A stretch of DNA of 64,000 nt from an uncultured bacterium. Lineage in GTDB: Bacteria; Patescibacteriota; Minisyncoccia; Phycocordibacterales; PALSA-1337. Below, one piece after another: positions 1-64,000 of this stretch. The DNA lies in NCBI GenBank assembly GCA_903872035.1, contig CAIQIZ010000009.1, positions 7,299-71,298 of the forward strand, given 5' to 3'. Both the position numbers and the translations under genes were made by a program. Numbering within the stretch: the first letter of the stretch is position 1; each line of letters begins with the position of its first letter. The notes under the pieces were generated by a model. The model was not told the origin of the DNA, made no database searches, and worked only from the letters and a program-made list of their open reading frames with translations.

Positions 1-48
1 GAACTGAAGAGCTTCTTCATACTAGACGATTATATCAAAACTTCAGCT

Positions 49-570
49 CTAATGTGGATCATACCACGCCCCCTTTTTCCCTTGACTGGCGGTAATGTCA
101 TAGTAATGAGCGCCTTGCTGGAGTTTTAAAGGATCAAGGCTAATGATCTCCTTGTAGGTCTCATTCTTTATACATGGTGTCGCAGTATTGTAAATGGCCG
201 AGAGTGGATCGGAACGATAATCTATAGTAGCCGGAAATATGAGGACCACGGCATAGACATCTTTACAAAGCAAAGAGACAGAAATGGTTCCACCCTTTTT
301 GTATACGAATGACTTGAAAGTCGAGGGGGCTGGCATATTCTTCAAAGGAGAATATGCCGAATTCTCTGGAGCACTCGGAGCAAATACTGTCTCGGGAGAT
401 ACAGACGGGACTACCATAGGGGTATTGTTTTCGTTTGTTTTTGAAGAAGATGGACCTCGTAAAAATATGATGAATATGAATATAGCAATAAATGAAAGCA
501 GGAGCAGTGCAGTATTCGAACGAAGCAAAGCTGTGATTCGTGCTCTGTCAGATCTTTTATCGACTATCAT
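49..570 (-). CDS. hypothetical membrane-anchored protein (N-terminal TM helix, Pro/Ser-rich linker)
   Basis: ORF track; hydrophobic segment LLLLSFIAIFIFIIFL near N-terminus; no recognisable catalytic motif. Confidence 0.35.
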   Translation of the reverse strand: MIVDKRSDRARITALLRSNTALLLLSFIAIFIFIIFLRGPSSSKTNENNTPMVVPSVSPETVFAPSAPENSAYSPLKNMPAPSTFKSFVYKKGGTISVSLLCKDVYAVVLIFPATIDYRSDPLSAIYNTATPCIKNETYKEIISLDPLKLQQGAHYYDITASQGKKGAWYDPH

Positions 571-1118
571 ATTTTTTTGACTTTAAGCTCGACCAGGAAG
601 TCGGCGACGACATTCCAATAATGTTTGATGGCGAACTGCTTGGCTTCCTCCGATTTCTGATTCCACGGTTCATTGAAGAACAGGGCGTAATTGACCATAT
701 CAAAATCACATCTGATGAGTCGACTCTCTAGGCCATTGTCTTTGCGCCATATCTTGTTGAAGAATGGGAATGTTGCTTCAGAGATCGCACGTTTGGTGAA
801 CGGATCGGCCCAAGCGCGAACAGAAGTGTAATACGAAGAAATGATCGTTACTTTTGCGCCATCTTCAGCGATCCGCCACACCTCATCCATAAATGCGGAC
901 AGATCAACAACTCTTTCCATATAATGATTGATCACGATCTCTGAGGCGGAATTATCTGCGAATTGCGTCCAGGGGTAAGAGCCGAGATCGACGACTTCGT
1001 CGACGCCATCTCTCAACGCTTCATCGATACCGATAAATCCCGGGCCTTTGCTTTTGCCGCCGGCGATATCCAGTTTAAGGCCTTTGGCTCCCCTTTTAGT
1101 GAATGGGTTCATGTTCAT
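567..1118 (-). CDS. class I SAM-dependent methyltransferase-like protein
   Basis: Gly-rich motif-I-like LKLDIAGGKSKGPGFIGID followed by acidic residue; ATGA overlap with downstream gene. Confidence 0.4.
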   Translation of the reverse strand: MNMNPFTKRGAKGLKLDIAGGKSKGPGFIGIDEALRDGVDEVVDLGSYPWTQFADNSASEIVINHYMERVVDLSAFMDEVWRIAEDGAKVTIISSYYTSVRAWADPFTKRAISEATFPFFNKIWRKDNGLESRLIRCDFDMVNYALFFNEPWNQKSEEAKQFAIKHYWNVVADFLVELKVKKI

Positions 1119-1119
1119 G

Positions 1120-2109
1120 TCAGTTTTTCATGATAAAATCATATGCCGCTTTAGATGTCTCTCTCATAAAATCATCAGCTGTTTTTTGATCCCCGCCAAT
1201 GAACCCCAGGCAAAGCAGAGAATTTCTATGTGGCGCGTAGATGATACCGCAATCGGAATGAGTCTTGTCCGTGAGGTCGACGCCGAACTTATGTGCGACC
1301 GGTATATCCTTCGGAATTCCTGCCACTATCTCGTCGTTCTCGATCGAATCATCAAGATATCCCAAGATCAACTGCGAATCCGCCACATTGTCGTATGTCG
1401 CGTTATAAAGAGCGGTGAACATATTGGAAAGCGTTTTTAAATTTATCTTATTGTACGTCGGCATCGCGCCAAGATTGTCTACGCTCCAGCCCATGAAGCT
1501 ATAGACATCTCTAAATGGATCGCCGACACCTATGAGACGCGCCACTTTGATCAGAGCCTGCATGGCAGTATTATCTGAATTTTTAAGCATGATCTCTAGC
1601 AATTGTTGTAGAGAGAACGTCTTATTCGGACCGACTTTGTACAGATCACCGAAGTTGGAATCGAGATCGAGCTCGCTTAAGGTGTAGCTCTCTGAGAGCG
1701 AAAGTTGGCCGTTCTCGACCATCTTCATTATTGCCATCGCCAACGGCACTTTTAAAGTCGAGGCTGCGGTGAACATAGTATCTTCACCTATGCCGATAAA
1801 AGCAGAGTTGTTCAGATAAGCAAAATAGACATATGTTTTCTCTGGGAAACCTGCCTTTATACCCCTGAATTGATCCTCGAGCGGTTTGAAATTTATGATG
1901 AAATGCTTGCCGAGATTGGCAGTGACTACCGGATTGATGAGGGGGGCATCACCGACTGGACCCGACATTGTGCTGGTAGCACTGATCGGAGCGACGATAT
2001 AGGTCGCTCCCCGAGAAAGATTGGTTCGCACCACACGCACATAGGCGACGAACAATCCTGCTAGGAGGCAAATGAAAATGATCTGGATTATTATTATTTT
2101 TTTGCTCAT
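1120..2109 (-). CDS. membrane-anchored serine hydrolase, class A beta-lactamase/PBP-like fold
   Basis: N-terminal TM helix; S-T-L-K (SxxK), S-D-N and K-F-G motifs at class-A-like spacing (about 60 and about 107 residues). Confidence 0.55.
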   Translation of the reverse strand: MSKKIIIIQIIFICLLAGLFVAYVRVVRTNLSRGATYIVAPISATSTMSGPVGDAPLINPVVTANLGKHFIINFKPLEDQFRGIKAGFPEKTYVYFAYLNNSAFIGIGEDTMFTAASTLKVPLAMAIMKMVENGQLSLSESYTLSELDLDSNFGDLYKVGPNKTFSLQQLLEIMLKNSDNTAMQALIKVARLIGVGDPFRDVYSFMGWSVDNLGAMPTYNKINLKTLSNMFTALYNATYDNVADSQLILGYLDDSIENDEIVAGIPKDIPVAHKFGVDLTDKTHSDCGIIYAPHRNSLLCLGFIGGDQKTADDFMRETSKAAYDFIMKN

Positions 2110-2118
2110 GATATTTGG

Positions 2119-2853
2119 TTACCAGACGACTTCGCTCTGCGGATCGAGGTGACCGACCTTGACCCGGGTATCACATGCCACCTTGTAGCCGAGCTTGCGG
2201 ATCTTTGAGAAAAAATGCAGATCCTGTGTGCTCATCTGTGGCCCCTTTTCTTGGCTATATTCCTGGACGGTCTTGAACCAAGGCTTCCCTATCTTTGGGT
2301 CCCTGAATATATCCATCTTAAAGAGAGTGAATCCCATACCCAAACCATCGCACTCCTGGATATCTTTGGTCGGTGGTTGAGGACGAAAATGGAGATCGCC
2401 ATCTTTTCCCTCACCATATATCATCGGCTGACCTCCCTCGCCTTTCGTCCAATATAGACCGCCGACAGCGTCATATTTTTCTATATTTTCATATAGCTTC
2501 AATAGACCGTCTGGAGGAGGAAGATTGTCTTCTTCCATGGTCAAAATATATTTCCACTTTGAGAGCTCAGGGTTGGCAAGGATCTGCTCTATCATATTGT
2601 TATAAGCGTCACCCACTTCCATGCCGCCGGCAAAAACTTTTGTATTCTTTTGATTCATCGGCAACATCAGGCTCCACCACGAACCGACAACCTTGTAATT
2701 GATCATACCTCGTGTAGGAATGACGATGATGGTTGAAAGATCCTTATAAGTATTGCCTTTGATGATGCGGGCAGACTGCTCGACGAGATCGGCATTCTGC
2801 CCTTTCTGCTCGTCTCCGAGCGCGGAGATTTTTAGATTGCTTTGTTTTGTCAT
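2119..2853 (-). CDS. putative GT-A fold glycosyltransferase
   Basis: TIIVIPTRG N-terminal beta-strand typical of GT2-like Rossmann start, acidic EEDN patch; weak. Confidence 0.3.
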   Translation of the reverse strand: MTKQSNLKISALGDEQKGQNADLVEQSARIIKGNTYKDLSTIIVIPTRGMINYKVVGSWWSLMLPMNQKNTKVFAGGMEVGDAYNNMIEQILANPELSKWKYILTMEEDNLPPPDGLLKLYENIEKYDAVGGLYWTKGEGGQPMIYGEGKDGDLHFRPQPPTKDIQECDGLGMGFTLFKMDIFRDPKIGKPWFKTVQEYSQEKGPQMSTQDLHFFSKIRKLGYKVACDTRVKVGHLDPQSEVVW

Positions 2854-2869
2854 TTTTGAGTCGTCACTA

Positions 2870-4381
2870 TTATTCGATGTTGGTGAACAATATCCACGGT
2901 TCGATGATACCAGCGGTAGTACCAGTCAACGAAGTTGCGTTTATCGAAGCTGGCATGGCCGCGCTTCCTACGGTGCCGATACCCAAGATCAATTGTTTCG
3001 AGGCGGCCGAGGCTACACCAACGTTACCCGAGAATGTCGGGGCAGAGACCGCATTGGTAGAACTGTTCGATAGGATCTTTTCGCCAGCTCCACCGTAAAG
3101 CGTGACGTTACCAGCGTTACCTGTAGCTATCCTCACCCCATACCAATAGTTTCCCGGCGTCGCATTCACGGTCATAGGAACAGATATCCTTCTGACACCA
3201 GCGAAAGAGGCCGAGGAAACAGAGGTCGTACCTGAAGAATACGTGTACGACGCCGATCCTGAAGAGACGGTGCTCAGTGTGCTGGCATTCATAGTGTATA
3301 TGAATATACTGACACTGAATGAAGCATTGCTGGAAGAAGACGGTATAGCGAAGCTTCCCAAGGCCATGACACGTGAGGCGGATAGGCTCTGCATGAGCGG
3401 CAGATAGCCGAAATACACCCCAGAAGTGACCAAGGCAGCGCTCGAAGCGATAGCCTGGCCCGGCGGCCACTGCAGATTGCTCAAAGTCGCACCGCCTGCC
3501 GCCGCACTGGCCGTGACTACTCCATTCGTGCTGATTCCAAATGAGACGTTGTTGGAGTTGCTAAAATTGATCGTACCTATAGTCACAGGTGCGGCATTGT
3601 TAGCGGTAACCGCAGCTATCGTTGTCGTACCTTGGATACCCAAACCAGCCAAGACACCATTTTCACAGATCAAAGCTTGAGATGATGCGACATTGGAGTC
3701 GTACCACATGATACCATTGGGTGAACATTGCTGGCCGACATAAGCGGCGGCATTCTGGTTATCCAGAGCAAAATATATAGGTGTGGCCTGTCCAGCACCT
3801 GTCCCGACTTGAACACGTCCGTTTACGGTGTCAGTTTTTAGATATGAACCATAGACATTATTAGCTGTCAAAGCATATGGCGACGAAAGGAGCTGTTGGC
3901 GCGGCGAGAGCGGTTCCCATCCTCCAGTACAGGTAGTCGGTGCATTGTTCACGGCTACTTGGAGATAGGCGATCGATGTGGTCGAGAAATCAAAGACGGT
4001 TGAAGTCAAAGTATCGGCCTGACCGATCACCGCGCTAAATACTCCATCGGTCGTAGTCGCTGTCGTCGTGGCTGGAGTCGATGCTGGCCAGAGTTTGTTT
4101 CCACCATTGGCAGAATCGTATATAGAAAACTGGTAGCAATACGAGGTGCCTGTGCCACCGAGGGCATTACCGGATGAATCTGTCAGGCGACCTTCATAGG
4201 CGATCTGCAATGGTGTTCCGGCTGCGGCTACGCTATTCTCCGGCCAGATCAAGTTGGCAGCTAGAGAAATGATCAGCACCACAGACAAAATCCCCTGAAT
4301 GAAAATGAGGCAGCCAGTGAAAATCGCGCTCGACTTTTTGGAGAATAGCAATCTTACTTTTCCGTCTTTTGATATCGACAT
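2870..4381 (-). CDS. secreted/anchored Thr/Ser/Ala/Gly-rich surface protein (S-layer or adhesin-like)
   Basis: N-terminal TM/signal anchor GCLIFIQGILSVVLIISLAANLIW; TTTATTTDG and long S/T/A/G-rich tracts; no enzymatic motifs. Confidence 0.5.
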   Translation of the reverse strand: MSISKDGKVRLLFSKKSSAIFTGCLIFIQGILSVVLIISLAANLIWPENSVAAAGTPLQIAYEGRLTDSSGNALGGTGTSYCYQFSIYDSANGGNKLWPASTPATTTATTTDGVFSAVIGQADTLTSTVFDFSTTSIAYLQVAVNNAPTTCTGGWEPLSPRQQLLSSPYALTANNVYGSYLKTDTVNGRVQVGTGAGQATPIYFALDNQNAAAYVGQQCSPNGIMWYDSNVASSQALICENGVLAGLGIQGTTTIAAVTANNAAPVTIGTINFSNSNNVSFGISTNGVVTASAAAGGATLSNLQWPPGQAIASSAALVTSGVYFGYLPLMQSLSASRVMALGSFAIPSSSSNASFSVSIFIYTMNASTLSTVSSGSASYTYSSGTTSVSSASFAGVRRISVPMTVNATPGNYWYGVRIATGNAGNVTLYGGAGEKILSNSSTNAVSAPTFSGNVGVASAASKQLILGIGTVGSAAMPASINATSLTGTTAGIIEPWILFTNIE

Positions 4382-4384
4382 ATG

Positions 4385-5008
4385 TTAAAAGCTCATCTGA
4401 TCGAGTGATCTATCGGCTGAGATGTATGACTCTTCAAATTCTTTTTGCAGGATCTCGCTTTTGGGCAAGCTGGATTCGTTCTTATGGAAATTTGCATGCA
4501 CGGCCAGCTCTATGGGCGAAATGTTCTTGAAAAAATACGTCTCTGTCCCCTTACCCTTTTCTTTCGCGAGAGTATATTGCCATCCAAAATCTTTGACATC
4601 CTCGATAGTCTCCGGTTTCAAGAATTTTGACATGATCGATCCCGTCGGGATCACCGAATCTACGCGATATATAATATCATAGTTCACGCCTCGAGCGATC
4701 GGGAAAGATTTTGGGTAAAGCGACTGAACGACTCTGGTCATCTCTTGACCGAGCTTGGAAACGTCAGGCGCGCGAAATGTTTTATCCTCGAGTCGGATAT
4801 GCGACGGGTTAAAAACCCACATCAGACCCTGTGACGGAAATTCGAAGATGCGTGTAGCTGTCGATGTATTATCTGAATACAAAGAGCCCTTTGAGGCTTC
4901 TCCTGGATAGGCTGAAAAGACCGCCGCAGGATCAGGCAAGATCAGAGAATTTTCTGCGAAAGCGAAAACTATATTTGACCTCTGCATATGTTTGGCAGTT
5001 ATTTTCAT
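4385..5008 (-). CDS. hypothetical soluble protein
   Basis: ORF track; sits between the two surface-protein genes in same operon. Confidence 0.35.
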   Translation of the reverse strand: MKITAKHMQRSNIVFAFAENSLILPDPAAVFSAYPGEASKGSLYSDNTSTATRIFEFPSQGLMWVFNPSHIRLEDKTFRAPDVSKLGQEMTRVVQSLYPKSFPIARGVNYDIIYRVDSVIPTGSIMSKFLKPETIEDVKDFGWQYTLAKEKGKGTETYFFKNISPIELAVHANFHKNESSLPKSEILQKEFEESYISADRSLDQMSF

Positions 5009-5011
5009 GTT

Positions 5012-6769
5012 CTATTGGATTATAGTTTCCGTTGTTGAAGTGGCTATCACGGTGATAGGAAATATCTGACTGACAGGCGTCCACCCTCCAGTGTCATCTT
5101 CTTCCGCAGTCAATAACCAGTATTTTCCACCGTCTATGGTCTGTGACAGATTCGACAGGTCATAATGGAACGAGCCTTGATTGCATTCTAGAGCATTATT
5201 GACTACATATGAAGACGGTTTCTTTTTATAATCCGACTGGTCGCGATATGCGAGAATGACGAAATATTTTCTGGAACAGTTTCCAGAAACAACGAGAGAT
5301 GACCCGATCAAGTTCGGCGAGACTTTTATATTTGAATTCTGATTATATGATTTATCGACTACCGGATCGCCGCCCAAGACAAACGAAACGACTTTTTTTG
5401 TGATAACAGCTGGTGTTGGAGGCGGGGGCTTAATGACGACAGTAGGAGTCGGGGTCGGAGGCGAAGGCGGGGTTGGATCGATTACTGAATATACCGCATC
5501 TGCGGCCGAGGCTAGAGTATCTGACAAGGCTTCTTTCAAAGTCCGATCGTAGCTGACTTTAGCATACATCCCATCCAGATATATATCAGGTTTTTCATCT
5601 AGAGTCGGCAAAGTTGACACCATTATCTGTAGATTATTTAGGTCTTCCCATGAGGAGATCGGTACCGCGATCTTGTAATCCTTCCAGTTGTCCAAACCTA
5701 CCGTGCCTATGCTTACCCATCTCACCCCATCTGTGCTGTAGCTTATTTGAAGGAATGGATTTGATGAGCGTGACGGGTCATCTGTCTCTGCTTCGGCTAT
5801 AGCAGCAAATTTCGTCATGATATTCTCGATGAAGCTCGTTGGACCGGAGTTGACGGTAGAATCTCCCGGAGAAGTTGGCGGAGCTGTCACAGGTGCGGGT
5901 GGTGGAGTATCAGTCGTAGGAGGTAAAGCCGGCGGTGGCGGAGGCGGAGGTGATGATGTGTCAGGAGCAGATGAGGATGGAGGGGAAGATGTATCAGGAG
6001 GAGGCGGCACTTGGCCCGATCCTGTTGATGGGCTAGCGTTTGTAGATGCATCAACATTGCTCGATGTCGAACTTGTAGCAGGACTTGTCGTAGAAGAGGT
6101 GCTTTGAATATTCGGGGTAACAGATGTCGTTGTTGAAGATATGGATGAAGATGATTGGGTCGTGCTTGTACCAAGAGAATTATTTCCCGTGGAAGAAACA
6201 GACGTTGTAGACGTCGTGGTCGACAAGATCATAGGATTATTCGATGAAGATAGGTTGCTTGCCGATGTTGAGGATGAACTGTCCAAGACCATCTTAAGTG
6301 GCGTATAAATCGGTGATGAGGCTCTAAATGCCGGAGATGAACTTGCTTGCAAGGCATTAGTTGTCGATGCGACTGTTGTTGACGCAACGGTATTCCGAGC
6401 CGACATCAAGGAACCTTGACCGATCAACCATTGGAATTGCACAACGACAGCTGTCGGCGGATTCGTAGATTGATCTGTGGAAAAATATCCACAAAATATC
6501 TGGGCAGCAACGGAAGATGCTAGAAATGCAGAATTATATGTAGTATATGAAGATGGTGGATCAGATATCGAAAGGTCCGGTTGCCCGCTGGCATTCTTTG
6601 GATTGCTCCAGCCGCCGAGACAGAAGCTTGGATAAAAAATGGTGCTGGCCGCTCGAACGGAGCGCGGATTTGAGATGATTTTACCAGTCAACAACGCGAT
6701 GAAAACGATTACAATACCAATCAAGGAATATGATACGGTTAAGATGGTATATCGTGTAATTCTCTTCAT
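5012..6769 (-). CDS. mucin-like Ser/Thr/Pro-rich cell-surface protein
   Basis: N-terminal TM anchor; about 150-aa S/T-rich tract followed by PPPPPPPALPPTTDTPPPAPVTAPPTSP proline-rich linker and a C-terminal globular domain. Confidence 0.5.
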   Translation of the reverse strand: MKRITRYTILTVSYSLIGIVIVFIALLTGKIISNPRSVRAASTIFYPSFCLGGWSNPKNASGQPDLSISDPPSSYTTYNSAFLASSVAAQIFCGYFSTDQSTNPPTAVVVQFQWLIGQGSLMSARNTVASTTVASTTNALQASSSPAFRASSPIYTPLKMVLDSSSSTSASNLSSSNNPMILSTTTSTTSVSSTGNNSLGTSTTQSSSSISSTTTSVTPNIQSTSSTTSPATSSTSSNVDASTNASPSTGSGQVPPPPDTSSPPSSSAPDTSSPPPPPPPALPPTTDTPPPAPVTAPPTSPGDSTVNSGPTSFIENIMTKFAAIAEAETDDPSRSSNPFLQISYSTDGVRWVSIGTVGLDNWKDYKIAVPISSWEDLNNLQIMVSTLPTLDEKPDIYLDGMYAKVSYDRTLKEALSDTLASAADAVYSVIDPTPPSPPTPTPTVVIKPPPPTPAVITKKVVSFVLGGDPVVDKSYNQNSNIKVSPNLIGSSLVVSGNCSRKYFVILAYRDQSDYKKKPSSYVVNNALECNQGSFHYDLSNLSQTIDGGKYWLLTAEEDDTGGWTPVSQIFPITVIATSTTETIIQ

Positions 6770-6860
6770 AATATATATAATATCAAAAATACCAACGATG
6801 ATACATGTGTACGAACTATTATATCAATAAAATCTCGCCTGCCCTAATTTACGGATCCGA

Positions 6861-6894
6861 GTATTTCAAAACGCAAAACAGCCCGAGGGGCTGC
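6861..6894 (-). terminator. rho-independent terminator (minus strand)
   Basis: GCAGCCC-CUC-GGGCUG hairpin followed on minus strand by UUUUGCGUUUUG. Confidence 0.5.
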
Positions 6895-7034
6895 TTTGTG
6901 AGACATTTCTTGGAGAGTGCCCACACTGGGTACTCATAGGCAAGATATTAACACAATTTACGTTGTGAGGCAATGCGAGTTATTCCGACAAGCGAAGAGC
7001 GTGTAAATGTGAGCATTTACAACGTCTGAGCGCT

Positions 7035-7060
7035 GTCGGAAAAAGATACGTAGTATCTTA
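7035..7060 (-). terminator. small terminator-like hairpin directly 3' of hairpin-element copy 1
   Basis: minus strand AGATAC-uac-GUAUCU followed by UUUUU; weak AT-rich stem. Confidence 0.3.
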
Positions 7061-7068
7061 TCAACAGG

Positions 7069-7214
7069 CTTGGCGGACAACATCTCCTCACCTCCTCGCA
7101 AGGTCGCCATTCCAAATTGCAGCCGTAGGCGCTTCCAAGGATTCAGCGCCTACGGGCAATTCGTTCATGGCTCAGATCACATTGCGAGTCGGCTCGAATA
7201 TGTTGTCCGCCAAG
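7069..7214 (-). repeat. extended-hairpin structured element, copy 1 (about 146 nt), begins 3 nt after stop of 7218-9515 gene
   Basis: 15-bp perfect closing stem CTTGGCGGACAACAT/ATGTTGTCCGCCAAG; interior about 90 percent identical to 55788-55937 in inverted orientation; internal 11-bp perfect hairpin CCGTAGGCGCT/AGCGCCTACGG. Confidence 0.7.
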
Positions 7215-7217
7215 CTA

Positions 7218-9515
7218 CTATTTGCCGCTCTGCACTTGCTTAATGGCCGCATCGATCTGATCTTTGAGCTCAGGATGCAACTTCTGGAGGGCTTGCAAAG
7301 TCTTGACCGCAGCTGATTTTTGACCAGACACATATTGGAGCTGGGCCAATTGTCCTTGCAGATTGATATCTGACGGGCTGCTCGAGGCCAAGTTGGTATA
7401 TATGGCGATAGCCTTGCTATATTCCTTCCTTGAAGAATAGACACTGGCCATCTGTTGCGAACCAAAGATGACTGGGTCATTACCAAAGAGCTTATGAGCT
7501 TCTGTTTCTTTGCCATCCAAAACCAAAGTGATAGCGTAGGCATTTTTGGCTTGCGCGTAATCCGGAGCAGACTCATAAGCTTGTTTCAGCAGCGCTTCGG
7601 CCTCCGCCGCTTTGCCAGAATTGATGTATGCATTCGCTAGTTCGAAATCCAACGTCTGTTTGGCCGGTGAGAGCTCATGACCCTTTTCCAAAAGTTCCAA
7701 AGCTGGAACATATTGACCGATACTGTTGTAGAAGGCTCCACCTAGAACATAAGCGCGGGCATCTTTGGGCGTAGCAGCCACCTGAGCTTGGATCTCTTTG
7801 CTGGCTAGAGTAAAGAATGCCTGCTTGGTCGGTCCGGCTACCTGCTGACTGGCAATGACGCTACCAGCACAAGACATGACTTGCTCGCGAATCTCCTGGT
7901 TAGCTAGGTAGACATTTACATTCAAAGCACTCTGAAAGGCCGCGGTGTCTAGGTTCTGACCGCCACAAGTCTGTAAAGCAGTGATGAGACGGCTATTGGC
8001 TTCGATCGGTCGGATATTGTAGAAGTAGACCGCACCGATCAAAAGAACGATCGCTATAGGTGCCACGATATATTCGACAGCATCCATTCTAGTCGGCTCT
8101 GTGCCGAACCAATTCAGAGATTGCCAGCGGGACGCACCAACATTCCCTACCGAAGGATTTGAACCGATGGGGACAGTCGCCCCGACCAAAGATTTTGTAT
8201 CTGCTTTTGGCAATGAATTCGCGAATCCCAGAGCCGCGAAGAACAAGACGTAGCTGGCCAAGTTATCGAAGACGAATACATTGTGAACAAAGTAGCCAGC
8301 GAGCAATCCTGTGAGGACGCTCTTTTCGAGGATGCCAAGCGAAGACTTCCAAACGGCCACAAGAAAAAGAACGTATAAGGCGAGATATGCCATCAATCCG
8401 ACGATTCCAGAATCGACTAACCAGTCGAGGAAGACGTTGTGAGCGCGGTCGAACCATTGCTCTTGGGCATACATGGCCGGATTGTAATCGGCATTGAATA
8501 TATAGTTGAAATTCTCTTGACCCCAACCGAACAATGGACGATGCATAGCGCCGTTTATCGCCATCGGCCAAATGAACTGGCGGGCCTGATTGGAAGCTTC
8601 ATACCAAGAAAGATTGGAGAACCTTCCGAGGATCGGGTTTGTTGTGATGGATGGATTGTGGCGATTGGCCCAAAATACCAAACCTAGGAGCACGATGAGA
8701 GCGATGATCCCTCCAGATATCCATCGTCTTTTCTTCGATTCTCCCTTGCCAAAAAATGCGTAGATGGCGCAAGCCAGCATGATACCGCCTATCAAGCCTA
8801 GGATGGTACCGCGAGTTTGAGTCTCCAAAATAATGAACCCGAAGAGCACAGCAAGAACTGCATAGACCCATTGCAAGGATCCGGCATACAGCATCTTCTT
8901 GGCGCGAGCCACGAAGAACATATAAGCCGCGATGAAACCGCTGAGCAACATGTATATGGCCATATAAGCAGAGTTACCAAGAGATGCATCCAAACGCGTC
9001 GCCCCTTGGTGAGTCGGAGTCCAACCGAGGAATTGAGCGATGCCGTATAGAGCGACGATGAAAGCGATGAGCAATGAGGCATTGAACCAACGATGCCATG
9101 ATCTTTGACCATTCTCCGTAGAGACTCCCCCGCTGCGGAGATCCATGGGACCGAAGAGGCTGGTAGTGACGATATAGAAAGCCCAGAGATGGATGATGAC
9201 GATCCAACCTTCCATGCGCTCGAAGTTAGACCAGAGGCTACGGAGCGGATTGACACCGAGAAGATCGGCGATGAGAGCGATCAGGGCAAATAGAGTCACT
9301 CCGATAGTAAGCGGTGAGATTCGTGGTCGGTATTTTGGTTCGATGAAAGCCAAAATTGCCCAGGCGGCAAAGGCTATCTCCACTAGGATCCTAAAATAAA
9401 AAGCTTTTCCAGTGATGAATGGGAAGAAAAATGAATTGGTGACGATCAGAGGAAAGATCGGGATCAGGAACAAAGCGGCAATGGCAACATACTGGGCGAT
9501 TTTTTTTATAGGCAT
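7218..9515 (-). CDS. O-antigen ligase/Wzy_C-family polytopic membrane protein with C-terminal TPR repeat domain
   Basis: about 12 predicted TM segments in N-terminal 450 aa; C-terminal about 250 aa with repeated TPR-like A-x-x-Y/L patterns (e.g. AKNAYAITLVLDGKETEAHKLF). Confidence 0.6.
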   Translation of the reverse strand: MPIKKIAQYVAIAALFLIPIFPLIVTNSFFFPFITGKAFYFRILVEIAFAAWAILAFIEPKYRPRISPLTIGVTLFALIALIADLLGVNPLRSLWSNFERMEGWIVIIHLWAFYIVTTSLFGPMDLRSGGVSTENGQRSWHRWFNASLLIAFIVALYGIAQFLGWTPTHQGATRLDASLGNSAYMAIYMLLSGFIAAYMFFVARAKKMLYAGSLQWVYAVLAVLFGFIILETQTRGTILGLIGGIMLACAIYAFFGKGESKKRRWISGGIIALIVLLGLVFWANRHNPSITTNPILGRFSNLSWYEASNQARQFIWPMAINGAMHRPLFGWGQENFNYIFNADYNPAMYAQEQWFDRAHNVFLDWLVDSGIVGLMAYLALYVLFLVAVWKSSLGILEKSVLTGLLAGYFVHNVFVFDNLASYVLFFAALGFANSLPKADTKSLVGATVPIGSNPSVGNVGASRWQSLNWFGTEPTRMDAVEYIVAPIAIVLLIGAVYFYNIRPIEANSRLITALQTCGGQNLDTAAFQSALNVNVYLANQEIREQVMSCAGSVIASQQVAGPTKQAFFTLASKEIQAQVAATPKDARAYVLGGAFYNSIGQYVPALELLEKGHELSPAKQTLDFELANAYINSGKAAEAEALLKQAYESAPDYAQAKNAYAITLVLDGKETEAHKLFGNDPVIFGSQQMASVYSSRKEYSKAIAIYTNLASSSPSDINLQGQLAQLQYVSGQKSAAVKTLQALQKLHPELKDQIDAAIKQVQSGK

Positions 9516-9588
9516 GAGAATTTCCGATAAATATTAATATAGAAAAACACTATAGCATATAAAATAAATTGTGTGTTAGTATGGCTCC

Positions 9589-10413
9589 ATGTCTCAGGTC
9601 GTCACCGTTATCAGGCCTAAAAAGATCTTTCACCTGCATGATCTCAAAGAATTATGGCAGTACCGAGAACTGCTGTACTTCTTCAGCTGGCGCGACCTCA
9701 AGGTCAGGTACAAACAGACTGCGATCGGAGCTCTGTGGGCCATCTTCCAACCATTCATCACCATGGTGGTCTTCTCCGTATTCTTCGGCGGTTTGGCCAA
9801 GATCCCATCTGACAACGTTCCCTATCCGATTTTCGTCTACGTCGGATTGCTCTTCTGGCAATTCTTTTCTGGAGCGCTTTCCGATACCAGCGATTCGTTG
9901 GTCAATAATCGGGCCATCATCACCAAAGTCTATTTTCCACGCCTCATCCTGCCGGCCTCATCCGTCGTCACCAAACTAGTCGACTTCGCCATCGCTTCAG
10001 TCATCTTGGTCGGGCTCATGTTCTACTATGGCTATGTACCGCATCTGGCTGGTCTCCTCATTTTGCCGCTTCTGCTCATCATAACTTTCATGGCAGCCAT
10101 AGGCGGCGGTCTCTTCCTGGCGGCCATAAACGTCAAGTATCGTGACATCCGCTACGCTCTGCCATTCTTCATTCAGCTCATGCTCTTCGTCACCCCAGTC
10201 ATTTACCCAGCCAGCTTGGCTGGCAAATATTCCATGCTTCTAGCCATAAACCCGATGACTGGCGTCATCCAGAATGCCCGGGCAGCGCTCCTCGGCACAA
10301 CTCCGATAAACTGGCTGCTCATCGCCCTCTCATTCGTCGCCTGTTTCATCCTCCTCCTAGTCGGCATATACGTCTTCAAGAAAGTCGAGCGCTACTTCGC
10401 TGACATACTATAA
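9589..10413 (+). CDS. wzm: ABC-2 type polysaccharide/teichoic-acid export permease
   Basis: [31 protein letters not shown] signature of Wzm/KpsM/TagG permeases; 6 TM. Confidence 0.7.
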
Positions 10414-10417
10414 AATC

Positions 10418-11695
10418 ATGGAAAAACCTATCATCGAAGTCAAGAATCTGAGCAAGAAATATCTCATCAACCATGAGCGAGGTAAATACGTGGCTCTTCG
10501 TGATGTCATCTCCGGTTATTTCCGTAATCCATTTGGCTTCATCAGATCGAAAGTCCGAGCAGCCGCCGGTCTGGAAAAAAAAGAAGAATTTTGGGCCCTA
10601 AGCGATGTTAATTTTTCCGTGAAGAAAGGCGAGGTAGTCGGCGTCATCGGACACAACGGCGCCGGCAAGTCTACCCTATTGAAGATCATCTCGCAGATCA
10701 CGCCACCATCCGATGGAGAGATCATCATCCGCGGTCGCGTCGGGTCGCTCCTCGAAGTCGGCACTGGTTTCCATCCGGAATTGTCCGGCCGCGAGAATAT
10801 TTTCTTGAATGGCGCCATCCTCGGCATGAAGAGAGTGGAGATCGCTGAAAAATTCGACCAGATCGTGGCTTTTGCTGGCATAGAGAAATTCCTGGACACA
10901 CCGGTCAAATATTATTCGAGTGGAATGTATGTGCGTCTTGCCTTCTCTGTCGCCGCCCATATGGAGCCAGACGTACTTTTGGTAGACGAAGTTCTGGCCG
11001 TCGGCGACGCCGAATTCCAAAAGAAATGCCTTGGCAAGATGGACGAGATCACCAAGAAGGAAGGCCGGACCATCCTCTTCGTCAGCCATAACTTGGCGGC
11101 CATCCGCCAACTCTGCAAAAAGACTATCGTCCTCGGCCAAGGAAAGATCGCTTTTTCCGGCGATACCGACAAAGCCATAGAATTCTATATGCGTAATGCT
11201 CCAGAACAGACCAATCACGAAGATCTATCTGACAAAAAAAGAGAGGAGCGGGCAAGAAGGAATGTTCTTTTCACTAAGATATCTTTCCATGGGGCGTCGG
11301 GAGAAACGATGAACCGCGCACAATGCGGACAACCACTGATCGTCAGCTTGGCTTACAAATCCAAGACAAATACGACTCTGGAGAATTGTCGAGCTTCCAT
11401 CTCTTTCAAGACGACTTATGACGAGCTGCTTTTCCTTTGCGCCACAGACTTGGTGAATAAAGATAGGTTCGACTTGGCTCCGGAGGGAGAAATAAAATGC
11501 CGAATAGATAGCCTGCCTCTCCCCAAAGGCCGATATATGATCTCTATATTTTTCCAGGTAAATAATCAAATCGAAGACTGGATAGAGGAAGTGGCCGTCA
11601 TCGATGTTGAGAACGGAGATTTCTTCGGAACAGGTTCGGCACAGACATACCTCGAAGGTTCGAGCGTGCTCGTAAAACATAAATGGCTCCTATGA
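10418..11695 (+). CDS. wzt: ABC transporter ATP-binding protein with C-terminal extra domain (Wzt/TagH-like)
   Basis: Walker [13 protein letters not shown] signature YSSGM, Walker B LLVDE; about 170-aa C-terminal extension beyond the NBD as in Wzt carbohydrate-binding domains. Confidence 0.7.
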
Positions 11696-12396
11696 ACCCA
11701 TTCAACCTAGCTAAAAAAGTCGTTCCATATGTGCGCACGAAGATCTATTTCTTTAAAAAGAATATGGCGCATTCGCGGCAGTATTCGGATATCGATCGAC
11801 TTAGAATTACTTTCTCAAATCACCATCCCCTGCTTCTCCATTTCGGCTGCGGACCTCGCATTCTCAAAGATTGGATCAACATCGATCTCTATAGCGATCC
11901 CGAGAAAAAGAGCTCTAAAGGAAAGGCCGTTGATCTTCCTGCAAAAGAAAGCGGGACAAAGGATGATCTGTTCTGCTTCAATATCACAGAGACGGGCTTG
12001 CCTCTTCCGGACGGATGCGTTGACGCTATCTTTCATGAAGATTTTTTTGAGCATATCGATCAAATGGAACAAGTCATTTTTCTAGCCGAGACTTTACGAG
12101 TCATGAAAAAAGGAGCGGTGCACCGGATAAATTCACCTGATCTGCTGATCTCAATGAGGGATCATTCGGATTTTTCAAAAGGAAAAGATGGTGTGTATAT
12201 CGGCGAATGGAACAATCATGGCCACAAATCAATACCGACACATTCGTATATCAAAGAAATGGCCCTCATGGTTGGCTACAAAGAAGTGCGTTTTAACAGC
12301 CGCAACCAAAGCATCTCGAATTTTATCCCGCAAGAATTCAAACCGGCCAACGACAGGCCTGAAAACGGAAATATCTTCGCAGATCTGATCAAATAA
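11692..12396 (+). CDS. SAM-dependent methyltransferase
   Basis: motif [20 protein letters not shown], acidic motif [11 protein letters not shown]; ATGA overlap with wzt stop (track start 11683 is an upstream alternative). Confidence 0.5.
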
Positions 12397-12430
12397 CCAA
12401 TAGGTGTTCAACTATTAAATCCAATCAACA

Positions 12431-13366
12431 ATGTCTATTTCATTCAAAACTCCAGTCCTCTTGCTCATCTTCAACAGGCCCGTACCAACGGCAAAAGTTT
12501 TTTCCGAGATCAGGAAAGCTAGACCAGAAAAGCTATTCATCGCAGCCGATGGACCGCGCCCTGACAGGCCCGATGATATCGAGAATTGCCGACTCGCCCG
12601 GGCAGCCGTGTCAAATGTCGACTGGCCCTGTGAAGTGAAAACGCTCTTTCAGGAAAAGAATCACGGCTGCAAGATCGGAGCCACGACTGGAATAACCTGG
12701 TTCTTCGATAATGTCGAAGAAGGCATGATCATCGAAGATGACTGTCTCCCTGATCCATCGTTCTTCCCTTTTTGTGAACAATTGCTAGAAAAATTCAGAT
12801 ACACCGAAAATGTCTGCATGATCTCCGGATATAACGGCAGTTCATCGACGCTCACTCCTTATTCGTATTTCTACTCGCGCTATGGTCATCTCTGGGGATG
12901 GGCTTCGTGGAGACGAATCTGGAAACAATATGACGTGACGATGAAAGTCTGGGCTTCGAAAGCCAACCGGAGAAAGATCAAACGAGAGATCAATGACAAG
13001 AATAATTGGGACTACCGCCAATGGCTCTACCAGGAAACTTTCGAAGGCCGGAAAGATACTTGGGATTACCAATGGGAAACATATCGCCTCTTTCATCGCC
13101 AGTACTCGATAATCCCTGAAAAAAACTTGATCGAAAATCTCGGCTTTGGACCTGACGCTACGCATACCAAACGGTCCACATCCTATCTCATAAAAAAACG
13201 AGAGGCTCTGCAATTCCCATTGATCCACAATACCGAAAAAATTGCTCCCCTAGATGCGTATGACAAACAACTGGGCCCTCTAACACCGGCATATAGCATG
13301 CGTGTGCGAAAGATCCGCCAAGTTGTGAAGAGAATCCTCAAAACGTTCGGGTTAGTACGCGCTTGA
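12431..13366 (+). CDS. putative nucleotide-sugar-dependent glycosyltransferase (GT-A-like)
   Basis: N-terminal LLIFNRPVPTAKVF...AADGPR pattern resembling GT2-like 'HlpA-like' proteins; DDC acidic motif; weak. Confidence 0.3.
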   Translation: MSISFKTPVLLLIFNRPVPTAKVFSEIRKARPEKLFIAADGPRPDRPDDIENCRLARAAVSNVDWPCEVKTLFQEKNHGCKIGATTGITWFFDNVEEGMIIEDDCLPDPSFFPFCEQLLEKFRYTENVCMISGYNGSSSTLTPYSYFYSRYGHLWGWASWRRIWKQYDVTMKVWASKANRRKIKREINDKNNWDYRQWLYQETFEGRKDTWDYQWETYRLFHRQYSIIPEKNLIENLGFGPDATHTKRSTSYLIKKREALQFPLIHNTEKIAPLDAYDKQLGPLTPAYSMRVRKIRQVVKRILKTFGLVRA

Positions 13367-13489
13367 TGTATGACGCTTAGTTCACTGCTGACTACGATCT
13401 TTGACAACCCTAATATTAAAATATACAGTTGACCAAGAATAGGCATAGGACTCGTAGTTCTATGACAAAACAAATTCAAGGAAAAGCAT

Positions 13490-15031
13490 ATGAACGAAAT
13501 AGAATTGTCCCTCGGAGGCAGACGGGATCTGCCGATGAGGATATGTCTCATAATCCCACCGTCGCTTTTCCTCATGGATGAGCGCGTCTTTATCTCACTA
13601 GGAATCCTCAAGGTCGCAGCAGTTCTCGAGATATCTGGCCTCCAAGTCGAAGTGATCGATCTTTCCGGAGTCAAAAATTACGAGGAAGCCATATACGACT
13701 ATTGCATCCGCAGACCAGAGATCAAATGGTTTGGGATCACCTCGACTACCCCACAGTTCCCGGCTACCACCAAGATCGTCAAAACGATCCGAAGGAATGC
13801 CCCGGACGCAAAGATCATCATCGGCGGTCCTCACGCAACATTGGTGAACGCCGCTTACAAGCTGGAAAAGCGCTTGGGCAAGAACGGTCGCGCCGTCAAA
13901 GCCATCGCCAGGCTGCAAAGCTTGTTCGATGTGATCGTGGCCGGCGATGGCGAAGAAGCCATCTTTCAAGCATTCGGCCAATCAGCCGGAGCGATCGTCG
14001 ATGCCGACAACACAGCATCTCCTCTATTCCTGACCAACCGACGTCTGACCGAACTACCGTTCCCGGCACGTCACCTCGTCGATCTCGAAAGCTACCATTA
14101 CTCGATCGATGGCGTTCCTGCCACCTCGCTCATCGCACAGCTTGGCTGCCCATTCGGTTGCGGCTTCTGCGGCGGCCGAGAATCATCCGCGCTTCGAAAG
14201 ATCCGGACTCGCACTTCAGAGAACATCGTCTCGGAGATAGTCCACCTTCACCATACGTATGGGATGAATGGATTCATGCTCTACGACGACGAACTCAACG
14301 TCAACAGAGACATGGTGACCCTGATGCGGCTTATCGCAAAGACTCAACAGGATCTCGATGTGGAATGGCGCCTTCGCGGCTTCATCAAGTCCCACCTCTT
14401 CACAGACGAACAGGCTGATGTCATGTATGCGGCCGGGTTTCGCTGGATCTTGGTCGGCTTCGAATCCGGCTCGCCGGAAATCCTGGAGACCATCAACAAA
14501 AGAGCCACCCGAGAAGAGAATACTCGCTGTTTGGAGATCGCTCACAAACACGGCCTCAAAGTGAAAGCCCTCATGTCCATCGGACATCCTGGAGAATCAC
14601 CAGAGACCATACAAGCAAGCAAAGATTGGCTTATTCAGAACAGACCGGACGATTTCGATGTCTCCATCATCACACCGTATCCAGGTACCCCATACTTCGA
14701 TCATGCAGTCATGAACAAAGATGGATTCTGGGTCTACACAAGCCCAAAAAATGGAGACCAACTGCTACAGGTCGAGGTGGATTATGCCGAGGTCGAAAGC
14801 TATTACAAAGGCGATCCGAACGGAGGATACCGATCCTGCGTCTTCACCAAAGACATCTCCGCCGACGGGCTCGTCTCGGCTCGTAACACACTCGAGAAGG
14901 AAGTCAGGGAGATACTAGAGGTTCCTTATAACGTCGGCGCGCCATCGATCCAGTATGAACACTCGATGGGTCAGCACGGATTCCCTTCGAACATCCTACG
15001 CACGACTGACGAGGTTCAATGCGTTCCTTGA
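13490..15031 (+). CDS. B12-binding domain radical SAM enzyme (class B, probable methyltransferase)
   Basis: N-terminal Rossmann-like cobalamin-binding region; CPFGCGFC = CxxxCxxC radical-SAM cluster motif. Confidence 0.7.
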   Translation: MNEIELSLGGRRDLPMRICLIIPPSLFLMDERVFISLGILKVAAVLEISGLQVEVIDLSGVKNYEEAIYDYCIRRPEIKWFGITSTTPQFPATTKIVKTIRRNAPDAKIIIGGPHATLVNAAYKLEKRLGKNGRAVKAIARLQSLFDVIVAGDGEEAIFQAFGQSAGAIVDADNTASPLFLTNRRLTELPFPARHLVDLESYHYSIDGVPATSLIAQLGCPFGCGFCGGRESSALRKIRTRTSENIVSEIVHLHHTYGMNGFMLYDDELNVNRDMVTLMRLIAKTQQDLDVEWRLRGFIKSHLFTDEQADVMYAAGFRWILVGFESGSPEILETINKRATREENTRCLEIAHKHGLKVKALMSIGHPGESPETIQASKDWLIQNRPDDFDVSIITPYPGTPYFDHAVMNKDGFWVYTSPKNGDQLLQVEVDYAEVESYYKGDPNGGYRSCVFTKDISADGLVSARNTLEKEVREILEVPYNVGAPSIQYEHSMGQHGFPSNILRTTDEVQCVP

Positions 15032-15056
15032 ATCTGTTTGATCAACGTTTTTTACT

Positions 15057-15083
15057 CCCCTGCCGGTCGCGGGGGATTTTTTT
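15057..15083 (+). terminator. rho-independent terminator after radical-SAM gene
   Basis: CCCCUGC-CGGUC-GCGGGGG hairpin followed by AUUUUUUUA between convergent genes. Confidence 0.6.
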
Positions 15084-15116
15084 ATTCCATCTAGCGAGTT
15101 GCGTCGCGACCACCCT

Positions 15117-15977
15117 TTATAAAACCTGATCAGTCTGCTTTCCTGTCAATTTTTTCTTGAGACCACGGTAATTTTCCCTGACATATTTTATCAGCTTCAA
15201 GAGCGGCGCTGTAATAAAATCGAAATACTTGCGACCAGCAAGATATATGACCTTAGTCAAGAAAGATGATGGGTGCGTATCGATATATTTGATTATTTGC
15301 AGCGTCGGATATGTCTTCGAGCTTTTACCGGCAAAGTGTAGAAAACTGGACTCCTCATACATACGTAGAATGGTCGACAGACCTTTTCCGAAAGCCTCTC
15401 GATAAGCCCATACGATCTGATTGAATTCAGACGGCAGGAGCTTTCCTTTGGGACCGTTCAGTAGGTGATAAGAAACCGGACCGTTGTCGTAGCAAGGTTG
15501 CTCTTCATAATCATAAAAGACTTTTTCCAATACTGGCTGACTCTCTTTTGTCACGATGAAAACGCCGGCATTCAGCATTATCTTCGGACGGTTTTCTGGA
15601 GGGCAATGATCATAAAGCTTGAGATCGTTATCAGTCAGATATTTGACTTTATACGGATTGTTATCTGCCATGCTCCAAGGCACATCCCCGACAACTTCGA
15701 AAGGATTCTTGGCATGCCTCGTAACATAGACATCTGCGTCGATGAATAGTATGTGCGAATATTGCGCGATCCGCGGATCTTTGAACATGAGCATCTTCTG
15801 CCAGGACGGATGTTTATGCTTGGTTGAGAATTCGATGTCTTTCGTTATATACAAAAATTCAGTCTGGATCTTTTTTGCAAAGCTGGTCTGGCTATCCTTG
15901 AATACTTCTTCATAGGCTTTCGTATACTTCTCTCCCATGACAGTCGAGACGATCAGATTATCTTTGTCTTTTTTCAT
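15117..15977 (-). CDS. GT-A fold glycosyltransferase (DXD; GT8-like)
   Basis: ILFIDADVYV DXD motif and downstream LNAGVFIV resembling GT8 nucleotide-sugar transferases. Confidence 0.4.
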   Translation of the reverse strand: MKKDKDNLIVSTVMGEKYTKAYEEVFKDSQTSFAKKIQTEFLYITKDIEFSTKHKHPSWQKMLMFKDPRIAQYSHILFIDADVYVTRHAKNPFEVVGDVPWSMADNNPYKVKYLTDNDLKLYDHCPPENRPKIMLNAGVFIVTKESQPVLEKVFYDYEEQPCYDNGPVSYHLLNGPKGKLLPSEFNQIVWAYREAFGKGLSTILRMYEESSFLHFAGKSSKTYPTLQIIKYIDTHPSSFLTKVIYLAGRKYFDFITAPLLKLIKYVRENYRGLKKKLTGKQTDQVL

Positions 15978-15997
15978 ATCTGAGAGTATATGATATC

Positions 15998-16849
15998 ATG
16001 CCTAAAATGAAAACTACGACCAAATCCGCAAAGGATATCGTAAAAGGATTGACACCTCCCTTCTTGTACGACACCGTCCGATCTCTCATAAAGGGCTCAA
16101 AGCAGCCGAGGCCGTCCTGGATAACGTTGAACTACAAACCGATGGTAAGCGTCAAGCTATATCTCGACCCAACAGGCTCGTGGCAACAAAAGATGATCGA
16201 TGGTTCATACGATCGATTCCTATTCGACCAGATAGCGAAACTGAACCCAAAAGGTAAAACCATATACGACTTAGGCGCGCATATCGGATATCACTCATAT
16301 TATTTCGCCAAACTCGTGAGTGAAACTGGCACCGTTTACGCCTTTGAACCAAACCTGGCGAACATTTCGAGGATAGAAATGATCCTGAAAAATAATCCCG
16401 ATCTTCAGAAGATCGTCAAACTACAAAAAGTGGCTATCTCCGATATGACCGGAAAGACCGAATTCAATATGAGCGAAGATATCGAAAGCGGCCGTAGCTC
16501 CGGCAATTTCATCGGCAAGGCTGATCCATTCTTTAATAAGGAAGTCTATAAATATAAGAATTTCCAGAAAACTGAAGTCAGCGTCACTTCTCTTGATGAC
16601 CTCACCAAGGACGTGGATCCTCGGCTTCTTCCGGATATCATCAAGATAGATATTGAAGGTGCAGAATTTTTGGCATTGAAAGGAGCAACGGGGCTGCTCG
16701 AGCGGAAGAAACCGGTACTATTCATCGAGGTGCACTCCATGCAAAACATGTTCAAGATAATGACTTTCTTGAATTCTATTTCCTACAGATCCGAAATCAT
16801 TCACACAGAGAATAACGGCATCTGCTACCTGCAAGCCCAAGCGAAATAA
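15998..16849 (+). CDS. FkbM-family methyltransferase
   Basis: IYDLGAHIGYHS motif I and hallmark IIKIDIEGAEFLALKG. Confidence 0.65.
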   Translation: MPKMKTTTKSAKDIVKGLTPPFLYDTVRSLIKGSKQPRPSWITLNYKPMVSVKLYLDPTGSWQQKMIDGSYDRFLFDQIAKLNPKGKTIYDLGAHIGYHSYYFAKLVSETGTVYAFEPNLANISRIEMILKNNPDLQKIVKLQKVAISDMTGKTEFNMSEDIESGRSSGNFIGKADPFFNKEVYKYKNFQKTEVSVTSLDDLTKDVDPRLLPDIIKIDIEGAEFLALKGATGLLERKKPVLFIEVHSMQNMFKIMTFLNSISYRSEIIHTENNGICYLQAQAK

Positions 16850-16850
16850 T

Positions 16851-17792
16851 ATGCGGACCCACGCTATAACCATATTCGACAAGAACTACCTCGGTCGAGT
16901 TCTGGCCTTCCGAGAATCATTCGAGGCACATTCACCAGAAACACATGTCCACTTTCTCTGTCTGGATGAGACATCGTATGAGATGTTATCGAAGTTGAAT
17001 CTGCCAAATACCACTCTGGTACAAGTGAGCGACCTCAAAGACCCCGAACTCGTTGCGTCACGTGAGACACGAACGGGACCGGAATTCGCTTCGACGACCA
17101 AACCTGCCTTCTTGCAATACATGTTGAATAGCGGATCGGTCGGACCAGCAGATCTACTGGTCTTCATAGACCCCGACTTCTTCTTCTATGAGTCGCCAGA
17201 AGCTATCTTTAAAAAAATGTACGATTCTGGTTCGATCATCATCACGTCTCACCGTTTTCCGAAGCAAAGAGAGAATGAGCAATTTATGAAAGGAAAATTC
17301 AACGCGGGATTCATGGGCTTTCGGAACGACGCGAACACCAGAATATGCCTGGCGGAATGGCGCAAGCAATGCATCGACTGGTGCTATATCAGATTCGAAG
17401 ATGGCAAGATCGGAGACCAAGGATATCTAACGGAGTGGCCGAACAAATATAAGGGCGTATATGTGCTGCCGGATCTCGGGGTTAATCTGAGTACCTGGAA
17501 TATCGCCAACTATTCTATAAAAGAATCCGGATCGGGACATTTCCTCATAGATGGCCAACCTCTAATTTGTTACCACTTCCATGGGATGAGACTGTATTTC
17601 GATCGAAAGAATCGAGTACAAGCAGCCCCAATAACAGTTTTCAACAAAGATATCTATAGACCCTATGTCCAAGCCTTACAAAGAGCCTACGATCGTTTAC
17701 AGACTCTCGAGAAGAATTGGACGCTGGGAACGATCCCAAATCCCGGGTTTTTACGCATACTTAAACAGAAGCTCATGAGAGCTTTTCAATGA
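16851..17792 (+). CDS. putative nucleotide-diphospho-sugar transferase-like protein
   Basis: alternating beta/alpha pattern with IDPD acidic motif; no strong family call. Confidence 0.3.
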   Translation: MRTHAITIFDKNYLGRVLAFRESFEAHSPETHVHFLCLDETSYEMLSKLNLPNTTLVQVSDLKDPELVASRETRTGPEFASTTKPAFLQYMLNSGSVGPADLLVFIDPDFFFYESPEAIFKKMYDSGSIIITSHRFPKQRENEQFMKGKFNAGFMGFRNDANTRICLAEWRKQCIDWCYIRFEDGKIGDQGYLTEWPNKYKGVYVLPDLGVNLSTWNIANYSIKESGSGHFLIDGQPLICYHFHGMRLYFDRKNRVQAAPITVFNKDIYRPYVQALQRAYDRLQTLEKNWTLGTIPNPGFLRILKQKLMRAFQ

Positions 17793-17827
17793 TATTTAAT
17801 GGCGTTATATAATCATATTTTAAATCC

Positions 17828-18535
17828 ATGGCCCATCACCCACTCCGCAAAATATTCCAAAAGACTGGTTTTGATTTCCACAAGTACAGACCCGAATCGG
17901 ACAGGTTGGGTTGGCCGAAAGCTATAGGCGTAAAGACCGTCCTCGACGTCGGCGCAAATACCGGCCAATTCGCCAAGGAGATTAGGGAGATCTTGCCCGA
18001 CGCACAGATATACGCCTTCGAACCCCTGGCTGACTGCTATGCTGAACTGCTAGAAAACATGAAGAGTGACCACAAATTCAAGGCCTTCAATTTCGCCTTA
18101 GGCGATACGGACGGCGATGTCTCTATGAATAGAAGCTCTTCCTCGGCGAGCTCGTCCATCCTCACCATGGCTGATACCCATAAAAAGCTCTTCCCACATA
18201 CTAGTGGCTCAACCAAAGAGACGATAAAAGTGCGACGCCTCGATAACGTAAAGGAGCTCGATCCTACCAAACTCGCCAAGCCGATCCTTCTCAAGATAGA
18301 CACCCAGGGCTTCGAAGACAAGGTCATCCGTGGCGCCACCTCGTTCCTGAAGCAGGTGAAGATGATGATAGTCGAGACTTCCTTCATGAATCTCTATGAG
18401 CATCAGCCGCTCTTCAAGGACATCTATGCACTGCTCACAGCACAAGGATTCTCATACCACGGATCACTGCATCAGAGACTGAAACCTGTGACCAGAGAGC
18501 TCATATACGAGGATTCGTTCTTTGTGAGGGAGTAG
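17828..18535 (+). CDS. FkbM-family methyltransferase
   Basis: VLDVGANTGQFA motif I and KIDTQGFEDKVIRGA FkbM hallmark. Confidence 0.6.
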   Translation: MAHHPLRKIFQKTGFDFHKYRPESDRLGWPKAIGVKTVLDVGANTGQFAKEIREILPDAQIYAFEPLADCYAELLENMKSDHKFKAFNFALGDTDGDVSMNRSSSSASSSILTMADTHKKLFPHTSGSTKETIKVRRLDNVKELDPTKLAKPILLKIDTQGFEDKVIRGATSFLKQVKMMIVETSFMNLYEHQPLFKDIYALLTAQGFSYHGSLHQRLKPVTRELIYEDSFFVRE

Positions 18536-18566
18536 GGCTGATCTCTTTTAATCTACGAACCGAATC

Positions 18567-20024
18567 ATGACCAAAATGACAAAAAGTCAAAAGATACTTA
18601 TGATCTTGCTGTTCGCAATGACGGTGTTCTTTGCGCTGTTCCATCTGACCGAAAGCCCGGCATTCAACTCTGATGAAGGGTGGTATATGCAAAGCGCGAA
18701 CAACTTGCTGACGACCGGCATGAACGGTTTGCAGCTGGCTCCAGGCTACATCGATCGAGCATCGACATACACAAGCGTAGGTTATCCGTTGATATACATG
18801 CTGGCTCTCTGCTACAAGCTCATCGGCGTGGGCATACTTCAAGCACGATTGCTTATGGTCTTCTTTCTGCTGGCGTTTACAGTGATCAGCTTTTTGCTTG
18901 TTCGCCGACTATCTGGCAATGGACTAGCCCTCATGTCGCTTCTATTGATCTCCACATTTCCTCCTTTGTACGGAAACGGAAAAGCCGTAATGGGAGAAAT
19001 GCCAGGCCTCTTCTTTATGGTCCTAACGTTATATCTCTTCAACCTAATCACCGTATACCCTTCACGCAAAACTCTATTATTGATCCTTACCGGCATCTCT
19101 GCGGGAATATTCATGGCCACCAAGGTCTCCTTCATATTGTTTGCACCAGCGCTCATTGTCGCAGCGATCATCGAATGGCGGCGAGGTCATTTGTCCCTCA
19201 AAGACATAGGCCTGACGGCTTTAAGCATCGTGGCTCCCCTTGCCGTGTGGTTACTTATCAAGTTCCTGCCCGGAGAATCTATCTCGACCATACTCGGTTT
19301 TTATGCCAACCCTTCGCGCGTCAACGATATCACCGGCACCGTGTTACGAAATATTAAGACCCTTTTCTCTGATACAAGCACGATATACACGATGTCCATG
19401 TTGGTGATCTGGGCAAGCGCGCTATGGGTCCGTTTCTACAGAAAGATGAGGATAAGTGCTGAAGAGACAGCAGCTTTCATCTTGGCAACGCTGACAATAG
19501 CCTCCTTCACACGCACGGCCGGTTTTTATCGCTATCTATTACCAGCTCAGATGGTGGCTCTCATCTTTTTCCCAGGAGCCTTACTAACCATCTTTGAGAC
19601 GATTTCAAAAAAGATCACGACAGCCAAAAGTGTCGCAGCCAATTGGGTAGTAATGGCTATATTGGGCGTACTCGGCTTGTATCAGCTCTGCTTCCATTCA
19701 TACGTAGCCGATTCTTATCGGAGCCATGCTGTCGCGGACATGCAGGCATATTTTGACTCCATCCCAGCAACAACCACCATGTTTTTCTATAACAGCCAAG
19801 GCTTGGTACCGTTTTTCCATGGAAAGAACTACTTCCAATATCTCATCCTGTTCAACAAGGAAGACTGGACCATCGGCAGTGAAAACCTACCTATCCTAGC
19901 CGCCGGAAAAGCAGACATGGTCGTTGCTGGCCCGCACTCACTGAAGGATGACGCAGCCGCAATATTCGAGAAATATGTCGTTGTCCATTCATTTGGAAAG
20001 ATCGACATCATGAAGCATCGTTGA
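18567..20024 (+). CDS. GT-C polytopic glycosyltransferase (ArnT/PMT GT39/GT83-like), paralogue A1
   Basis: about 11 TM; first-loop ESPAFNSDEGWY DE motif; 485 aa, clear paralogue of 22168-23625. Confidence 0.6.
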   Translation: MTKMTKSQKILMILLFAMTVFFALFHLTESPAFNSDEGWYMQSANNLLTTGMNGLQLAPGYIDRASTYTSVGYPLIYMLALCYKLIGVGILQARLLMVFFLLAFTVISFLLVRRLSGNGLALMSLLLISTFPPLYGNGKAVMGEMPGLFFMVLTLYLFNLITVYPSRKTLLLILTGISAGIFMATKVSFILFAPALIVAAIIEWRRGHLSLKDIGLTALSIVAPLAVWLLIKFLPGESISTILGFYANPSRVNDITGTVLRNIKTLFSDTSTIYTMSMLVIWASALWVRFYRKMRISAEETAAFILATLTIASFTRTAGFYRYLLPAQMVALIFFPGALLTIFETISKKITTAKSVAANWVVMAILGVLGLYQLCFHSYVADSYRSHAVADMQAYFDSIPATTTMFFYNSQGLVPFFHGKNYFQYLILFNKEDWTIGSENLPILAAGKADMVVAGPHSLKDDAAAIFEKYVVVHSFGKIDIMKHR

Positions 20025-20034
20025 CACCAATCGT

Positions 20035-21624
20035 ATGCTATCATCTACCGCCATGAACCAAAACTCCAAGACTGCGTTTTCAAAGGAACAGTTCTCTACC
20101 CTGTATCCTAATGGAGTAGGAACGCACTACTGGTATTCAGCACGCAATATGATCATCGCCGATACCCTGCTTAAACTGTCTCCGAAAGGCGTATTGGAGG
20201 TAGGCGCTGGTGCGGGTACAGTGTCTTCGTATCTCAAAAAGAGAAATTTTTCGATTTGGTGCGTGGAACCGGCCCCGGTCTACCCTCCACCTGACCTTAA
20301 AAACGTATTTTTCGCGGGTATGAAAACCAGCGACTTGCCCATCGAAGTTCGGGAAAAGATCGATACCGCTCTGGTCTTGGACGTGCTCGAACATGTCCCA
20401 GAGCCGCAAAAACTGATCTCCGAAATAGAGAAAAGTCTACCGAATCTCCGCAACATAGTTATAACTGTGCCAGCGCGTCAAGAGCTTTGGAATAATTTTG
20501 ACGAATTCAATGGTCACTTCTTGCGCTATGATCGCCGAAGAGTGACTCAAACCTTCCAAGAGCTTGGCTGGAAACCATTATCCTGCGCTTATTGTTTCCA
20601 CATTCTCTATTGGCCAGCTCTCTTATTCGCCAAGCTTGGTTTAAAACGCTCAGTCGTAGTGGCCACACCAATCGGTTTTTCAACCGTTCTGCACAGATTG
20701 ATGGCTAAGTTGTTCTATCTGGACAAAAAAATCTTCCCGAGCGCCATGGTCGGAAGTTCCATTATCTCCGTATTCAACAAATCTTCAGAAACACAGCCTG
20801 CACCCACCATCACAAATAGATGGAAGATCAAACTCCCCTACGGATCAATCATAAGAAAGCTGCCAAAGATAGAACTGGCTTCGGCTGACGGCAAGCATTT
20901 TCTTATCAAGAATAATATATTCTACCGAATCGGTTTTTCTGTTCTGGGAATCCCCCATTTGAGCTGGAGATCGCGATCACGGATCATCATGAAAGAGATG
21001 AGGTCAGTCCCACTTTCCGCCAAGATCCTGGATGCCGGCTGCGGCTACGGCATATATTCGCTCATGCTCGGTGAGATTGGATTTACAGTAGACGCCGTGG
21101 ACGTAGACCCGATAAGGATAGAGGAACTGACGTCTTCTCTGAAGTCTCTGAAAAAGGCGCATGCCCACGTGACCCCGGCCGTGGCGTCCCTCACCAAGCT
21201 TCACTTCGCGGATGATGCATATGACTTGGTCATCTGTCCGGAAGTCATAGAGCATATCGCGGACGATATGGCGGCCCTCGGGGAGCTGGCACGAGTGACC
21301 AAGCCCGGCGGAAAGCTTATCCTTACCGTACCTCATTGGTCGCCATTCAACCTCAGCTTTTACAAGAAATTCGAACATGAGCGGCCAGGATATCACTATG
21401 ATGAACTTGCCAAAACATTGAAAGGACTCGGACTTGAGCCGGAAAAAGTCTTTTTCTACGAATATGACTTTGGAACGAAGATATTCATATTCTACAACTC
21501 ATTGAATTCCAAGATCCTTATGGGCTTGGCCTTCTATCCTTGTTTCCTTCTCCAGCGACTGGACAATATCCTGAAGCGTGGGACGCCGAATTATCTGGCA
21601 GTGGTGGCAGTGAAAAGACAGTGA
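20035..21624 (+). CDS. tandem-domain SAM-dependent methyltransferase
   Basis: two motif-I boxes: VLEVGAGAGTVSSYL and ILDAGCGYGIYSLML, second followed by DLVICPEVIEHI and PGGKLILTVPH. Confidence 0.55.
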   Translation: MLSSTAMNQNSKTAFSKEQFSTLYPNGVGTHYWYSARNMIIADTLLKLSPKGVLEVGAGAGTVSSYLKKRNFSIWCVEPAPVYPPPDLKNVFFAGMKTSDLPIEVREKIDTALVLDVLEHVPEPQKLISEIEKSLPNLRNIVITVPARQELWNNFDEFNGHFLRYDRRRVTQTFQELGWKPLSCAYCFHILYWPALLFAKLGLKRSVVVATPIGFSTVLHRLMAKLFYLDKKIFPSAMVGSSIISVFNKSSETQPAPTITNRWKIKLPYGSIIRKLPKIELASADGKHFLIKNNIFYRIGFSVLGIPHLSWRSRSRIIMKEMRSVPLSAKILDAGCGYGIYSLMLGEIGFTVDAVDVDPIRIEELTSSLKSLKKAHAHVTPAVASLTKLHFADDAYDLVICPEVIEHIADDMAALGELARVTKPGGKLILTVPHWSPFNLSFYKKFEHERPGYHYDELAKTLKGLGLEPEKVFFYEYDFGTKIFIFYNSLNSKILMGLAFYPCFLLQRLDNILKRGTPNYLAVVAVKRQ

Positions 21625-21673
21625 TACGTCCAGGATATTCGAACTAATCAAATAAATTTATCTAGAAGATAGA

Positions 21674-22120
21674 TCACCGTCCAAGAACTGGAAGCGCGAC
21701 ATCATTCGGAGTCGCGTTAAATTGAGTATTTTGTATGGCCCAAAGATTCCCAAAGACCACCGAGTAGAGGACAGCGGTCACGATCATAACCAAGATGATC
21801 TCTGCGATAAAACAAGTGATGTAGATCTTGAGGGATTTGAGCCACGGGGTCTGATAATACTTCTTGTAGAAAAGATATAACACTACAAAACCAAGGACAA
21901 AATCTAATATATAAAATAGATTAGCTATCGAATGTGAATGGCCAGCGATAAGATTTCCTATACCGTTCGTGATGACGTTGACGACGATGAGCGAGAGCGT
22001 CACGAACATAGATCTTATGAATGTCGCTTGCGTTATCTTAAACAGCTTTGTGATCCAGAACAATATCGCTGAACCTAGCAAAGACATAGCAATTAACGTA
22101 AGTATGACTAGGATGGTCAT
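21674..22120 (-). CDS. small polytopic membrane protein (4 TM), unknown function
   Basis: ORF track; four hydrophobic helices. Confidence 0.35.
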   Translation of the reverse strand: MTILVILTLIAMSLLGSAILFWITKLFKITQATFIRSMFVTLSLIVVNVITNGIGNLIAGHSHSIANLFYILDFVLGFVVLYLFYKKYYQTPWLKSLKIYITCFIAEIILVMIVTAVLYSVVFGNLWAIQNTQFNATPNDVALPVLGR

Positions 22121-22167
22121 GAATAATTATTAAATTGATACATGAACATTTTACCACAGATTCAAGA

Positions 22168-23625
22168 TCACTTCTTCTTTTTAAAGAGGATATCGTACTT
22201 ATAAGGCGTGGTCGTGGCGTCATAAAGCTTGAAAAGCGGATCATCCGACTTATACCCTTCCGCTACTATGATGATACGGTCTACTTTCCCGGCCTTTATC
22301 TGCTCCAAACCGAGAGCGCCGATCGGACCAGCCGCAGGTGTGAGATATTGATAATAATCATCGCCATGGATGAAAGGCACGACTTCGGGAGTATTGTAGA
22401 AAAACACAGAAGTGCGTGGATCAAGATGAGCGAAATAATCTTCCCAGTAAGCGGTCTTGTGGCTGTGATATGTATCCGACACCCAGGAATGAAAAGCGCA
22501 TTGGTAAAGACCGAGGAACGCCAAGATACCGAGAAGCACAGGAACGGCCTTGCGAGCAGAAGGACTTAAATTCACCTTCACCGAAATTGTCTGCAGGAAT
22601 AGGTTCAGCGAATAAGGAAAGAATATCAAAGCCAGGATCTGCGCAGGAAAAAGATATCGATAGAAACCGGCCGTGCGCAAGAAAGCCCCGATGATCAAGA
22701 TAGAGAAAATAAAAGAGATGATCTCCTCTGCTGGAACGGCTTTTTTAGCACGTTGCCGGAGCCAAAGGCCGACAGCCCAAACTGCCATGATAAGCAAAGT
22801 ATAGAGAGTGCTCGGATCTTTGAACATTCCTGTAAAATTTCTGATCACCGTAGCGACCAGGTTCTTCTCATGATAAGGATTGGCATAATAAGTCAGAATG
22901 CCTGACAACGAGTCCGAACCGCCGAATTGGATGAGAAGCCAAAGAATTATCGGCACCAGCGTAAAAACTGCACACAAAAAGATATCTTTCCAATCAATAC
23001 GCTTTCTCCTTAACTCTATAAGCAAACCGATAGCGACGGCCGGAAGCATTATGAGAAATTCCGGCTTTGTGGCGACGCAAAGGCCCAGAGCCAGTCCAGA
23101 GAGAAGCAAAAATAATTTCCTACGGGAAGGACGGCCAAGCGCTAAATTCAAAAAAATCAGGCATAGCAAAAGATAGAACATGCCAGGAACCTCTCCGAGC
23201 ACGCTCTTACCATTCGCAAAGAGAGGAGGAAAGGTTGCCAGAAGCGCGACGGCCCCAAGAGCCATCCATGGCCCGTAGAGACGCTTGGCCAAAAAATATG
23301 CGGCGATGATAAGACCAAGGATGAAAAGCGCCATGAGCGAACGTGCCGAGAGAATCCCTGTGCCAAATATCCGCATCCATAATGCCATCGGATACAATAG
23401 CGGATATCCGACCGTGGTCACAGCCAGATGAGTTACAACACCTGGAGTAAGCTGTAAACCGTCGGCTCCACGAACTGCAATATTGGCGGCATCTTGAACA
23501 TACCAACCTTCGTCATACCAGACGGACGGGCTTTCCGACAGCTTATATAACGAGAAAAAGACGGCGACTACCGCGGCCGTGAGGAGAAGAATCTTTCGCA
23601 GGTTATCGATCTTGCTCGACTCCAT
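22168..23625 (-). CDS. GT-C polytopic glycosyltransferase (ArnT/PMT-like), paralogue A2
   Basis: ESPSVWYDEGWY DE motif; same length and collinear similarity to 18567-20024 but opposite strand. Confidence 0.6.
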   Translation of the reverse strand: MESSKIDNLRKILLLTAAVVAVFFSLYKLSESPSVWYDEGWYVQDAANIAVRGADGLQLTPGVVTHLAVTTVGYPLLYPMALWMRIFGTGILSARSLMALFILGLIIAAYFLAKRLYGPWMALGAVALLATFPPLFANGKSVLGEVPGMFYLLLCLIFLNLALGRPSRRKLFLLLSGLALGLCVATKPEFLIMLPAVAIGLLIELRRKRIDWKDIFLCAVFTLVPIILWLLIQFGGSDSLSGILTYYANPYHEKNLVATVIRNFTGMFKDPSTLYTLLIMAVWAVGLWLRQRAKKAVPAEEIISFIFSILIIGAFLRTAGFYRYLFPAQILALIFFPYSLNLFLQTISVKVNLSPSARKAVPVLLGILAFLGLYQCAFHSWVSDTYHSHKTAYWEDYFAHLDPRTSVFFYNTPEVVPFIHGDDYYQYLTPAAGPIGALGLEQIKAGKVDRIIIVAEGYKSDDPLFKLYDATTTPYKYDILFKKKK

Positions 23626-24553
23626 GAGTAGAAGAAATTATGTAGAGCGGCCGTCCTTTCGATTCGGCGAAGATGCGACCGATATACTCACCTAGGATAC
23701 CCAACATGATGAATTGAATGCCGCCAACAAAGAGAATGGCGACGACAATGAATGACCAGCCAGGCACAGCGGCCACCGGAAAGAATATGCGGACGACGAC
23801 AGCGTAGATTATTCCGAGGACGCTCACTCCAGCGACGAACAAACCAAATTTGGTCATGAACCGGAGCGGTGCGGTCGAGAAAGAGAAAACGGCATCCATA
23901 GAAAGCCCGAGCATCTTGCGGAAGGGATAATGCGTCTCCCCGGCTCTACGCGAATCGCGGTCGAATGGAACAGCCTTCTGTTTGAAACCGATATGGGCCG
24001 AGATGCCGCGCATATAACGATGCACTTCCCTGTATCTTTTCATGACATCGGCTGCCCGGCGATCGAACAACCTGAAATCGCCGGCATTCTCGGGAATAGG
24101 ATAATCGGAAAGCTTGGCCATGATCTTGTAGAACATCCCGGCGGTCAAGCGCTTCCAGAAACCATCTTTACGCGTGGCTCTCACTGCATAGACGACCTCA
24201 TTACCTTGTTCCCATTCTCTGATAAGGTCGAGCGCCGTCTTCGGAGGATCCTGGAGATCGGTATCCATGACGATGACAGCATCTCCTTTGGCATGATCGA
24301 TACCGGCAGTGATGGCTAATTGATGGCCGAAGTTGCGTGCGAACTCGATGATCTTTATGCGCTGATCCTTGGCCGCGAGCTGTTTCAGTATTTGAATGGT
24401 GCCGTCCCTGGAACCATCATTGATAAAAAGAAATTCTAATCCGTAGCGACCATCGAGAGGTTTTGTGGTCGAAGATAAAACGCCGTAAAATTCTTTCAGA
24501 ACTTTCTCTTCGTTGTAGACCGGCAAGACAAAACTGATCGTTTTCTGGGCCAT
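23603..24553 (-). CDS. polyprenyl-phosphate hexose synthase, GT2 (DPM1/GtrB/ArnC-like)
   Basis: ISFVLPVYNEE, FINDGSRDGT, VIVMDTDLQDPP; two C-terminal TM helices. Confidence 0.7.
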   Translation of the reverse strand: MAQKTISFVLPVYNEEKVLKEFYGVLSSTTKPLDGRYGLEFLFINDGSRDGTIQILKQLAAKDQRIKIIEFARNFGHQLAITAGIDHAKGDAVIVMDTDLQDPPKTALDLIREWEQGNEVVYAVRATRKDGFWKRLTAGMFYKIMAKLSDYPIPENAGDFRLFDRRAADVMKRYREVHRYMRGISAHIGFKQKAVPFDRDSRRAGETHYPFRKMLGLSMDAVFSFSTAPLRFMTKFGLFVAGVSVLGIIYAVVVRIFFPVAAVPGWSFIVVAILFVGGIQFIMLGILGEYIGRIFAESKGRPLYIISSTHGVEQDR

Positions 24554-24647
24554 AATATTTGGTATGGTAGCAGATTATCCCAAATTTGACACTGGTGTTT
24601 TGAATATACGGAAAAGTACGGATTCGGACAATCACAACAACACCCGA

Positions 24648-25979
24648 TCAAACAAACTTCAGCTTCCTAGCCGCGAATACCGTCATCTTCAGAAGCAGCC
24701 AACCGTGTTTCCACCGACTAATATTGGTCGTACCATATTTTCTCTCCCGGTAATGGACCGGCAGATCAATGATCTTCAAATTCAATTTAGCGGCACCGAA
24801 TAGAAGGTCAAAGTCGCCGAATGGATCGAAATCGCCGAAGAAGGCACGATTGTTCTTGATCTTTTCATAATCCTTCTTCCAGAGAACTTTGGTGCCACAA
24901 AGAGTGTCTTTGAGCGGTTGTCCGAGGATAGTACTAAAAGCGTAACTGAAGAATTTATTGCCAAAGAAGTTGAGGAGGCGCATGGACTCTTTTTCCATCG
25001 GATACACCAATCTGGAACCGTTGATGAAATCGGCCCGACCATCTACCAAAGCTTGGTAGAATTTCGGCACATCTTCTGGAGGCACTGTCATATCGGCATC
25101 GTATATGGCCAAAATATCGCCACTGGCCATGTCAAAGCCTTTGCGCACGGCATCTCCCTTCCCTTTGCCTTCTTGGACCGCATATCGGACTTTATGAGGA
25201 CCTTTGTATGCCGCCACAGTCTTCTTTATAACGTCAAGAGTGTCGTCGGCCGAATTGCCTTCTATGAAGATGACCTCCGTGCCCGAGCCGATAGTCGGCA
25301 ATTCTTCTACGATCTTTTTTATAGTACCGGCTTCGTTGCGGGCTGGAACAATGATGGAAATGGACGGAAGCTTCGAGCCATTCATCTCCGCTTTTCGGCC
25401 GAGACCTGCCCCGCTCTTTCTGGCAACGGCGTAATTGATTAGCCCAAGCTTGTTGAATGGAAAGATATTCGCGATGTATGAATTAAAGAAATAGGAAATG
25501 ACTGGAAAATAAAATGGACAAAGCATCTTTGATCCAGACTTCACAACTTCGAACCCGGCTAGTTCGAGGAAGTTGACCAGATCTATTTTGGAAACCCAAT
25601 TCTGTTCCATAGAAGGCATGCGCAAGCCGAGACTGGAGGCTAGACGAAGGACTGGTTCCCAGAGAGCGCTGTATTGAGTGATGATGATTCGGCCGTCCGC
25701 CGAGAGTGCCTTGTTGATATCCATCAAAAAATTCTGGATGTCATAGATATACCCCAGCGTATCTGAAATGGCGACATACTGGTATTCACCGACTGCCTTT
25801 ATTTTGGAAATGGTCGGATCCTCGATCGTCAAAGACTTCGCCTTATCAGGAATGAGAAAAGTGCGCAACGACTGGACATAGCCGTAATAAAATCGGTTGC
25901 GCCGCCTGAGCTTGATCTTTTTATCGGCATAGCGAGAAAAATACTCGCAAGCTTGATCGGTTGTATAATCCATTTTCAA
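24648..25979 (-). CDS. fusion protein: N-terminal methyltransferase-like domain + C-terminal GT2 glycosyltransferase
   Basis: C-terminal ISIIVPARNEAGTI...AIYDADMTVPPED GT2 motifs; N-terminal about 200 aa with MTase-like fold signature DGRIIITQYS. Confidence 0.5.
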   Translation of the reverse strand: MKMDYTTDQACEYFSRYADKKIKLRRRNRFYYGYVQSLRTFLIPDKAKSLTIEDPTISKIKAVGEYQYVAISDTLGYIYDIQNFLMDINKALSADGRIIITQYSALWEPVLRLASSLGLRMPSMEQNWVSKIDLVNFLELAGFEVVKSGSKMLCPFYFPVISYFFNSYIANIFPFNKLGLINYAVARKSGAGLGRKAEMNGSKLPSISIIVPARNEAGTIKKIVEELPTIGSGTEVIFIEGNSADDTLDVIKKTVAAYKGPHKVRYAVQEGKGKGDAVRKGFDMASGDILAIYDADMTVPPEDVPKFYQALVDGRADFINGSRLVYPMEKESMRLLNFFGNKFFSYAFSTILGQPLKDTLCGTKVLWKKDYEKIKNNRAFFGDFDPFGDFDLLFGAAKLNLKIIDLPVHYRERKYGTTNISRWKHGWLLLKMTVFAARKLKFV

Positions 25980-27652
25980 TGTAGCTTACCCTGCGCCGAC
26001 GGCGCCTTGCAAGAGTAGATCTCCCCTTCGATATTCCGTGAGGTGCTAGAAGCTAGGACCGTGCAAGTGCGGAAAAATGCCGCATAGTCGCTACTTGGAT
26101 CGATCCTCGGCATATCGACGATCAAATATTTTCCGGAAAATGCCGCGAATCTTTGGAGGTGCGCATCTTGAGACTCCGGCGTAGCATAGAAGCGACCGCC
26201 GTATTTCGACATGGTCATGAGCTCGAATGCTCCGATATCGTTGTATGTGATGTACTGATCGCCTGAGCTATCAGTGCTCACATAAGAGACAAGAGGCTGC
26301 AGAACATCGGCTGTTTTTCCATTGACCTTGCCCAAAGCGTATTCTTCGGCGAAAACAAGAGAATAAGTGATACCGAGACAAATGACGATGATAAGCAAGC
26401 TCGAACGCCAAGCCGGTTTCATTAGACCAACAATGGCGCAAATAACAGATATGAGAAAAACCAAAGCGATGAAAAGGAATGAAACGTAAAATCCCATAGG
26501 CCCAGAGCCTCCATTGAAAGGCATGAGCATGTTCCATTTGAGATGGATCACTCGGCTCAACCATTCGGTCTTTGGATATAGCGACGGAATTACGTTGTGC
26601 ACGAACTGCAGAAAATAGAGAACTACAGACAAGACGATTCCCGCCAAAAGACCGTACTCCCTTCCCAGGGCTTCCTGTTTGAGAAAGTTTTGTCGAATGA
26701 TAAATGCCGAGATAACACAAAGAGGCACGATCGTGAACATCATGTATTTATCGAGCGCACCACGTGAAAAATCAAAGAGGATAAAATAGAAGACGAAACC
26801 AAAGATCAGATACAACCAATAGAGCCTGGTCGCCGAGAATATCTTCTTTGTCACAAAAACGAGTGGCACAAGCAGAAGCGGTGAAAGATATAGAATGGAT
26901 TTGATGCCTTCAAATAGGACCTGCGAATAATTGCGTCCTCCGAGATGCATGTATGTCCGAGCATGCTCTATCATTCCACCCAAACTGAAAGCCGGATAAA
27001 CAAAATGTAGGCCAGTGAATATTACAAGAATCGCAACGATAAATGCAGCGCAAGCTGAAGCTGCATATATGAGCCACTTCTTGGTTATGTGTTTTCTATT
27101 ATCAATGAATACATCGGCAATGATTACCGCCACTACAAGGATGAAGCTTAATTTAACTAGCAGACCAACAAGAAGCGCCAAAACTACCAAGATCCACCAG
27201 ATAATTTTCTGCTGCGATTTGGTGGCAGATTTGGTTCGCTCATAAGCATAGATAACAAGCAAAAAGACTGTCGGCAGGATGGCTCCGTCGGTATCGATCA
27301 TTAGTGAGGCAAAGATAGAGTAAAAAGAAACAACATAAAGTGCCACTGCGATTCCAGCTGTTTGGATATCCGACTTCCTGCGCACGACGAGGAATAATAG
27401 TAGACCGGAAATCAAAGAGAAAAGAATCGGCAATAAGCGCATGTTTTTAAGGCCGAAGAGAGCGGCATCGAGCCTGAATGAAAGAGCTGTGAGGGGTGGG
27501 TGAGCGAAGAAACTGCCAGCCGAGGCAGCGCCTTGGGATACGCTCCAAACTTCCTTCCATTCATCCTGATGGTAAGGCATATGCAGGGCCGGCAAGCGCA
27601 AACCGAGAAAAACGACTAAAAGCAAGGCCCCGACGATCCAAGTTTTTTTCAT
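25976..27652 (-). CDS. GT-C polytopic glycosyltransferase (PMT_2/ArnT-like)
   Basis: more than 10 TM; first loop PYHQDEW DE motif. Confidence 0.5.
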   Translation of the reverse strand: MKKTWIVGALLLVVFLGLRLPALHMPYHQDEWKEVWSVSQGAASAGSFFAHPPLTALSFRLDAALFGLKNMRLLPILFSLISGLLLFLVVRRKSDIQTAGIAVALYVVSFYSIFASLMIDTDGAILPTVFLLVIYAYERTKSATKSQQKIIWWILVVLALLVGLLVKLSFILVVAVIIADVFIDNRKHITKKWLIYAASACAAFIVAILVIFTGLHFVYPAFSLGGMIEHARTYMHLGGRNYSQVLFEGIKSILYLSPLLLVPLVFVTKKIFSATRLYWLYLIFGFVFYFILFDFSRGALDKYMMFTIVPLCVISAFIIRQNFLKQEALGREYGLLAGIVLSVVLYFLQFVHNVIPSLYPKTEWLSRVIHLKWNMLMPFNGGSGPMGFYVSFLFIALVFLISVICAIVGLMKPAWRSSLLIIVICLGITYSLVFAEEYALGKVNGKTADVLQPLVSYVSTDSSGDQYITYNDIGAFELMTMSKYGGRFYATPESQDAHLQRFAAFSGKYLIVDMPRIDPSSDYAAFFRTCTVLASSTSRNIEGEIYSCKAPSAQGKLH

Positions 27653-28074
27653 AGCTGTACAGTAACCGTCCTATCACGAAAAATCAACTTGTTGTATACG
27701 AAATAATTCACCACGGCGATAGCGGCGCTGACGATGATCTGGGAAATAATATAATGGATATGGAGCATCGAGACGAGGAGATAAACAGCGTATGTATTGA
27801 CGATCAGAGAAACGACGGCGACGAACAAATATATGAATCCTTGCTTATGGATCTTGTCCATGGAATTGTCGCGGAATGTCCAGAATTTTTGTAGACCAAA
27901 GCTAACTCCAAAAGCGATTATGAAAGCCAGAACAACCGATATGACATACCAAATGTGCACGAAGTCTGTAAATATGTAAAGTAATGCCAAGTCGGTGAAA
28001 GCGGCCGTACCTCCCGCGATCAGATATCTCGCGATCTTGGCGTGCTTCTTTATTTGGTTGATGATGATTTCCAT
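27649..28074 (-). CDS. GtrA-family small membrane protein (polyprenyl-P-sugar translocation-associated)
   Basis: 4 TM, YLIAGGTAAFTDLALLYIF and QKFWTFRD typical of GtrA. Confidence 0.6.
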   Translation of the reverse strand: MEIIINQIKKHAKIARYLIAGGTAAFTDLALLYIFTDFVHIWYVISVVLAFIIAFGVSFGLQKFWTFRDNSMDKIHKQGFIYLFVAVVSLIVNTYAVYLLVSMLHIHYIISQIIVSAAIAVVNYFVYNKLIFRDRTVTVQL

Positions 28075-28850
28075 ATCTTCACGATAGATCTTTTCCCTGG
28101 CACTATGAAACGCTCATGATACATGTAGCCATTCTTTTCAGCAATCGACCGTATATCCTGCGGCTTGAGGCTCATTTTATCATAATGCATCTCCCCTATA
28201 TAATTTCGAACCGATTTGAAGCCCTTAAAGCCGTCAAATATATAACGCTCAGAGCCTTCGATGTCGAACTTACAAATATCGATAGTCGTAACACCAGCCA
28301 ACTGCAGGGCTCCGTCAAGATCAATGGCATTTACTTTTATAACAGACTCGTCGGATGATTTGGAGACTACGGATGAATGGACGCTAGTTTGAGAGTGTTG
28401 GAAATCAACTGTCGCTGGCTCGGCGGAGATCGCGTATTGGTAAGCACGGACGTTTGATAAACCTGAGATGTTCTTCTCTAGGCGCTTAAATGAAAAGGGG
28501 TCAGGCTCGAAGACGTGCACCGTGGCGGCGGGATATTTCAGAGCAAAATACAATGATGAGATCCCGATGTTTCCGCCCAAATCTAAAATGACTTTCGGTT
28601 GGCCTCCAAACTCCACATCATAATCTTTGTCTACGAGTACATCTTTCATCGTCCAAAAGTCAGAGATATCTGAAACGATCAACCGACATTCGTGGCCAAA
28701 GATGACGATGCGCACATTGATTGAAAAAGCTGGCAAAATATTGAGACGGTGACGAATGGCAAAATACGCATACCAAAAGACTATCTTTACTTTATTGAAC
28801 ATGTTCGGCGCTAGATCGCCAAGCGCCAGGGCGATGCGGGAACGCTTCAT
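28050..28850 (-). CDS. FkbM-family methyltransferase
   Basis: ILDLGGNIGISSLYFA motif I; CKFDIEGSERYIF hallmark. Confidence 0.6.
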   Translation of the reverse strand: MKRSRIALALGDLAPNMFNKVKIVFWYAYFAIRHRLNILPAFSINVRIVIFGHECRLIVSDISDFWTMKDVLVDKDYDVEFGGQPKVILDLGGNIGISSLYFALKYPAATVHVFEPDPFSFKRLEKNISGLSNVRAYQYAISAEPATVDFQHSQTSVHSSVVSKSSDESVIKVNAIDLDGALQLAGVTTIDICKFDIEGSERYIFDGFKGFKSVRNYIGEMHYDKMSLKPQDIRSIAEKNGYMYHERFIVPGKRSIVKIWKSSSTK

Positions 28851-29911
28851 GATTTTGGCAATGATTCACTAACATACCCAGCCAAGATCTTACCTAACAC
28901 CTTGGGCGTCGCTTCTCGCAAGAACAGCTCGTGTCCATTCTTGGCAATCGTCGCCGAAATATCAGGGTGATCTTTTAAATGTTTGATTTTTTCTGCCAGA
29001 TCTTTTGCATCTGCCGGATTTACTAAGAGACAATTTGTTCCATCAACAAGAAAACCCGTATGCCCTTCTGCGCGGCTGGTGATGAATGGCATGGAAAGCG
29101 CCAGCGCCTCGAAAGCTTTGTAAGGGATGGTTCTTTTCAATCGATCATGATCGGCAAACTGTCCGAGAAGGACATGACCGCGAAGCATCATCTGACGAAG
29201 ACCGTCTGCTGGAAGATATGAGCTTTCCACCGCGAGATTCGTAGGATTGAAACGCTTTATCGCATCATGTAATTCTTTGACGACAGGACCATGGCCGTTG
29301 CCGATAATAAGAAAATCAATATCATCGCTCTGAAGGATATTAGCCGCTTCGACGATGTATCGTATGCCAATTTCTGGCAAGAAGCGGCCACGGAAGACAA
29401 CAGAGAATCTTCCATTCTTTTCCACCGCTTCCGGAAAGAATTCTTTGTCATCAGCCCCGGCCAAAAGGACTTTGACCTTATTCGGCGGCGTCTTGAACAA
29501 GTGTTCGAAATATTTCTTTTGAGCTTCTGTCTCGACCAAGACTTGGTCGGCAAAATGCACCGAGCTATGGTCATAGAAATAAGTCATCCACCTACGCGGC
29601 GACCATAGAGGGTATATGCCTCGCGACAATACCTGTGCCTCATAATGCGTGCAAAGAGCGTCGTATATGATCGGCTTTCCGGTGAGCAATCGCGCCAACC
29701 AGACAACCGTATATCCCGGATATCCGACGATCATGGCATCGTATTTACCATTGACCAGACGATGCTTGGCGATCAGTTTGAAATATTTCATCAGGCCGCG
29801 GCTGCGGTCGCTGCATTCGATGACTTCTATCCCATTGGCACGCAAACCAGATATATAGATCCGGTTCCGGGAATAGTCAGGGTTATATATGCCGAAATAG
29901 CAGATTGTCAT
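28847..29911 (-). CDS. GT4 (GT-B) glycosyltransferase
   Basis: C-terminal E-x7-E-like region FITSRAEGHTGFLVDGTNCLLVNP. Confidence 0.65.
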   Translation of the reverse strand: MTICYFGIYNPDYSRNRIYISGLRANGIEVIECSDRSRGLMKYFKLIAKHRLVNGKYDAMIVGYPGYTVVWLARLLTGKPIIYDALCTHYEAQVLSRGIYPLWSPRRWMTYFYDHSSVHFADQVLVETEAQKKYFEHLFKTPPNKVKVLLAGADDKEFFPEAVEKNGRFSVVFRGRFLPEIGIRYIVEAANILQSDDIDFLIIGNGHGPVVKELHDAIKRFNPTNLAVESSYLPADGLRQMMLRGHVLLGQFADHDRLKRTIPYKAFEALALSMPFITSRAEGHTGFLVDGTNCLLVNPADAKDLAEKIKHLKDHPDISATIAKNGHELFLREATPKVLGKILAGYVSESLPKS

Positions 29912-31539
29912 TTTATTTGAATGAAATCGTCAGACCAGGCCGGACTAACCCAATATCTGGTCAGATCTACCTCCGGAAAATCAGGTTCGAGATGTGCCGC
30001 CGTAGAAAGCATATATCTGTATAGTACTCGATCATATCCCTTCACGTCAGACGGTCGGAAAGAAGCGATCGGGATATAATAGGCATTCAGTAGCGTAATA
30101 TTGGTCGGCAAAGGAGACGTGGTCATAGCATCGAACAAACCGTAACGAGCCTTGTTGTATTTGCCAATATAGGCATCATAAGCAGCTCTAGTATGTGGGT
30201 ATCCAAAAATATAATCGGCTACGAATAATTGTTTGGCTTGCGGATGGAGACGCTGATATTCGACAGCTGTTGCCACAGCTACCCTTTCGGCTGGACCAGC
30301 CAGCATCGCATTATCCCAAAAATAGAGAGAGGTGCCATGATAGATGAGCAAAGCAGATACGAGCATGATCGAAACTATGCGCATCATCCGGTTCAAGCTA
30401 TCCCACTCCATAACCAGAAGCATGGCCGCGCTCATGATGATAGATACGATGACCGGCAATATGTATCGGCTCTCATGGTGACCAAGCAGACCGAATATCA
30501 GAAAGAAGATTCCCATAACGCATATAGGCAACCAGAAAATATACGATCGATGGATCCTTTTGCGGATAGCACGGAAGATGAGCATGAGCCAAAGGCCAAG
30601 CAAAGCTAGATGGTTTGTAACTATGATCTTCAAGTAATAAACGAAGGAGAATCCGGACCATAGCGCCTCTTGTGTCCATCCGCCAAAGCCGGTTCCAGTG
30701 ATGTCTCCGCCAGTCACGTGGATCAGGCGCAAGAATGACCGCGGATGCCAAATGATCATCAGTAGCAAAGGAATGATGAGGCAAAGGCAATAGATACCAA
30801 ACGCTTTGAGCATCCGATAATTTTTATCCCGATACCATTTGATGAGGACGGGAAGAAAGATGATCTGCGACAAAGCGCTGACATAGCTCAAGCCGAAAGT
30901 TGCAACAAATAGGAACCCCTGCCAGATGTAGTAACGACGGATATGCTTTGGGTCTTCGATCATTCTGACAAGAAAATATATCTGAGCGATGAGCGCTGCG
31001 ATGACATATATCCAATGTTTGAAGTACGAGGAATATTCAAAGAAATAGAAATTGAAGGCCAAGAGCGAGACTCCAACCAGAGCCAACCATCGACTCCGCT
31101 TGGGATTGATCGTCTCTGTCATGAGCAGAGCGTAAAGCGACAAAAGCGCCAGAAATCCAGTTACAACCGAGATCAAGCGAGCCTTTCGATCGATACCTCC
31201 CCAATCCCAGATTATATAATTCCGGTAATCAGCAGCCGAATGAACAGCACCGGTCATGAGCTTGGCAGCATAATCAAATATGACCGCCGGCAAAGCGATG
31301 ACAGAAAAGACTGGGCCATAATATACAGTCGGAAGATCACGCAACCCTAATAAGCTATTGCTTTCGATTATATGTAGAGCCCCATTTATCGGGGATTGCT
31401 CGTCACCGATGAAGGCAGCGTGAAGTGGTATATTGGCTGTACCATAATGCACGGCCGGAAGATGCAGGATAACCCACAAAATGGCCAAAGCCAGCCCTAT
31501 CCAAAAATATCTTTTTGAACCTTTTATCCGATCCGACAT
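29908..31539 (-). CDS. GT-C-like polytopic membrane glycosyltransferase, paralogue B1
   Basis: more than 10 TM, FIGDEQSPINGALHI DE-loop; paralogue of 34624-36300. Confidence 0.45.
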   Translation of the reverse strand: MSDRIKGSKRYFWIGLALAILWVILHLPAVHYGTANIPLHAAFIGDEQSPINGALHIIESNSLLGLRDLPTVYYGPVFSVIALPAVIFDYAAKLMTGAVHSAADYRNYIIWDWGGIDRKARLISVVTGFLALLSLYALLMTETINPKRSRWLALVGVSLLAFNFYFFEYSSYFKHWIYVIAALIAQIYFLVRMIEDPKHIRRYYIWQGFLFVATFGLSYVSALSQIIFLPVLIKWYRDKNYRMLKAFGIYCLCLIIPLLLMIIWHPRSFLRLIHVTGGDITGTGFGGWTQEALWSGFSFVYYLKIIVTNHLALLGLWLMLIFRAIRKRIHRSYIFWLPICVMGIFFLIFGLLGHHESRYILPVIVSIIMSAAMLLVMEWDSLNRMMRIVSIMLVSALLIYHGTSLYFWDNAMLAGPAERVAVATAVEYQRLHPQAKQLFVADYIFGYPHTRAAYDAYIGKYNKARYGLFDAMTTSPLPTNITLLNAYYIPIASFRPSDVKGYDRVLYRYMLSTAAHLEPDFPEVDLTRYWVSPAWSDDFIQIK

Positions 31540-31555
31540 AAGAGACAGTCTAGCA

Positions 31556-32491
31556 TTATCCCCTTATATTGTAATCGGCTTCGACGATCGCGCCGATAAA
31601 TGCGTAGAAGAGCTGGATTCCGAATATCGACAGTGATAACACCAAAGCTGTCGAAGCTGGCACGGCGAAAACTGCCAAAATTCCGACGAACGACGCCTCT
31701 CTAACTCCGAGACCGGCCACGCTGATTGGGATGAATTGGATGATAGAGACGACACCGAATATCCAGAACCATTCCAAAAGAGATAGATGGATCGATAACT
31801 GCGCGGCGAGAACAACGATCATCAAAATCGCAGCGATTTGATAGCAAGCACCCAAGACAATATTCACAGCGATTAATGCTGGAGGTTTTTCCACACCCTT
31901 GAAATGCACTAACAAGCTCCTGACTGAGTCCGCTATCTTAGAAGACCATTTAGACTTTATGGAACCGAGGATCCGTAAAAACCAATCGCTCACAAAAGGC
32001 AGATCCAATGCGTATATGCTTCCGATTCCCAAGATGATGAGTAAGACCATGATCACAAACAGATACCATGGAAAATATCTCGATGAAAATGAGAAGCCGA
32101 TGAGCATGACGATCAATAGCCCGATGATTCCAGTCAACTTATCCAACCATACGGACGATATGACATTCTTCATCTCCCCGGTTCTTTTTCCCAGACGAAA
32201 AGCTTTGGCTACTTCGCCAGAGAGCTGTCCAGGTAAGACCATATTGTAGAATACATCTATGAAAGTAAATCGAAACAATCTGGCAAAAGGCTGTCCCGGA
32301 AGGAAGATCTTCCATTTGAAGACATTGATAAGCAGTGCGATAAAGTAGAGGACAATGACGCTAGCTATAGTAAAGAGCGAGAATTTGCCCCAGGCTTGAA
32401 CAAGATCAGCTATAGGCGTTTTGCGTAAAAGGATGTAGATCAAGACGAGCGATATCCCGACCTTTCCTGCTAGGGCTAATTTGCGATTCAT
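31556..32491 (-). CDS. UPF0104/LPG-synthase-TM family membrane protein (flippase-like)
   Basis: 8 TM with PGQLSGEVAKAFRLGK motif characteristic of the family. Confidence 0.5.
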   Translation of the reverse strand: MNRKLALAGKVGISLVLIYILLRKTPIADLVQAWGKFSLFTIASVIVLYFIALLINVFKWKIFLPGQPFARLFRFTFIDVFYNMVLPGQLSGEVAKAFRLGKRTGEMKNVISSVWLDKLTGIIGLLIVMLIGFSFSSRYFPWYLFVIMVLLIILGIGSIYALDLPFVSDWFLRILGSIKSKWSSKIADSVRSLLVHFKGVEKPPALIAVNIVLGACYQIAAILMIVVLAAQLSIHLSLLEWFWIFGVVSIIQFIPISVAGLGVREASFVGILAVFAVPASTALVLSLSIFGIQLFYAFIGAIVEADYNIRG

Positions 32492-32500
32492 GAATTGATT

Positions 32501-33415
32501 CTACACCTTTTTTCGGATAGAGATAATGAGCGGCGACTGCGCCTTGATGAGAAGAAGGAACCAGGTCAAAGCCGTGACGATCTTCAATCTATGCGCCAAT
32601 TCAAGCAGCTTCCTTATCTTAGTCAGACCAGCATAGGGTGTAAACTTGAGAGTCGTCATCCTTTCTCGAAAGACTTCTTCCCCCATTCCTAAAAACTCTA
32701 TCTCACCACTATCTATGTAGGGTCGCAAAATATTTTTTATGCTGAAATAATTTATTTCCGTACGGAGGGTTTTTGCGAAGGTTGGATCTCTTTTCAGTCC
32801 GTATTTCAGCCAAAGCGACCAGAACCATTTCGGCTGGTAAGGGATATACAGGCACGCGTAATGACCGTCATAGAAAGATCCATAGCTCGGCACGACCACT
32901 TGGATGAATCCGCCAGGTCGACAGACTCGTATGGCTTCAGCGAGCACTGCTTTAGGATCCCGGACATGTTCTAGGACATTGGTGGAAAAAACAAAATCAA
33001 AACAGCTGTCGGGATATGGTAACGATTCCCCAACTCCTTCAGTGACTATCTTCGGATCGATCCCATTGGCTTCCAAGATCTTTTGGGAAATCCCGAACGA
33101 TCCGTCGAAGCCTTCTTCGCTAGGCTCGATACCATACGGCTCTGCGCCATATTTCTTTTTTGTAACCACCAAAAATACTCCGAAGCCAGAGCCGACCTCA
33201 AGGATCTTTTTTCCACGGATCGATTGCCCAGAAAAGCGTTCGAGGAGAGCAACTTGTTCATCAACCTTGCTCGAAGAAAGCACATCATCGGTGCTCTTCA
33301 CAGGGTCGATCTTCCCTGTCTTCCAGGTAAACAGACCGTAAGTGTCATGGACTTGCTGCCAGACATCTTTCGAAACTTTCACTTGTGCTGATGATTGGGG
33401 TACTGATTGAGACAT
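32501..33415 (-). CDS. SAM-dependent methyltransferase (Methyltransf_11-like)
   Basis: KKILEVGSGFGVFLV motif I; FDFVFSTNVLEHV; RPGGFIQVVVP. Confidence 0.6.
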   Translation of the reverse strand: MSQSVPQSSAQVKVSKDVWQQVHDTYGLFTWKTGKIDPVKSTDDVLSSSKVDEQVALLERFSGQSIRGKKILEVGSGFGVFLVVTKKKYGAEPYGIEPSEEGFDGSFGISQKILEANGIDPKIVTEGVGESLPYPDSCFDFVFSTNVLEHVRDPKAVLAEAIRVCRPGGFIQVVVPSYGSFYDGHYACLYIPYQPKWFWSLWLKYGLKRDPTFAKTLRTEINYFSIKNILRPYIDSGEIEFLGMGEEVFRERMTTLKFTPYAGLTKIRKLLELAHRLKIVTALTWFLLLIKAQSPLIISIRKKV

Positions 33416-33429
33416 CTGTATATTTAAGA

Positions 33430-34584
33430 TTAAGAATTTATGAGATCAAGGTAGCTCTGTGCAAGCACATCCCACCCTCTCGTCATGGTCGACTTCCTAG
33501 AATTTGCGCCATATTCTTTTCGCTTCAGCGGATCGTGGTACAGCCGAAGAATGGCAGCCGCCAATTCATCATGACGATTCACAACGATACCATTTACGCC
33601 GTCCTGCACCAGCTCGTTGGTACCGCGATTGTTTGTGGCGATTATCGGCAGTCCCGAGGCCATGGCTTCCAATACTGTATTCGGCATACCTTCTTCAAAT
33701 GATGGCATCATGAAGATAGAACTCGACGCATAACGCGATGGCAATTCGTTCCGATCAAGCCAGCCGAGGAATGAGATCCGCTTGTCGACTTTCAAAGATC
33801 TGGCTTCGCTTTCCAGGGAATGTCGGAGCGGTCCGTCGCCGATGATTGCGCATTGCATTTTTTCAAAAGCAGCTGGCTCGGTAAACTGAATTTCCTTCAA
33901 GGCCTGGAGAATATATGTCACCCCCTTCTGCTCGACCAACCGCCCGACAAAAATGATCGAAAACGTCTGGCTCAAATCCTTGGACGATGCGGGAGACGGC
34001 GCCGGCTTAAATATATCCGTGTCGATGCCATTGGGAATGCACTCAACTTTTTTACCGAGAGGGCTAGCAGTCTTCTCGGCAAGCTCTTTCAAACCATCGC
34101 TATTGGCCACGATATTCGAAGCCGATCTCCAGACCATATTCGTGAGCGGCATAGTCAATCGATGCAACCTCCGCAAATTCTTCGGCAAAAAACCGGGCAC
34201 ATCTCCACCCTGAAGCGACAGAGAATATGGCACCTTGAATCTTTTGAATAGGTACCAAGCAACTAGCCCAGTCGGCATAGCGAAGAAAGAGATGACATGG
34301 TCCGGACGTTCTTCATTGACGAATTTTGCTGATCGAAAAGATGCTTTGAGAACATAATGGAACATCTCAAGCGTATTCGAACGGTCAGCTCTTTTCCGTA
34401 ACGTGCGAAGGCGGATCAGGTTATACCCCTCCGTCTCTGATTTCTCTTCGAGACCTTTGAACCATGTCGTAATGACCGTGACCGAATGGCCCGATCTAGC
34501 CAACTCGCGAGATATATAACGTGTCGTATTTCCAGCCCCGCCACCAAGCGGCGGAAACTCGTAGTTCAAGATGAGGATCTTCAT
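33430..34584 (-). CDS. GT4 (GT-B) glycosyltransferase
   Basis: MKILILNYEFPPLGGGAGN N-terminus; C-terminal FMMPSFEEGMPNTVLEAMASGLPIIAT. Confidence 0.7.
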   Translation of the reverse strand: MKILILNYEFPPLGGGAGNTTRYISRELARSGHSVTVITTWFKGLEEKSETEGYNLIRLRTLRKRADRSNTLEMFHYVLKASFRSAKFVNEERPDHVISFFAMPTGLVAWYLFKRFKVPYSLSLQGGDVPGFLPKNLRRLHRLTMPLTNMVWRSASNIVANSDGLKELAEKTASPLGKKVECIPNGIDTDIFKPAPSPASSKDLSQTFSIIFVGRLVEQKGVTYILQALKEIQFTEPAAFEKMQCAIIGDGPLRHSLESEARSLKVDKRISFLGWLDRNELPSRYASSSIFMMPSFEEGMPNTVLEAMASGLPIIATNNRGTNELVQDGVNGIVVNRHDELAAAILRLYHDPLKRKEYGANSRKSTMTRGWDVLAQSYLDLINS

Positions 34585-34623
34585 GAGATAGATGCAATGG
34601 ATAAATCGCCTCGCAGCTTCCTA

Positions 34624-36300
34624 TTATTTGACCATGATATATCGATCCTGATAATCAGAATAATTCCAGACCGTCCAAGGTCTAAAATCGAATTGATCAT
34701 TTGGATTTCCTCCCCAGACTTGGGGATCTAGGATAGCCGGCTCAAAAGTGATGATATGAGCATAAGTAGCCCGATCCTTGGCCGTGATCTTTGGCGCGGC
34801 AGCTGAACGATAATAGGCAGCGATCGGAGTGACGCTCTGAGGCGGCTCTGCTCCAAGGATATATTGCCAGAGATCCGAAGGATAACCGAACTGTCCGTGA
34901 TTATTGGCGAAGACGACATAGGCATCATGGGTATGCACGTATCCGAATGGCCAATCTTTGAAAGCCAAAAATTTGGCAGTTGGACTCACCTTTTGCCAAG
35001 CCACCAGCTCAGGGACTATGCTCCGCCGTTCGACCGGTCCAGCCATTATCATCCGCTCCCAACCAATTATCTGGACTGAACTAACAACAATAGAAAAGAT
35101 CAGGAATATCCTGGCCAAGCGCATCTTCAAATCAGTATGCCGGCTATTGGCATAAACCCACGAATACATGCTCATGACCATGAGGGAACAGAAGACGATC
35201 GTCGGCAAAGCATATCTGGTCTCATGATGAGTCGGCAAAGCGAAGACGGTATAGTTGGCAAAGGCCAAGAGGAATGTCGCCCAAAGCCAATATTTTGGAA
35301 AGATGATCTTGGAACGATAAAGCGCGAATGCCAAGGTGATCCCAGCGATCAGTAGAAATGGATCATTCAAAAGTATTATTTGCGCGTAGAACCAGAACGA
35401 ATGTCCACCGACACTGGAAGTCAGATCCAGGACAGCTGAAGTATGGGTGGTCGGTGCTGCAAAGCCGACGATAGATAGCATCCTAGTAAAACCATACGGA
35501 TACCAGAGTATCACTCCCAGAACGCCGACTGCTACACCGAGGACGTATATTCCCAGAGCTTTCAAGTTTGCGACCTCCTTATTCTTGATCCAAATGATGA
35601 GGAGCGGGAGCCAGAGTATCTCATATGCGATGCCTATATAGCTTATCCCGAAAGTTAAGACCGTCAGCAACCATTGCAAGAACCAGAACAGCTTTCGATG
35701 ACGATCTGATTCGATCATGAGGATGAGGAGATACAATTGCCAAAGGACTATGGCCAAGATAAATACCCAATGCCGGAAAAAATTGGCATATTCAAAATAC
35801 AGATAGTTCAGACCGAGAAGTGTAGATGCGGCATACTGGATCCATTTTTTTCTGGAAGGATTTAGTGTCGCGGTACCGAACATAAGGAATACCGCCAGTA
35901 AGCCCAAGAAACCGACCAAGACAGAGAGCAGTCGGCTCCATTCGAGCACCCCTCCCCAATTCCAGACGATGAAATCCTTGTATGATTCAGCTCCGGTCAC
36001 AGAGTGTGTGAGAATTCGAATGGCGAAATCGGCGACGACCGGCGGTACCGCGACGACCGCAAAGATCGGGCCGTAATACAATCCCCAGCCGTTAGAACGT
36101 AAAGTGAGCGGGTTCTTATTTTGCAAAATATGTAGAGCACCGTTTATCGGAGACTGTTCGTCAGATGTGAGATATGCCTCATGCAGAGGAACGTTCTGTG
36201 CACCATACCTTATGCCAGGAATATGCAGCGCTACCCAGATCAAACACATGACTATACCTATAGCAATGGCGAGTTTCCGAGTTTTCCGATGATCATCCAT
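34624..36300 (-). CDS. GT-C-like polytopic membrane glycosyltransferase, paralogue B2
   Basis: LTSDEQSPINGALHI DE-loop; start moved to internal ATG (MDDHRK) that directly follows upstream stop (track start 36369 is TTG). Confidence 0.45.
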   Translation of the reverse strand: MDDHRKTRKLAIAIGIVMCLIWVALHIPGIRYGAQNVPLHEAYLTSDEQSPINGALHILQNKNPLTLRSNGWGLYYGPIFAVVAVPPVVADFAIRILTHSVTGAESYKDFIVWNWGGVLEWSRLLSVLVGFLGLLAVFLMFGTATLNPSRKKWIQYAASTLLGLNYLYFEYANFFRHWVFILAIVLWQLYLLILMIESDRHRKLFWFLQWLLTVLTFGISYIGIAYEILWLPLLIIWIKNKEVANLKALGIYVLGVAVGVLGVILWYPYGFTRMLSIVGFAAPTTHTSAVLDLTSSVGGHSFWFYAQIILLNDPFLLIAGITLAFALYRSKIIFPKYWLWATFLLAFANYTVFALPTHHETRYALPTIVFCSLMVMSMYSWVYANSRHTDLKMRLARIFLIFSIVVSSVQIIGWERMIMAGPVERRSIVPELVAWQKVSPTAKFLAFKDWPFGYVHTHDAYVVFANNHGQFGYPSDLWQYILGAEPPQSVTPIAAYYRSAAAPKITAKDRATYAHIITFEPAILDPQVWGGNPNDQFDFRPWTVWNYSDYQDRYIMVK

Positions 36301-36302
36301 AT

Positions 36303-37766
36303 TTATTTCTTGAAGACATACTCGATCTCCTCGAAGCCGCCCACCCAATAGCACCAGATCCGACTGCAAAACGAAGGACTTAGATTTGCCAAAAACGAGA
36401 TCGATCTATCAGCGATCCAGAGGAAAAAGAGCGGGATGCTACCGTATCCAAGAGTCCGCAAAAGATGGAAAAATGCCATCCAATGCAGCTCCATCTTTTC
36501 CAACTCGAGATCCGTCCCGAAATATCCCCACCTGATATATCTTTTGTCGAAATAGTATGGAAATGTCACGTCAAACCCATGGCAATGCTCGGCATGTGTC
36601 ATGGCCCGGCTGAAATGAGGGACCTTTATATGGAGCTTTCCACCGGCAGCCAATATACGACGGAGCTCGGTCATGACCCGGAATGGTTTGTCCAGATGCT
36701 CTAGCACATGGAAAGCCTCGATGTGTTCAAATTCGCCATCGGCGAATGGATATGGAAAGACATTGAGATCGAGCGATAGATCTGGTGAGTACAATTCCTG
36801 CCAATCTATATTGACATAGCCTTCTTTTTTCTCTTTTCCCGATCCTAGATTCAGCTTTTTCATGTCATTTTTGGGGCGTTGTGATTGTATCAATCCGGAT
36901 GGTAAAACACCACTCGGCCATATCATCCCGCCGAATTTCCATGAGTTGCCATTCCGCTTGATCATGTACGTGGAAGCGGGGTCGATTTTTGGATCACTAG
37001 CCAGCCATTTTTCCAAAACGCTTCTAGATAAATAAGTCGTCTGCGGCGTGACTAGTTGGTCGAACGCGATATGTCGAAAGAACGCGAATTCTCGCTTTGA
37101 GATCCATATCATGTATGAATGCATCGGCAGCCTGGAGGCGAATCCACCTCTCGGCAAAGCCGCCAAAATTTTGGCATAAAAGTAAAATGGCACGGACAGT
37201 GGCGCGGCGACAAAATATTTGGTGAACCACCACGGCAAATGCGAAACGATCTTACGGATCGGATCGACGATGAAGATGACGGGGGCATTCCCTTCGCGGG
37301 CATATACCCAACAATGAAACCTGCCTCCTGGTCTGGTATTACGGACCACCGACTGGAATCCCTTCTCCGGCTCTTTTAGATGATGCAAAACGCCGATGCA
37401 ATAAACCAGATCGAATCCGTCGCTTTGAAATTCGACCAGATCACCTTTGACGACCTTCCATTTTCTGAAGCTATTGGAAGCGAGATTCTTCTCAGCGGAC
37501 AGAACCGAATCGCCGAGGTCGACTCCTTCGAGCAGAGCCGGCTTCCAGTCGGCCATATGAACCATGAGACTTGCATTGCCACATCCCAATTCGAGGACTC
37601 GCTTACCGATAACATCTTTCTTGGTCAAAGGTAACATCCAATCTTCGAATTGATCCCGAGTATAGATCGATCCTTCCGGAAGATTGTTCCAGGACGTAGC
37701 AAAAGCATCAGCAGTGGCTTTATCACAGACGGTCTTGGAATCTTCGACCACATCAAGCGATTTCAT
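36303..37766 (-). CDS. tandem-domain SAM-dependent methyltransferase
   Basis: two motif-I boxes VLELGCGNASLMV and NLGSGKEKKEGYVNID; each followed by acidic motif II and PGG motifs. Confidence 0.55.
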   Translation of the reverse strand: MKSLDVVEDSKTVCDKATADAFATSWNNLPEGSIYTRDQFEDWMLPLTKKDVIGKRVLELGCGNASLMVHMADWKPALLEGVDLGDSVLSAEKNLASNSFRKWKVVKGDLVEFQSDGFDLVYCIGVLHHLKEPEKGFQSVVRNTRPGGRFHCWVYAREGNAPVIFIVDPIRKIVSHLPWWFTKYFVAAPLSVPFYFYAKILAALPRGGFASRLPMHSYMIWISKREFAFFRHIAFDQLVTPQTTYLSRSVLEKWLASDPKIDPASTYMIKRNGNSWKFGGMIWPSGVLPSGLIQSQRPKNDMKKLNLGSGKEKKEGYVNIDWQELYSPDLSLDLNVFPYPFADGEFEHIEAFHVLEHLDKPFRVMTELRRILAAGGKLHIKVPHFSRAMTHAEHCHGFDVTFPYYFDKRYIRWGYFGTDLELEKMELHWMAFFHLLRTLGYGSIPLFFLWIADRSISFLANLSPSFCSRIWCYWVGGFEEIEYVFKK

Positions 37767-37806
37767 ATCAGGCGATTATAGACGAAAAACGATGGAATTC
37801 AAAGGC

Positions 37807-39675
37807 TTATTCCATCCACCTCCTCCACCACATAGAGAATGTCAAAAGAGTCCAAATCTGTTTGCGATTATCTTTTTTGCCAGCAAAATGCTCTTCCAAA
37901 ATCCGCCCGACGTAGCCAGCATTGAAAAGCTGCATCTTGGCGATCGATTCTGGTCCAAGGAAATCGAGAACAAGCGGTTTCAGATCTCCATTGATCCACT
38001 GATTGATCGGCATACCGAAACCTTTCTTCTTGCGATATATTATGTTATCTGGCAACTTCCCTTCCATGAGTTTTTTCAAGATGAATTTGCGCTGCAGACC
38101 TTTGAATTTGAATTCTGACGGCATACGATTGGCCAGATCAACTACGCGCGTGTCCAGGAATGGTGCACGAACTTCCAAAGCATTCATCATGCTAGCTCGA
38201 TCCACTTTCACGAGCACTTGGTCCATCATGTACATGCGTTCATACAAATATTCTAATTCGTCATAGAAGTCGCGGGAGTCCATTTCGCTAAGATAGCGGT
38301 CGATATCGTCAAATTCATTCTTTTGGGCGACTTTTTTCCAAACATCGTCGGCGAACAATGACTGTCGGTCATTCCGGCCAAATGCCCCCAACCATCTCTG
38401 ATCACGATATGCTGGATCGCCATCAAAACCGCCGACGAACTTCTTGGCTCGAAAATCGAGGCTCATATTGGAATGCCCCACCGGCAACATGCCGACTATA
38501 CGTTTTATGATCCCGTCTCGCATGACCGCTGGGATCTTTTCATATAGGCGCGCCAAGCGGTGTGCCAGAAAAGTATCATACCCGCAGAACAATTCATCGC
38601 CACCATCTCCGCCCAGGGCGACCGTGACATGCTCGCGAGTGAACTGCGAAAGCAGATAAGTGGGAACGATCGAGGCATCGGCCATCGGTTCATCCAGTAA
38701 TTCGCCTATCTTTGGGATGAGCTCAATGCATTCATTTACAGACAAGATCTTCTCGTGGTGTTCGGTGCCTAAATAGTTGGCGACCTGCCTAGCATAAGTC
38801 GATTCATCAAATGAGCTTTCCTTGAAACCGATGGAAAAAGTCTTGACCTTTCCTCGATTGGCCTTGGCGGCGTAGTAGGCAATGGCGCTCGAATCTATTC
38901 CTCCTGATAAAAATATTCCAAGAGGTACGTCGGATACCAGACGATCTCTTACTGCGGCGGCCAGATCGGAGTCGAGTGCTATAAGAGAGCCCGCGAAAGA
39001 ATCGGCTTTTGGCAAGAATGTCGGCTTCCAAAACTGCGTCTTCTTGGCTTGCTTGCCATTCCAGGTCAAAAAAGTACCCGGCTCAAGCTTCCAAGTGTCC
39101 TTGAAGATAGAATGCGGCGTCGGCACATATTCATATTGGAAATATTTGTTTAGCGACTCAAGATCGATCTCTTTCTTGAAAAATGGATGGGCTACCAATG
39201 CTTTCAATTCAGAACCGAACATAAGCGTCCCATTTTGCACGCTCCAATAGAGCGGCTTCTTCCCCATCCTGTCACGAGCCAGAATGAGCAAGTCTTTTTT
39301 GACATCATAGATAGCGATGGCAAACATTCCCTGGATCTTGGAAAAAACCTCGGTTCCGATCTCTTCATATAGGTGAATGATGATTTCCGTATCGCTCCGG
39401 CCCTTGAAGACATGTTTCTTCTTCAAGAGCTTCCGCGCTTCTGCAAAGTTGTATATCTCGCCATTGAAGATGATCCAAACCGTCCCATCTTCATTGGACA
39501 TTGGCTGATGGCCGGCTGGAGAAAGATCGATGATGGACAGGCGGCGTTGAGCCAGGCCGACTGTCCGCCAAACTTTCCATCCTTCGTCATCCGGTCCACG
39601 ATGCTTCAAGGCATCATTCATCTTCTGGAGAATGGGCTCGTCTCCTATTCCACTAAAGCCGGTGATGCCGCACAT
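37807..39675 (-). CDS. asnB: asparagine synthase (glutamine-hydrolysing)-family amidotransferase
   Basis: N-terminal MCGITGF Ntn-glutaminase cysteine; SGGIDSS PP-loop in synthetase domain. Confidence 0.75.
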   Translation of the reverse strand: MCGITGFSGIGDEPILQKMNDALKHRGPDDEGWKVWRTVGLAQRRLSIIDLSPAGHQPMSNEDGTVWIIFNGEIYNFAEARKLLKKKHVFKGRSDTEIIIHLYEEIGTEVFSKIQGMFAIAIYDVKKDLLILARDRMGKKPLYWSVQNGTLMFGSELKALVAHPFFKKEIDLESLNKYFQYEYVPTPHSIFKDTWKLEPGTFLTWNGKQAKKTQFWKPTFLPKADSFAGSLIALDSDLAAAVRDRLVSDVPLGIFLSGGIDSSAIAYYAAKANRGKVKTFSIGFKESSFDESTYARQVANYLGTEHHEKILSVNECIELIPKIGELLDEPMADASIVPTYLLSQFTREHVTVALGGDGGDELFCGYDTFLAHRLARLYEKIPAVMRDGIIKRIVGMLPVGHSNMSLDFRAKKFVGGFDGDPAYRDQRWLGAFGRNDRQSLFADDVWKKVAQKNEFDDIDRYLSEMDSRDFYDELEYLYERMYMMDQVLVKVDRASMMNALEVRAPFLDTRVVDLANRMPSEFKFKGLQRKFILKKLMEGKLPDNIIYRKKKGFGMPINQWINGDLKPLVLDFLGPESIAKMQLFNAGYVGRILEEHFAGKKDNRKQIWTLLTFSMWWRRWME

Positions 39676-39676
39676 T

Positions 39677-40618
39677 TTATAGATTTATAGTCTCGGCGAT
39701 CTTGTACGGCGCCTTATCCTGGGATTCGTAATAGACGCGCATTACCATCTCGGCCACCACACCCATAGCTGCCAACTGCACGCCGACTATGATGAAGAGC
39801 GCAGAAAAGATCGGTAAAGGCGTGGCCACGAAATCACGGATAGCGAATATCTTCAGGATCAAGGCCCACATACCGGCGATGACTCCCAAACCGAGAGAGA
39901 TGAAGCCCAGGCCGCCGAAGAAATGAATCGGTCGATCCATGTATTTGGAAAGGAATTTCACAACGATAAGATCGAGGATGACTCGGAATGTTCTCCCGAT
40001 GCCATACTTGGCCACGCCGTGGATGCGAGCGCGATGATTGACGACGATCTCGGTGACCTTGCCGCCATGCCAGGCAGTATAGGCTGGAATAAAACGGTGC
40101 ATCTCTCCATAAAGCTGTACCCCTTGGATGATGTCGCGTCGGTAGGCTTTCATGGAACAACCATAGTCATGGATCTTCACTCCAGTGATCGTCCGGATCA
40201 TCCAATTGGCGATCATGGATGGGATCTTTCGCATCAGGACCTTGTCCTGTCGCTTCTGACGCCAACCTGAAACCACATCAAACCCTTCATTGATCTTAGA
40301 CAAGAATTTCGGTATATCGGCCGGATCGTTCTGTAGATCGGCGTCCATGGGAATGATCACGTCGCCTGTGGCATTCTTGATACCTGCCGACATAGCCGCG
40401 GTCTGACCAGAATTGAAACGAAAGCTGATGACTTTGACGTTCTTATCTTTGGCTGCAATCTTTTTGAGCTCGCCCAAACTGCCATCGCGCGAGGAGTCAT
40501 TAACGGCGATGACCTCATAGTCGATCTTTTCACGGTCAAAAACGGCCTTCAGTTCTTTGTAGAGAATAGGGATATTCTCATCTTCATTGTATATAGGTAA
40601 AACGATTGAGACCTTCAT
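39677..40618 (-). CDS. polyprenyl-phosphate hexose synthase, GT2 (DPM1/GtrB/ArnC-like)
   Basis: VSIVLPIYNEDENI, VIAVNDSSRDGS, IIPMDADLQNDPADI; C-terminal TM helices. Confidence 0.7.
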   Translation of the reverse strand: MKVSIVLPIYNEDENIPILYKELKAVFDREKIDYEVIAVNDSSRDGSLGELKKIAAKDKNVKVISFRFNSGQTAAMSAGIKNATGDVIIPMDADLQNDPADIPKFLSKINEGFDVVSGWRQKRQDKVLMRKIPSMIANWMIRTITGVKIHDYGCSMKAYRRDIIQGVQLYGEMHRFIPAYTAWHGGKVTEIVVNHRARIHGVAKYGIGRTFRVILDLIVVKFLSKYMDRPIHFFGGLGFISLGLGVIAGMWALILKIFAIRDFVATPLPIFSALFIIVGVQLAAMGVVAEMVMRVYYESQDKAPYKIAETINL

Positions 40619-41697
40619 AGTTTTTTGAAATATTCCGCCAAGCCTCGAGCAAATCTTTCCGGGTCCAGATATTCTACCGCAAATTTCCGCGCTTCAGAAC
40701 CAAGCCTACTCCTAAGGTCAGCATTTCTCAAGAGTTTGCTGATTTCTGTTCGCATTGCGGCCTGATCTTTGTATGGTACGAATACGCCGTTAATGCCATC
40801 TTTCACATACGATTCCATGCTCTTGGTATGAGTTACTATGACTGCCTTGCCCATCGACATAGCCTCGCCAAGAGCGAAAGTTCCGACCGAATCAGTGTAG
40901 TCGTCGCGCTTGGCAACAGCGACCACGGCAACTTTTGACTCGGCAAATGCGTGCAACATCTTGTCATGAGGATATGTCTTTACGGTCACGTGAGGCGGGA
41001 TCGTTTCCGGCATATCTATAGACATGTGGCGATATTTCACAGCTGATGCAGGTTTGGTGGCCAAGCGACACTCAACGTTCAAGCCTTTAGTCGCCTCTAT
41101 AACGGTGGTGAAGTCTCGACCATAATTACCGACAGAGATGACCACGTCTTTTTCCATTCCGCCAGCCGGCAGATCCAGTTGCGGCTTGAAATAATTTGGA
41201 TCAGTGGCTTCTCTCAAGAAAATCACATTCTCGGCAAGCTTTGGAAATCTTTTCTTCATGGCATCAGCCGCCGCTTGGGAGATACAAACTATGCCATCTG
41301 CCTTCGATACGGCCCAGGCATACATCTTTTGGCGGAATCCCTTACCATCAGCTATCGTTCCGAGCACATTGAAATCCAAGATCACCCACTTGAATCTCTT
41401 GATATGGAGAAGTGCCTTCAGAACAAGAGAGCTGTAAGCTGTCGAAGTAAAAACGATGTCATATCTAAAGAATAGCGGGAAAAGCGGCAAGTGCGCATAG
41501 TGCATAGTCAAAATGTGCCGACGCAAGAATCGTGTGAGCCAAAACGGCATGAATTGCTCGATCTCCAAGTGATCAGCCTGTACTCCGTATTTTGGTAAGC
41601 GCAACATACCAAAGCACCAGCTGTCATGCCCTTTTCCCTGACGAGCATCGTCGATAGTTTTGGCTAGAACCTTATTGAAAAGATAGAGAACTTTCAT
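40615..41697 (-). CDS. GT4 (GT-B) glycosyltransferase
   Basis: Rossmann pair; C-terminal VAVAKRDDYTDSVGTFALGEAMSMGKAVIVT. Confidence 0.6.
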   Translation of the reverse strand: MKVLYLFNKVLAKTIDDARQGKGHDSWCFGMLRLPKYGVQADHLEIEQFMPFWLTRFLRRHILTMHYAHLPLFPLFFRYDIVFTSTAYSSLVLKALLHIKRFKWVILDFNVLGTIADGKGFRQKMYAWAVSKADGIVCISQAAADAMKKRFPKLAENVIFLREATDPNYFKPQLDLPAGGMEKDVVISVGNYGRDFTTVIEATKGLNVECRLATKPASAVKYRHMSIDMPETIPPHVTVKTYPHDKMLHAFAESKVAVVAVAKRDDYTDSVGTFALGEAMSMGKAVIVTHTKSMESYVKDGINGVFVPYKDQAAMRTEISKLLRNADLRSRLGSEARKFAVEYLDPERFARGLAEYFKKL

Positions 41698-42311
41698 CTC
41701 TTTTTCAAAACTAGAAAATATTCTCTTCGGAAAAACGGCGTAAAATGTCCGATGGTAAATGAAATGAAATAAGCCAACTTATTCTTGTACGAGTCGCCTA
41801 TGTAAAACAGACCTACCGGTTCAAACTCCTTTAACCCTTCGAATTCTTCTCTGCTATCAGGGCGAAGCAATTTGATGACGGCGGCCGGCGGATAAGGCTT
41901 TATATGACCAAATGTCTCCCAAAACTTCTTTGTAACTACTTCAGAGCTCAAGACGAGAAAACCACCAGGCCTTAGAACTCGCGAGGTTTCTTTGAGCATG
42001 CCGTATGCAGCCGCAACATCGAGATGTTCTATGACATTATGGCAGTGAGCCATCTCAAATTCACCATCACCAAATGGCATGTTTTCTCCACTAGCGGAGA
42101 AAACGTTGAACCCTTCCGATTTGAGCCTGGCTACCACACGCTGATTTGGGTCAAATCCAGTGACGAGCTTCCGGTCATGCTTCATGAATTCCCCTTCGCC
42201 ACAACCGACGTCTAGAGTCTTCTTTCCCTTAAAGTAAAACTCATAGAGAAAGCTTCGACCTTTGAGGCGATTCTTCAACATGAACCAGAAGGATGGGGTG
42301 TAATTTCTCAT
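41694..42311 (-). CDS. SAM-dependent methyltransferase
   Basis: KKTLDVGCGEGEF motif I, FEMAHCHNVIEHL, RPGGFLVLSSE. Confidence 0.6.
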   Translation of the reverse strand: MRNYTPSFWFMLKNRLKGRSFLYEFYFKGKKTLDVGCGEGEFMKHDRKLVTGFDPNQRVVARLKSEGFNVFSASGENMPFGDGEFEMAHCHNVIEHLDVAAAYGMLKETSRVLRPGGFLVLSSEVVTKKFWETFGHIKPYPPAAVIKLLRPDSREEFEGLKEFEPVGLFYIGDSYKNKLAYFISFTIGHFTPFFRREYFLVLKKR

Positions 42312-42335
42312 TGAAAATTTACGATTGATGACTGA

Positions 42336-43493
42336 TCACTTGCTAAATATCGGCAGATCATTAAAAGTGATCTTGTTCGTTCGTTGTTTGTCCACAAATA
42401 CCTTGGCCCGTTTCAGCATAGCATCTCTTTCCTGACTTGGCGTCAAACAGAATTTCACTCGCTCACTGAAACCAGCTTGACTATCCCCATCGTGCCAGAT
42501 GCGGCCACGATCACCATCGTTTCCTATGGTTTCGACGATGCCATCAGCTTCGCTACCTATGACCGGCACATCCATATGCATAGCCTCCCAAAAGACCAGA
42601 CCTAGCGCTTCAGCTTTGGAAAGCAGCACGAATAAGTCTGCATCAGCATAATAGTTCCAAATCTCATCGCGGTGTATGAATCCAGGAAATATCAATCTAT
42701 CTTGGATTCCCAATGATTTGGCTTGTCGATTTAGCGGCTCCAGGAGACTTCCCCGGCCTAGGGCGATCAAGACATAACCCGAACCTAATCCCGCGAACAG
42801 CTCCAGTAACTTAGGATAATTCTTTTCTGATTCGAGACGTGCAACAGTCAAGATCACTTTCTGGTTTGGAGCGATCGCGTGTTTAGTTCGTATCACACCT
42901 TTCTTGGCCTTTGTAATAAATTCCAAGTCGCGGTCGATCGTATTCACATAAAAGACTGTTATATACTTTTCCGGAATGCCGATGTTCTTCAGATACGTCT
43001 TCATATTCTCATTTATCGTAAAGAAATGGTCGGCCAAGCGCCACCAGAGCTTTTCTGTCGCCCATGAATAGAATCCCTTGATCGCCCCAAATCTCCTTGT
43101 CTGCGAATACACTCGCGGCTGATTGCTTACACAAAGGACGATCTTGCCGCCAAAGATAAGTTTGGCCAACCAAAGAGCCGGCAACATACCAAAGTCATAA
43201 GTCATCCAGGCATCCGGTTTGAGCTTGAACCTCTTCACGGTGAATGGGACCGAAATCAGAGTCAGAAGATCGAGCACCGGCTTCAAAGAATAGAGCCTGG
43301 TCTTTTTGTGAATCGTTTTGAATCGACCTTCGAGACTCACATATGAGACGTTGGCCCAAGAAAAGAAGAAGAAATCATTCATGGACGGATTCAACTGGTC
43401 GCGTTCCAATTTATCTTTGAGCTCGACGAATGAGGTGCGAAAGATATCGCGCCAGTCATAATTGATCATGAATATGGAGAGTGTTCGGATCAT
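42336..43493 (-). CDS. GT4 (GT-B) glycosyltransferase
   Basis: LSKAEALGLVFWEAMHMDVPVIGSEADGIVE E-x7-E region. Confidence 0.65.
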   Translation of the reverse strand: MIRTLSIFMINYDWRDIFRTSFVELKDKLERDQLNPSMNDFFFFSWANVSYVSLEGRFKTIHKKTRLYSLKPVLDLLTLISVPFTVKRFKLKPDAWMTYDFGMLPALWLAKLIFGGKIVLCVSNQPRVYSQTRRFGAIKGFYSWATEKLWWRLADHFFTINENMKTYLKNIGIPEKYITVFYVNTIDRDLEFITKAKKGVIRTKHAIAPNQKVILTVARLESEKNYPKLLELFAGLGSGYVLIALGRGSLLEPLNRQAKSLGIQDRLIFPGFIHRDEIWNYYADADLFVLLSKAEALGLVFWEAMHMDVPVIGSEADGIVETIGNDGDRGRIWHDGDSQAGFSERVKFCLTPSQERDAMLKRAKVFVDKQRTNKITFNDLPIFSK

Positions 43494-44638
43494 TGAAGTT
43501 TTGCGGTCGGGGGGTCCTTCCTGGAGAGCGCCGAGGACGGGTAGCCAGCGATCAGCGCCCGCAGGCGGCGGAAGGAAGGACCCCCCGACCGCATCTCTTC
43601 GGCTAGTCGCGTGCCAAGCATCGATAAACTATGATTATCCTGGACGAATTTTCTAACAGAAAGCGCACGAGCACGTCGGTCATCAATAGATAATTCCAAT
43701 AGAGACCTTATCTTTGCTGTCAATTCACTAACATCGTCTTCTTTAAATAAATAAGCGGAATCTATCTTACCAATGAGATTCTTATTGCAAGAGAGAGCCA
43801 AAGCGCCACAGGCCATGGCTTCAAATATTGTCTTGTCGAACATTCCGCTCGGACTCAAGTTGACAAATATCTCATGAGCGGAAAAAATGGCGGGTAGCTC
43901 ACTGTTCGGCACGCCGGCTTTGAAGGTAACGCGCTCATCTATATGTAGATCGGCAGTTCGTCGCTCCAACGATTCAAAATACCCGACGTCTTGTGACGAC
44001 ACATTTCCTATGAATAAAACACTGAAATCTATTCCTTCCTTCTTCAATATGCCTAAGGCTTCGATCAGTTGATCCAGTTTCTTTGACGGTGAAATACGTC
44101 CGACGGACAGGATCGAGTGAGGTATCCGAACTGTTTCTGGTCGAAAATTGAATATTTCCGTATCGACCCCGACCGGCATGAAGACAGTATTCTTGAATTT
44201 GGCTGTGTATGAAAACTTTGAGGTACAAAAAACTTTGGTACAAAAGAAAGCTGCCATATCCGTCAGAAAACTCCCAGCGTAATGGTTACGCCACATGTAG
44301 ACTGGCTTGCCCATAATTTTCCAGAGCGGACCGCCCAAGATCGCGTACTCCTGATTCTGATGGACGAAGACCACATCATAATCCTTTCGAAGCGTTAAAG
44401 CGTATTTAAAAAATCTGTACACATATTTCACTCGTGACACACCCACCTCCTTGCCCAAGGAAAACACTTCAACATTCGCTGGCAAATCATGAGTACCCTC
44501 GTAAAGACAGACCACCTTAACCGTCTCGAAATGCTTGGCCAATTCCGTTATCCAAAGATGGAAGAAGCTAAGGACACTATCACGAAGATCTACTTTTTGA
44601 GCAAAGATAAGGAGTTTCATATTATTTGGAGGTGGCAC
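43490..44638 (-). CDS. GT4 (GT-B) glycosyltransferase (C-terminal about 35 aa encoded by the palindrome)
   Basis: GT-B N- and C-domains; ORF reads through 43502-43593 palindrome giving tail SGGPSFRRLRALIAGYPSS; alternative ATG at 44620. Confidence 0.55.
   Translation of the reverse strand: MPPPNNMKLLIFAQKVDLRDSVLSFFHLWITELAKHFETVKVVCLYEGTHDLPANVEVFSLGKEVGVSRVKYVYRFFKYALTLRKDYDVVFVHQNQEYAILGGPLWKIMGKPVYMWRNHYAGSFLTDMAAFFCTKVFCTSKFSYTAKFKNTVFMPVGVDTEIFNFRPETVRIPHSILSVGRISPSKKLDQLIEALGILKKEGIDFSVLFIGNVSSQDVGYFESLERRTADLHIDERVTFKAGVPNSELPAIFSAHEIFVNLSPSGMFDKTIFEAMACGALALSCNKNLIGKIDSAYLFKEDDVSELTAKIRSLLELSIDDRRARALSVRKFVQDNHSLSMLGTRLAEEMRSGGPSFRRLRALIAGYPSSALSRKDPPTAKLQ
43502..43593. repeat. GC-rich perfect 20-bp inverted repeat with about 52-nt spacer, inside 3' end of GT4 ORF
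   Basis: TGCGGTCGGGGGGTCCTTCC ... GGAAGGACCCCCCGACCGCA; both strands remain open through it. Confidence 0.7.
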
Positions 44639-45776
44639 CTCCTAGAGCGCTTTCCCACGACTGAACCATGAGTTGGTCGCTTTCTTCACGCGTCATATAG
44701 ATATCAGCTTGGCGCTTGGCTTCTTGGCCAAGATTGGTGGCAAAAGCCCGATTGCTATACAACTTCTCAAGCGCTTCAGCCATAGCATTTGGATCGCGAG
44801 TCTCGACGATGAGACCGCTCTTCTCATTGATGAGAAATTCATCAGCACAACCGACATCAGTCATGATGGTCGGCCGCCCTACTGCGGCTGCTTCTATCAC
44901 TGTCATACCCCATCCTTCATAATCAGAGGACATCAGGAAACAGTCACAAGTCTTCATGAGCGAAGCGAATTCGGAAGCCCAGGAACCGATAATGACGGAA
45001 TCATCCATTTTGAGCTCAACAACTAAATCTTTGAGGCTGTCACCTTCTGGACCAGATCCAGCGACGACGAGACCAACATTCTTATGGATCTTCTTGAAGA
45101 GGCTGAAAGCTTCAATAGCTAATGGAATATTCTTTTGCTTCACATAGCGGCAGGCCACCAAGACGATCCAGTCGAAATGTGGATACTTCGCATGCAGATC
45201 GGTCGTCACGGCCACATTCCTGACTGCCTCCACCTCTACGAATATAGGCGCAATGATGATCTTTGAGGCGGGTATTTCAAGCGAGTCGCGAAGATACGTA
45301 GCGATCTTTTGCGAGACGACACGGATGCTCGCGGCTCCACGCAAGACGAACGGCACCAAAAAAGCCTGGGATCTCTGTCTCAATGATTCTTGCCGGAAAT
45401 ACGGACTGAAGAAATCGATGTGAACCTGCACGTTCCGCGGCCTCCGAGTCAGCCAGGAAGCCAGGATGCCTATCAAGCCCAATTCGAATGGATCTTGAGT
45501 GACGATGACCGTATTATCTTTGGCCAATTTTTTTGCAAGGCGCAGAGCTTTCATCGCTGCGACCAATTTGACGCTGCCAGTAGCCGGATGTGCGGTCACG
45601 TTGTTCTTGAGCATGACCGGCGACGCAGAAATTCCGCTGCCTTGAAGCGAGATGATATCTATTCCTTCAACCAAAGTCCCAAAATGCTCCATCCTCTCTA
45701 CGACAGCGCTACCAGCCTTAAAGATCCCGCCGTCAACGGAGAACATCAGCAGATGGATTTTTGATTTCGGCTTCAT
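44622..45776 (-). CDS. GT4 (GT-B) glycosyltransferase
   Basis: start set at ATG (MKPKSK) overlapping upstream stop as ATGA; track start 45827 is TTG; VLVACRYVKQKNIPLAIEAF, SSDYEGWGMTVIEAAAVGRPTIMTDVG. Confidence 0.55.
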   Translation of the reverse strand: MKPKSKIHLLMFSVDGGIFKAGSAVVERMEHFGTLVEGIDIISLQGSGISASPVMLKNNVTAHPATGSVKLVAAMKALRLAKKLAKDNTVIVTQDPFELGLIGILASWLTRRPRNVQVHIDFFSPYFRQESLRQRSQAFLVPFVLRGAASIRVVSQKIATYLRDSLEIPASKIIIAPIFVEVEAVRNVAVTTDLHAKYPHFDWIVLVACRYVKQKNIPLAIEAFSLFKKIHKNVGLVVAGSGPEGDSLKDLVVELKMDDSVIIGSWASEFASLMKTCDCFLMSSDYEGWGMTVIEAAAVGRPTIMTDVGCADEFLINEKSGLIVETRDPNAMAEALEKLYSNRAFATNLGQEAKRQADIYMTREESDQLMVQSWESALGGATSK

Positions 45777-46810
45777 GCCTTTTTTGATCTCCAAACCTTG
45801 ACGATCTCGCCAGCTATCTCTTCCCAAGTGTGGACGAATGAGAACTTCGCGACTTTGGCAGCTTGAGCGGCACGATTCCGTGGATCAGCCAACCAAAGGA
45901 TCTTCTCGGTCATATCGTTCTCATCTTCTGGATCGACAAAGATCGCGCATTCTTTGACCCGATCGGCGATCCCTGTCTCCTTAGTCAAGATAAATGGTGT
46001 GCCGACTCGGATAGCATCGAAGATCATATTGGGGCTGATATCGCCCAATGAAGCCAAGATGACCGCGTAGGAATGATGGATCTTTTCTAGGAAGCTGTCG
46101 TAGATCGCTTTTCCGCAATCAAGGTCTATATCAGGTAAGTTTTTGGACCGCAATCCCTTCTCGGCCGATTCGAAGGACTTCTTCAGACGTTCGATGTTTT
46201 TCCATTTGAGTGTCCGCGTCCCTGCCACGAATGACCGGTTTTCTGGTTCGATCGAAGGTAATCTTGGTCCACAGAAATTCTCGACGATGGCATTCCTTCT
46301 CGGATCAAGCTTGTAAGCCTTCTCGAATATCCTCCTCTGCCAATCAGTGCTGAAAATTATGGCCGATGCCCTTCGCAAAGCTTTACCACCCCAGCGATAG
46401 ATCAGTCTTTCCCTAAATGAAAGATTGCTTAATTTGGTGTCGATCACTTTCTGGTAAAAATCCTTGAACAAGACGAGCTCTCCCGTCCGCTCGATGTAAG
46501 TTTCCCAAAGACGGTCGCCACCTGTGCGGATGATATATTTCTTCCGAAGAAGCGCGCAAGCGATCATGGTGGGCACTGCTGCATTCCAAGTATCGAGAAC
46601 CAATACCAAATCTGCCTTCCAAGCTTTGCGGAAAACTTTGGTCAAATACAACAAATTGCTCAAAGGTGATGGCACTGCCCTTTCCCATCGGTAGGCTGCC
46701 ACTTTTACCTCATGACCCTGTTTCTTCCAGGTCTCATAAAGGTTGCGGGCGTACTGGGCGGGACCGCCGATATCGGGAGGATATATGCCAGATGCGATCA
46801 AAATTTTCAT
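45773..46810 (-). CDS. GT-B fold glycosyltransferase-like (GT4-related)
   Basis: MKILIASGIYPPDIGGPAQYARNL N-terminus typical of GT4 N-domain; divergent C-domain. Confidence 0.45.
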   Translation of the reverse strand: MKILIASGIYPPDIGGPAQYARNLYETWKKQGHEVKVAAYRWERAVPSPLSNLLYLTKVFRKAWKADLVLVLDTWNAAVPTMIACALLRKKYIIRTGGDRLWETYIERTGELVLFKDFYQKVIDTKLSNLSFRERLIYRWGGKALRRASAIIFSTDWQRRIFEKAYKLDPRRNAIVENFCGPRLPSIEPENRSFVAGTRTLKWKNIERLKKSFESAEKGLRSKNLPDIDLDCGKAIYDSFLEKIHHSYAVILASLGDISPNMIFDAIRVGTPFILTKETGIADRVKECAIFVDPEDENDMTEKILWLADPRNRAAQAAKVAKFSFVHTWEEIAGEIVKVWRSKKA

Positions 46811-46853
46811 ACGAATCAGTCTACCACAAACATGAATTTGGAGTTAGGAAAAC

Positions 46854-46942
46854 GATCTTGGTGGAAAAAGCCTCCTCGCCTTCCAATCGAAAAACGGATC
46901 GACCAGCCTTCGACTCATTCGAATACTTTTTCCACCAAGATC
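46854..46942 (-). repeat. short member of the extended-hairpin element family; overlaps last codons of 46915-48162
   Basis: 17-bp perfect stem GATCTTGGTGGAAAAAG/CTTTTTCCACCAAGATC; loop begins ATTCGA and ends GGCGAGGAGG like copies at 7069 and 55788; closing-stem consensus cTyGGyGGAmAA shared. Confidence 0.5.
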
Positions 46943-48162
46943 TCCTGCATCTTCTTAGCTATCATGATCCATTGGTACTTCTCGCGGATCATTTTGGAGG
47001 CATTCTTAATGATGTAATCTCGTGATTCCTTGTCCTTGATCAATTTTTCGACTTTCTGAGCGATCGAGCGAGGATTGCCGACTTCGCAAAAAAGTCCGGT
47101 CTCGCCATCTTTCAAGAAATCAGGTATGCCGCCAACCGGAGTGGCGATGATAGGAAGTCCAGCCGCCATAGCTTCGAGAAAAGAAACTCCCAAACCTTCC
47201 GACAATGACGGTCTGACGAATATATCCGAGATCTGCAAATACGGCGGCATGTCTTTGTGCGAGATGAAGCCTAGGAATTGCACACGGTCAATTACTTTCA
47301 CATTATTCTTGCAAGTCGATTCTCCATTATTCAAGCCGAGTTCGATCGCTAGTTCCCTCAACTTCCCTTCTTCATGTCCTTGACCGAGGATGAGCAATTT
47401 GATATTCGCCGGCAAGTACTTCAAAGATTCTATGATATCGCCGACGGCATTCTTCTCTACCAAGCGCGAAGTCGTCACCAGAAAGACGTCGTTTTCTTTC
47501 TTGCCAAGTTTCGACTTCAGATCGACGGCCTCTTGGCTAGAGATCGGCTTTGAGAACAATTCAAGATCTACAGCATTGGGTACGACTGTCACCGGACATT
47601 TGGCACCCATATTCTTAGCCCAATCAGCCAGATAATTTGAAATGGTCTGGATATGGTCGGCTTTGGTGAAGATCATCTTGAAGAGCGGATACAAGGGCAA
47701 TGCACGACGCTTCAAGTAAGAGATGGGGTCACCGTCTTGCAAAGTAAGCAGATAAGGTATCTTCGGATGCATCAGCTTGAAAAGCACCGCCGCGAAGGAA
47801 CTGTAATTGGCCATGATCGACCAGATCGCATCGTATTTCCGCTTTCGATTCAAGCTGATGGCTTTCGATAGGCCAGTCAATAAATATGCGTATTTATTTA
47901 AATTTAAGTAGAATGGCAGCGAGTCTGTCGAGAACTTCTTTGACGTCGACCAACCGATGCGGTAAATATTCACATTGCCGATCTTTTCGTATTTTGGTAA
48001 GCGCGAATCGAGACACAAAGTGATCATGTCAAATTCGATATCGCCCGGAGCGATCCGGTCAGTGATCTCTTTGATAGCGACTTCAGCCCCGCCGATGAAA
48101 CGAGGGTAATAGGCGAAGGAGAAAATCAGCACATGAGGCTTATTCAACGGAGTGATCATCAT
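46915..48162 (-). CDS. GT4 (GT-B) glycosyltransferase
   Basis: FVRPSLSEGLGVSFLEAMAAGLPIIATPVGGIPDFL. Confidence 0.7.
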   Translation of the reverse strand: MMITPLNKPHVLIFSFAYYPRFIGGAEVAIKEITDRIAPGDIEFDMITLCLDSRLPKYEKIGNVNIYRIGWSTSKKFSTDSLPFYLNLNKYAYLLTGLSKAISLNRKRKYDAIWSIMANYSSFAAVLFKLMHPKIPYLLTLQDGDPISYLKRRALPLYPLFKMIFTKADHIQTISNYLADWAKNMGAKCPVTVVPNAVDLELFSKPISSQEAVDLKSKLGKKENDVFLVTTSRLVEKNAVGDIIESLKYLPANIKLLILGQGHEEGKLRELAIELGLNNGESTCKNNVKVIDRVQFLGFISHKDMPPYLQISDIFVRPSLSEGLGVSFLEAMAAGLPIIATPVGGIPDFLKDGETGLFCEVGNPRSIAQKVEKLIKDKESRDYIIKNASKMIREKYQWIMIAKKMQEILVEKVFE

Positions 48163-48179
48163 TTCATCCTTTCATACAA

Positions 48180-50108
48180 TCAATCCACTTTCAACACCTT
48201 TTTGAGGATGTCTTCTGGGACTTCGCTGGCAGCCGCTGGCGCTTTCGGCGCAGGGACTGTCGGTGGTACAACTGGATTTTGAGGCACAATTATTGGTTGA
48301 GCCGCGGGCGGATTTTGACTGACTGGCTTATGAATTTTTCCCTTCCCCAAAACCGCCGCCAAAGCGCTCTTCAGATCGGCGACATTCTTCGGTGATTGAA
48401 CTTTTGGATCCTGCTTTGGGAACAATGGCTTAGGCACCAATGAAGACAATGGAACTGATTGGGCCTTCGGCAACTCAGGCTTGGTAGGCGCCACTTGAAT
48501 CGGCTGGATTTTGGCCGGCTCCACCTTTATCGGCGGGACCTTACTTGGCTCGACTGCGATCGCGGCAGGCTTTACCGGGATCGGGGACGCCGAGGTCACC
48601 ACCGGCATCGTCTTTGCCTTATCTAGAGTCTCCTTCAAATGAGCGAACGGTTTGATGAGCGGCCTCGCAGTGGCTGGGATCGGAGAATGAACTGGATCTG
48701 ATGTCGGTGCCGGCGACTTGCTCGGCTCTCGAACAGCCTGCGGAGCGGCGGTTGCTGAAGGCGCTGACGGAGTTGGAGCTTGGCTTTTTACGATCGGCTT
48801 GACGACCACCGTCGGCTCATGGAACTTCAGGATCTCTGCCTCGACTTGTGCTCTCGGTCTTGCAAACTGTTCACGAGAAGCGTCGATGATCTCTTTGACA
48901 TAAGAGACGTCCGGATGCTCGATGGGCGGCAAGGTAACAGCGGAAAATGGCGGCGATGTGAGACCGTCGATCATCAATTTCAAATATATTTGTGTGAACC
49001 CGAGGTTAACCAAATCTTCGATGACGAATTGTGGAGAGAATTCCTTTTCCAATTCTTCCGCGTCAGTGGCACCGACTCTAAACGTGATCATGGTCCCAAC
49101 GTTGCCGAAGACGGCAGGTCTGACGATCTCATCCATCTGCTCTATATATTGGTGGGCTATGGTCAGGTTCAATTTGTATTTTCTCGCCTCAGAAAGGATG
49201 TCGGCGAATGAGGCGTTGGCAAAGTTCTGGAATTCGTCCACGAATAGATAGAAGTTCGGCAGCATCCGAGCCACACGGTCTGGCGTATCGGCTCGCGACA
49301 TCGCCGCCAGATAGATCTTGGTCACCAACAACCCTCCGAGGAGCTTCATATTCTCATCACCTATCCTTCCCTTCGAGAGGTTGATGATGATGATCTTTCT
49401 GTGATCCATCGCCTCACGGAAATCAAAGGATGAATGCGGCTGGCCGATCATGTTCCTAATGAGCGGATTTGCGGTAAACTGTCCGACTTTGTTTTGGATG
49501 GCCGGAACTGCTTCTGCTGCCATGCGCTCTGTATAGTTGGCGAACTCCTTGACCCAGAAAGTCTTTACCGACGGATCCTGAACATGTGAGATGATCTCCT
49601 TGCGATAATCCTTATCAGAGAGCATCCTGTTCACTCCGAGCAATGTGGTTCCTGGCGCTTCGAGCAAAGCCAAAAGAGTATTAGTCAAAATGTATTCCAT
49701 GCGTGCCGACCAGGCGTCTTCCCAGATCTTTTTGAAAGTGCTCATGAGACCAGAAGCGACCAGATGCCGTTTCTGTGAATCGACGCTTTCCAAAACATTG
49801 AATGAGATCGGATTTTCCACATCGAAAGGAGCGATGTATATGACATCGCGAATGCGCTCTTTGGGGACGTATTCCAAAAGGAGGTCGGCGGTCTTGCCGT
49901 GTGGATCGATGAAACAAATGCCTTCGCCGCCTTGGATATCTTGCACTGCCATATTCTCCAACATGGTGGATTTGCCCATGCCGGTCTTTCCGATGACATA
50001 GACGTGCCTGGTGCGGTCCTTGGCTTTGATACCGAATCTCACCCGCTTATTACGGGCGTCTGTCTGGCCAAAATATGTGATGCGATTTTCGTCCATGATG
50101 AAGATCAA
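48180..50108 (-). CDS. TraD/VirD4/TrwB-like coupling-protein-type P-loop ATPase with about 210-aa Pro/Ala/Val/Lys-rich C-terminal tail
   Basis: Walker A VIGKTGMGKST, Walker B LFVDEFQNF, TIAHQ motif; low-complexity tail PAPTSDPVHSPIPA...PKAPAAAS; probable true start ATG (MDEN) at 50096. Confidence 0.5.
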   Translation of the reverse strand: MIFIMDENRITYFGQTDARNKRVRFGIKAKDRTRHVYVIGKTGMGKSTMLENMAVQDIQGGEGICFIDPHGKTADLLLEYVPKERIRDVIYIAPFDVENPISFNVLESVDSQKRHLVASGLMSTFKKIWEDAWSARMEYILTNTLLALLEAPGTTLLGVNRMLSDKDYRKEIISHVQDPSVKTFWVKEFANYTERMAAEAVPAIQNKVGQFTANPLIRNMIGQPHSSFDFREAMDHRKIIIINLSKGRIGDENMKLLGGLLVTKIYLAAMSRADTPDRVARMLPNFYLFVDEFQNFANASFADILSEARKYKLNLTIAHQYIEQMDEIVRPAVFGNVGTMITFRVGATDAEELEKEFSPQFVIEDLVNLGFTQIYLKLMIDGLTSPPFSAVTLPPIEHPDVSYVKEIIDASREQFARPRAQVEAEILKFHEPTVVVKPIVKSQAPTPSAPSATAAPQAVREPSKSPAPTSDPVHSPIPATARPLIKPFAHLKETLDKAKTMPVVTSASPIPVKPAAIAVEPSKVPPIKVEPAKIQPIQVAPTKPELPKAQSVPLSSLVPKPLFPKQDPKVQSPKNVADLKSALAAVLGKGKIHKPVSQNPPAAQPIIVPQNPVVPPTVPAPKAPAAASEVPEDILKKVLKVD

Positions 50109-50159
50109 ACTACGTACATGTCAGTGTAATTATATCACGGAATCTCCGGGATTTGCTAT

Positions 50160-50200
50160 ATAAAAAGAGACCCCTCGCCGCTAAGGTGCGACGAGGGGTG
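50160..50200 (-). terminator. rho-independent terminator (minus strand)
   Basis: minus strand CCCCUCGUCGC-accuua-GCGGCGAGGGG then UCUCUUUUUAU. Confidence 0.55.
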
Positions 50201-50620
50201 AGGAGACCTGAAATTGGTTAAGCGAACAGCAGGCCTCTGGGACTAAAGGCGGTCGATTCCCTCCGCAGAGGAGGTACAGGAGGGCGCAATTTCCTTTCAA
50301 CCTTATCACGGAGCGCCCGCTCATCTTGAAAGTACACGTTCGGCTGAGAAAGGAAAGCGAGTGCTCTCCCAACTTCATCCGAGTCCGTAAGTTTAACGCG
50401 TTGACGTGTATCCTCCTCACCTTCTTTAGGTGGAATTCCGACCGGTATCCGAGTAATTACTCGAGCCATAGGTATTACTTCTCTGTCGTTTCTTGCCTGT
50501 ACAAGCCTATCTGAAAAGAGGAACCGATAACTGATACTAAAGGAGCAGGCGAATACAGATCTTTGGTTGTTTCGCTCCGGAAATAAATGATACCACGAAT
50601 CTAAAGTAAAGCAAGTAGCT
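50200..50620 (-). ncRNA. candidate structured ncRNA of unknown class (GC-rich, hairpin-dense, terminator-capped intergenic region)
   Basis: about 430 nt between two minus-strand genes with only short ORFs; perfect 14-nt palindrome CGAGTAATTACTCG, AACGCGTT, T-loop-like GGTCGATTCC on plus strand; own terminator at 50160-50200. Confidence 0.3.
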
Positions 50621-50625
50621 GTGGA

Positions 50626-51882
50626 TTACTTCAGCAAAAGCGCCTTTGGATCATAGACGCTTGCCGCGTCCCAGAGCATCCAACTAGTCAGTCCGGAATC
50701 ATTGGTGGCTTTGATCTGCTCACGGATCATAGCTGGCGTGTATTTAGCGCCGAGGTCGAAGGATTGCAGCCATGGCCGTAGCTTATTCTTGTCATAGACA
50801 GTCTTTGTGTATAGTTGCGGCGACGTCGAAGCGATAGGTTCCAAACCTTGAGACTTGTCACGAGTAGTCGTGGCTTCGGCTTTGGCAATGGCTTTATCCA
50901 TAGAATACTTTACGACTTCATAAGGATGCTCCGCCGGTTTGGTGTAACCGAGAAAGCCATGCGCAAAATGGGATGGATATACCATCGGGGCGACATAGTC
51001 GAAATATGGCAAAGCATCGAGGAGGCTTTGGCCGATACCGAGATCATCTTCGGAACTGGTAGTCAGCCCAAAGAAATCAGCTGAAAGAGGGATGCTCGTA
51101 GAAGCAAACTTTTCGCGCAAATAGAGGAAAAACGAGCGCATGACTTCTTCTCTATTGCGGCCGTCGCTCCAGACATAAGAAATGTCCTTCATGTTCCCAT
51201 CAGAAGGATAACGGATGTAATCAAAGTTTAACTCGTCGAAACCATCAGCATAAGCTTCATTGCCGATAGACACCAAATAATCCCAAACTGGCTGGGCTCC
51301 AGCATCCAACCATTTGACTCCTTTGTAATCAGCCCAAACGCCCCCTTCTTTGGTCTTGACCGCCCATTCTGGGTGGAGATTTACCAGAAACGTATCTTGA
51401 AATGAAGAGATACGTCCGATGACATAGACACCCTTGTCATGCAATCCCTTTATGTACTCCTTTATGTCGGGGATGCGTTTTTCTGCCGACCCGATCGCTT
51501 GCAGCGCAGGATCGTCCACGGGAAAACTGATCCGTCCAGTATAGTCTTTTATATCGATAATCACCGCGTTTATCTCCGTCGATGTGACAAGGTTGTCAAG
51601 CTCGCTTCTAAATTTCTTGTTGCCAGCTGCCCAACTGGTCATGTAGACGGCCTTGAGCGGATCCGGGGTCGCAAGGTGGTAGACCACTATGCTCGATGTC
51701 GCAACTGCTCGGCTCAGGTCTGCCGGCGACGTCGTCGCGATCTCGACAACTTCGACCTTGTAAGTGGTATGACTGGAAAACAAAGTGAGTGAAGCGACGA
51801 CGCAAAGCACGATGATAATACAAGCGCCGACCAATATAGCCATGATACGCGTTGCTCCAATATCCTGCCACCGGTTACTCAT
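50626..51882 (-). CDS. putative glycoside-hydrolase-like TIM-barrel protein (GHL/DUF4015-type), N-terminal TM anchor
   Basis: TM helix then INAVIIDIKDYTGRISFPVDDP...GVYVIGRISSFQD...FDELNFDYIRYPSDG pattern typical of this family. Confidence 0.45.
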   Translation of the reverse strand: MSNRWQDIGATRIMAILVGACIIIVLCVVASLTLFSSHTTYKVEVVEIATTSPADLSRAVATSSIVVYHLATPDPLKAVYMTSWAAGNKKFRSELDNLVTSTEINAVIIDIKDYTGRISFPVDDPALQAIGSAEKRIPDIKEYIKGLHDKGVYVIGRISSFQDTFLVNLHPEWAVKTKEGGVWADYKGVKWLDAGAQPVWDYLVSIGNEAYADGFDELNFDYIRYPSDGNMKDISYVWSDGRNREEVMRSFFLYLREKFASTSIPLSADFFGLTTSSEDDLGIGQSLLDALPYFDYVAPMVYPSHFAHGFLGYTKPAEHPYEVVKYSMDKAIAKAEATTTRDKSQGLEPIASTSPQLYTKTVYDKNKLRPWLQSFDLGAKYTPAMIREQIKATNDSGLTSWMLWDAASVYDPKALLLK

Positions 51883-52157
51883 TTTTGCTCCGGAGGATTT
51901 TGGTTGGTAATGGTTGATGCTGTTGAAGAGGTTGGGGCCGTTTTTTGTTCGGTCGTAACTGGGGCCGACTTGTGCTCGCTAAAAGGAACGTCTGCAGATT
52001 TCACTGGTTTGACTTTTGGCGCGAAAGAATAAGCTATGAGAGCCACGACGATACCACAAAAGACCGCCCAAAATTTCTGGAATCCCAGCGGGAAGCCGAG
52101 GAACGGGACGATGGCGACCAATACGCCGATGATCATTAATACCTGACGTTTGGACAT
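51879..52157 (-). CDS. small membrane protein (2 TM)
   Basis: start set at ATG MSKRQVLMIIGVLVAIVPFLGF; track ORF extends upstream with alternative start. Confidence 0.3.
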   Translation of the reverse strand: MSKRQVLMIIGVLVAIVPFLGFPLGFQKFWAVFCGIVVALIAYSFAPKVKPVKSADVPFSEHKSAPVTTEQKTAPTSSTASTITNQNPPEQK

Positions 52158-52176
52158 GATGTTCACATTGTAGCAG

Positions 52177-52674
52177 ATGATATATGCGCTTGCGAATATG
52201 GCGCGAGATGATAGGATAGCGCCAGAAAGCAAACGTATGAACGCACGTCCCGAACCGCTCCTTCCGGAGCACTTCCGACCACGCAATGAGAGCAAGCCTG
52301 TCGCCTGGCTCCATATCGGCAACCATCGGTTCATCGGGTTTCTACAGAGGATCTGGAAAGACCATGACAATGAACGTATCTACCGGGTTGAGATCAATCC
52401 CCGAGCAGAGATCATATATGTACCATCGTCACCGCCGACCTCTGACAAAGATGCCTGGTTCGGAAAAGACGATGAGATACAGATCTTAAACAGGGACTCT
52501 GATATGCAACCATTCGCTATTGTAAATCATCGTCCCATCGCACAAAACAGATCTCCGGAAACTATCATCATCCGCTTCGGGGAAGACGGCATGCTAGAAA
52601 TTTCGAAGCGTAAAAAAGACATCGCCTCCGTAACTTCCCTCCTGGGAAACGGCTGTGACGATTCAACTGACTAA
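52177..52674 (+). CDS. hypothetical protein
   Basis: ORF track only. Confidence 0.25.
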   Translation: MIYALANMARDDRIAPESKRMNARPEPLLPEHFRPRNESKPVAWLHIGNHRFIGFLQRIWKDHDNERIYRVEINPRAEIIYVPSSPPTSDKDAWFGKDDEIQILNRDSDMQPFAIVNHRPIAQNRSPETIIIRFGEDGMLEISKRKKDIASVTSLLGNGCDDSTD

Positions 52675-52786
52675 TCTTGGCTCGGAAACTCCTTCCGCGC
52701 CATTTTATTCTGACGAGCGAGGACGTGTGACTGCGAAGCAGGCACAACGTCCGAGTCGAAGTCAGAACACAGGGGTTCAATACCCT

Positions 52787-53548
52787 TTATTTATCCGAGA
52801 CTATGACCACGAATTCTCCTCTGACTTTATCGGGATGTGAATTGAAATAATCCAACACTTCTTTGGGAGTGCCGCTGACCACTTCTTCGAATATCTTGGT
52901 CAATTCGCGACAGACCGTGACTCGCTTCGTGAAGGTGTTCCCGCTTTGTCGCTGGCCCACAGCGCCCAAATCGGGAATACCTTCCCGAAGCTTTTCCCCT
53001 TCCTCCTTGCCTAGGACCTCCAATGTCTTCATGATCCTATGCGGCGATTCGTAGAAGACGACTGTACGTTCCGAGTCGGCGATCTCTTTGAATAAGGTCT
53101 GCCTACCCTTCTTGTGCGGCAAGAATCCAAGAAATATGAAGTCTGCACATGGGACACCTGCAATAGAGAGAGCGGCTGTCAAAGCTGAGGGACCAGGAAT
53201 AGCTTCAATTTTTATCGTACCTGCCGCGATCTCTGTCATCAATGATTCGCGTATATGTCTTACCAATTCAGAACCTGGATCCGAAATCCCCGGAGTCCCA
53301 GCATCAGAGACCAATGCGATATTCTTTCCTTCTTTGAGCAATTGGATCACTTCCTCTGTCCGAGAAAGTTTACTGTGAGCATGATATGAAAGCGTGCGAG
53401 AAGCGATGCTGTGGCGAGAGAATAGCTTCTTGGTGACGCGAGTATCTTCGCAAAGCACCAGATCTGACTTCTTCAAAGTCTCCAGCGCCCGGAGCGTGAT
53501 ATCTTCAAGATTTCCTATAGGGGTGGCTATGACGGATAAAGTTGACAT
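52787..53548 (-). CDS. rsmI: 16S rRNA (cytidine1402-2'-O)-methyltransferase
   Basis: IATPIGNLEDIT, LCEDTRVTKKLF tetrapyrrole-methylase-fold RsmI signatures. Confidence 0.8.
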   Translation of the reverse strand: MSTLSVIATPIGNLEDITLRALETLKKSDLVLCEDTRVTKKLFSRHSIASRTLSYHAHSKLSRTEEVIQLLKEGKNIALVSDAGTPGISDPGSELVRHIRESLMTEIAAGTIKIEAIPGPSALTAALSIAGVPCADFIFLGFLPHKKGRQTLFKEIADSERTVVFYESPHRIMKTLEVLGKEEGEKLREGIPDLGAVGQRQSGNTFTKRVTVCRELTKIFEEVVSGTPKEVLDYFNSHPDKVRGEFVVIVSDK

Positions 53549-53578
53549 GGCGCCACATTAGCACAATTTCAAGGCGGC

Positions 53579-53630
53579 GGAAATGTTTTCGTTTGAGCGC
53601 TGTGGGCCAGCGGCAAACGAAAACATTTCC
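53579..53630. promoter_or_regulatory. 17-bp perfect inverted repeat (18-nt spacer) in rsmI / ATP-grasp divergent intergenic region
   Basis: GGAAATGTTTTCGTTTG ... CAAACGAAAACATTTCC; spacer itself palindromic (CGCTG..CAGCG). Confidence 0.6.
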
Positions 53631-53691
53631 AGAGCCTGAAAATCCATACATACCATTGACCAATAATCGTTATATCTATAGACTGTATTTT

Positions 53692-54930
53692 ATGTCATCA
53701 AACACTACTAAAATCATATATGTCAGCCGAGAGATAGAAAGAGCCTTGGGCACAGCTCCGAGCCAGAATTATCATATAGTTTCCAACCTGACTCCTTACG
53801 GACAAGCCGTCAAGGATCAGTATCCTGATTTCGTCACATTGATAAAGAGCGGCGACACCGACCTTCTCGGAACTACCGACCTTTTGAACCATCCGGAGAC
53901 GTCGAAATTGATCAGCGATGATTCGCGTCTATTGGTATTCAAGAACACCCTGCGAGTCGAGACTGCCGCCAAAGAGAACCATTGGCAGCTTTTGAATCCA
54001 GCAGCCGCTGTCTCAGAAAGAGTCGAGAATAAGCTTTCTCAAGTCCGCTGGCTTGGGACCGTCGGTCAAAAATATCTCCCCTCCCACGCTGTCAAAGTCG
54101 CCAAATTCATCACTTGGAAAGGAGATTCTCCTTTCATAATCCAATGGGCTCACGGCCACACTGGCGATGGAACCATCCTTATCAAAACTGCAGAAGATCT
54201 GCGCGCCCTCCAAGAAAAGTTTCCGGAACGCATGGCCCGCATAACTGGCTTCGTCGATGGACCATCATTTACAGTGAACGTTGTCGTCACTCCAGAACGT
54301 ATCCTCATGGGCAATGTCAGTTACCAGATCACTGGCCTTCAACCATTCACAGACAATGAGTTCAGCACCATAGGCAACGATTGGGGCGCCGCCAAGAAGA
54401 TCCTTTCAACGAGCGACATGCAAACGATCCAAGCCATCACCGCTGAGATTGGACAAAAGATGCAAGCTGACGGCTGGAAAGGCCTGTTCGGCATCGATTT
54501 CATCCGCGAAGAAAAAAGCCAACGTATCTATCTCATAGAAGTAAACGCCCGCCAGCCAGCCTCCTCGACGTTCGAATCATTCTTGCAAGAAGAAGCTCGG
54601 GCTAAAGGAGTCCGTGGATTGACCACTTTTGAAGCTCATATCCGCGCCTTGCTCGGCCTACCCATGGACCAAGACCTGATCGCCATAGATGACGGTGCCC
54701 AGATCATTCAGCGCGTCACCAAGAATGTCCAGAGCATATTCGATGATGCCGGGAAAGAGCTACGCAAGAAAGGCTACACGGTACTCACCTACCAAAACAG
54801 CGCACCAAATTCCGACCTGCTCCGCATCCAATCACCGACCGGCATTTTGGAAAGTCATCGTGTCTTCAATATTAAAGGTAAAGAGATCGCCGAAGCTATC
54901 AAATGCTCGCATTTCAAGATCGAGGTGTAG
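53692..54930 (+). CDS. ATP-grasp superfamily ligase
   Basis: start set at MSSNTTK (track ORF begins inside rsmI); GLFGIDFIREEKSQRIYLIEVNARQP ATP-grasp C-domain motif. Confidence 0.55.
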   Translation: MSSNTTKIIYVSREIERALGTAPSQNYHIVSNLTPYGQAVKDQYPDFVTLIKSGDTDLLGTTDLLNHPETSKLISDDSRLLVFKNTLRVETAAKENHWQLLNPAAAVSERVENKLSQVRWLGTVGQKYLPSHAVKVAKFITWKGDSPFIIQWAHGHTGDGTILIKTAEDLRALQEKFPERMARITGFVDGPSFTVNVVVTPERILMGNVSYQITGLQPFTDNEFSTIGNDWGAAKKILSTSDMQTIQAITAEIGQKMQADGWKGLFGIDFIREEKSQRIYLIEVNARQPASSTFESFLQEEARAKGVRGLTTFEAHIRALLGLPMDQDLIAIDDGAQIIQRVTKNVQSIFDDAGKELRKKGYTVLTYQNSAPNSDLLRIQSPTGILESHRVFNIKGKEIAEAIKCSHFKIEV

Positions 54931-54967
54931 GGCAAAGTAGCGGAATATTTTCGGAGACCATGAAACG

Positions 54968-55789
54968 TTGCTGATTTTGCGTTACAATAGAACATCACTT
55001 ATGCCCACAGCCACACTCGGAATCAAAGCCCTTTCGATCATCGATCAATACGTCCACTTCAAGTTCGGATCGGCTGTCTGCTCTGTTCCCTATTTCAATA
55101 ACAAGACCGTCGGAGCCAGGGCGGCTCTGCGGGCGACCATAGGCAAAGGCAATCCGAAAGATATCCTGGACGAGGTTCAATCGATCGCCGTAAAGTCTCA
55201 CTTTGATCCAAAAACATTGACTGATGAATCTTTGAAGAAATTTCTAGTAGATCACAATCTTGGCATCGAGTGTTCCGGTTTCGCCTATTACATTTTGAAC
55301 GCTGAATCGGAAGAGCGTGGCAAAGGCGCTTTAGATAAACATCTCCACTTCACCAAAGCTGGAGGCTTTTTCGGAATGGTCCGCACCAGATTACGTCCTG
55401 TTGAGAATTGCGCTGTCGCCACTTTCGCCGACGATAAAAATAGTTCAGCCATTTCACTTAATGACACGCAACCAGGAGACATCATTACCATGCTAAACGA
55501 TGGTAATGAATCTGAGCACGACCATATTTTGATTGTGACCGAAATTGAATTTGAAAATTCCCAATCAAGTTCCAAGCCGACTAAAATCCATTACGCCCAC
55601 GCTGTCGCATATCCAGAAGACGGCCTTCTTGGAACCGGCGTGAAGCAGGGGGTCATTGAAATCAGCGCTGATTCAAATTCAATCACTGATGGTCTCTGGT
55701 CAGAAAATGGATCAACTACAAAAGCTGAACGAATCTTTAATCGCGCAAAGAAATCAAAAACAGAGATCAGAAGATTGAGGTGGTTTTGA
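54968..55789 (+). CDS. hypothetical protein, possible papain-like Cys/His hydrolase
   Basis: candidate catalytic C in IECSGFAYYIL and H in HDHILIVTE about 90 aa apart; weak. Confidence 0.3.
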   Translation: MLILRYNRTSLMPTATLGIKALSIIDQYVHFKFGSAVCSVPYFNNKTVGARAALRATIGKGNPKDILDEVQSIAVKSHFDPKTLTDESLKKFLVDHNLGIECSGFAYYILNAESEERGKGALDKHLHFTKAGGFFGMVRTRLRPVENCAVATFADDKNSSAISLNDTQPGDIITMLNDGNESEHDHILIVTEIEFENSQSSSKPTKIHYAHAVAYPEDGLLGTGVKQGVIEISADSNSITDGLWSENGSTTKAERIFNRAKKSKTEIRRLRWF

Positions 55790-55937
55790 GCTCGGTGGAA
55801 ATGTCTACGAGCCGATTCGCAATGCGATTTGAGCCATGAACAAATTGCCCGTATGAGCTGAATCCCTGGAAGCGCATACGGCTGCAATTTGGAATGGCGA
55901 CCTTGCGAGGAGACGAGGAGACATTTCCATCGAGCTC
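55788..55937 (+). repeat. extended-hairpin structured element, copy 2 (about 150 nt), starts within stop codon of 54968-55789 and lies 42 nt upstream of mraY
   Basis: 18-bp closing stem GAGCTCGGTGGAAATGTC/GACATTTCCATCGAGCTC (one G-U); interior matches reverse complement of 7069-7214. Confidence 0.7.
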
Positions 55938-55979
55938 ATACAAAACACGACTTGAATCAACACCTTTCCGCGTGGTATT

Positions 55980-57134
55980 GTGTTCTCGATGCTTACCATC
56001 CTTCAGGGCACCGCTGATTTAGCCTATATCATGGGTTTTACGCTCATCGGCGCTGTCGTAGCCTTTCTTTGGGCACCATTCCTATCGCGCGCCCTATTAC
56101 GCCTACACGTCATCAAAGGCGTCAAAATTGAGCTAGCAGCCATAGGTAATCAAGCTTACAAAGCCATCACGCCGACTATGGGCGGGCTTCTGGTTGTCAT
56201 AACTGTTGCGCTCGTCACCTATGTCTTGAATTGGTCACGAAGTTTTACTTATGTACCGATCGGCGTCATGCTCATCTCCGCCGCTTTGGGTGCGATCGAC
56301 GACCTGATGAATATCTACGGTTCCGAACGCCGCTCACGAAAGCTAGGACATCAGTTGACACTCATCAAAGTCCATAAAGAATGGAAAATGCGTTTGTGGT
56401 ACATCACTACTTTGCCGTGGACAGCCTTCAAGCGCATGTCCGTCTGGTTCGGTTCACGCACTTCCAAAGGAGTGTTCGTCCACGAAAAGCTCATCCTCCA
56501 ATTCATCGCCGGCGCTCTGACGGCCTACTGGATCTGCGCCAGGCTCGGTCCCGCTTGGCATTTCATATATTTCCCTCACTTCAACCTCTTGCCGCTCGCT
56601 TCTAGCTGGAATGCTGGCATACTCATCGTTCCCATCACGATCCTGATCGTCATGTTCACCGCCAATGCCGTGAACATCGCCGATGGTATGGATGGCTTGG
56701 CCGGCGGCATGCTTATCATGACCTTCAGTGCTTTGACTCTTTTGTCGTGGATCAACGGTTTCGGCGAGATCGCCATCCTGAACGCAACGACGGTTGGAGC
56801 TCTGGTTGCTTATACTTATTTCAATATCAAGCCGGCCCGATTTATTTTTGGCGATGTAGGTTCATTGGGCTTAGGAGCGCTCCTCGCCGTGAACGCCATG
56901 GCTATCGGCGAGACAGCATCTCTGTTCTTCCTTGGCTTCATGTTCTACATCGAAGCTATTTCAGTCGTTCTTCAGATCTTCTCCCGCTACGTCTTCGGCC
57001 GCAAGATCTTCCGCATGGCTCCCCTTCACCACCACTTCGAATTGTCCGGCTGGAGCGAAGAAAAGACCGTCATGAGATTCTGGGTGCTCCACTTCATCTT
57101 TGTGGTCTTCGGATTTTGGTTGGCTCTACACTAA
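55980..57134 (+). CDS. mraY: phospho-N-acetylmuramoyl-pentapeptide transferase
   Basis: TPTMGG, NAVNIADGMDGLA, GDVGSLGLGA, PLHHHFEL. Confidence 0.85.
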   Translation: MFSMLTILQGTADLAYIMGFTLIGAVVAFLWAPFLSRALLRLHVIKGVKIELAAIGNQAYKAITPTMGGLLVVITVALVTYVLNWSRSFTYVPIGVMLISAALGAIDDLMNIYGSERRSRKLGHQLTLIKVHKEWKMRLWYITTLPWTAFKRMSVWFGSRTSKGVFVHEKLILQFIAGALTAYWICARLGPAWHFIYFPHFNLLPLASSWNAGILIVPITILIVMFTANAVNIADGMDGLAGGMLIMTFSALTLLSWINGFGEIAILNATTVGALVAYTYFNIKPARFIFGDVGSLGLGALLAVNAMAIGETASLFFLGFMFYIEAISVVLQIFSRYVFGRKIFRMAPLHHHFELSGWSEEKTVMRFWVLHFIFVVFGFWLALH

Positions 57135-57817
57135 TGAATTACCTTTCCTGGAATCAACACGCTATCACCGACTTCTCGCCTAAAGCGGTGAATGAAATGT
57201 ATGAGAAGGGATACGTTTTCACACGGCTCGGTCGTGGTGTGATGCAGCAGACCAGATCGGTTCGTGTTGATCTGAGCAAGTTTGCGCTTTCAAGCGAAAA
57301 TAGACGTATCTTGAAGAAAGTCCCAAACGTCTCACTTCAGTCAACTAAAGTGCCTATCGTCGACTATAGCTACCCCCTCGGCAAACTAGCCAAGGATTTC
57401 TATGACACAAAGTTCGGTCCAGGAATCATGAGTGCACAAAAGATCAAGGAGATGCTCACCGACCCTTCCAAGAGCAATTTTAATTGTTTACTAAAATTCG
57501 CCCCCGCCGACAGATCAACAACTCATGGTTACACCATCTGTTATGAGAATGAATCATTACTGCACTACTCTTATCCATTTTACGATTTAAAAGAATCTTC
57601 CAAAGATATGGGACTTGGCATGATGATAAGAGCCATCGAATGGGCTAAAGCCGAAGGTAAGAAATTCGTATACCTCGGTTCGCTCCAACGGCCATCCGAC
57701 ACTTACAAGTTGCAATTCGAAGGCCTCGAATGGTTCGATGGTGGCCCAAACGGAACTGGCGCCTGGAAGACCGATTTTGAAGAAGCGAAGAAAATCCTCT
57801 CCAAGCCGACTTTATGA
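57134..57817 (+). CDS. putative aminoacyl-tRNA--protein transferase (Ate1/Bpt-like C-terminal domain) or Fem-like GNAT
   Basis: start at ATG overlapping mraY stop (TAATG); C-terminal KFVYLGS...TYKLQFEGLEWF resembles ATE_C YLGYW..YK..F.P.E motif; track ORF 56747-57817 overlaps mraY. Confidence 0.35.
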   Translation: MNYLSWNQHAITDFSPKAVNEMYEKGYVFTRLGRGVMQQTRSVRVDLSKFALSSENRRILKKVPNVSLQSTKVPIVDYSYPLGKLAKDFYDTKFGPGIMSAQKIKEMLTDPSKSNFNCLLKFAPADRSTTHGYTICYENESLLHYSYPFYDLKESSKDMGLGMMIRAIEWAKAEGKKFVYLGSLQRPSDTYKLQFEGLEWFDGGPNGTGAWKTDFEEAKKILSKPTL

Positions 57818-57827
57818 ACTTTCTAAC
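57809..57827. repeat. left arm of 19-bp perfect inverted repeat bracketing the Mur ligase gene
   Basis: CTTTATGAACTTTCTAACT; reverse complement present at 59286-59304. Confidence 0.65.
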
Positions 57828-57845
57828 TTGTAACTTTCAAACTTT

Positions 57846-59291
57846 ATGAACTTACCTGAACGAATCCATGTAATCGGCATCTGCGGCGTAGCCATGAGCG
57901 CGCTGACTGTCGCCTTCCACAAGCGTGGCGTCAAAGTAACTGGCAGCGACAAAGGATTCTTTCCGCCGATCTCGACCGAGCTTGAGAAACAAGGTGTCCC
58001 CTTTTACGCCGGTTGGCACCCAGAGAAAATGATCGAAGGTGGCAAGCCTGATCTCATCATCGTCGGCACTGCTTCCGGTACGCAAAATCCCGAGACCGCT
58101 TACGCTAAAGAAAACAATATCCCCTGCTTTTCATACCCCGAGATCATCGGTAAATATTTCGTCAAAGAGCATTCCGTTGTGTGTGCCGGGACTTGGGGAA
58201 AGACATCTTCTTCGGCACTTCTTTCCTTCATTCTCGAACAGGCCGGTTTTGATCCATCATACATGTTCGGTGGAGTATCTCTTTCCCACGGATCAGCCGC
58301 CAAGCTGACCGATTCATCTTGGAGCGTTTTTGAGGGCGACGAATACAAGAGTTCGCCCAGCGATTCTCGAGCGAAATTTTTCCATTACAAGCCTACGGAA
58401 TTGTTATTGACTGCCGTCTCCTGGGACCACGCCGATCTGTATCCGACTGAGGCTGAGTATTTCGATGCTTTCAAAAAGTTGCTAGTTGAGATGCCCTCTA
58501 CGGGATCGGTCGTCGCATGCGCAGATAACGAGGGGGTCATGAAGATCATCGATTCGTTTAAGGGCAAAGTGGTGCTTTACGGTCGCGCGCGACCAACTAC
58601 AGAGTTCAGACCTATACAAGGTGCAGAGGTTAAACCTCTGCAGTACACCTACAAGAATGTCTCTCAATCGAATCAGGGATTGAAATTGACCATAATCCAT
58701 GACGGACAAGAATTTCAAATCGAGTCGCCCATGCTCGGCTTATTCCAAGTCGAGAACATTACCGGCTGTTTTGCCATGGCTAGTGAATTGGGAGTCGAGC
58801 CAAAGAAGATCATCGAGGCAATTTCTAAATTCAAAGGCCTAAAAAGAAGGATGGAAAAGAGGCTCGACGGTGGCGGCATCACCGTCATAGACGACATTGC
58901 TCATTCACCGGAAAAAGCTTCGGCTGTCTTGAATACTTTGCGATCAATCTACGATGGCAAGATAATCGCAGTCTTCGAACCTAATAGCGGCGGACGAGAA
59001 CGTGGTGCAGCCACAAAATACGACAATGCTTTCAGGGACGCAGATACAGTGATCATCCCAAGGCTAACAAAACTTAAAATCGCAGAAAATGAATCAGACC
59101 CACCCATTGAAGGTGCCGAATTGGCAACAATCATCAGCGACGCGCACCCTGATTCACTCTATATGGAAGACGACGCTGAACTGATAAAGTTCTTGGTTTC
59201 AGATACAAAAAAAGGCGATGTCATCGCTTTCCTCGGGTCGCATGGATTCAGAGGGATGATTGAGGAAACAGTTAGAAAGTTAACAAGTTAG
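57846..59291 (+). CDS. murC: Mur ligase, UDP-N-acetylmuramate--L-alanine ligase (MurC) or murein-peptide ligase (Mpl)
   Basis: IHVIGICGVAMSALT...VTGSD N-terminal MurC/Mpl domain (GICG is Mpl-like), GTWGKTSSSALL P-loop. Confidence 0.6.
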   Translation: MNLPERIHVIGICGVAMSALTVAFHKRGVKVTGSDKGFFPPISTELEKQGVPFYAGWHPEKMIEGGKPDLIIVGTASGTQNPETAYAKENNIPCFSYPEIIGKYFVKEHSVVCAGTWGKTSSSALLSFILEQAGFDPSYMFGGVSLSHGSAAKLTDSSWSVFEGDEYKSSPSDSRAKFFHYKPTELLLTAVSWDHADLYPTEAEYFDAFKKLLVEMPSTGSVVACADNEGVMKIIDSFKGKVVLYGRARPTTEFRPIQGAEVKPLQYTYKNVSQSNQGLKLTIIHDGQEFQIESPMLGLFQVENITGCFAMASELGVEPKKIIEAISKFKGLKRRMEKRLDGGGITVIDDIAHSPEKASAVLNTLRSIYDGKIIAVFEPNSGGRERGAATKYDNAFRDADTVIIPRLTKLKIAENESDPPIEGAELATIISDAHPDSLYMEDDAELIKFLVSDTKKGDVIAFLGSHGFRGMIEETVRKLTS

Positions 59292-59304
59292 AAAGTTCAT
59301 AAAG
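59286..59304. repeat. right arm of 19-bp perfect inverted repeat (covers Mur ligase stop codon)
   Basis: AGTTAGAAAGTTCATAAAG = reverse complement of 57809-57827; additional 12-mer copies at 59270, 59317, 57841, 59327. Confidence 0.65.
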
Positions 59305-59349
59305 TCCACAAGACTCAACTTTCTAACTTTATGAACTTGTAACTTTTCA

Positions 59350-59544
59350 CTATTTCCCTTCGTCCACAATAACAGTCTTGATATTCCCGTTGGCTATTTC
59401 CTTGACCAAAAGAGTCATGCCACAATGGTTGCATTCGATGACCATCCCTGGCGCTATATTCGGATACCTTCCAAGATCTATGGTATTTTTGCACTCCGGA
59501 CAAACACAGAGTGAATTTGATGATTCTGTTCTTTCGCTGATCAT
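59350..59544 (-). CDS. small zinc-ribbon protein (LysW-like)
   Basis: CPEC...(17 aa)...CNHCG two CxxC pairs with LysW-like spacing, ID-LG and V-E-I-xCxxCG context. Confidence 0.4.
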   Translation of the reverse strand: MISERTESSNSLCVCPECKNTIDLGRYPNIAPGMVIECNHCGMTLLVKEIANGNIKTVIVDEGK

Positions 59545-59580
59545 CTTTTAATACTACCTAAAATAAGTTAGGATGACAAC

Positions 59581-60501
59581 ATGTCACTTCAAATGATTAC
59601 CCCCCAAGAACCATTCCCAGCCCTTGCTAAGGCTGTTGGTTTGACGGATATCTATCTAAAACGCGAGGACTTGCATACTTACGGCTCTCATAAAGGCCGG
59701 TCAATTCCAGTCATGATCGACCATTACTTGAAAGAAGGATCGAAGAATTTTGCCATATCTTCGTCAGGAAATGCCGCTTTAGCTGCTGCTTTGTACGTGA
59801 AGGAATTGAACGGCTGCCCGTCAAAAGAATTGCCTGCTTCAGATTCGCCGCTTCATTTAGATATTTTCGTCGGCATCCATTTGGCACCAAATAAGTTAGC
59901 CAAGCTGAAGAAACTTGAGGATGAACATATCCGAGTCCTTACCAAAGAACGTCCTCTACAAGCCTTAATGGCGGCTGCCAATGAAGGTTCTACAAGCCTA
60001 CGTCAATCAACCGACGATATCGCTTTGATCGGCTATAAGAGCTTGGCCGAAGAATTGGCGACGATACCCAAGCTAGCAGCAATATTCATCGGCACATCTT
60101 CAGGCACAACCGCCCAAGCTTTGGCGCAATATTTCATGGATGCAAAGGTGAGCAAAATGAGGACGCCTGTCCAGGTTCACGTAGTACAAACTTCTTCATG
60201 TCACCCACTATCTGATGCTTTTGAAACGTATGATGGCGAAGATGAACAATCCATCGCCAATGCCATCGTGGATAAAACTGTCCATCGTAAAGCCGCCCTA
60301 GTACCTCTAATAAAAAAGACTGGCGGATACGGATGGTTCGCGACCAACGACAAGATTCGTGCCGCCCAAGCTTTGGTCAGGGAGCATGCCGGGTTGGAGA
60401 TCTCAACGAATAGTGCCCTCTCGGTAGTCGGTGCTATGGAATCCGCCTATCGCACTTGGACCATTGATGGAGCGGCGGTGTGTGTGGTTTGCGGCGACTA
60501 A
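59581..60501 (+). CDS. pyridoxal-phosphate-dependent enzyme, fold type II (PALP family)
   Basis: candidate PLP-lysine in GSHKGRS; SSGNAALAAA glycine-rich phosphate-binding loop. Confidence 0.5.
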   Translation: MSLQMITPQEPFPALAKAVGLTDIYLKREDLHTYGSHKGRSIPVMIDHYLKEGSKNFAISSSGNAALAAALYVKELNGCPSKELPASDSPLHLDIFVGIHLAPNKLAKLKKLEDEHIRVLTKERPLQALMAAANEGSTSLRQSTDDIALIGYKSLAEELATIPKLAAIFIGTSSGTTAQALAQYFMDAKVSKMRTPVQVHVVQTSSCHPLSDAFETYDGEDEQSIANAIVDKTVHRKAALVPLIKKTGGYGWFATNDKIRAAQALVREHAGLEISTNSALSVVGAMESAYRTWTIDGAAVCVVCGD

Positions 60502-60539
60502 GGTTCAGGAGCAAGGAGGAATCAGGAAGGAGCAAGATA

Positions 60540-60902
60540 TTACAGACGTTTTCTGGTTGAACGAATCAGACCAAGAAGCAGACCTTGAATATTTTGCATT
60601 TCAGTAAAGATCGTTTGGCAAGTCTCCTTCGAAAGATACTTCAAATCTGAAGCTATGAACATGTGACTTTGAGATTCGATAAGAGAGCCATACGCCTGAT
60701 TGTAAAAATTCAACTTTTCTTTTATGGATATTCGTCCAAAGCCTTCTGCGATATTTGCGGCAATAGAAACAACAGCTCTACGCATTTGAGAAGTCAACCC
60801 GAATAATTCTTCTTTGGGAAATCTTTTTGTGCATTCATAAATCAACAAGGTTGTTTTCCTTGCTTTTTTCCAGACATCAAGATCGTAGAAATTCTTAATC
60901 AT
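60540..60902 (-). CDS. four-helix-bundle protein (23S rRNA intervening-sequence protein family)
   Basis: DLDVWKKA, IAANIAEGFGR, YNQAYGSLIE hallmarks. Confidence 0.7.
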   Translation of the reverse strand: MIKNFYDLDVWKKARKTTLLIYECTKRFPKEELFGLTSQMRRAVVSIAANIAEGFGRISIKEKLNFYNQAYGSLIESQSHMFIASDLKYLSKETCQTIFTEMQNIQGLLLGLIRSTRKRL

Positions 60903-60956
60903 ATTATTCCTCCTTCCTCCTTCCTCCTTCCTCCTTCCTCCTTCCTCCTTCCTCCT
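60903..60956 (-). repeat. (AAGGAGG)x7 tandem heptamer directly 5' of four-helix-bundle start codon
   Basis: plus strand CCTCCTT repeated about 7 times ending 60956; reads as seven consecutive Shine-Dalgarno cores on the coding (minus) strand. Confidence 0.8.
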
Positions 60957-60960
60957 TGCC

Positions 60961-62298
60961 CTAAAGCCCCCTGACCGCCTTCACGAACCTCTCGCTTCTT
61001 TCTTTGCGCGAGGCATCTATTCCGGCCGCTTCAAAACCTGGACTAAATACCACCTTATCGCCTTTCTTGGCACGCTCAAAAGCCAACTGGGTAGCTTCTT
61101 CTATCGAACGAGCCGAAATGATTTCTAGGTCTTCGATCTGATTAAGCACTTGCCGCTCACGCAGAGTTCCACTGCCGGGCACCAAGACAACCGCCCGGAC
61201 ATATTGTGGTAATAGCGAATACAAAGAACGGTAATCTGACATGGTCTGAGCGCCGCCGAATATGAGCACCGTGCTTTTTTCTGATCCAGCAACTGATTGC
61301 AATGCGACCAGAGTCGACGACGAGTTCAACGAGGCCGCATCATTGTAGAAATCGACATTCTTGAATTTCTTGACCAGTTCCAGACGTCCATGCAGAGGCT
61401 TCCAGCTTTGGAGGATACGCCTAGATACTTCCTCGTCGACTTTGAACAGTTGCGCCGCTTGCAGGGCTAATGCCGCATTATCGCGATCATGCCGACGTGT
61501 TCCCGTATGAGAGATATTCTTCAATTCCCAATCAGTCGGAATGATAGTTGGCTTGGTCCGCAACATCTTGCCTCGCGGCAATTCCTTGTACCTTCGAGTG
61601 GCGTCAATGACCTCATCAGAAGCGATGATGAAATTGTTAAAGGTTTGATAAGCCAGGATCTCGAAGGGCGACTCGTCATACGAACCTTTGGCAGGGATAG
61701 TAGTGAATACAGCTACTTGCGGACTGATCCGGAGCGCATAGAGCTCACGCATGATCGGATCGACCACGCGCATGAGGACGAGGTCTCCGCTTTTGACTTT
61801 CTTCAAATGGGCCAGGATGCCCTCATCCGATTCTGGGTCGATGACAAAGAAGCCTTGGCCTTTCTCGGCTTTGCAGGCCGCCCGGAGCATGGGTTCCAAC
61901 ATGGAGATGACAGTAGTCTTGCCGCATTCGCCCATGACTCCGACCACGGTGACTGGCGGCGCTCGCCTAAAGAAGAGCGTCTCTGGATATTCGATGGGAA
62001 CTTTTTTTTCTTTAGCACCCTTCAAAAAGCTCGATTCGCGAGGATATTCATGCGAGAGAACTATGAGATCCATGTCCAGAAGGTCGTCTTCTGGAATCGA
62101 GCCGCAGACATAATTGGCCAAACCGACATTGCGGAGATTGACTAGATGGTTCTTGAGACGAGCCTCGCTCTTCAAATCATATATACCGACCAAGGCCCCA
62201 GCTTTGATGAGGAATGAGACATCCTCCACCATCTCGCCGTTTGGGCCAAGGCCAATGACCGCAATGCGCTTGCCTTTGAAATAGTCGCGAGAAGTCAT
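60961..62298 (-). CDS. murD: UDP-N-acetylmuramoylalanine--D-glutamate ligase
   Basis: GKRIAVIGLGPNG N-terminus, GECGKTT P-loop, FYNDAASLNSSSTLVAL, SPGFEAAGI C-terminus. Confidence 0.7.
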   Translation of the reverse strand: MTSRDYFKGKRIAVIGLGPNGEMVEDVSFLIKAGALVGIYDLKSEARLKNHLVNLRNVGLANYVCGSIPEDDLLDMDLIVLSHEYPRESSFLKGAKEKKVPIEYPETLFFRRAPPVTVVGVMGECGKTTVISMLEPMLRAACKAEKGQGFFVIDPESDEGILAHLKKVKSGDLVLMRVVDPIMRELYALRISPQVAVFTTIPAKGSYDESPFEILAYQTFNNFIIASDEVIDATRRYKELPRGKMLRTKPTIIPTDWELKNISHTGTRRHDRDNAALALQAAQLFKVDEEVSRRILQSWKPLHGRLELVKKFKNVDFYNDAASLNSSSTLVALQSVAGSEKSTVLIFGGAQTMSDYRSLYSLLPQYVRAVVLVPGSGTLRERQVLNQIEDLEIISARSIEEATQLAFERAKKGDKVVFSPGFEAAGIDASRKERSERFVKAVRGL

Positions 62299-62312
62299 AG
62301 CGTCAGTATAGA

Positions 62313-62675
62313 TTAATGTCTCTTTGTCATCAATCTCTTGACCTTGATCATTTCCTGAAGCATAGCCTGAAGCGTGACGGAATCGCCGGCTGAAGTTTCC
62401 GACTCGACAACGAAGTAGGACAGCTTCTTCATGAATATGCCATACAAGTCATGGAAGTATTGCTCCAAGACTTTCTCCTGATGCATTTCATCTTCTGCAG
62501 AAGCTTCATCTTTCGATCCGTTTTTCTGACCAGCTTCTGGACCTTTACCTTTTGAAGAAGGGCCGTCCAAGAAGCGGAGCAATTCCATGGGACGTTTGAG
62601 TCCCTCATACGATAAGGTGGCATCGTTCAAAACACCATCCAAAGATGGCGAAACGAGCCTGTAATCTCGGATCAT
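62313..62675 (-). CDS. hypothetical protein
   Basis: ORF track; acidic/Lys-rich centre. Confidence 0.3.
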   Translation of the reverse strand: MIRDYRLVSPSLDGVLNDATLSYEGLKRPMELLRFLDGPSSKGKGPEAGQKNGSKDEASAEDEMHQEKVLEQYFHDLYGIFMKKLSYFVVESETSAGDSVTLQAMLQEMIKVKRLMTKRH

Positions 62676-62763
62676 TTTAGTTGGGAGGAAGGAGTAAGGA
62701 GGAAGAAGGAAGGAGAATCACAGTGTGGTTCCTCCTTTCTTCTCGCTCCGTCCTCCTTGCTCC
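62676..62763 (-). promoter_or_regulatory. purine-rich/pyrimidine-rich imperfect hairpin (SD-rich arm vs anti-SD arm) in 5' leader of 62313-62675
   Basis: plus strand GGAGGAAGGAGTAAGGAGGAAGAAGGAAGGAG ... CCTCCTTTCTTCTCGCTCCGTCCTCCTTGCTCCTT. Confidence 0.5.
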
Positions 62764-63534
62764 TTATGAATAATTAACTGGTACGCTTACGAACCCATCT
62801 TTTGTGATGATGACATGATCTAACAAGTGGATGCCCAGGATCTTCCCCGCCTGGACAAGCCGTTCGGTAATTCTAACATCTTCGTCGCTAGCCGCAAGGT
62901 TCCCTGAAGGGTGATTGTGGGCCAAAATAACAGCTACTGCGCTGGATTCCAATCCGACTCGAAAGACTTCCTTTGGTTCGACGATATTGGAATCGACGCT
63001 GCCTATGGAGATCACTTCGTTTCTGATGACTCTATTTTGGCTATTCAAGAACAATGCGCGCAAATATTCTTTTGGCAGATTGCGCATATCGGTCAGGTGT
63101 TCGAAAACGTCTTTGGCATTCCTGATGACAGTGAATCCGTAGTCGTGTCGATCATATATACGCCTTCCCATCTCGCCGACAGCCACGATCTGGCAAGCTT
63201 TGACTATCGGGATGTTCGACTCCTCGGAAAGTCGAGTAGCATCGCGCTCGAAGAGGACGCTTTTTTCACCATAGTTATGGATGACGCGCTCGGCCATCTC
63301 CAAAACATCTTCCTTGACGGTACCGGTAGTAAATACGAGTGCCAGCAATTCCTGTAGAGTCAGAGCCTCTGGACCTGAAGCTAAAAGCTTTTCTCGAGGC
63401 TTCTTTTCCGACGGGAGGTCGCGAATAAGCGACGGATATTCTCTAGTCGCCTGATTGGCCGCGCCAGCCGCATTTTTCGGCTTGTGGCTCAAAATGAAGG
63501 GTTCGCTATGAATGATGTAATTTGTGGTTGGCAT
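62764..63534 (-). CDS. radC: RadC-family JAB/MPN-domain protein
   Basis: HNHPSGNLAASDED JAMM-like motif; N-terminal helix-hairpin-helix region LQELLALVF. Confidence 0.75.
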   Translation of the reverse strand: MPTTNYIIHSEPFILSHKPKNAAGAANQATREYPSLIRDLPSEKKPREKLLASGPEALTLQELLALVFTTGTVKEDVLEMAERVIHNYGEKSVLFERDATRLSEESNIPIVKACQIVAVGEMGRRIYDRHDYGFTVIRNAKDVFEHLTDMRNLPKEYLRALFLNSQNRVIRNEVISIGSVDSNIVEPKEVFRVGLESSAVAVILAHNHPSGNLAASDEDVRITERLVQAGKILGIHLLDHVIITKDGFVSVPVNYS

Positions 63535-63563
63535 GGGGTAATTGTAGCATAAGGAAGCGGGTC

Positions 63564-63736
63564 AATTACAAGCCTGCTTAGGAAAGTGCTCGAGCGATTC
63601 TCGGACTGTCTGAGCGCGTTGAAATTTCTTGGTAAAATGTGAACCACTTTGACCTCGTGAACATTTTACCTAGAAATTTCACGAGCGAGTTTCCGAGAAG
63701 AGAGAGAGGACTTTCCTAAGCAGGCTTCAATTACAA
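63564..63736. repeat. about 175-bp nested imperfect palindrome upstream of radC
   Basis: outer arms CAATTACAAGCCTGCTTAGGAAAGT / ACTTTCCTAAGCAGGCTTCAATTACAA; inner GGTAAAATGT/ACATTTTACC and two GAAATTTC. Confidence 0.6.
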
Positions 63737-63757
63737 TATCTCCTAGATATCAGACAT

Positions 63758-63792
63758 AAAAAAACAGCGCAATCAGCCTATGCTAATTGCGT
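63758..63792 (-). terminator. rho-independent terminator for the partial right-edge gene
   Basis: minus strand ACGCAAU-uagcauaggcug-AUUGCGC then UGUUUUUUUAU. Confidence 0.45.
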
Positions 63793-63818
63793 GTTGTGTC
63801 TCAAGAATTCGGGAGGCT

Positions 63819-64000
63819 ACTCCTCCAACAGGCACTTGAGCGCCTTATCCCACCGCTTGCCGATGTTGTTGAAGAACAGAACCTTCTGTCCATTAACATT
63901 GGCACGGTGGATGTGGTCGAACATGGCCGAGACCCAGCCCTCATGGTGATTACCATCGGTCACGACCGCCACAGGCATTCCCAGCTCGGTCATCTCAAAG
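63819..64000 (-). CDS. partial CDS (3' end only), possible metallophosphoesterase-like
   Basis: minus-strand frame open from window edge to TAG at 63819-63821; VVTDGNHHEG (GNH[DE]-like motif); visibly GC-richer than neighbouring genes. Confidence 0.3.

Follow-up and report, generated by a model that had tools for sequence, protein, structure and literature searches.

The mosaic adhesive trimer (MAT) fibres of Bdellovibrio bacteriovorus combine an invariant cell-proximal N domain with variable tips (PMC10769870). Streptococci use GtrB or PgfS together with GT-C enzymes to O-glycosylate Ser/Thr-rich intrinsically disordered regions (IDRs) that lie outside the cytoplasm; the genes of the acceptors are scattered over the genome, and the glycans guard the IDRs against proteolysis (PMC12041528). 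Actinobacterial and eukaryotic O-mannosylation pairs a polyprenol-phosphate-sugar synthase, Ppm1 (DPM1), with a PMT of family GT39, a GT-C enzyme with an acidic loop-1 motif, and involves Ser/Thr/Pro-rich exported proteins. Gram-positive serine-rich repeat adhesins (SRRPs) are Ser-rich surface proteins encoded beside glycosyltransferases, and phage receptor-binding and central fibres are beta-rich, low-charge proteins rich in Ser, Thr, Gly, Asn and Ala, with a conserved proximal part and a swapped distal tip.

The locus described here lies in a stretch of 64,000 nucleotides from an uncultured patescibacterium, analysed as a whole and referred to below as the window. Packed tightly within positions 2870–6769, the ORF list holds three minus-strand genes, A, B and C, of which B, a 207-aa gene between the other two, was absent from an earlier, sequence-only reading of this DNA. 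Separated by 3 nt at both A–B and B–C, they head an operon of seven genes, A-B-C-D-Bla-E-F, running on the minus strand from 6769 down to 49:

6874..6898, minus strand: terminator-like hairpin and U-run between the Wzy_C/TPR gene and A (RNA fold)
6798..6827, minus strand: promoter-like site TTGATA-18-TATCAT, 29 nt 5′ of the A start codon (consensus match only)
5012..6769, minus strand: gene A, operon gene 1, exported multi-domain protein, 585 aa (ORF, 29 distinct homologues)
4385..5008, minus strand: gene B, cytoplasmic protein with a TBP-like pseudo-dimeric alpha/beta fold, 207 aa (AF2, 42 homologues)
2870..4381, minus strand: gene C, membrane-anchored, phage-tail-fibre-like mosaic protein, 503 aa (alignment, AF2, viral matches)
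2119..2853, minus strand: gene D, cytoplasmic minimal GT-A-fold glycosyltransferase-like protein, 244 aa (profile against PDB, invariant E-x-D)
1120..2109, minus strand: gene Bla, PBP/class-A-beta-lactamase-like serine enzyme with a hydrophobic N-terminus, 329 aa (Pfam, motifs)
567..1118, minus strand: gene E, class-I methyltransferase-like protein, 183 aa (motif 'KLDIACG')
49..570, minus strand: gene F, hydrophobic N-terminal anchor, P/S-rich linker and two-Cys beta domain, 173 aa (alignment, hhalign)

The hairpin has a folding energy of −16.9 kcal/mol (z −3.9; equally stable shuffles, 0/200). Together with the promoter-like site it sets the operon apart from the Wzy_C/TPR gene, and the operon and the glycan locus beyond are predicted to be separate transcription units. 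A, C and F bear N-terminal signal or anchor sequences. In Ser/Thr content two of the 52 genes of the window clearly stand out, A and C, with overall Ser+Thr contents of 29% and 24% (median 11.6%) and best 40-aa windows of 72% and 55% (median 24%).

The same gene order is kept at 41 loci from other Patescibacteria species (692 kb examined, neighbours compared within ±10 kb). Upstream neighbours differ between species (for example FtsEX, XFP/epimerase and rpL19), FtsE/FtsX lying directly upstream in about seven loci. The sequence-only reading had suggested checking whether the surface proteins co-occur with GT-C genes across related genomes; at the level of the locus this check fails, homologues of the five GT-Cs of the window, of Wzm or of the GT2 (DPM1-like) synthases being found within ±10 kb of the operon at 0 of the 41 loci. 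A homology-independent screen for polytopic proteins near the 41 operons returned nothing beyond two Nramp transporters and a single Wzy_C protein; just one of the 41 other loci has a Wzy_C gene close to the operon. Only in the lineage of the window does the operon adjoin the sugar-transferase locus, so a link to protein glycosylation is possible but unsupported by gene neighbourhood. We lean towards regarding the operon as a conserved cell-surface module of Parcubacteria-type Patescibacteria that has not been described before, and not as an appendage of the glycan locus.

The 585-aa frame of A is genuine: conserved N- and C-terminal blocks are found in a single intact ORF (463–686 aa) in 29 distinct homologues, and public gene calls shorten it to 203–268 aa. 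Pfam and NCBIfam searches with A gave no match. Its parts are as follows:

6650..6769, minus strand: aa 1–40, signal peptide/hydrophobic segment with conserved A-x-A (VRA/AST) (hydropathy, alignment)
6416..6649, minus strand: aa 41–118, conserved N domain, P47, C50, G52, W54 and C93, 'CLGGWxNP ... IFCGYF' (conservation profile)
5780..6415, minus strand: aa 119–330, hypervariable spacer, a Ser/Thr tract followed by poly-Pro and a short hydrophobic 'AIAEAE' (composition, alignment)
5510..5779, minus strand: aa 331–420, conserved middle domain 'SYSxDGxxW ... IYLDG' (alignment)
5396..5509, minus strand: aa 421–458, second Pro-rich linker, PTPPSPPTPTPT...KPPPPTP (composition)
5015..5395, minus strand: aa 459–585, C-terminal two-Cys beta domain, C498 and C529 (hhalign, invariant Cys)

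The A-x-A pattern, with A40 nearly invariant, is kept across the homologue alignment, and the signal peptide is presumably cleaved there. Within the spacer, a tract of ~180 residues (aa ~121–300) contains 37–67% Ser+Thr per 30-aa block, without tandem repeats in its DNA, and is directly followed by a segment with 27–50% Pro (PPPPPPPALPPTTDTPPPAPVTAPPTSP); the 'AIAEAE' segment that closes the spacer is A-x-A-like. Alignment occupancy across the spacer is 0.13–0.8, and its S/T/P-rich part varies in length from 0 to 180 aa: of the 29 homologues, 18 have an S/T/P-rich spacer and 11 lack any such segment, some of these having P/E- or G/D/S-rich spacers. Judging from composition and indels, the spacer is probably disordered. 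The middle domain has an occupancy of 0.99, with D347, G348 and W351 invariant; the second linker, with a Pro-rich stretch at aa 430–455, is variable among homologues. The C-terminal domain is paralogous to that of F (hhalign probability 99.4, E 5e-22).

Gene C encodes a different type of protein. It has about 70 homologues, and GTDB species genomes contain 379 relatives, almost all of them with a Patescibacteria label:

4247..4327, minus strand: aa 19–45, N-terminal transmembrane helix (hydropathy, AF2)
3491..4234, minus strand: aa 50–297, conserved base/stalk with a beta-sandwich at aa 55–166 (alignment, AF2)
2873..3490, minus strand: aa 298–503, exchangeable C-terminal tip, beta-sandwich (identity comparison, AF2)

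Its AF2 model, a monomer with a mean pLDDT of 66.6, comprises the transmembrane helix and two beta-sandwich domains, one in the base (pLDDT ~90 at aa 55–166) and one in the tip (mostly 60–90 at aa ~320–430), with aa 170–300 poorly modelled between them. Four Cys of the base are invariant in the alignment (C82, C151, C219 and C239). Mean pairwise identity is 0.60 in the N-half and 0.26 in the tip, with a Spearman correlation of 0.11, and some pairs share 93% of the N-half and 22% of the tip, others 55% and 72%; the C protein of the window is itself a mosaic. These comparisons indicate that the tip is swapped between lineages while the N-half stays conserved. The Ser/Thr-rich part of C (aa ~348–388) sits in the confidently modelled beta-domain, and C has no long low-complexity tract; a mucin-like character, considered for C, is ruled out by this placement and by the conserved folded family. 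The sequence-only reading, in which A and C were two Ser/Thr-rich exported proteins and plausible glycan acceptors, thus stands for A, with its signal peptide, long tract and poly-Pro; for C the export signal is confirmed by the N-terminal helix, but the protein is folded and fibre-like.

The invariant N-terminal domain, exchangeable C-terminal tip and phage-fibre-like character of C recall MAT fibres, which likewise come from a bacterium living on or in other bacteria. Residues 51–154 of C match the model of the MAT N domain (NF053851, Bdello_MAT_N) with 31.2 bits (E 1.7e-7), where the cut-off of the model is 60 bits. The domain at aa 50–170 is present in 3,661 cluster representatives; among the best 150 of these it begins in the first ~70 residues in all but three, in proteins of 150–4,548 aa, and this position near the N-terminus of proteins of varied lengths matches the MAT architecture (PMC10769870). 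The two differ in size, the MAT proteins studied having about 850–1150 aa and C about 500 aa with a transmembrane anchor; in assembly, MAT being a trimer whereas C, which is without a Pfam domain (S74 or other), is known from a monomer model; and in genomic setting, with a 21-member paralogue repertoire in Bdellovibrio and a single copy of C in a fixed seven-gene operon.

B has no transmembrane segment and is confidently modelled (pLDDT 93.4, pTM 0.86); no sequence match was found in Pfam, NCBIfam or PDB, and the structure search gave a single PDB match below 1e-3 (8ffz_H). The alignment profile of D matches PDB 2c0n_A (molecule name A197; E 2.7e-5), with a weak Pfam GT2 match in 16 of 33 members, an invariant E107-x-D109 and 37–79% identity across loci. 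Bla matches Pfam Beta-lactamase2 (E 3e-33); S117-x-x-K120, S178-D179 and H273-K274-x-G276 are invariant and N180 nearly so, and by these motifs the enzyme is catalytically intact. The window protein E has no match in Pfam or NCBIfam, and its methyltransferase-like assignment is therefore a motif reading, its orthologue at locus L005 having only a faint precomputed Methyltransf_11 match. The E alignment has a mean column identity of 74%. Within the operon, conservation is highest in D and E.

The glycan-related genes of the window lie outside the operon:

7218..9515, minus strand: Wzy_C (O-antigen-ligase-like) and TPR protein, 765 aa (Pfam Wzy_C, E 5e-24, plus TPR)
18567..36369, strand not applicable: glycan-locus span with five GT-C-like and two of three GT2 genes

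As proposed earlier, there are five GT-C-like genes encoding polytopic proteins (18567–20024, 22168–23625, 25976–27652, 29908–31539 and 34624–36369), and in all five proteins D-E occurs just past TM1. Three match PMT_2 and one weakly GT22, and they include two paralogous pairs (42% and 34% identity). PMT_2 family membership cannot tell lipid, polysaccharide and protein acceptors apart. One GT-C only just passes PF02366 (23.7 bits; cut-off 22.7), its best NCBIfam match being ArnT (E 0.004); no match to a MIR or PMT_4TMC domain was found in the GT-Cs. The two DPM1-like synthases of the sequence-only reading are present as polyprenol-phosphate-sugar-synthase-like GT2s, but number three: two are PgfS/ArnC-like (23603–24553 and 39677–40618) and the third (24648–25979) AglJ-like. 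The gene at 23603–24553 has its top score with PgfS, which serves as the GT2 in protein O-glycosylation by S. mutans (276 bits; cut-off 500 bits), and overlaps the GT-C gene at 22168–23625; likewise, 24648–25979 overlaps 25976–27652. A and C had been placed just upstream of this locus, and they do share its region, but the nearest GT-C begins 11.8 kb from A, with the Wzy_C/TPR gene, the hairpin, the promoter-like site, a divergent Wzm/Wzt operon and several methyltransferase genes in between. The locus includes a complete Wzm/Wzt and Wzy_C polysaccharide pathway. MurB and SecA come after the operon's neighbour in this genome, and the window contains Mur ligases.

That A and C are acceptors for the neighbouring GT2 and PMT_2-type GT-C enzymes, glycosylated on Ser/Thr at the outer face of the membrane, is a reading we hold to be rather unlikely, even though A joins an export signal to a long Ser/Thr tract and poly-Pro, and GT2 and GT-C genes form overlapping pairs. 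It has an experimental precedent in streptococcal Ser/Thr IDRs (PMC12041528), and A shares with these membrane-associated proteins an extracytoplasmic poly-Ser/Thr tract, probably disordered in A, beside folded domains, the region also encoding PgfS/GtrB-like GT2s and GT-Cs. Given this precedent, O-glycosylation of the A spacer is plausible. However, the streptococcal GT-Cs (PgtC2/PgfM1; PMC12041528, PMC5856776) are YfhO-type, whereas those of the window are PMT_2-type and not clearly GT39 either; the streptococcal tract is a C-terminal tail and that of A an internal spacer; and the Ser/Thr richness of A is unconserved among orthologues. With O-mannosylation the region shares a polyprenol-phosphate-sugar synthase alongside GT-Cs with an acidic loop-1 motif, and a Ser/Thr/Pro-rich exported protein, but the comparison falters on the domain matches given above and on the lack of a conserved association between GT-Cs and surface proteins. 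With SRRPs the common point is a Ser-rich surface protein whose gene neighbours a glycosyltransferase gene; they differ in that the A tract is free of tandem repeats and the C-termini, as read from sequence, are without LPXTG, and no accessory Sec or GtfA/B genes turned up in the gene annotation of the window. Against the acceptor reading also stand the conserved operons elsewhere without such neighbouring enzymes, the apparent separation of transcription, the folded nature of C and the polysaccharide pathway, which offers another acceptor for side-chain decoration by the GT2/GT-C pairs. For the A spacer it is compatible with a surface module, and the two compete only over the location and nature of the genes.

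An envelope-biogenesis or division module, in which peptidoglycan is remodelled by the PBP-like enzyme, a wall glycopolymer is built or modified by D and E, and A, C and F are structural wall or S-layer-like proteins, would account for the intact PBP-like enzyme fixed in the operon, for FtsE/FtsX at several loci, for the MurB, SecA and Mur ligase genes and for the strong conservation of D and E, which fits housekeeping enzymes. We consider it improbable, as the swapped tip of C and the hypervariable spacer of A typify proteins exposed to a changing ligand outside the cell and not housekeeping wall proteins, C has the resemblance to phage fibres noted above and the upstream neighbours change between species. 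The same resemblance might make C, and perhaps A, a prophage tail-fibre remnant whose Ser/Thr richness is that of phage fibres: C shares their beta-rich, low-charge composition with much Ser, Thr, Gly, Asn and Ala, and it is matched at E ≤ 1e-3 by 82 predicted viral structural proteins, among them tail fibres, tip attachment J, collagen-repeat and minor tail proteins. Its best PDB matches are phage parts, and the structural matches (fibre, needle, minor tail) have low TM-scores (≤0.30 normalised by query). But C is chromosomal and membrane-anchored, its operon partners are cellular enzymes, the gene order is shared by 41 species and the flanks with precomputed Pfam annotation showed no phage genes, so that such an origin is hardly credible.

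A surface fibre or adhesin module, to which the phage-fibre matches of C also point, is the best reading of the operon, held with slightly more confidence than doubt, and an adhesin or host-recognition role is what we infer for it. A, C and F would leave via Sec and be presented at the outside of the membrane. There the N-terminal helix would hold C, with the base/stalk (aa 50–297) cell-proximal and the tip (aa 298–503), swapped like a phage receptor-binding tip, meeting a ligand that belongs to a partner cell, a host cell or a surface. In A, the spacer parting the conserved folded domains may act as an extended stalk through the wall; Ser/Thr- and then Pro-rich in this organism, it would be the sole plausible O-glycan acceptor. 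The two-Cys Ig-like domain common to A and F may dock the proteins mutually or onto the wall. D, E, B and the membrane-anchored PBP-like enzyme might modify, assemble or wall-attach A, C and F, although any role given to B, D, E or Bla is conjecture; FtsEX beside the operon in several loci, and MurB and Mur ligases near it here, make a cell-wall or division role possible.

The Ser/Thr-rich surface proteins of the window belong to a minus-strand operon of seven genes, in which gaps of 3 nt separate A, B and C.

Genes of the operon
5012-6769, minus strand: A, 585 aa
4385-5008, minus strand: B, 207 aa
2870-4381, minus strand: C, 503 aa
2119-2853, minus strand: D, GT-A-like
1120-2109, minus strand: Bla, beta-lactamase/PBP-like serine enzyme
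567-1118, minus strand: E, methyltransferase-like
49-570, minus strand: F, anchored copy of the C-terminal domain of A

By tblastn, the window was set against the gene neighbourhoods of distant C homologues and against 80 loci taken from GTDB species genomes; 41 loci of other species retain the order A-B-C-D-Bla-E-F. A sequence-only reading had proposed that the surface proteins are O-glycosylated by the adjoining GT-C and DPM1-like enzymes. The co-occurrence of acceptor and enzymes is not borne out at the level of the locus, as tblastn found homologues of the five GT-Cs, Wzm or the GT2 synthases within 10 kb in 0 of the 41 orthologous loci. Because GT-C families diverge fast, ORFs were also screened independently of homology, on a length of 300 aa or more and seven or more hydrophobic segments. 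This screen recovered all five GT-Cs and the Wzy protein of the window, and in 692 kb of orthologous loci it returned three proteins only, two Nramp transporters and one Wzy_C protein. Lying between the Wzy_C/TPR gene and A in the window is a gap of 448 nt, which contains a terminator-like hairpin (-16.9 kcal/mol, z -3.9) and a promoter-like site. The surface-protein genes therefore form a conserved operon of their own, whose position beside the glycan locus is peculiar to this lineage, and gene neighbourhood is unusable as evidence for glycosylation of A.

Public gene calls (ENA, JGI, Logan) cover only the last 203 or 268 codons of A (7613-9370 in locus L001) and place spurious antisense ORFs of 55 aa and 96 aa inside the Ser/Thr/Pro tract. 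Residues 320-585 match four protein database entries only, all of them truncated gene calls. That the 585-aa ORF is an artefact is ruled out by 29 distinct homologues, in which the conserved N- and C-terminal blocks lie in a single intact ORF of 463-686 aa. Owing to the truncation of public calls at the low-complexity tract, the family is largely invisible in protein databases.

Parts of A in the alignment of its homologues (A4)
N-terminal, minus strand: signal peptide with a conserved A-x-A at its end
aa 41-118, minus strand: conserved N domain with two conserved Cys and a GGW motif
between the N domain and the 'SYSxDGxxW' domain, minus strand: hypervariable spacer
aa 313-329 (window ~5783-5833, alignment columns ~560-580), minus strand: hydrophobic stretch, A-x-A and acidic motif
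aa 331-420, minus strand: conserved 'SYSxDGxxW' domain
after the aa 331-420 domain, minus strand: Pro-rich linker
aa 459-585, minus strand: C-terminal two-Cys domain, a homologue of the C-terminal domain in F (hhalign probability 99.4)

After the hydrophobic segment at the N-terminus of A comes a tract (aa ~121-300) in which Ser+Thr make up as much as 67% of a 30-aa block, with Pro then reaching 50%; another Pro-rich linker occupies aa 430-455. Ser+Thr make up 29% of A and 24% of C (median 11.6%), which sets these two apart from the rest of the 52 window genes. The tract contains no tandem DNA repeats. Across homologues the S/T/P-rich part of the spacer is 0-180 aa long; 18 of 29 homologues have an S/T/P-rich spacer, and some of the remaining ones a spacer rich in Pro/Glu or in Gly/Asp/Ser. 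This anatomy makes the 'mucin-like' tract a fast-evolving spacer between folded domains, and its Ser/Thr character is not conserved. After the spacer, nearly all homologues carry a short hydrophobic stretch with a signal-peptidase-like A-x-A and acidic motif at its end (AIAEAE, VHAEE, AHAQE or ALAQE; the A-x-A of A is at aa ~323-327), which could be an internal processing site or a docking strand.

The product of C, a gene present in some 380 genomes of GTDB, is rich in Ser, Thr, Ala, Gly and Asn and has few charged residues. The alignment of its homologues (A1) shows strong conservation of the N-half (aa 50-297), including four invariant Cys, and many substitutions and indels throughout the C-half; mean pairwise identity is 0.60 for the N-half versus 0.26 for the tip (aa 298-503). 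Pairwise identities of the two parts are nearly uncorrelated (Spearman 0.11), and incongruent pairs share 93% of the N-half and 22% of the tip, or, in others, 55% and 72%. The window's own C is a mosaic: its nearest N-half relatives (65-74% identity) have tips 19-26% identical, and its best tip relatives (41-42%) have N-halves only 40-51% identical.

The AF2 monomer model of C (mean pLDDT 66.6) comprises a transmembrane helix (residues 19-45), a confident β-sandwich (residues 55-166) and a second β-sandwich at about residues 320-430, with residues 170-300 poorly modelled (pLDDT below 50-60). Midway along the helix (window 4247-4327) is a Glu/Gln conserved across the C family, which is unusual in a simple anchor. 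At E≤1e-3 the model has 82 matches among predicted viral structural proteins, with low TM-scores (tail fibres, tip attachment protein J, collagen-repeat fibres and minor tail proteins), and the best PDB matches are phage parts, also with low TM-scores. The β-sandwich at aa 50-170 (window 3872-4234) has no Pfam model, and an exhaustive search retrieved 3,661 cluster representatives of this domain at 50% identity. Among the best 150 of these, which range from 150 to 4,548 aa, the domain begins no later than about residue 70 in all but 3; it has the look of a common 'base' domain among surface fibres. Residues 51-154 match NF053851, the N-terminal domain of Bdellovibrio MAT fibres, at 31.2 bits (E 1.7e-7), below the cut-off of 60, a similarity at the level of the domain only. 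MAT fibres combine an invariant cell-proximal N domain with exchangeable tips (PMC10769870), and C resembles them in its conserved proximal part and variable, exchangeable tip, but differs in that its N-terminal domain falls below the cut-off of that model.

The product of B is cytoplasmic, and its sequence has no match in Pfam, NCBIfam or the PDB. Its very confident model (pLDDT 93.4) adopts a two-repeat α/β fold, for which the sole significant PDB match is a TBP-like chain (TM 0.43) that is not informative as to function. The profile of D matches the solved GT-A protein A197 (PDB 2c0n_A, E 2.7e-5), a viral glycosyltransferase of STIV. D is 37-79% identical across loci, has an invariant acidic DXD-type motif (E107-x-D109) and matches Pfam GT2 below threshold only; fold similarity and motif together suggest a GT-A-fold glycosyltransferase-like protein. 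In Bla, the motifs S117-x-x-K120, S178-D179 and K274-x-G276 are invariant and N180 nearly so. It matches Pfam Beta-lactamase2 (E 3e-33) and scores far below every cut-off of the NCBIfam beta-lactamase models, and so is not a named beta-lactamase. The methyltransferase-like E is extremely conserved, its columns averaging 74% identity.

The description of the neighbouring locus by the sequence-only reading holds. All five GT-C-like polytopic proteins have D-E directly after the first transmembrane segment, and two paralogous pairs are present (42% and 34% identity). Three match PMT_2, one matches GT22 weakly and one has no Pfam match; none matches a MIR or PMT_4TMC domain. The product of 25976-27652 scores 23.7 bits against PF02366 (cut-off 22.7) over 142 residues, and its best NCBIfam match is ArnT (E 0.004); phmmer searches with this protein and that of 18567-20024 gave no relevant matches among solved structures. 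For the GT2 proteins the best-scoring models are polyprenol-phosphate-sugar synthases of the PgfS, ArnC and AglJ types: 23603-24553 scores 276 bits against PgfS (cut-off 500), a similarity at family level, and 169 bits against ArnC; 39677-40618 scores 199 bits against ArnC; and 24648-25979 is AglJ-like by NCBIfam.

Across window 9589-47000 lie about nine GT4s, three polyprenol-P-sugar-synthase-like GT2s and the five GT-Cs, together with FkbM-type and other SAM methyltransferases, an asparagine-synthase-like amidotransferase and an LPG_synthase_TM protein. The locus also encodes Wzm/Wzt (with a Wzt_C domain), a B12/radical-SAM enzyme and the Wzy_C/TPR protein. This gene set amounts to a full ABC-transporter-type glycan pathway, and its product seems to be a methyl-modified polymer that depends on an ABC transporter and has its side chains added outside the cytoplasm. 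The Wzy_C/TPR protein (7218-9515) is ligase-like in an organism that presumably lacks LPS; its PDB matches are to TPRs only (for example, OGT) and have no bearing on a WaaL-type versus PglL-type role. As a dedicated O-oligosaccharyltransferase for A it was rejected, given the hairpin between the two genes and the presence of Wzy_C near the operon in only 1 of 41 other loci. In the literature searched, no paper combined the Candidate Phyla Radiation with both O-antigen ligase and glycosylation.

Both surface proteins had been taken as mucin-like O-glycan acceptors. This fits A, which has a signal peptide and a S/T/P tract of the right kind; C is a conserved folded protein by alignment and AF2 model, and no obvious acceptor. 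In streptococci, extracytoplasmic disordered Ser/Thr regions are O-glycosylated by a GtrB/PgfS-type GT2 with a GT-C, the acceptor genes are dispersed in the genome, and the glycans guard against proteolysis (PMC12041528). With acceptor genes so scattered, absent linkage does not refute glycosylation, and the proposal survives in reduced form, for one tract of one protein, A. Its GT39 PMT version finds an exported Ser/Thr/Pro-rich acceptor in A and, by sequence, three Ppm1/DPM1-like GT2s at the locus, but lacks a GT-C combining PF02366 with MIR/PMT_4TMC. The GT-Cs also differ from the YfhO type of the streptococcal Pgf/GtrB-PgtC2 system, matching PMT_2, PMT and GT22 instead. Unlike serine-rich repeat adhesins, the operon proteins have neither tandem repeats nor a C-terminal LPXTG, and no aSec or GtfA/B genes are among the annotated genes of the window. 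GT-C family type does not discriminate between acceptors, the polysaccharide of the Wzm/Wzt/Wzy_C pathway offers an equally good one, and no evidence here ties the five GT-Cs to the operon surface proteins. D, within the operon and absent from the earlier scheme, adds a further candidate to the glycosyltransferases.

Patescibacteria of the Parcubacteria type are abundant organisms of which almost none have been cultured; their presumed way of life is attachment to other microbes. The operon is best read as a conserved cell-surface module, not described before, with two variable parts, the C tip and the A spacer, that face an external ligand. In view of the mode of life ascribed to these bacteria (PMC11665869), we infer that this ligand is most likely the envelope of a partner or host cell. 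For the whole operon, the main rival reading is a cell-wall or division role, at which the placement of FtsE and FtsX hints: an FtsE-type ABC ATPase lies upstream in about seven species (L003, L006, L009, L010, L013, L014; ~3.5-6 kb upstream of C), and in locus L003 it is followed by an FtsX gene that abuts the operon. The upstream neighbours vary by locus, being FtsEX, a phosphoketolase with an epimerase, or ribosomal protein L19. A bolder version of the surface-module reading, a self-contained pathway for making, modifying and wall-attaching a fibre that recognises the host, with D glycosylating, E methylating, the PBP-like enzyme attaching in transpeptidase-like fashion and the C tip deciding to which partner cell these uncultured episymbionts bind, seems improbable.

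Adhesive fibres of mosaic type and Ser/Thr spacers carrying glycans are already known kinds; what appears new is the fixed set of seven genes and its distribution among Parcubacteria-type Patescibacteria, and no description of this operon was found in the searchable literature. Partner recognition has so far been studied in Saccharibacteria, with work on type IV pili and adhesins (PMC10633639, PMC11665869). The surface module, a syntenic operon present in single copy and coding for a membrane-anchored fibre whose tips are swapped between lineages, is a testable candidate for the partner-recognition step, and C tip types could serve as a predictor of host ranges from metagenomes.

The window has a G+C content of ~47%, no tRNA genes and, in an Rfam scan of its whole length, no RNA families. 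Its first 12 kb are 99.97-99.99% identical to two freshwater-lake metagenome contigs, and relatives of its proteins are labelled almost all Patescibacteria or Parcubacteria. Freshwater-lake samples with this population are ERZ18625109 and JGI 3300009175. Directly adjoining the glycan locus is a type IV secretion coupling-protein-like gene (48180-50108; TrwB_AAD_bind, T4SS-DNA_transf, TraG-D_C); a Patescibacteria T4SS related to monoderm conjugation systems is on record (PMC12102498). Between this gene and a tetrapyrrole-methylase-family gene is a DUF4015 putative glycosyl hydrolase (50626-51882, E 5e-92). Just past the left end of the window, the operon is followed in this genome by a gene for a 929-aa DUF2341 and Laminin_G_3 protein (L001 14362-17151), then by MurB and SecA. 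Downstream of the operon in other species are extra unannotated genes of 300-540 aa, some with weak Cohesin, fn3 or WxL matches; counting these, the surface-protein island may extend beyond the seven genes.

Follow-up and report, generated by a model that had tools for sequence, protein, structure and literature searches.

The window (the whole 64,000-nt stretch analysed, positions 7,299 to 71,298 of contig CAIQIZ010000009.1 in assembly GCA_903872035.1, from an uncultured member of the Patescibacteriota) carries glycan-synthesis and cell-wall genes only, with no transposase, RAYT, or integrase gene among them. Related hairpin elements, two of them full-length and one internally shortened, lie at the ends of three of these genes.

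7068..7215, minus strand: copy 1, 148 nt, a full-length hairpin immediately 3' of the ligase stop
7098..7185, minus strand: core "X" of copy 1, 88 nt, GCAATGTGATCTGAGCCATGAAC...GGAATGGCGACCTTGC, based on alignment, pair counts, and regional divergence
46816..46827, minus strand: what is left of the original GT4 3' end (C-terminal codons with their stop, GTGGTAGAC TGA), now non-coding, downstream of copy 3
46854..46942, minus strand: copy 3, 89-nt internally shortened relative
55787..55938, plus strand: copy 2, full-length 152-nt hairpin
55819..55906, plus strand: core "X" of copy 2, 88 nt, conserved

The O-antigen-ligase/TPR gene (7218-9515, minus strand) ends in TAG at 7218-7220, followed by a second TAG at 7215-7217, after which copy 1 begins. 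A hypothetical gene (54968-55789) ends in a native TGA (55787-55789) that forms the first 3 nt of copy 2, and copy 2 ends 50 nt upstream of the likely mraY start, ATG 55989, or 41 nt from GTG 55980; the 42 nt given in the first-pass annotation is close to the latter distance only. That annotation had placed the start of every element 0-3 nt from a stop codon, which holds for copy 1, whereas the stem of copy 2 includes the native TGA and copy 3 departs from the rule.

Copy 3 is inserted within the 3' end of a GT4 gene (46915-48162, minus strand), and one of its arms encodes a new GT4 C-terminus, ILVEKVFE (the last 8 codons), together with the stop TGA (46915-46917), which is situated 25 nt inside the element. 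The next GT gene, with its ATG at 46810, comes after the relic of the original end, and the relic aligns with the uninterrupted GT4 orthologue of contigs L037 and L038, which reads ...GCAGGAG GTCCTAATTATGCTAGACTGA TTCGCATG. This alignment demonstrates that copy 3 was inserted into the end of a coding sequence.

Fold, covariation, and conserved core

Copies 1 and 2 had been described as inverted relatives with about 10 mismatches in 114 positions, in agreement with our alignment, in which the 114-nt arms at 7083-7196 and 55808-55921 are 91% complementary. Their closing stems pair perfectly as reported, although that of copy 1 (GCTTGGCGGACAACAT/ATGTTGTCCGCCAAGC) measures 16 bp and not 15; that of copy 2 is 18-19 bp long with one G-U pair, and that of copy 3 (GATCTTGGTGGAAAAAG) is a perfect 17 bp. 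The status of copy 3 as a shorter relative is borne out by a basal module like that of copies 1 and 2, with arms similar to theirs at 23/33 positions, which is the level seen between copies 1 and 2 themselves, and by a core reduced to the remnant TTGGAAGGCGAGGAGG. The minimum free energies of copies 1 and 2 are -89.3 and -72.6, respectively, and the folding energies of copies 1, 2, and 3 have z-scores of -12.7, -8.4, and -5.5 against shuffled controls; alignment and folding far below the controls together identify the elements as one family of real extended hairpins. The stem motif CTYGGYGGAMA has 7 exact matches in the window, 6 of which are arms of these hairpins, and 25 matches when up to one mismatch is allowed, versus 6.9 expected.

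A full copy is built in three layers: a basal stem of ~30 bp, a core of ~88 nt, and an 11-bp covarying apical stem with a conserved 11-nt loop (TGAATCCTTGG in copy 1, where the segment delimited as core "X" includes the apical stem and loop). The basal stem is homologous between copies and evolves fast, while its arms remain complementary; the arms of copies 1-3 are homologous to those of the copies in contigs L004, L011, L014, and L021. The terminal arms had been considered unconserved and in this respect unlike those of a MITE, but within Paceibacterota the basal arms are partly conserved between copies, with the consensus AGCTYGGYGRAAA. The core contains, besides the conserved loop, a 5-bp GCCAU/AUGGC helix with tandem G.A pairs on either side, one side being k-turn-like.

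The compensatory G-C to U-A change reported between the apical stems of copies 1 and 2 was confirmed, copy 2 having one A.G mismatch in addition. Across nine copies, strong covariation is seen in both the apical and the basal stem, with compensatory changes at 25/51 pairs and 95.5% of cells paired, and the 25 pairs with double changes exceed the 11.2 obtained in shuffles and the 4-9 obtained in slid controls, as the earlier claim of covarying stems would have it. The proposed preference for one strand was likewise upheld: one element strand folds better by 6-16 kcal/mol, it is the same strand in all nine copies tested, and the G-U pairs of the alignment favour one strand.

A family across Patescibacteria with filled and empty sites

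Copy 1 recurs, identical, in three metagenome contigs and copy 2 in contigs L040 and L049. Further relatives include three copies in one Paceibacterota MAG and four in one Saccharibacteria MAG (lineages as labelled, with only about 12 copies seen in total), and these adjoin unrelated housekeeping genes (secY-adk, pgk, rpe-tkt, grpE, and ndk). The ~88-nt core is nearly invariant across nine copies, even between the Paceibacterota and Saccharibacteria MAGs, diverging by 0-10% compared with 13-64% in the basal arms, a conservation that is inflated by the retrieval of copies with exact 19-20-mers from the core. However, the region not used for k-mer selection is likewise conserved, and the differences between copies 1 and 2 (3/51 versus 16/65) are free of this bias. 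The Saccharibacteria copies combine the same core with ends unrelated to those of the other copies. Copy sizes range from 89 to 155 nt, with a size variant in L016 that carries an additional 170 nt, and the apparent copy number is low, at about 2-3 per 75 kb. Eight of 11 copies are sense to the flanking genes, including all four in the Saccharibacteria MAG, which lie inside housekeeping operons; the three antisense copies keep the same better-folding element strand. No ORF is conserved, stop positions varying among copies. A coding function was rejected: the reading frames that start at the ATG in GCCATGAAC range in length from 6 to >40 codons and do not share a conserved stop, and the substitutions track stem pairing rather than codons.

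Rfam, proposed earlier as a check, gave no match in the whole window at the gathering threshold, none at E<=10 on copy 2, and only chance-level matches on the L016 copy. A tRNA/tmRNA scan found none, blastn against GenBank phages and PLSDB plasmids gave no match, and two core k-mers searched in IMG/VR viral contigs returned only chance matches to the k-mer itself. A covariance model, also suggested before, did not extend the family: model R1 scores copies 1 and 2 at 155.9 and 159.6 bits but, over about 540 kb of compared loci, found nothing beyond the seeded copies and missed copy 3, most of whose core is missing.

Synteny at the stop codons, another of the suggested checks, revealed presence and absence of the element at orthologous sites in close relatives. 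The site of copy 2 is empty in five contigs of three relatives (L037/38/39, L047, and L048; MraY 83-90% identical), where the stop-to-mraY gap is 22-27 nt, and that of copy 1 is empty in L043 (ligase 76% identical), anchored by conserved sequence on both sides. The site of copy 3 is empty in L037/L038, where the GT4 orthologue keeps its intact original C-terminus. No hairpin is present at the empty sites of copies 2 and 3, and the flanking genes remain in place where the element is absent. Comparison with the empty sites disclosed no target-site duplication (TSD) at any of the three copies and no direct repeat longer than 1-2 nt, so that entry occurs without TSD, either at a stop codon or no more than about 25 nt from one. 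In L041 and L011, the copy 2 site holds a different palindrome, and in other relatives the element's sites are taken by hairpins of unrelated families. Contig L011, which is syntenic and from Paceibacterota (65-75% nucleotide identity), has its own copy at a different junction. At the murC-like/convergent-gene junction, close relatives lack a hairpin and have gaps of 1-32 nt.

Hairpins of a second family, B, co-occur with the element and join a conserved core to unrelated perfect closing stems of 17-37 bp. The only copy with a CAATTAC direct repeat on either side belongs to family B, unrelated to the element, and lies at 63570-63727.

Probable mobile DNA and rival explanations

We favour, with a probability of about 0.68, the interpretation that the element is a REPIN/ERIC-like repeat of mobile DNA, non-autonomous and shaped as a hairpin, which is specific to Patescibacteria (CPR) and whose strand-specific fold serves its own propagation. 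It is apparently undescribed, literature searches by topic and by sequence string having found no description. Because the elements have been inserted at gene ends, and one can replace a C-terminus and stop codon, as copy 3 has done, the hairpins look like mobile DNA and not like dedicated regulatory RNAs of the neighbouring genes. The first-pass annotation had drawn the opposite conclusion from the covariation, namely a gene-specific RNA; the empty sites, the insertion of copy 3, the antisense copies, and the precedent of REPINs speak against it, and among the candidate roles it listed, that of a transposition substrate is the one that fits. Several observations count against mobility. No transposase or autonomous partner was found among the window genes or in the compared loci (a tblastn search of 544 kb with an IS200 TnpA query, a weak test, found none), no excision or insertion was seen as a direct event, the empty sites of copies 1 and 2 may instead reflect deletion in the relatives, and the architecture, with its centre conserved and its ends variable, is opposite to that of MITEs and REPINs. 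A functional RNA would likewise be compatible with the extreme conservation across CPR of a core with tandem G.A and k-turn-like loops.

A tentative, minority interpretation gives this core a larger part, as a strand-specific structured module recognised by a putative CPR-conserved protein. The module would either define a new TSD-less mobilisation system, directed by hairpins and aimed at gene ends, or be a mobile RNA "cassette"; in the latter version, it would bring a protein-binding or processing signal to whichever mRNA receives the element. The same design in family B would make such core modules a general CPR phenomenon.

We consider it unlikely that the element is a cis-acting RNA (a 3'-UTR stabiliser, an RNase III site or terminator, or an mraY leader) kept at each locus for its effect on host mRNA, a reading that is only partly right. 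The strong covariation, the invariant core with conserved internal loops, the G-U pairs favouring one strand, the predominance of sense copies, and the four Saccharibacteria copies sense in housekeeping operons are all as such an RNA would have them, and the occurrence of different hairpin families at one and the same junction may point to a need for a hairpin at such places. Yet close relatives are hairpin-free at each of the three sites, as well as at the murC-like/convergent-gene junction, the antisense copies retain the favoured strand, the host genes have no function in common, and copy 3 disrupts a coding end. As to termination, T-runs follow the L011 and L014 copies in a terminator-like manner, so that some copies may terminate transcription, but the stems of copies 1 and 2 are followed directly by CCTGTTG and TACAAAAC, respectively, and not by the U-run that a Rho-independent terminator has after its GC-rich stem. 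The terminator reported after copy 1 reduces to a weak 7-bp AT-rich hairpin with a T-run, and a terminator scan around copy 1 called none. Pre-existing host terminator hairpins, entered later by the core, were rejected as the source of the closing stems of the window copies, given the hairpin-free empty sites of copies 2 and 3 and the homology of the arms across copies; such an origin is possible for the Saccharibacteria copies. The GAGGAG motif was also rejected as a Shine-Dalgarno sequence or leader, being paired inside the hairpin at least 50 nt from the mraY ATG in an element that is absent upstream of mraY in relatives.

A classical MITE, that is, a deletion derivative of a DDE-transposase IS whose terminal inverted repeats serve in cut-and-paste movement, would account for a small, non-coding, multi-copy element that is polymorphic for presence, with basal arms sharing a consensus as the inverted repeats and copy 3 retaining the ends after loss of the interior. 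We judge it improbable: the element is not a classical MITE, as the first-pass annotation also held, because no TSD is seen at copies 1-3, and its ends are the least conserved part and its centre the most, the Saccharibacteria copies having unrelated ends around the same core; the 544 kb of compared loci showed no IS whose ends match. Least credible, and largely refuted, is a folded recombination site marking gene cassettes, like the attC of integrons, which the element resembles in size, in a structured hairpin at the stop of the upstream gene, in its strand-specific fold, and in stems conserved more in structure than in sequence, but from which it differs in lacking RYYYAAC/GTTRRRY core sites (R''/R') in the arms of copies 1-3, in its conserved centre, and in dispersed copies of both orientations beside housekeeping genes that are not cassettes and stay put where it is missing, with no integrase in the window.

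The closest parallels to a mobile hairpin repeat are other bacterial repeat families. REPINs are likewise non-autonomous extragenic hairpins of ~100-150 nt formed by an imperfect inverted repeat, without TSD and next to gene ends, in which compensatory changes are common and maintain pairing despite mobility (PMC3116915); it is plausible that what is recognised is a strand-specific fold of the single strand. The element shares the hairpin and, in its core, the imperfect inverted repeat, but REPINs have conserved ends (REPs) around a variable spacer, the opposite of its own invariant centre and variable ends; its copy number is also low, and its core is common to different CPR lineages, whereas REPIN-RAYT systems are mainly inherited vertically within a lineage. 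REPINs are mobilised by RAYT (TnpA-REP) HUH transposases, and the cognate RAYT gene is single-copy and usually flanked by repeats. ERIC, Correia, and RPE sequences are co-transcribed hairpins, some of which fuse to ORFs (PMC2229807). ERIC/IRU elements are imperfect palindromes of ~127-150 nt, co-transcribed in either orientation, present or absent between relatives, and subject to indel size variants (PMC2229807), comparable with L016 and copy 3; they differ in their TA termini and TSD (PMC2229807, Table 1), neither of which was seen here, and in host phylum, and show no sequence similarity. RPEs, hairpin repeats of reduced genomes, add new peptide segments by in-frame ORF fusion (PMC2229807), as copy 3 does with its 8 residues, but without ending genes, whereas our element terminates the ORF. 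Correia/NEMIS elements are transcribed into long duplexes and processed (PMC2229807), but have conserved 24-bp terminal inverted repeats and a TA duplication; neither they nor RPEs resemble the element in sequence.

Propagation and significance

As a mobile repeat, the element would depend for its copying on a trans-acting enzyme whose gene lies elsewhere and which may recognise the invariant core on a single-stranded hairpin, either as ssDNA, in the manner of HUH transposases of the IS200/IS605-RAYT type, or as an RNA intermediate. The stems would stay paired, and so show the "compensatory" pattern, through selection for propagation, to which intrastrand template-switch correction of quasi-palindromes may contribute. 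Clustering at stop codons may represent the survivors that spared downstream promoters and ribosome-binding sites in very compact genomes, and/or a preference tied to the TRA-GCT terminus of the element itself. After insertion, the element would be co-transcribed as a ~70-bp duplex and may act as a 3' barrier, RNase III site, or terminator; any effect on mRNA would be secondary.

Genomes of CPR/Patescibacteria are about 1 Mb in size, densely packed, and generally regarded as repeat-poor. Here, a hairpin repeat is common to MAGs labelled Paceibacterota and Saccharibacteria, shows fast turnover at the ends of genes, and rewrites their stop codons and C-termini. It also breaks assemblies (contig L019 ends within a copy, and in L012 pgk and adk are joined across another) and can mislead gene callers on C-termini. 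For RNA discovery, it cautions that strong covariation and a strand-biased fold alone do not establish a host-beneficial RNA. The element offers a handle on unrecognised mobilisation machinery in uncultured CPR bacteria, on horizontal exchange between CPR lineages, and on the evolution of gene 3' ends and operon junctions in streamlined genomes.

Copies of the element and their carriers

The window carries three copies of a hairpin-shaped repeat, as follows.

7068-7215, minus strand: copy 1, a near-continuous hairpin of ~150 nt
55787-55938, plus strand: copy 2, a near-continuous hairpin of ~150 nt
46854-46942, minus strand: copy 3, a shortened relative

Sequence reading and a repeat search of the window confirmed the proposal of the first-pass annotation that copies 1 and 2 represent a single ~150-nt sequence in inverted orientation, with arms (7083-7196 versus 55808-55921) that are 91% complementary across 114 nt. 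The closing stems are as that annotation described them, namely, 16 bp and perfect in copy 1, 18-19 bp with one G-U in copy 2, and 17 bp and perfect in copy 3, and the RNA fold energies of copies 1, 2, and 3 are -89.3, -72.6, and -43.1 kcal/mol, respectively (z = -12.7, -8.4, and -5.5 versus dinucleotide shuffles). The motif CTYGGYGGAMA has seven exact matches in the window, six of which are arms of the three copies. Copy 3, previously regarded as a shorter relative, is indeed one: both of its ~32-nt basal arms (the outer stem) are common to copies 1 and 2, with an identity of 23/33, equal to that between copies 1 and 2 and matched by none of 500 shuffles. Since it retains these arms and a mere remnant of the interior (TTGGAAGGCGAGGAGG versus TTGGAATGGCGACCTTGCGAGGAGG), copy 3 is an internally shortened derivative. 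Rfam searches returned no family at gathering scores for the whole window and none at E<=10 for copy 2, and a tRNA scan of the window found none.

The window organism, which is uncultured, is present in many metagenomes, its ligase protein being indexed in 37 blocks and its RadC protein in 50, and homologues of its MraY and O-antigen ligase are annotated as Patescibacteria, Paceibacterota, Parcubacteria, or Taylorbacteria. Relatives of the element were retrieved using exact k-mers from its conserved core, with one pattern per large collection, and taxonomic labels of metagenome-assembled genomes (MAGs) were accepted as given. True relatives came from a JGI contig (L004), from a Paceibacterota MAG (three copies: L011/L017, L014/L018, and L021), from a MAG bearing the label Saccharibacteria (four copies: L015, L016, L019, and L022), and from two short metagenome contigs (L012 and L013). 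The family is known from about 12 copies only. Viral contigs, GenBank phages, and PLSDB plasmids yielded no genuine match, and no description of the element was found in the literature.

One of the short contigs, L012, compared as a whole with positions 4990-5480 of L016 and 1-330 of L019, joins the 3' end of pgk to adk across a short element copy. The Saccharibacteria MAG has pgk (L019) and secY-adk (L016) at two distinct loci, both with long copies; L019 ends inside an element copy, and Adk is 98% identical. With a coverage of 1.3, L012 may be a chimera that the repeat induced between the L019 and L016 loci; the junction stems either from rearrangement mediated by the repeat or from chimeric assembly and, whichever its origin, is a sign of assemblies broken by the repeat.

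Layered conservation and covariation

Nine copies align in three layers, comprising a ~30-bp basal stem, an 88-nt core (GCAATGYGATYTGAGCCATGAACAAATTGCCCGTA ... TACGGYTGCAATTTGGAATGGCGACCTTGC), and, within the core, an 11-bp apical stem closed by the loop TGAAKCCTTGG. RNAalifold predicted 51 pairs for the nine copies, with compensatory double changes at 25 of them. With the structure fixed, 95.5% of cells are paired, compared to 84.7% in shuffled alignments and 36-42% with slid partners, and the 25 pairs with double changes compare to 11.2 in shuffles (0/500 reach 25) and 4-9 when partners were slid. The hairpin structure and the covariation reported earlier are real. The same strand of the element folds better in all nine copies, by 6-16 kcal/mol, and G-U cells outnumber A-C cells (about 13 versus 3).

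Divergence is very uneven, at 0-10% for the core without its apex, 10-30% for the apex itself, and 13-64% for the basal arms, with the caveat that relatives were fished with 19-20-mers taken from the core. Each relative was selected by one k-mer only, and the region of the second k-mer is conserved too. The comparison of copies 1 and 2, which is free of k-mer bias, gave 3/51 versus 16/65 differences (p = 0.01). Saccharibacteria copies have the common core and unrelated outer stems, and in L016 and L019 the apical stem is lengthened by ~170 nt, ending in the same loop motif. By inspection, an invariant GCCAU/AUGGC helix appears to be bracketed by tandem G.A pairs (UGA-GCCAU-GAA over GA-AUGGC-GA), and its basal side looks k-turn-like.

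Occupied and empty sites

Three relatives, represented by five contigs and with MraY 83-90% identical to that of the window, have an empty copy 2 site, that is, an orthologous junction without the element: the stop of the hypothetical gene and mraY are only 22-27 nt apart in L037/38/39, L047, and L048. In the window and the near-identical strains L040 and L049, the 150-nt element begins exactly at this stop codon, and in L041 (85%) and the syntenic L011 a different palindrome of ~180-195 nt occupies the same short spacer. At the copy 1 site, 38 nt separate the ligase stop from a conserved downstream block (window 6937-6865) in L043 (ligase 76% identical), versus the element plus ~130 nt in the window; in L045 (71%), a different hairpin of ~115 nt lies 9 nt past the stop.

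The copy 3 site lies at the end of a GT4 gene, whose orthologue in L037/L038 ends in ...GCAGGAG GTC CTA ATT ATG CTA GAC TGA, overlapping the next gene. In the window, copy 3 follows GCAGGAG and provides ILVEKVFE and a TGA stop; the old GT4 codons and stop (GTGGTAGAC TGA) persist downstream of it, before the ATG of the next gene. This arrangement fixes the polarity: the element was inserted into the end of a coding region.

Window 49-60 kb and L011 are syntenic (65-75% nucleotide identity); L011 carries its element copy between the murC-like gene and a short, convergently oriented gene, a junction with an unrelated 80-nt hairpin in the window and gaps of 1-32 nt in other relatives. The first-pass annotation noted placement exactly at stop codons. 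The context is readable for 11 copies, and 10 of these are no more than about 30 nt away from a stop codon, which is abutted or overlapped by copies 1 and 2 and L018 and contained within copy 3. Relative to both flanking genes, eight copies are sense and three antisense (L004, L014/L018, and L021). The window genes form a glycan and cell-wall cluster; the host genes as a whole have no common theme (O-antigen ligase, GT4, mraY-adjacent, murC-like, ndk, secY-adk, pgk, rpe-tkt, grpE, and typA). No direct repeats were found flanking copies 1, 2, and 3, and no transposase was found among the window genes.

Several other hairpins and repeats were observed in the window and its relatives.

Window 63570-63727; L011 5673-5848 and 11315-11525; L041 1250-1430; L016 777-936: second hairpin family, B (160-210 nt), conserved core
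Window 57808-57837 and 59267-59347; L004 2986-3064: third repeat family, AACTTTCTAACTT / AAGTTAGAAAGTT units, ~80-nt hairpin

In family B, the core (GGACTGTCTGAGCG ... GGAGCGAGTT) is conserved, and the closing stems, perfect and 17-37 bp long, are unrelated among copies; the family is found alongside the studied family in the Paceibacterota and Saccharibacteria MAGs, holds the copy 2 site in L041 and L011, and in the window is flanked on both sides by the 7-bp direct repeat CAATTAC. The third family coincides with the stop codons of two genes, which end at 57817 and 59291, its copy at 59267-59347 occupying the junction that holds the studied element in L011. A 106-nt hairpin at 43495-43600 (21-bp perfect GC-rich stem) lies in frame in the last ~36 codons of the GT gene 43490-44638 (minus strand), past its Pfam domain, the stop of this gene overlapping the next ATG (ATGA); the hairpin has the look of a further insertion by which a C-terminus was lengthened. 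A 78-nt hairpin (53566-53643) in a divergent intergenic region has a stem, GGCGGCGGAAATGT, resembling the basal stem of the studied family; a 92% inverted copy of the apex (53592-53617) lies at 52945-52970, inside gene 52787-53548.

The ~75-nt block downstream of the ligase gene (ATGAGTACCCAGTGTGGGCACTCTCCAAGAAATGTCTCACAAAGCAGCCCCTCGGGCTGTTTTGCG; window 6865-6937, minus strand; L043 about 12320-12395) terminates in a GC hairpin and T-run, has no Rfam or tRNA match, and may encode a small RNA or a micro-ORF. Two different organisms have the short hairpin motif GTAAATGCTNNCATTTAC close to copies of the element, at about 6990-7010 (minus strand) in the window and about 8955-8975 in L004. Tracts of polypurine/polypyrimidine, (GGAGGAA)n / (CTCCTTC)n, at 60507-60536, 60907-60959, and 62684-62765 flank two 120-aa ORFs (60540-60902 and 62313-62675) with a MurD-like gene between them; judging from the gene order in L049, one of these ORFs appears to carry PF05635 (23S_rRNA_IVP).

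A hairpin repeat that probably serves its own propagation

The turnover at orthologous sites, the polarity of the copy 3 insertion, antisense copies with the same favoured strand, the spread over CPR lineages beside unrelated genes, and dispensability in close relatives all point the same way, namely, that the hairpin serves the propagation of the element rather than the adjacent gene. A service to the neighbouring gene, as in the 3'-UTR and mraY leader roles listed by the first-pass annotation, is not supported: close relatives do without the hairpin, and antisense copies keep the favoured strand. Compensatory change is documented in mobile REPIN hairpins (PMC3116915), and ERIC, Correia, and RPE elements show that repeats of this kind are transcribed along with their neighbours, influence mRNA, and can become joined to ORFs (PMC2229807). 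The element may exert a terminator, RNase III, or stabiliser effect. A MITE is very unlikely, as there is no target-site duplication and the ends are the least conserved part of the element.

The element would be mobilised in trans through a strand-specific single-stranded hairpin, by an HUH-type or RNA-mediated route, and its clustering at stop codons might reflect survivorship in compact genomes or microhomology with its TRA-GCT end. The REPIN pattern is reversed in this element, the centre of which is conserved; since it does not resemble a MITE either, the family is regarded as a novel form of hairpin repeat.

Follow-up and report, generated by a model that had tools for sequence, protein, structure and literature searches.

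Background

Several described systems come close to the locus analysed here. The Citrobacter youngae O1 and O2 loci combine a Wzm/Wzt-CBM exporter and a methyl-containing terminator with a three-component GT-C system (PMC11127046). In the streptococcal group A carbohydrate pathway the GacD/E ABC exporter is combined with GacI/J/K/L (bioRxiv 10.1101/180810). The slg cluster of Paenibacillus alvei holds wzm, wzt, an O-oligosaccharyltransferase (O-OTase) with Wzy_C and TPR domains, an AsnB homologue and a lipid-P-Glc side-chain system (PMC2943079).

With the Citrobacter loci our locus shares Wzm/Wzt with a carbohydrate-binding domain and GT-C enzymes; with the group A carbohydrate it shares the module logic, there in a bacterium that has no outer membrane; with slg it shares wzm, wzt, the Wzy_C+TPR gene and the AsnB homologue. 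Precedents are described for each module and for their combination. The statement in an earlier note on this DNA, that the gene set does not obviously match any described O-antigen, teichoic acid or S-layer glycan cluster, therefore fails: ABC export occurs with polyprenyl-P-sugar/GT-C decoration in all three. The locus is of a familiar kind, and its main interest lies in its size, in a small, previously unclassified glycosyltransferase family and in the host lineage, an uncultured bacterium of the Paceibacteria (Parcubacteria; CPR) with a small genome.

In our opinion it is on balance probable that this is a variable cell-surface glycan island of Paceibacteria, analogous in function to an O-antigen or S-layer-glycan locus and operating by the mechanism proposed below. 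The product would most likely be a glycan rich in methyl groups, attached by ligation to surface proteins with a high Ser/Thr content.

Extent and integrity of the locus

Within the window (the whole stretch of 64,000 nucleotides analysed), positions 9589-48162 hold 34 intact ORFs, in agreement with the earlier count of about 34 consecutive genes, at a coding density of 98%, with 13 start/stop overlaps and no gap wider than 123 bp. Most of the family calls made previously were kept when the genes were run against Pfam (calls taken at or above curated cut-offs) and NCBIfam, and a role in glycan assembly can be assigned to 30 of the 34 ORFs. This set comprises Wzm/Wzt with Wzt_C, eight GT4, three GT2 and five GT-C enzymes, GtrA, UPF0104, AsnB, about ten methyltransferase domains and one B12-type radical SAM enzyme (Table 1). 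The left boundary had been drawn too tightly, since the Wzy_C+TPR ligase gene lies 74 bp outside 9589 and was omitted.

That glycan genes from several organisms were wrongly assembled into one chimeric locus is excluded, and we give this reading a negligible chance. The whole stretch is found unbroken and about 100% identical in several independent metagenome assemblies, which come from different projects and assemblers, have contigs of up to 105 kb and cover every junction. G+C is even (0.45-0.49) over locus and flanks, the flanks are syntenic with related MAGs, and nothing was found in favour of a chimera.

As stated before, 9589-48162 contains no nucleotide-sugar gene, phosphoglycosyltransferase or Wzx, and the mraY placed outside the locus is a MraY-like gene at 55980-57134. 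Over the roughly 90 kb that were inspected we saw no initiating transferase, no LCP ligase and no pathway for nucleotide sugars; carrier lipid and attachment chemistry are thus assumed. The missing initiating transferase is not the oddity that it had been taken for, because in ABC-dependent pathways it is often encoded elsewhere on the chromosome (PMC11127046).

Table 1. Features of the locus and its flanks, by position in the window
Position	Strand	Feature	Support or remark
567..1118	-	Methyltransferase-like protein (weak), 183 aa	27% identity to 36303 C-terminal domain, E 1e-6
2119..2853	-	GT-A-like protein (weak), 244 aa	phrog_12406 glycosyltransferase E 2.3e-5; PF00535 E 0.013
2870..4381	-	Anchored protein, 503 aa, 24% Ser+Thr	candidate surface protein or acceptor
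5012..6769	-	Membrane-anchored protein, 585 aa	170-aa tract 66% Ser/Thr/Pro; directly downstream of ligase
7218..9515	-	Wzy_C (WaaL-fold) membrane domain + C-terminal TPR, 765 aa	candidate glycan ligase / protein O-oligosaccharyltransferase
9589..10413	+	Wzm, ABC-2 permease	PF01061, 56.8 bits
10418..11695	+	Wzt ATPase, C-terminal carbohydrate-binding domain	ABC_tran + Wzt_C, 49.5 bits
11683..12396	+	Class I methyltransferase	overlaps wzt stop codon; Methyltransf_11, 25.4 bits (cut-off 21.2)
12431..13366	+	Cytoplasmic protein, 311 aa	GT-A-like 'EDD' motif, by eye only; no match in Pfam, NCBIfam or PDB
13490..15031	+	Radical SAM enzyme with B12-binding domain	Radical_SAM 89 bits, B12-binding 47 bits
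15117..15977	-	286-aa protein	'FIDADVYV' DxD-like motif, by eye only; no family call
15998..16849	+	FkbM methyltransferase	PF05050, 80 bits
16851..17792	+	Possible GT-A nucleotide-sugar transferase (weak)	PF03407 E 0.005, below cut-off
17828..18535	+	FkbM methyltransferase	PF05050, 73 bits; 44-45% identity to L032/L034 orthologs
18567..20024	+	GT-C (PMT_2), ~10 TM helices	PF13231, 39 bits; DE at residue 36
20035..21624	+	Two-domain class I methyltransferase	two Methyltransf_23/_11 stretches; motif I at residues 55, 333
21674..22120	-	148-aa protein, ~4 TM helices	no family call
22168..23625	-	GT-C (PMT_2)	PF13231, 48 bits; DE at residue 38
23603..24553	-	GT2 polyprenyl-P-sugar synthase type (GtrB/PgfS/ArnC-like)	PF00535, 107 bits; 2 C-terminal TM helices
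24648..25979	-	Degenerate MT-like N-domain fused to AglJ/DPM-like GT2	PF00535, 87 bits; AglJ model 111 bits
25976..27652	-	GT-C (PMT_2/PMT)	PF13231, 43 bits; DE at residue 30
27649..28074	-	GtrA-family small membrane protein	PF04138, 81.5 bits; proposed polyprenyl-P-sugar flippase
28050..28850	-	FkbM methyltransferase	PF05050, 46 bits
28847..29911	-	GT4 (GT-B)	Glycos_transf_1; 44% identity to L032/L034
29908..31539	-	Unclassified GT-C family member	weak GT22 match; 34% identity to paralog 34624, 57% to L034 ortholog
31556..32491	-	UPF0104 / LPG_synthase_TM flippase-like protein	PF03706, 108 bits; TIGR00374 'flippase-like domain' 47 bits
32501..33415	-	Class I methyltransferase, C-terminal TM helix	motif I at residue 73
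33430..34584	-	GT4 (GT-B)	130 bits
34624..36369	-	Unclassified GT-C family member	AF2 fold match; probable true start 36249 or 36300
36303..37766	-	Two-domain methyltransferase	two stretches; N-terminal half 67-69% identical to L032/L034
37807..39675	-	AsnB-type glutamine amidotransferase	Asn_synthase 331 bits; TIGR03108 564 bits, below cut-off
39677..40618	-	ArnC-like GT2 polyprenyl-P-sugar synthase	PF00535, 115 bits; ArnC model 199 bits; two C-terminal TM helices
40615..41697	-	GT4 (GT-B)	Pfam
41694..42311	-	Class I methyltransferase	81% identity to L032
42336..43493	-	GT4 (GT-B), first of five in a row	Pfam
43490..44638	-	GT4 (GT-B)	Pfam
44622..45827	-	GT4 (GT-B)	Pfam
45773..46810	-	GT4 (GT-B)	Pfam
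46915..48162	-	GT4 (GT-B), last of five	Pfam
48180..50108	-	TraD/VirD4-like soluble ATPase	Pfam

Export, predicted inner-face glycosyltransferases and methyltransferases

The Wzm/Wzt pair, with its C-terminal extension of Wzt, is borne out. Wzm is 70% identical to the ligase-adjoining Wzm of relative L038, and the top PDB match of Wzt is full-length Aquifex Wzt (8dku, E 2.4e-63, residues 55-380).

At the Pfam curated cut-offs eight GT4 enzymes are found, not the nine or more claimed previously; among the five consecutive ones no pair exceeds 30% identity. GT4 enzymes of the locus match glycolipid synthases (MGlcDAG synthase, GlcN-PG synthase, IagA/BgsA) weakly. Such matches could point to a lipoglycan like lipomannan/LAM, anchored in the membrane. 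A GT4 would start directly on a glycerolipid or phosphoinositide, further GT4 enzymes would extend the chain inside, and outside the cell its growth would continue through GT-C enzymes that use polyprenyl-P-sugars, much as in mycobacteria PimA/PimB act first and the GT-C Mpt enzymes follow. No phosphoglycosyltransferase would be needed, and none initiating synthesis was found in the present island or in those of four relatives; the GT-C family of 34624 is nearest to the Dol-P-Man-dependent ALG9/ALG12 enzymes. However, the glycolipid-synthase scores are far below cut-off and do not surpass those against GT4 enzymes acting on polyprenyl-PP. Furthermore, Wzm/Wzt with Wzt_C and a WaaL-fold ligase mark polyprenyl-PP-linked polymers, and for a lipoglycan the ligase would be superfluous. 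We regard a lipoglycan as quite improbable.

The claim of at least 12 methyltransferase domains should be lowered. About ten are supported: the three FkbM enzymes and two tandem enzymes (20035, 36303) recognised before, and three single class I enzymes (11683, 32501, 41694). Twelve is an upper estimate, because the MT-like part of the fusion 24648 lacks motif I and stays below cut-off (Methyltransf_23, 18.9 bits), and because a methylase role of 13490 is unsupported. The latter is a genuine B12-binding radical SAM enzyme with CxxxCxxC at residues 220-227 (CPFGCGFC from residue 220), but the best match among solved structures is AprD4, a diol dehydratase (PDB, E 3.5e-19), and against NCBIfam all models score far below cut-off, with no methylase model reached. 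The suggested C-methylation of the product is accordingly unsupported. Heavy O-methylation is likely. The two domains of 36303 are separate genes in relatives, and a strong terminator (15056-15076) follows the radical SAM gene.

Proposed decoration on the outer face

The two synthases previously likened to DPM1/GtrB/ArnC, 23603 and 39677, do carry C-terminal TM helices, and GtrA, UPF0104 and the AsnB-type amidotransferase were all confirmed. AsnB (73-76% identity in relatives) is always paired there with the ArnC-like GT2, which is 75-79% identical. The 24648-type fusion recurs in L048, adjoining GtrA-PMT_2.

Five GT-C enzymes had been proposed, and five there are: three of the PMT_2 type, among which 18567 and 22168 are 42% identical, and two paralogs of an unclassified family. 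In all five a DE pair lies 30-70 residues in from the N-terminus. A sequence search with 34624 gave no match in Pfam or PDB, but its AF2 model (pLDDT 87) matches ALG12, ArnT, ALG9, DPY19, Pmt4 and PglB, the first three at Foldseek probability 1.0. This match and the paralogy of 29908 confirm the count of five; by the structure modelled for 34624, the small, previously unclassified glycosyltransferase family that the two proteins form has a GT-C fold. In a set of 1.84e9 proteins the family makes up about 59 clusters at E<=1e-30. It has an invariant D-E-Q, and some of its members are fused to GtrA, which ties the family to the use of polyprenyl-P-sugars.

Are these modules parts of one pathway? 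It could be argued that two or more independent systems lie side by side, an ABC-exported polymer and a Pgf/GtrB-PgtC2-like machinery whose PMT_2 GT-C enzymes would put single sugars from polyprenyl-P-sugar onto those parts of membrane proteins that are disordered and rich in Ser/Thr. PMT_2 is the family of protein O-mannosyltransferases, the best NCBIfam score of 23603 is with PgfS (276 bits; ArnC 168 bits, both below the equivalog cut-offs), the GtrA-PMT_2-MT/GT2 module moves as a unit and stands in L048 with a different exporter, and the gene of an S/T/P-rich anchored protein is nearby. Streptococcal S/T-rich regions are glycosylated by such a route (PMC12041528). On the other hand, genes of the different modules alternate along a single minus-strand block of 26 kb, with little space between them and with stop codons overlapping start codons. 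Nor does family membership fix the acceptor, since some GT-C enzymes of the PMT_2 type act on glycans and lipids (ArnT, Gtr-type). We consider independent systems unlikely; moreover, they would be compatible with a surface-glycan island and not exclusive of it.

Candidate ligase and acceptor

The Wzy_C+TPR protein is 51-76% identical across Paceibacteria, far better conserved than the island, and abuts islands with either Wzx or Wzm/Wzt export, a pattern that suits a ligase whose acceptor is fixed more than a polymerase of repeat units. Its TPR domain is predicted, from the helix count of the AF2 model, to be on the outer face. The O-OTases WsfB and PglL are reported to have the same architecture, Wzy_C plus a C-terminal TPR (PMC2943079). 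PF04932 also takes in Wzy polymerases, and this counts against the ligase reading.

The 585-aa protein, encoded directly downstream of the ligase, is a candidate O-glycosylation acceptor, and the earlier idea of a protein glycan is plausible. Its C-terminal domain has only three homologs, and other gene callers shorten the ORF. In relatives the ligase gene does not keep an S/T-rich protein gene as its neighbour; murB adjoins it directly.

This last arrangement would suit a secondary cell-wall polysaccharide attached to peptidoglycan, similar in type to streptococcal rhamnopolysaccharide or teichoic acid, as would the nucleotide-binding domain of Wzt, which scores highest against the teichoic-acid exporters TagH/TarH. 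Such a polymer would be assembled on polyprenyl-PP and exported through Wzm/Wzt; GT-C enzymes would decorate it outside, and an LCP phosphotransferase with its gene elsewhere would link it to MurNAc, leaving the Wzy_C-TPR protein another role; the group A carbohydrate is made by like modules without an outer membrane (bioRxiv 10.1101/180810). We nevertheless find it rather unlikely. There is no LytR-CpsA-Psr gene in the window or the inspected flanks, and the WaaL-fold ligase at the island edge is conserved. Enzymes of the WaaL/PglL family transfer from a polyprenyl-PP donor to a hydroxyl group, which belongs to lipid A-core or to a protein and not to peptidoglycan.

Proposed pathway

The hybrid route suggested earlier, cytoplasmic assembly and Wzm/Wzt export followed by extracytoplasmic GT-C decoration from the products of GtrB/ArnC-like GT2 enzymes, is supported. 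[quoted passage not shown] Judged by family, the class I and FkbM methyltransferases would O-methylate it. A terminal modification, probably methyl from the wzt-overlapping 11683, a candidate chain-terminating methylase, would be read by the C-terminal domain of Wzt, and Wzm/Wzt would export the terminated chain by analogy with E. coli O8/O9a. On the outer face the five GT-C enzymes may add side-chain or extending sugars from polyprenyl-P-sugars made by the three GtrB/ArnC/AglJ-like GT2 enzymes and flipped by GtrA and UPF0104; the probable task of AsnB is to amidate a sugar that bears a carboxyl group. Finally, the Wzy_C-TPR protein would move the finished glycan en bloc, the likeliest acceptors being Ser/Thr-rich anchored proteins such as the 585-aa one. 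The PMT_2/PgfS-like modules may additionally glycosylate such proteins directly.

Variation among relatives

Comparison with relatives, which the earlier note had called for, showed a conserved frame (ATPase, island, ligase-MurB-SecA) around a variable island. Content, size and exporter (Wzx or Wzm/Wzt) of the island differ, with about 16 kb in a Taylorbacteria MAG versus 38.7 kb here, and the ligase is at the island edge in every relative examined. The locus behaves as an O-antigen-type variable surface-glycan island; the earlier note recognised neither this variability nor the host lineage.

The ATPase gene may be the one that opens the 26-kb minus-strand operon. An 18-bp gap with no terminator separates it from the first GT4 gene (46915-48162), and a strong terminator lies upstream (50199-50170); the same adjacency is conserved in L048 and other relatives.

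Gene content and limits of the island

The interval 9589-48162 indeed holds a glycan locus, as the earlier note had claimed, and ORF and Pfam annotation bears out the essentials of the gene census given there. It contains 34 ORFs, each of at least 141 aa and free of frameshifts; 98% of the island is coding, starts and stops overlap in 13 instances, and the biggest gap is 123 bp. Pfam upheld most of the earlier calls when this annotation was run as a check, placing 28 of the 34 ORFs above curated cut-offs. The assigned set comprises Wzm, Wzt with a Wzt_C domain, eight GT4/GT-B enzymes, three GT2 domains, three PMT_2 GT-C enzymes, GtrA, a UPF0104/LPG_synthase_TM protein, AsnB and a B12-binding radical SAM protein; to these are added three FkbM, three single-domain class I and two two-domain methyltransferases. 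The scale is thus 16 confirmed glycosyltransferases and about 10 methyltransferase domains.

Certain counts need correction. The GT4 enzymes number eight by Pfam, not nine or more. They are mutually divergent (at most 30% identity to one another), and NCBIfam gave nothing on their sugar specificity beyond generic sub-threshold matches. The proposed methyltransferase-GT2 fusion (24648; genes are named by their start in the window) does have its GT2 domain, but its methyltransferase-like N-domain is sub-threshold and has no motif I. Four genes (12431, 15117, 16851 and 21674) had no reliable match in Pfam (E up to 10), NCBIfam, PHROGs or PDB. GT-A-like DxD motifs are visible among them by eye only, and we left these genes out of the glycosyltransferase count. 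No tRNA genes were found.

The interval itself is real, but its boundary was drawn too tightly, given that a Wzy_C+TPR gene (hereafter the ligase gene, for its predicted role) lies immediately to its left. The island thus reaches at least to 7218, and its right end is probably the gene of a TraD/VirD4-like ATPase. It is a genuine, clearly bounded surface-glycan island whose mechanism is of a known kind.

Positions of the features discussed in the text
Feature	Position in window	Strand	Remarks
Insert of eight genes	49-6769		Continues to the left (L047, 10551-17470)
585-aa protein	5012-6769	(-)	N-terminal anchor; mucin-like tract at residues 143-312, 66% S/T/P, with poly-Pro runs
Wzy_C+TPR predicted ligase, 765 aa	7218-9515	(-)	Divergent from wzm, 74 bp from the interval 9589-48162; Pfam
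Methyltransferase	11683-12396		Overlaps the wzt stop codon
Strong terminator	15056-15076		After the radical SAM gene
ArnC-like GT2 and AsnB	37807-40618	(-)	1-bp gap between the two genes
TraD/VirD4/HerA-like ATPase	48180-50108	(-)	Soluble; phrog_5156, E 1e-62; 18 bp upstream of the first GT4, same strand
Strong terminator	50199-50170		Upstream of the ATPase
DUF4015 putative glycoside hydrolase	50626-51882	(-)	TM-anchored; 309 bits
MraY-like ORF	55980-57134	(+)	Mechanical ORF
FemAB/ATE_C-like ORF	56747-57817	(+)	Mechanical ORF; overlaps the MraY-like ORF by 388 nt
23S rRNA intervening-sequence protein gene	60540-60902	(-)	Between PALP and MurD-like genes

Integrity of the assembly

A chimeric mis-assembly, which had been named as a refutation of the locus, is ruled out. 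Exact-protein look-ups returned the same genes in the same order on contigs of several projects and assemblers, including a 105-kb JGI contig, a 99-kb ENA contig, a 46.5-kb Logan contig and several BUCK21 scaffolds, which jointly cover all junctions at 99.9-100% nucleotide identity. G+C is flat (0.45-0.49) over the locus and its flanks, and with skew likewise uniform, composition gives no signal of a recent horizontal acquisition.

The comparison loci that carry the same sequence in other assemblies (L001-L005 and L039-L046) come from several independent metagenome projects and are 99.9-100% identical to the window across tens of kb. This points to a clonal, widely distributed population without visible microdiversity, even in the surface-glycan island.

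Export, chain termination and initiation

Wzm (PF01061) and the ABC ATPase (PF00005) are encoded in adjoining genes 4 bp apart, and the top PDB sequence matches of the ATPase are Wzt, TarH and TagH structures. An ABC-2 permease is thus paired with a Wzt/TagH-type ATPase, and judging by sequence the two would form a Wzm/Wzt export pathway. The Wzt_C domain scores 49.5 bits where the cut-off is 30.4, full-length Aquifex Wzt aligns as far as residue 380, and the NCBIfam model of galactan Wzt gives 177 bits. The methyltransferase whose gene overlaps the end of wzt, a candidate chain terminator, shows no similarity to WbdD.

There is no initiating polyprenyl-phosphate phosphoglycosyltransferase in 9589-48162 or in the inspected flanks. 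The sole PF00953 protein is MraY-like and encoded among mur genes; its TIGR00445 score is 159 bits where 192 are required, although it is about 80% identical among relatives. The absence of an initiator from the locus is not disqualifying, since the initiating transferase of ABC-dependent pathways (WecA) is frequently encoded elsewhere (PMC11127046).

Synthases, flippases and GT-C enzymes

Two GT2 proteins, 23603 and 39677, combine PF00535 with two C-terminal TM helices and match both the ArnC and the PgfS model over their full length, as predicted polyprenyl-P-sugar synthases should. The first of them is most similar to PgfS, at 276 bits, which is under the 500-bit equivalog cut-off; a PgfE-type epimerase is absent. 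GtrA (PF04138, 81.5 bits) and the UPF0104 protein (PF03706, 108 bits) are candidates for the flippase of a three-component glycosylation system, a role that is predicted only.

The earlier note had also listed five GT-C enzymes with a DE motif, and this holds. The three PMT_2 proteins are GT-C by Pfam, and the remaining two, 29908 and 34624, are large polytopic paralogs (34% identical) placed by structure prediction on 34624. By sequence alone, Pfam, NCBIfam and a PDB phmmer search gave nothing usable for these two: 34624 has no Pfam match, 29908 reaches 21.7 bits with PF03901, under the cut-off of 23.8, and weak PF03901 matches occur in only 8 of 25 family members. An AF2 model of 34624, built on 25 homologs, has a pLDDT of 87 and a pTM of 0.89, and its top Foldseek matches are all GT-C (ALG12, ArnT, ALG9, DPY19, Pmt4 and PglB, each with probability 1.0). 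A DE pair follows soon after TM1 in all five proteins, which would put the acidic motif of a GT-C fold in the first outer loop of each.

The two paralogs have no significant model match to the CAZy-classified GT-C families GT22, GT39 and GT83, and D-E-Q is invariant throughout their family. An exhaustive profile search of 1.84 billion representatives returned no more than 221 clusters at E<=1e-3, of which 59 reach E<=1e-30, and the score falls sharply after about 47 full-length members; by sequence the family is thus small and discrete.

Several members (P0028, P0030, P0032, P0165 and P0170, homologs of 34624-36369) are extended at the N-terminus by about 140 residues. PF04138 (GtrA) is recorded in P0028, P0030 and P0032, which are therefore flippase-transferase fusions, and these fusions support the use of polyprenyl-P-sugars by the family.

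The radical SAM enzyme and methylation

The product of 13490 contains PF02310 (47 bits) and PF04055 (89 bits), with CxxxCxxC at residues 220-227. A B12-binding domain joined to such a radical SAM core is the makeup expected of class B (cobalamin-dependent) radical SAM methyltransferases. We could assign it to no characterised methylase subfamily: the best NCBIfam scores are 117 (HpnJ), 107 (PhpK), 103 (BchE) and 83 bits (AprD4), against cut-offs of 480-600, and the closest solved relative is the diol dehydratase AprD4. Sugar C-methylation is possible, as is deoxygenation or another radical reaction. The enzyme is thus present as described previously, but it cannot be counted as a methyltransferase, and the suggestion of a possibly C-methylated glycan is unproven rather than false. 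Extensive methylation of a surface glycan has a precedent in the S-layer O-glycans of Kuenenia (PMC5088730).

The predicted ligase and its candidate acceptors

The AF2 model of the ligase (pLDDT 85) has nine TM helices, an 80-residue loop, TM helices at 361-389, 395-414 and 419-433, a linker, a 13th helix at 477-518 and a TPR superhelix at 524-763. The protein has a Wzy_C domain and a WaaL-like 12-TM fold with a large outer loop. Positive-charge counts suggest that the N-terminus is inside; taken so, both the loop and the TPR domain would face outward in the model. The sequence H359-N-VFLDWLVDS-G370-I-V-G373 fits H[NSQ]x9Gxx[GTY], which we take to be the conserved outer-loop His motif of the WaaL family, and H359, G370 and G373 are invariant in 44 sequences.

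The ligase is also strongly conserved, with at least 120 clusters at 51-76% full-length identity whose source names point to Paceibacteria or Patescibacteria, and its conservation is high whatever the island content or the exporter type. Such constancy, with islands and exporters changing around it, probably means that the ligase reads a fixed acceptor. Wzy_C with a C-terminal TPR is the reported architecture of the protein O-OTases WsfB and PglL (PMC2943079). Together with the constancy of the ligase, this analogy makes protein the most likely acceptor of the finished glycan. S/T/P-rich anchored proteins are encoded beside the ligase in the window; however, no conserved S/T-rich acceptor was found beside the ligase in relatives, and the case for a protein acceptor is weakened accordingly.

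The C-terminal domain of the 585-aa protein, one of these S/T/P-rich proteins, has only three homologs in 5.8 billion clusters and is a near orphan. Public gene callers shorten its ORF to 203 or 268 aa and place small opposite-strand ORFs in the S/T/P tract.

Comparative anatomy and transcription

Whether the locus is conserved or variable among relatives, a check proposed in the earlier note, has a divided answer: its position and the ligase are conserved, while content, size and exporter vary. In four to five relatives murB-secA follows the ligase gene, which is preceded by a glycan island of differing content. The exporter is Wzx in L032, L036 and L048 (islands of relatives), and Wzm/Wzt with Wzt_C in L038 and the window. 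At the opposite end stands the TraD-like ATPase, followed by a GT4 gene at 18-20 bp. A Taylorbacteria MAG has both anchors on one contig about 16 kb apart, versus 38.7 kb in the window.

The window, L032 and L034 share a core block at 44-81% identity, in the order GT4s, methyltransferase, GT4, ArnC-like GT2, AsnB, methyltransferase, new GT-C, GT4, methyltransferase, UPF0104, GT4, FkbM. Accessory to this core are the Wzm/Wzt-methyltransferase-radical SAM unit, the GT-A-like genes and the modules of GtrA, PMT_2 and GT2; the GtrA-PMT_2-methyltransferase/GT2 unit is found again in L048.

The ArnC-like GT2 and AsnB form the most conserved pair of the island (73-79% in L032 and L034; absent from L048). 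This suggests a self-contained module making an amidated polyprenyl-P-linked sugar.

A promoter scan gave no enrichment versus shuffles, and only the two strong terminators are informative. There is no terminator between the ATPase gene and the first GT4, and their adjacency is kept in relatives at about 70% identity. Given the terminator upstream of it, the ATPase may head a 26-kb minus-strand operon.

Comparison with known systems

The earlier note held that this combination matches no described cluster. We disagree, as it is matched by the Citrobacter youngae O1/O2 loci, the group A carbohydrate and the Paenibacillus alvei slg cluster. The pathway logic itself is not new; what differs here is the host lineage, the scale, the lack of precursor genes, the extra TM helix and TPR domain of the ligase, and the new GT-C family.

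The slg clusters of P. alvei CCM 2051T and Geobacillus stearothermophilus NRS 2004/3a likewise occur in bacteria without an outer membrane and pair a Wzm/Wzt exporter with cytoplasmic glycosyltransferases; their WsaE has a chain-capping methyltransferase domain, with Wzt proposed to bind the methylated end (PMC2943079), roles for which the island has candidates. Counterparts are also found here of WsfB, the Wzy_C O-oligosaccharyltransferase with a C-terminal TPR, and of the asparagine-synthase homologue WsfA, both present in the P. alvei cluster (as O-OTase and AsnB homologue), while WsfH/WsfD, a lipid-P-glucose synthase and a separate transferase for side-chain glucose, resemble our GT2 and GT-C enzymes (PMC2943079). 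The slg clusters, however, have their own initiating WsaP/WsfP and nucleotide-sugar (rml) genes and adjoin a known S-layer gene, none of which applies here; no S-layer protein was identified. The island, for its part, counts five GT-C enzymes and two candidate flippases, besides a radical SAM enzyme and about 10 methyltransferase domains.

ABC-dependent O antigens (E. coli O8/O9a, C. youngae O1/O2, Klebsiella O2 gml) represent the class with a chain terminator and three-component periplasmic glycosylation. Once polymerised, their chains are glycosylated by a polyprenyl-P-sugar synthase, a flippase and a GT-C enzyme that one locus encodes; a WaaL-family ligase makes the final transfer, and the initiator is encoded elsewhere (PMC11127046). 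The same would hold for the island. The C. youngae loci join Wzm/Wzt-CBM and a WbdD-like terminator to such a synthase/flippase/GT-C system, and a similar three-component modification is found in Klebsiella (PMC11127046). The island departs from them in the extra TM helix and the TPR domain of its ligase, in having GtrA and UPF0104 as flippase candidates where they have MATE, and in GT-C and methyltransferase numbers that are several-fold higher. These O antigens end on lipid A-core in diderms, and no Paceibacteria genome is known to encode LPS.

The streptococcal group A carbohydrate (a rhamnose cell-wall polysaccharide; GacA-L) is, as we propose for the island, a polyprenyl-linked polymer made in the cytoplasm; its carrier is polyprenyl-PP, primed by GacO, which is encoded outside the cluster. 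In this monoderm, GacD/E export is coupled to GacI/J/K/L: the GT2 polyprenyl-P-GlcNAc synthase GacI with a small membrane partner, a flippase and the GT-C enzyme GacL, which adds outer side chains (bioRxiv 10.1101/180810). The difference is that LCP enzymes attach the polymer to peptidoglycan, and there is no WaaL-type ligase, Wzt_C or methylation load.

In the streptococcal Pgf and GtrB/PgtC2 systems a GtrB/PgfS-type GT2 and GT-C membrane enzymes glycosylate extracytoplasmic S/T-rich regions of membrane-anchored proteins (PMC12041528; PMC5856776). The likeness lies in 23603 and in the S/T/P-rich anchored protein encoded nearby, a candidate acceptor; the sub-cut-off score of 23603 and the missing epimerase set the island apart. 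Mycobacterial arabinogalactan and LM-LAM likewise use a Wzm/Wzt-type exporter and many GT-C enzymes fed by GT2-made polyprenyl-P-sugars, but in another lineage and with other GT-C families, and the island has no decaprenyl-P-arabinose genes. Mycobacterial attachment is to peptidoglycan or to a phosphatidylinositol anchor.

Proposed pathway and its implications

Families, folds, topologies, gene order, conservation and synteny come from our analysis directly; the order of steps we infer by analogy with characterised systems. The divergent GT4 enzymes would assemble the glycan on a polyprenyl carrier in the cytoplasm, with O-methylation. A terminal cap would be read by the Wzt C-domain, followed by Wzm/Wzt export. 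On the outer face GT-C enzymes would add sugars, drawing on polyprenyl-P-sugars that the GT2 synthases make and that GtrA and UPF0104 flip. AsnB would amidate, and the WaaL-fold ligase would transfer the glycan en bloc.

CPR/Patescibacteria make up a large share of bacterial diversity and live attached to or dependent on other cells. To our knowledge, their envelope chemistry is essentially undescribed, and the literature searched gave no description of a glycan locus from them. Here a Paceibacteria bacterium spends about 40 kb on a surface glycan; related genomes are below 1 Mb (e.g. an 876-kb contig), of which this would be several percent. The island keeps a fixed place in the chromosome, where it is exchanged between relatives like an O-antigen locus, its constant partner being the highly conserved WaaL-fold ligase with its predicted outward TPR domain. 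The ligase, the S/T-rich proteins and the unclassified GT-C family are targets for work on presentation to host and phage, and the island may be a source of new methyltransferases and GT-C enzymes for glycoengineering.

Put together, these points allow a broader reading, which we offer tentatively and consider rather unlikely as a whole: the Wzy_C-TPR protein would be a near-universal general protein O-oligosaccharyltransferase of Paceibacteria, and the methyl-rich variable island the 'serotype' determinant of the lineage. If so, these organisms, with almost no nucleotide-sugar metabolism, would vary their surface through SAM-dependent methylation, through amidation and through GT-C side chains instead of making new sugars; the glycan coat would determine how these episymbionts attach to hosts and how susceptible they are to phages, and the TraD-like ATPase encoded in the same orientation would be a lineage-specific component, as would the GT-C family restricted to Paceibacteria.

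Flanking regions

Besides many hypotheticals, the products of the flanks include RadC, a 23S-IVS protein and proteins resembling MraY, MurC and MurD. For the MurC-like one, 60-69% identity was found to proteins of MAGs that carry the labels Candidatus Taylorbacteria, Paceibacterota, Parcubacteria or Patescibacteria; these MAGs also show synteny with the right flank between the TraD-like ATPase and RadC. The host belongs to the Paceibacteria (CPR).

On the left, the eight-gene insert separates the ligase gene from murB-secA, which are directly adjacent in relatives. It encodes the 585-aa and a 503-aa S/T-rich anchored protein, a GT-A-like and a methyltransferase-like protein, a TM-anchored beta-lactamase-fold protein and a 929-aa DUF2341/LamG protein. 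The insert resembles a module of surface proteins that is specific to the strain and appended to the glycan island. A search of the left flank for a prophage origin gave no structural phage matches (PHROGs).

On the right, the DUF4015 protein is kept in relatives just beyond the ATPase and may be a further envelope-glycan enzyme outside the island. The true start of the FemAB/ATE_C-like ORF, which overlaps the MraY-like one, is probably much further downstream; in public gene calls the MraY-like protein has 381 aa and the FemAB/ATE_C-like one 227 aa. About 8 kb past the right end of the window there is a gene for a GmrSD-family nuclease.
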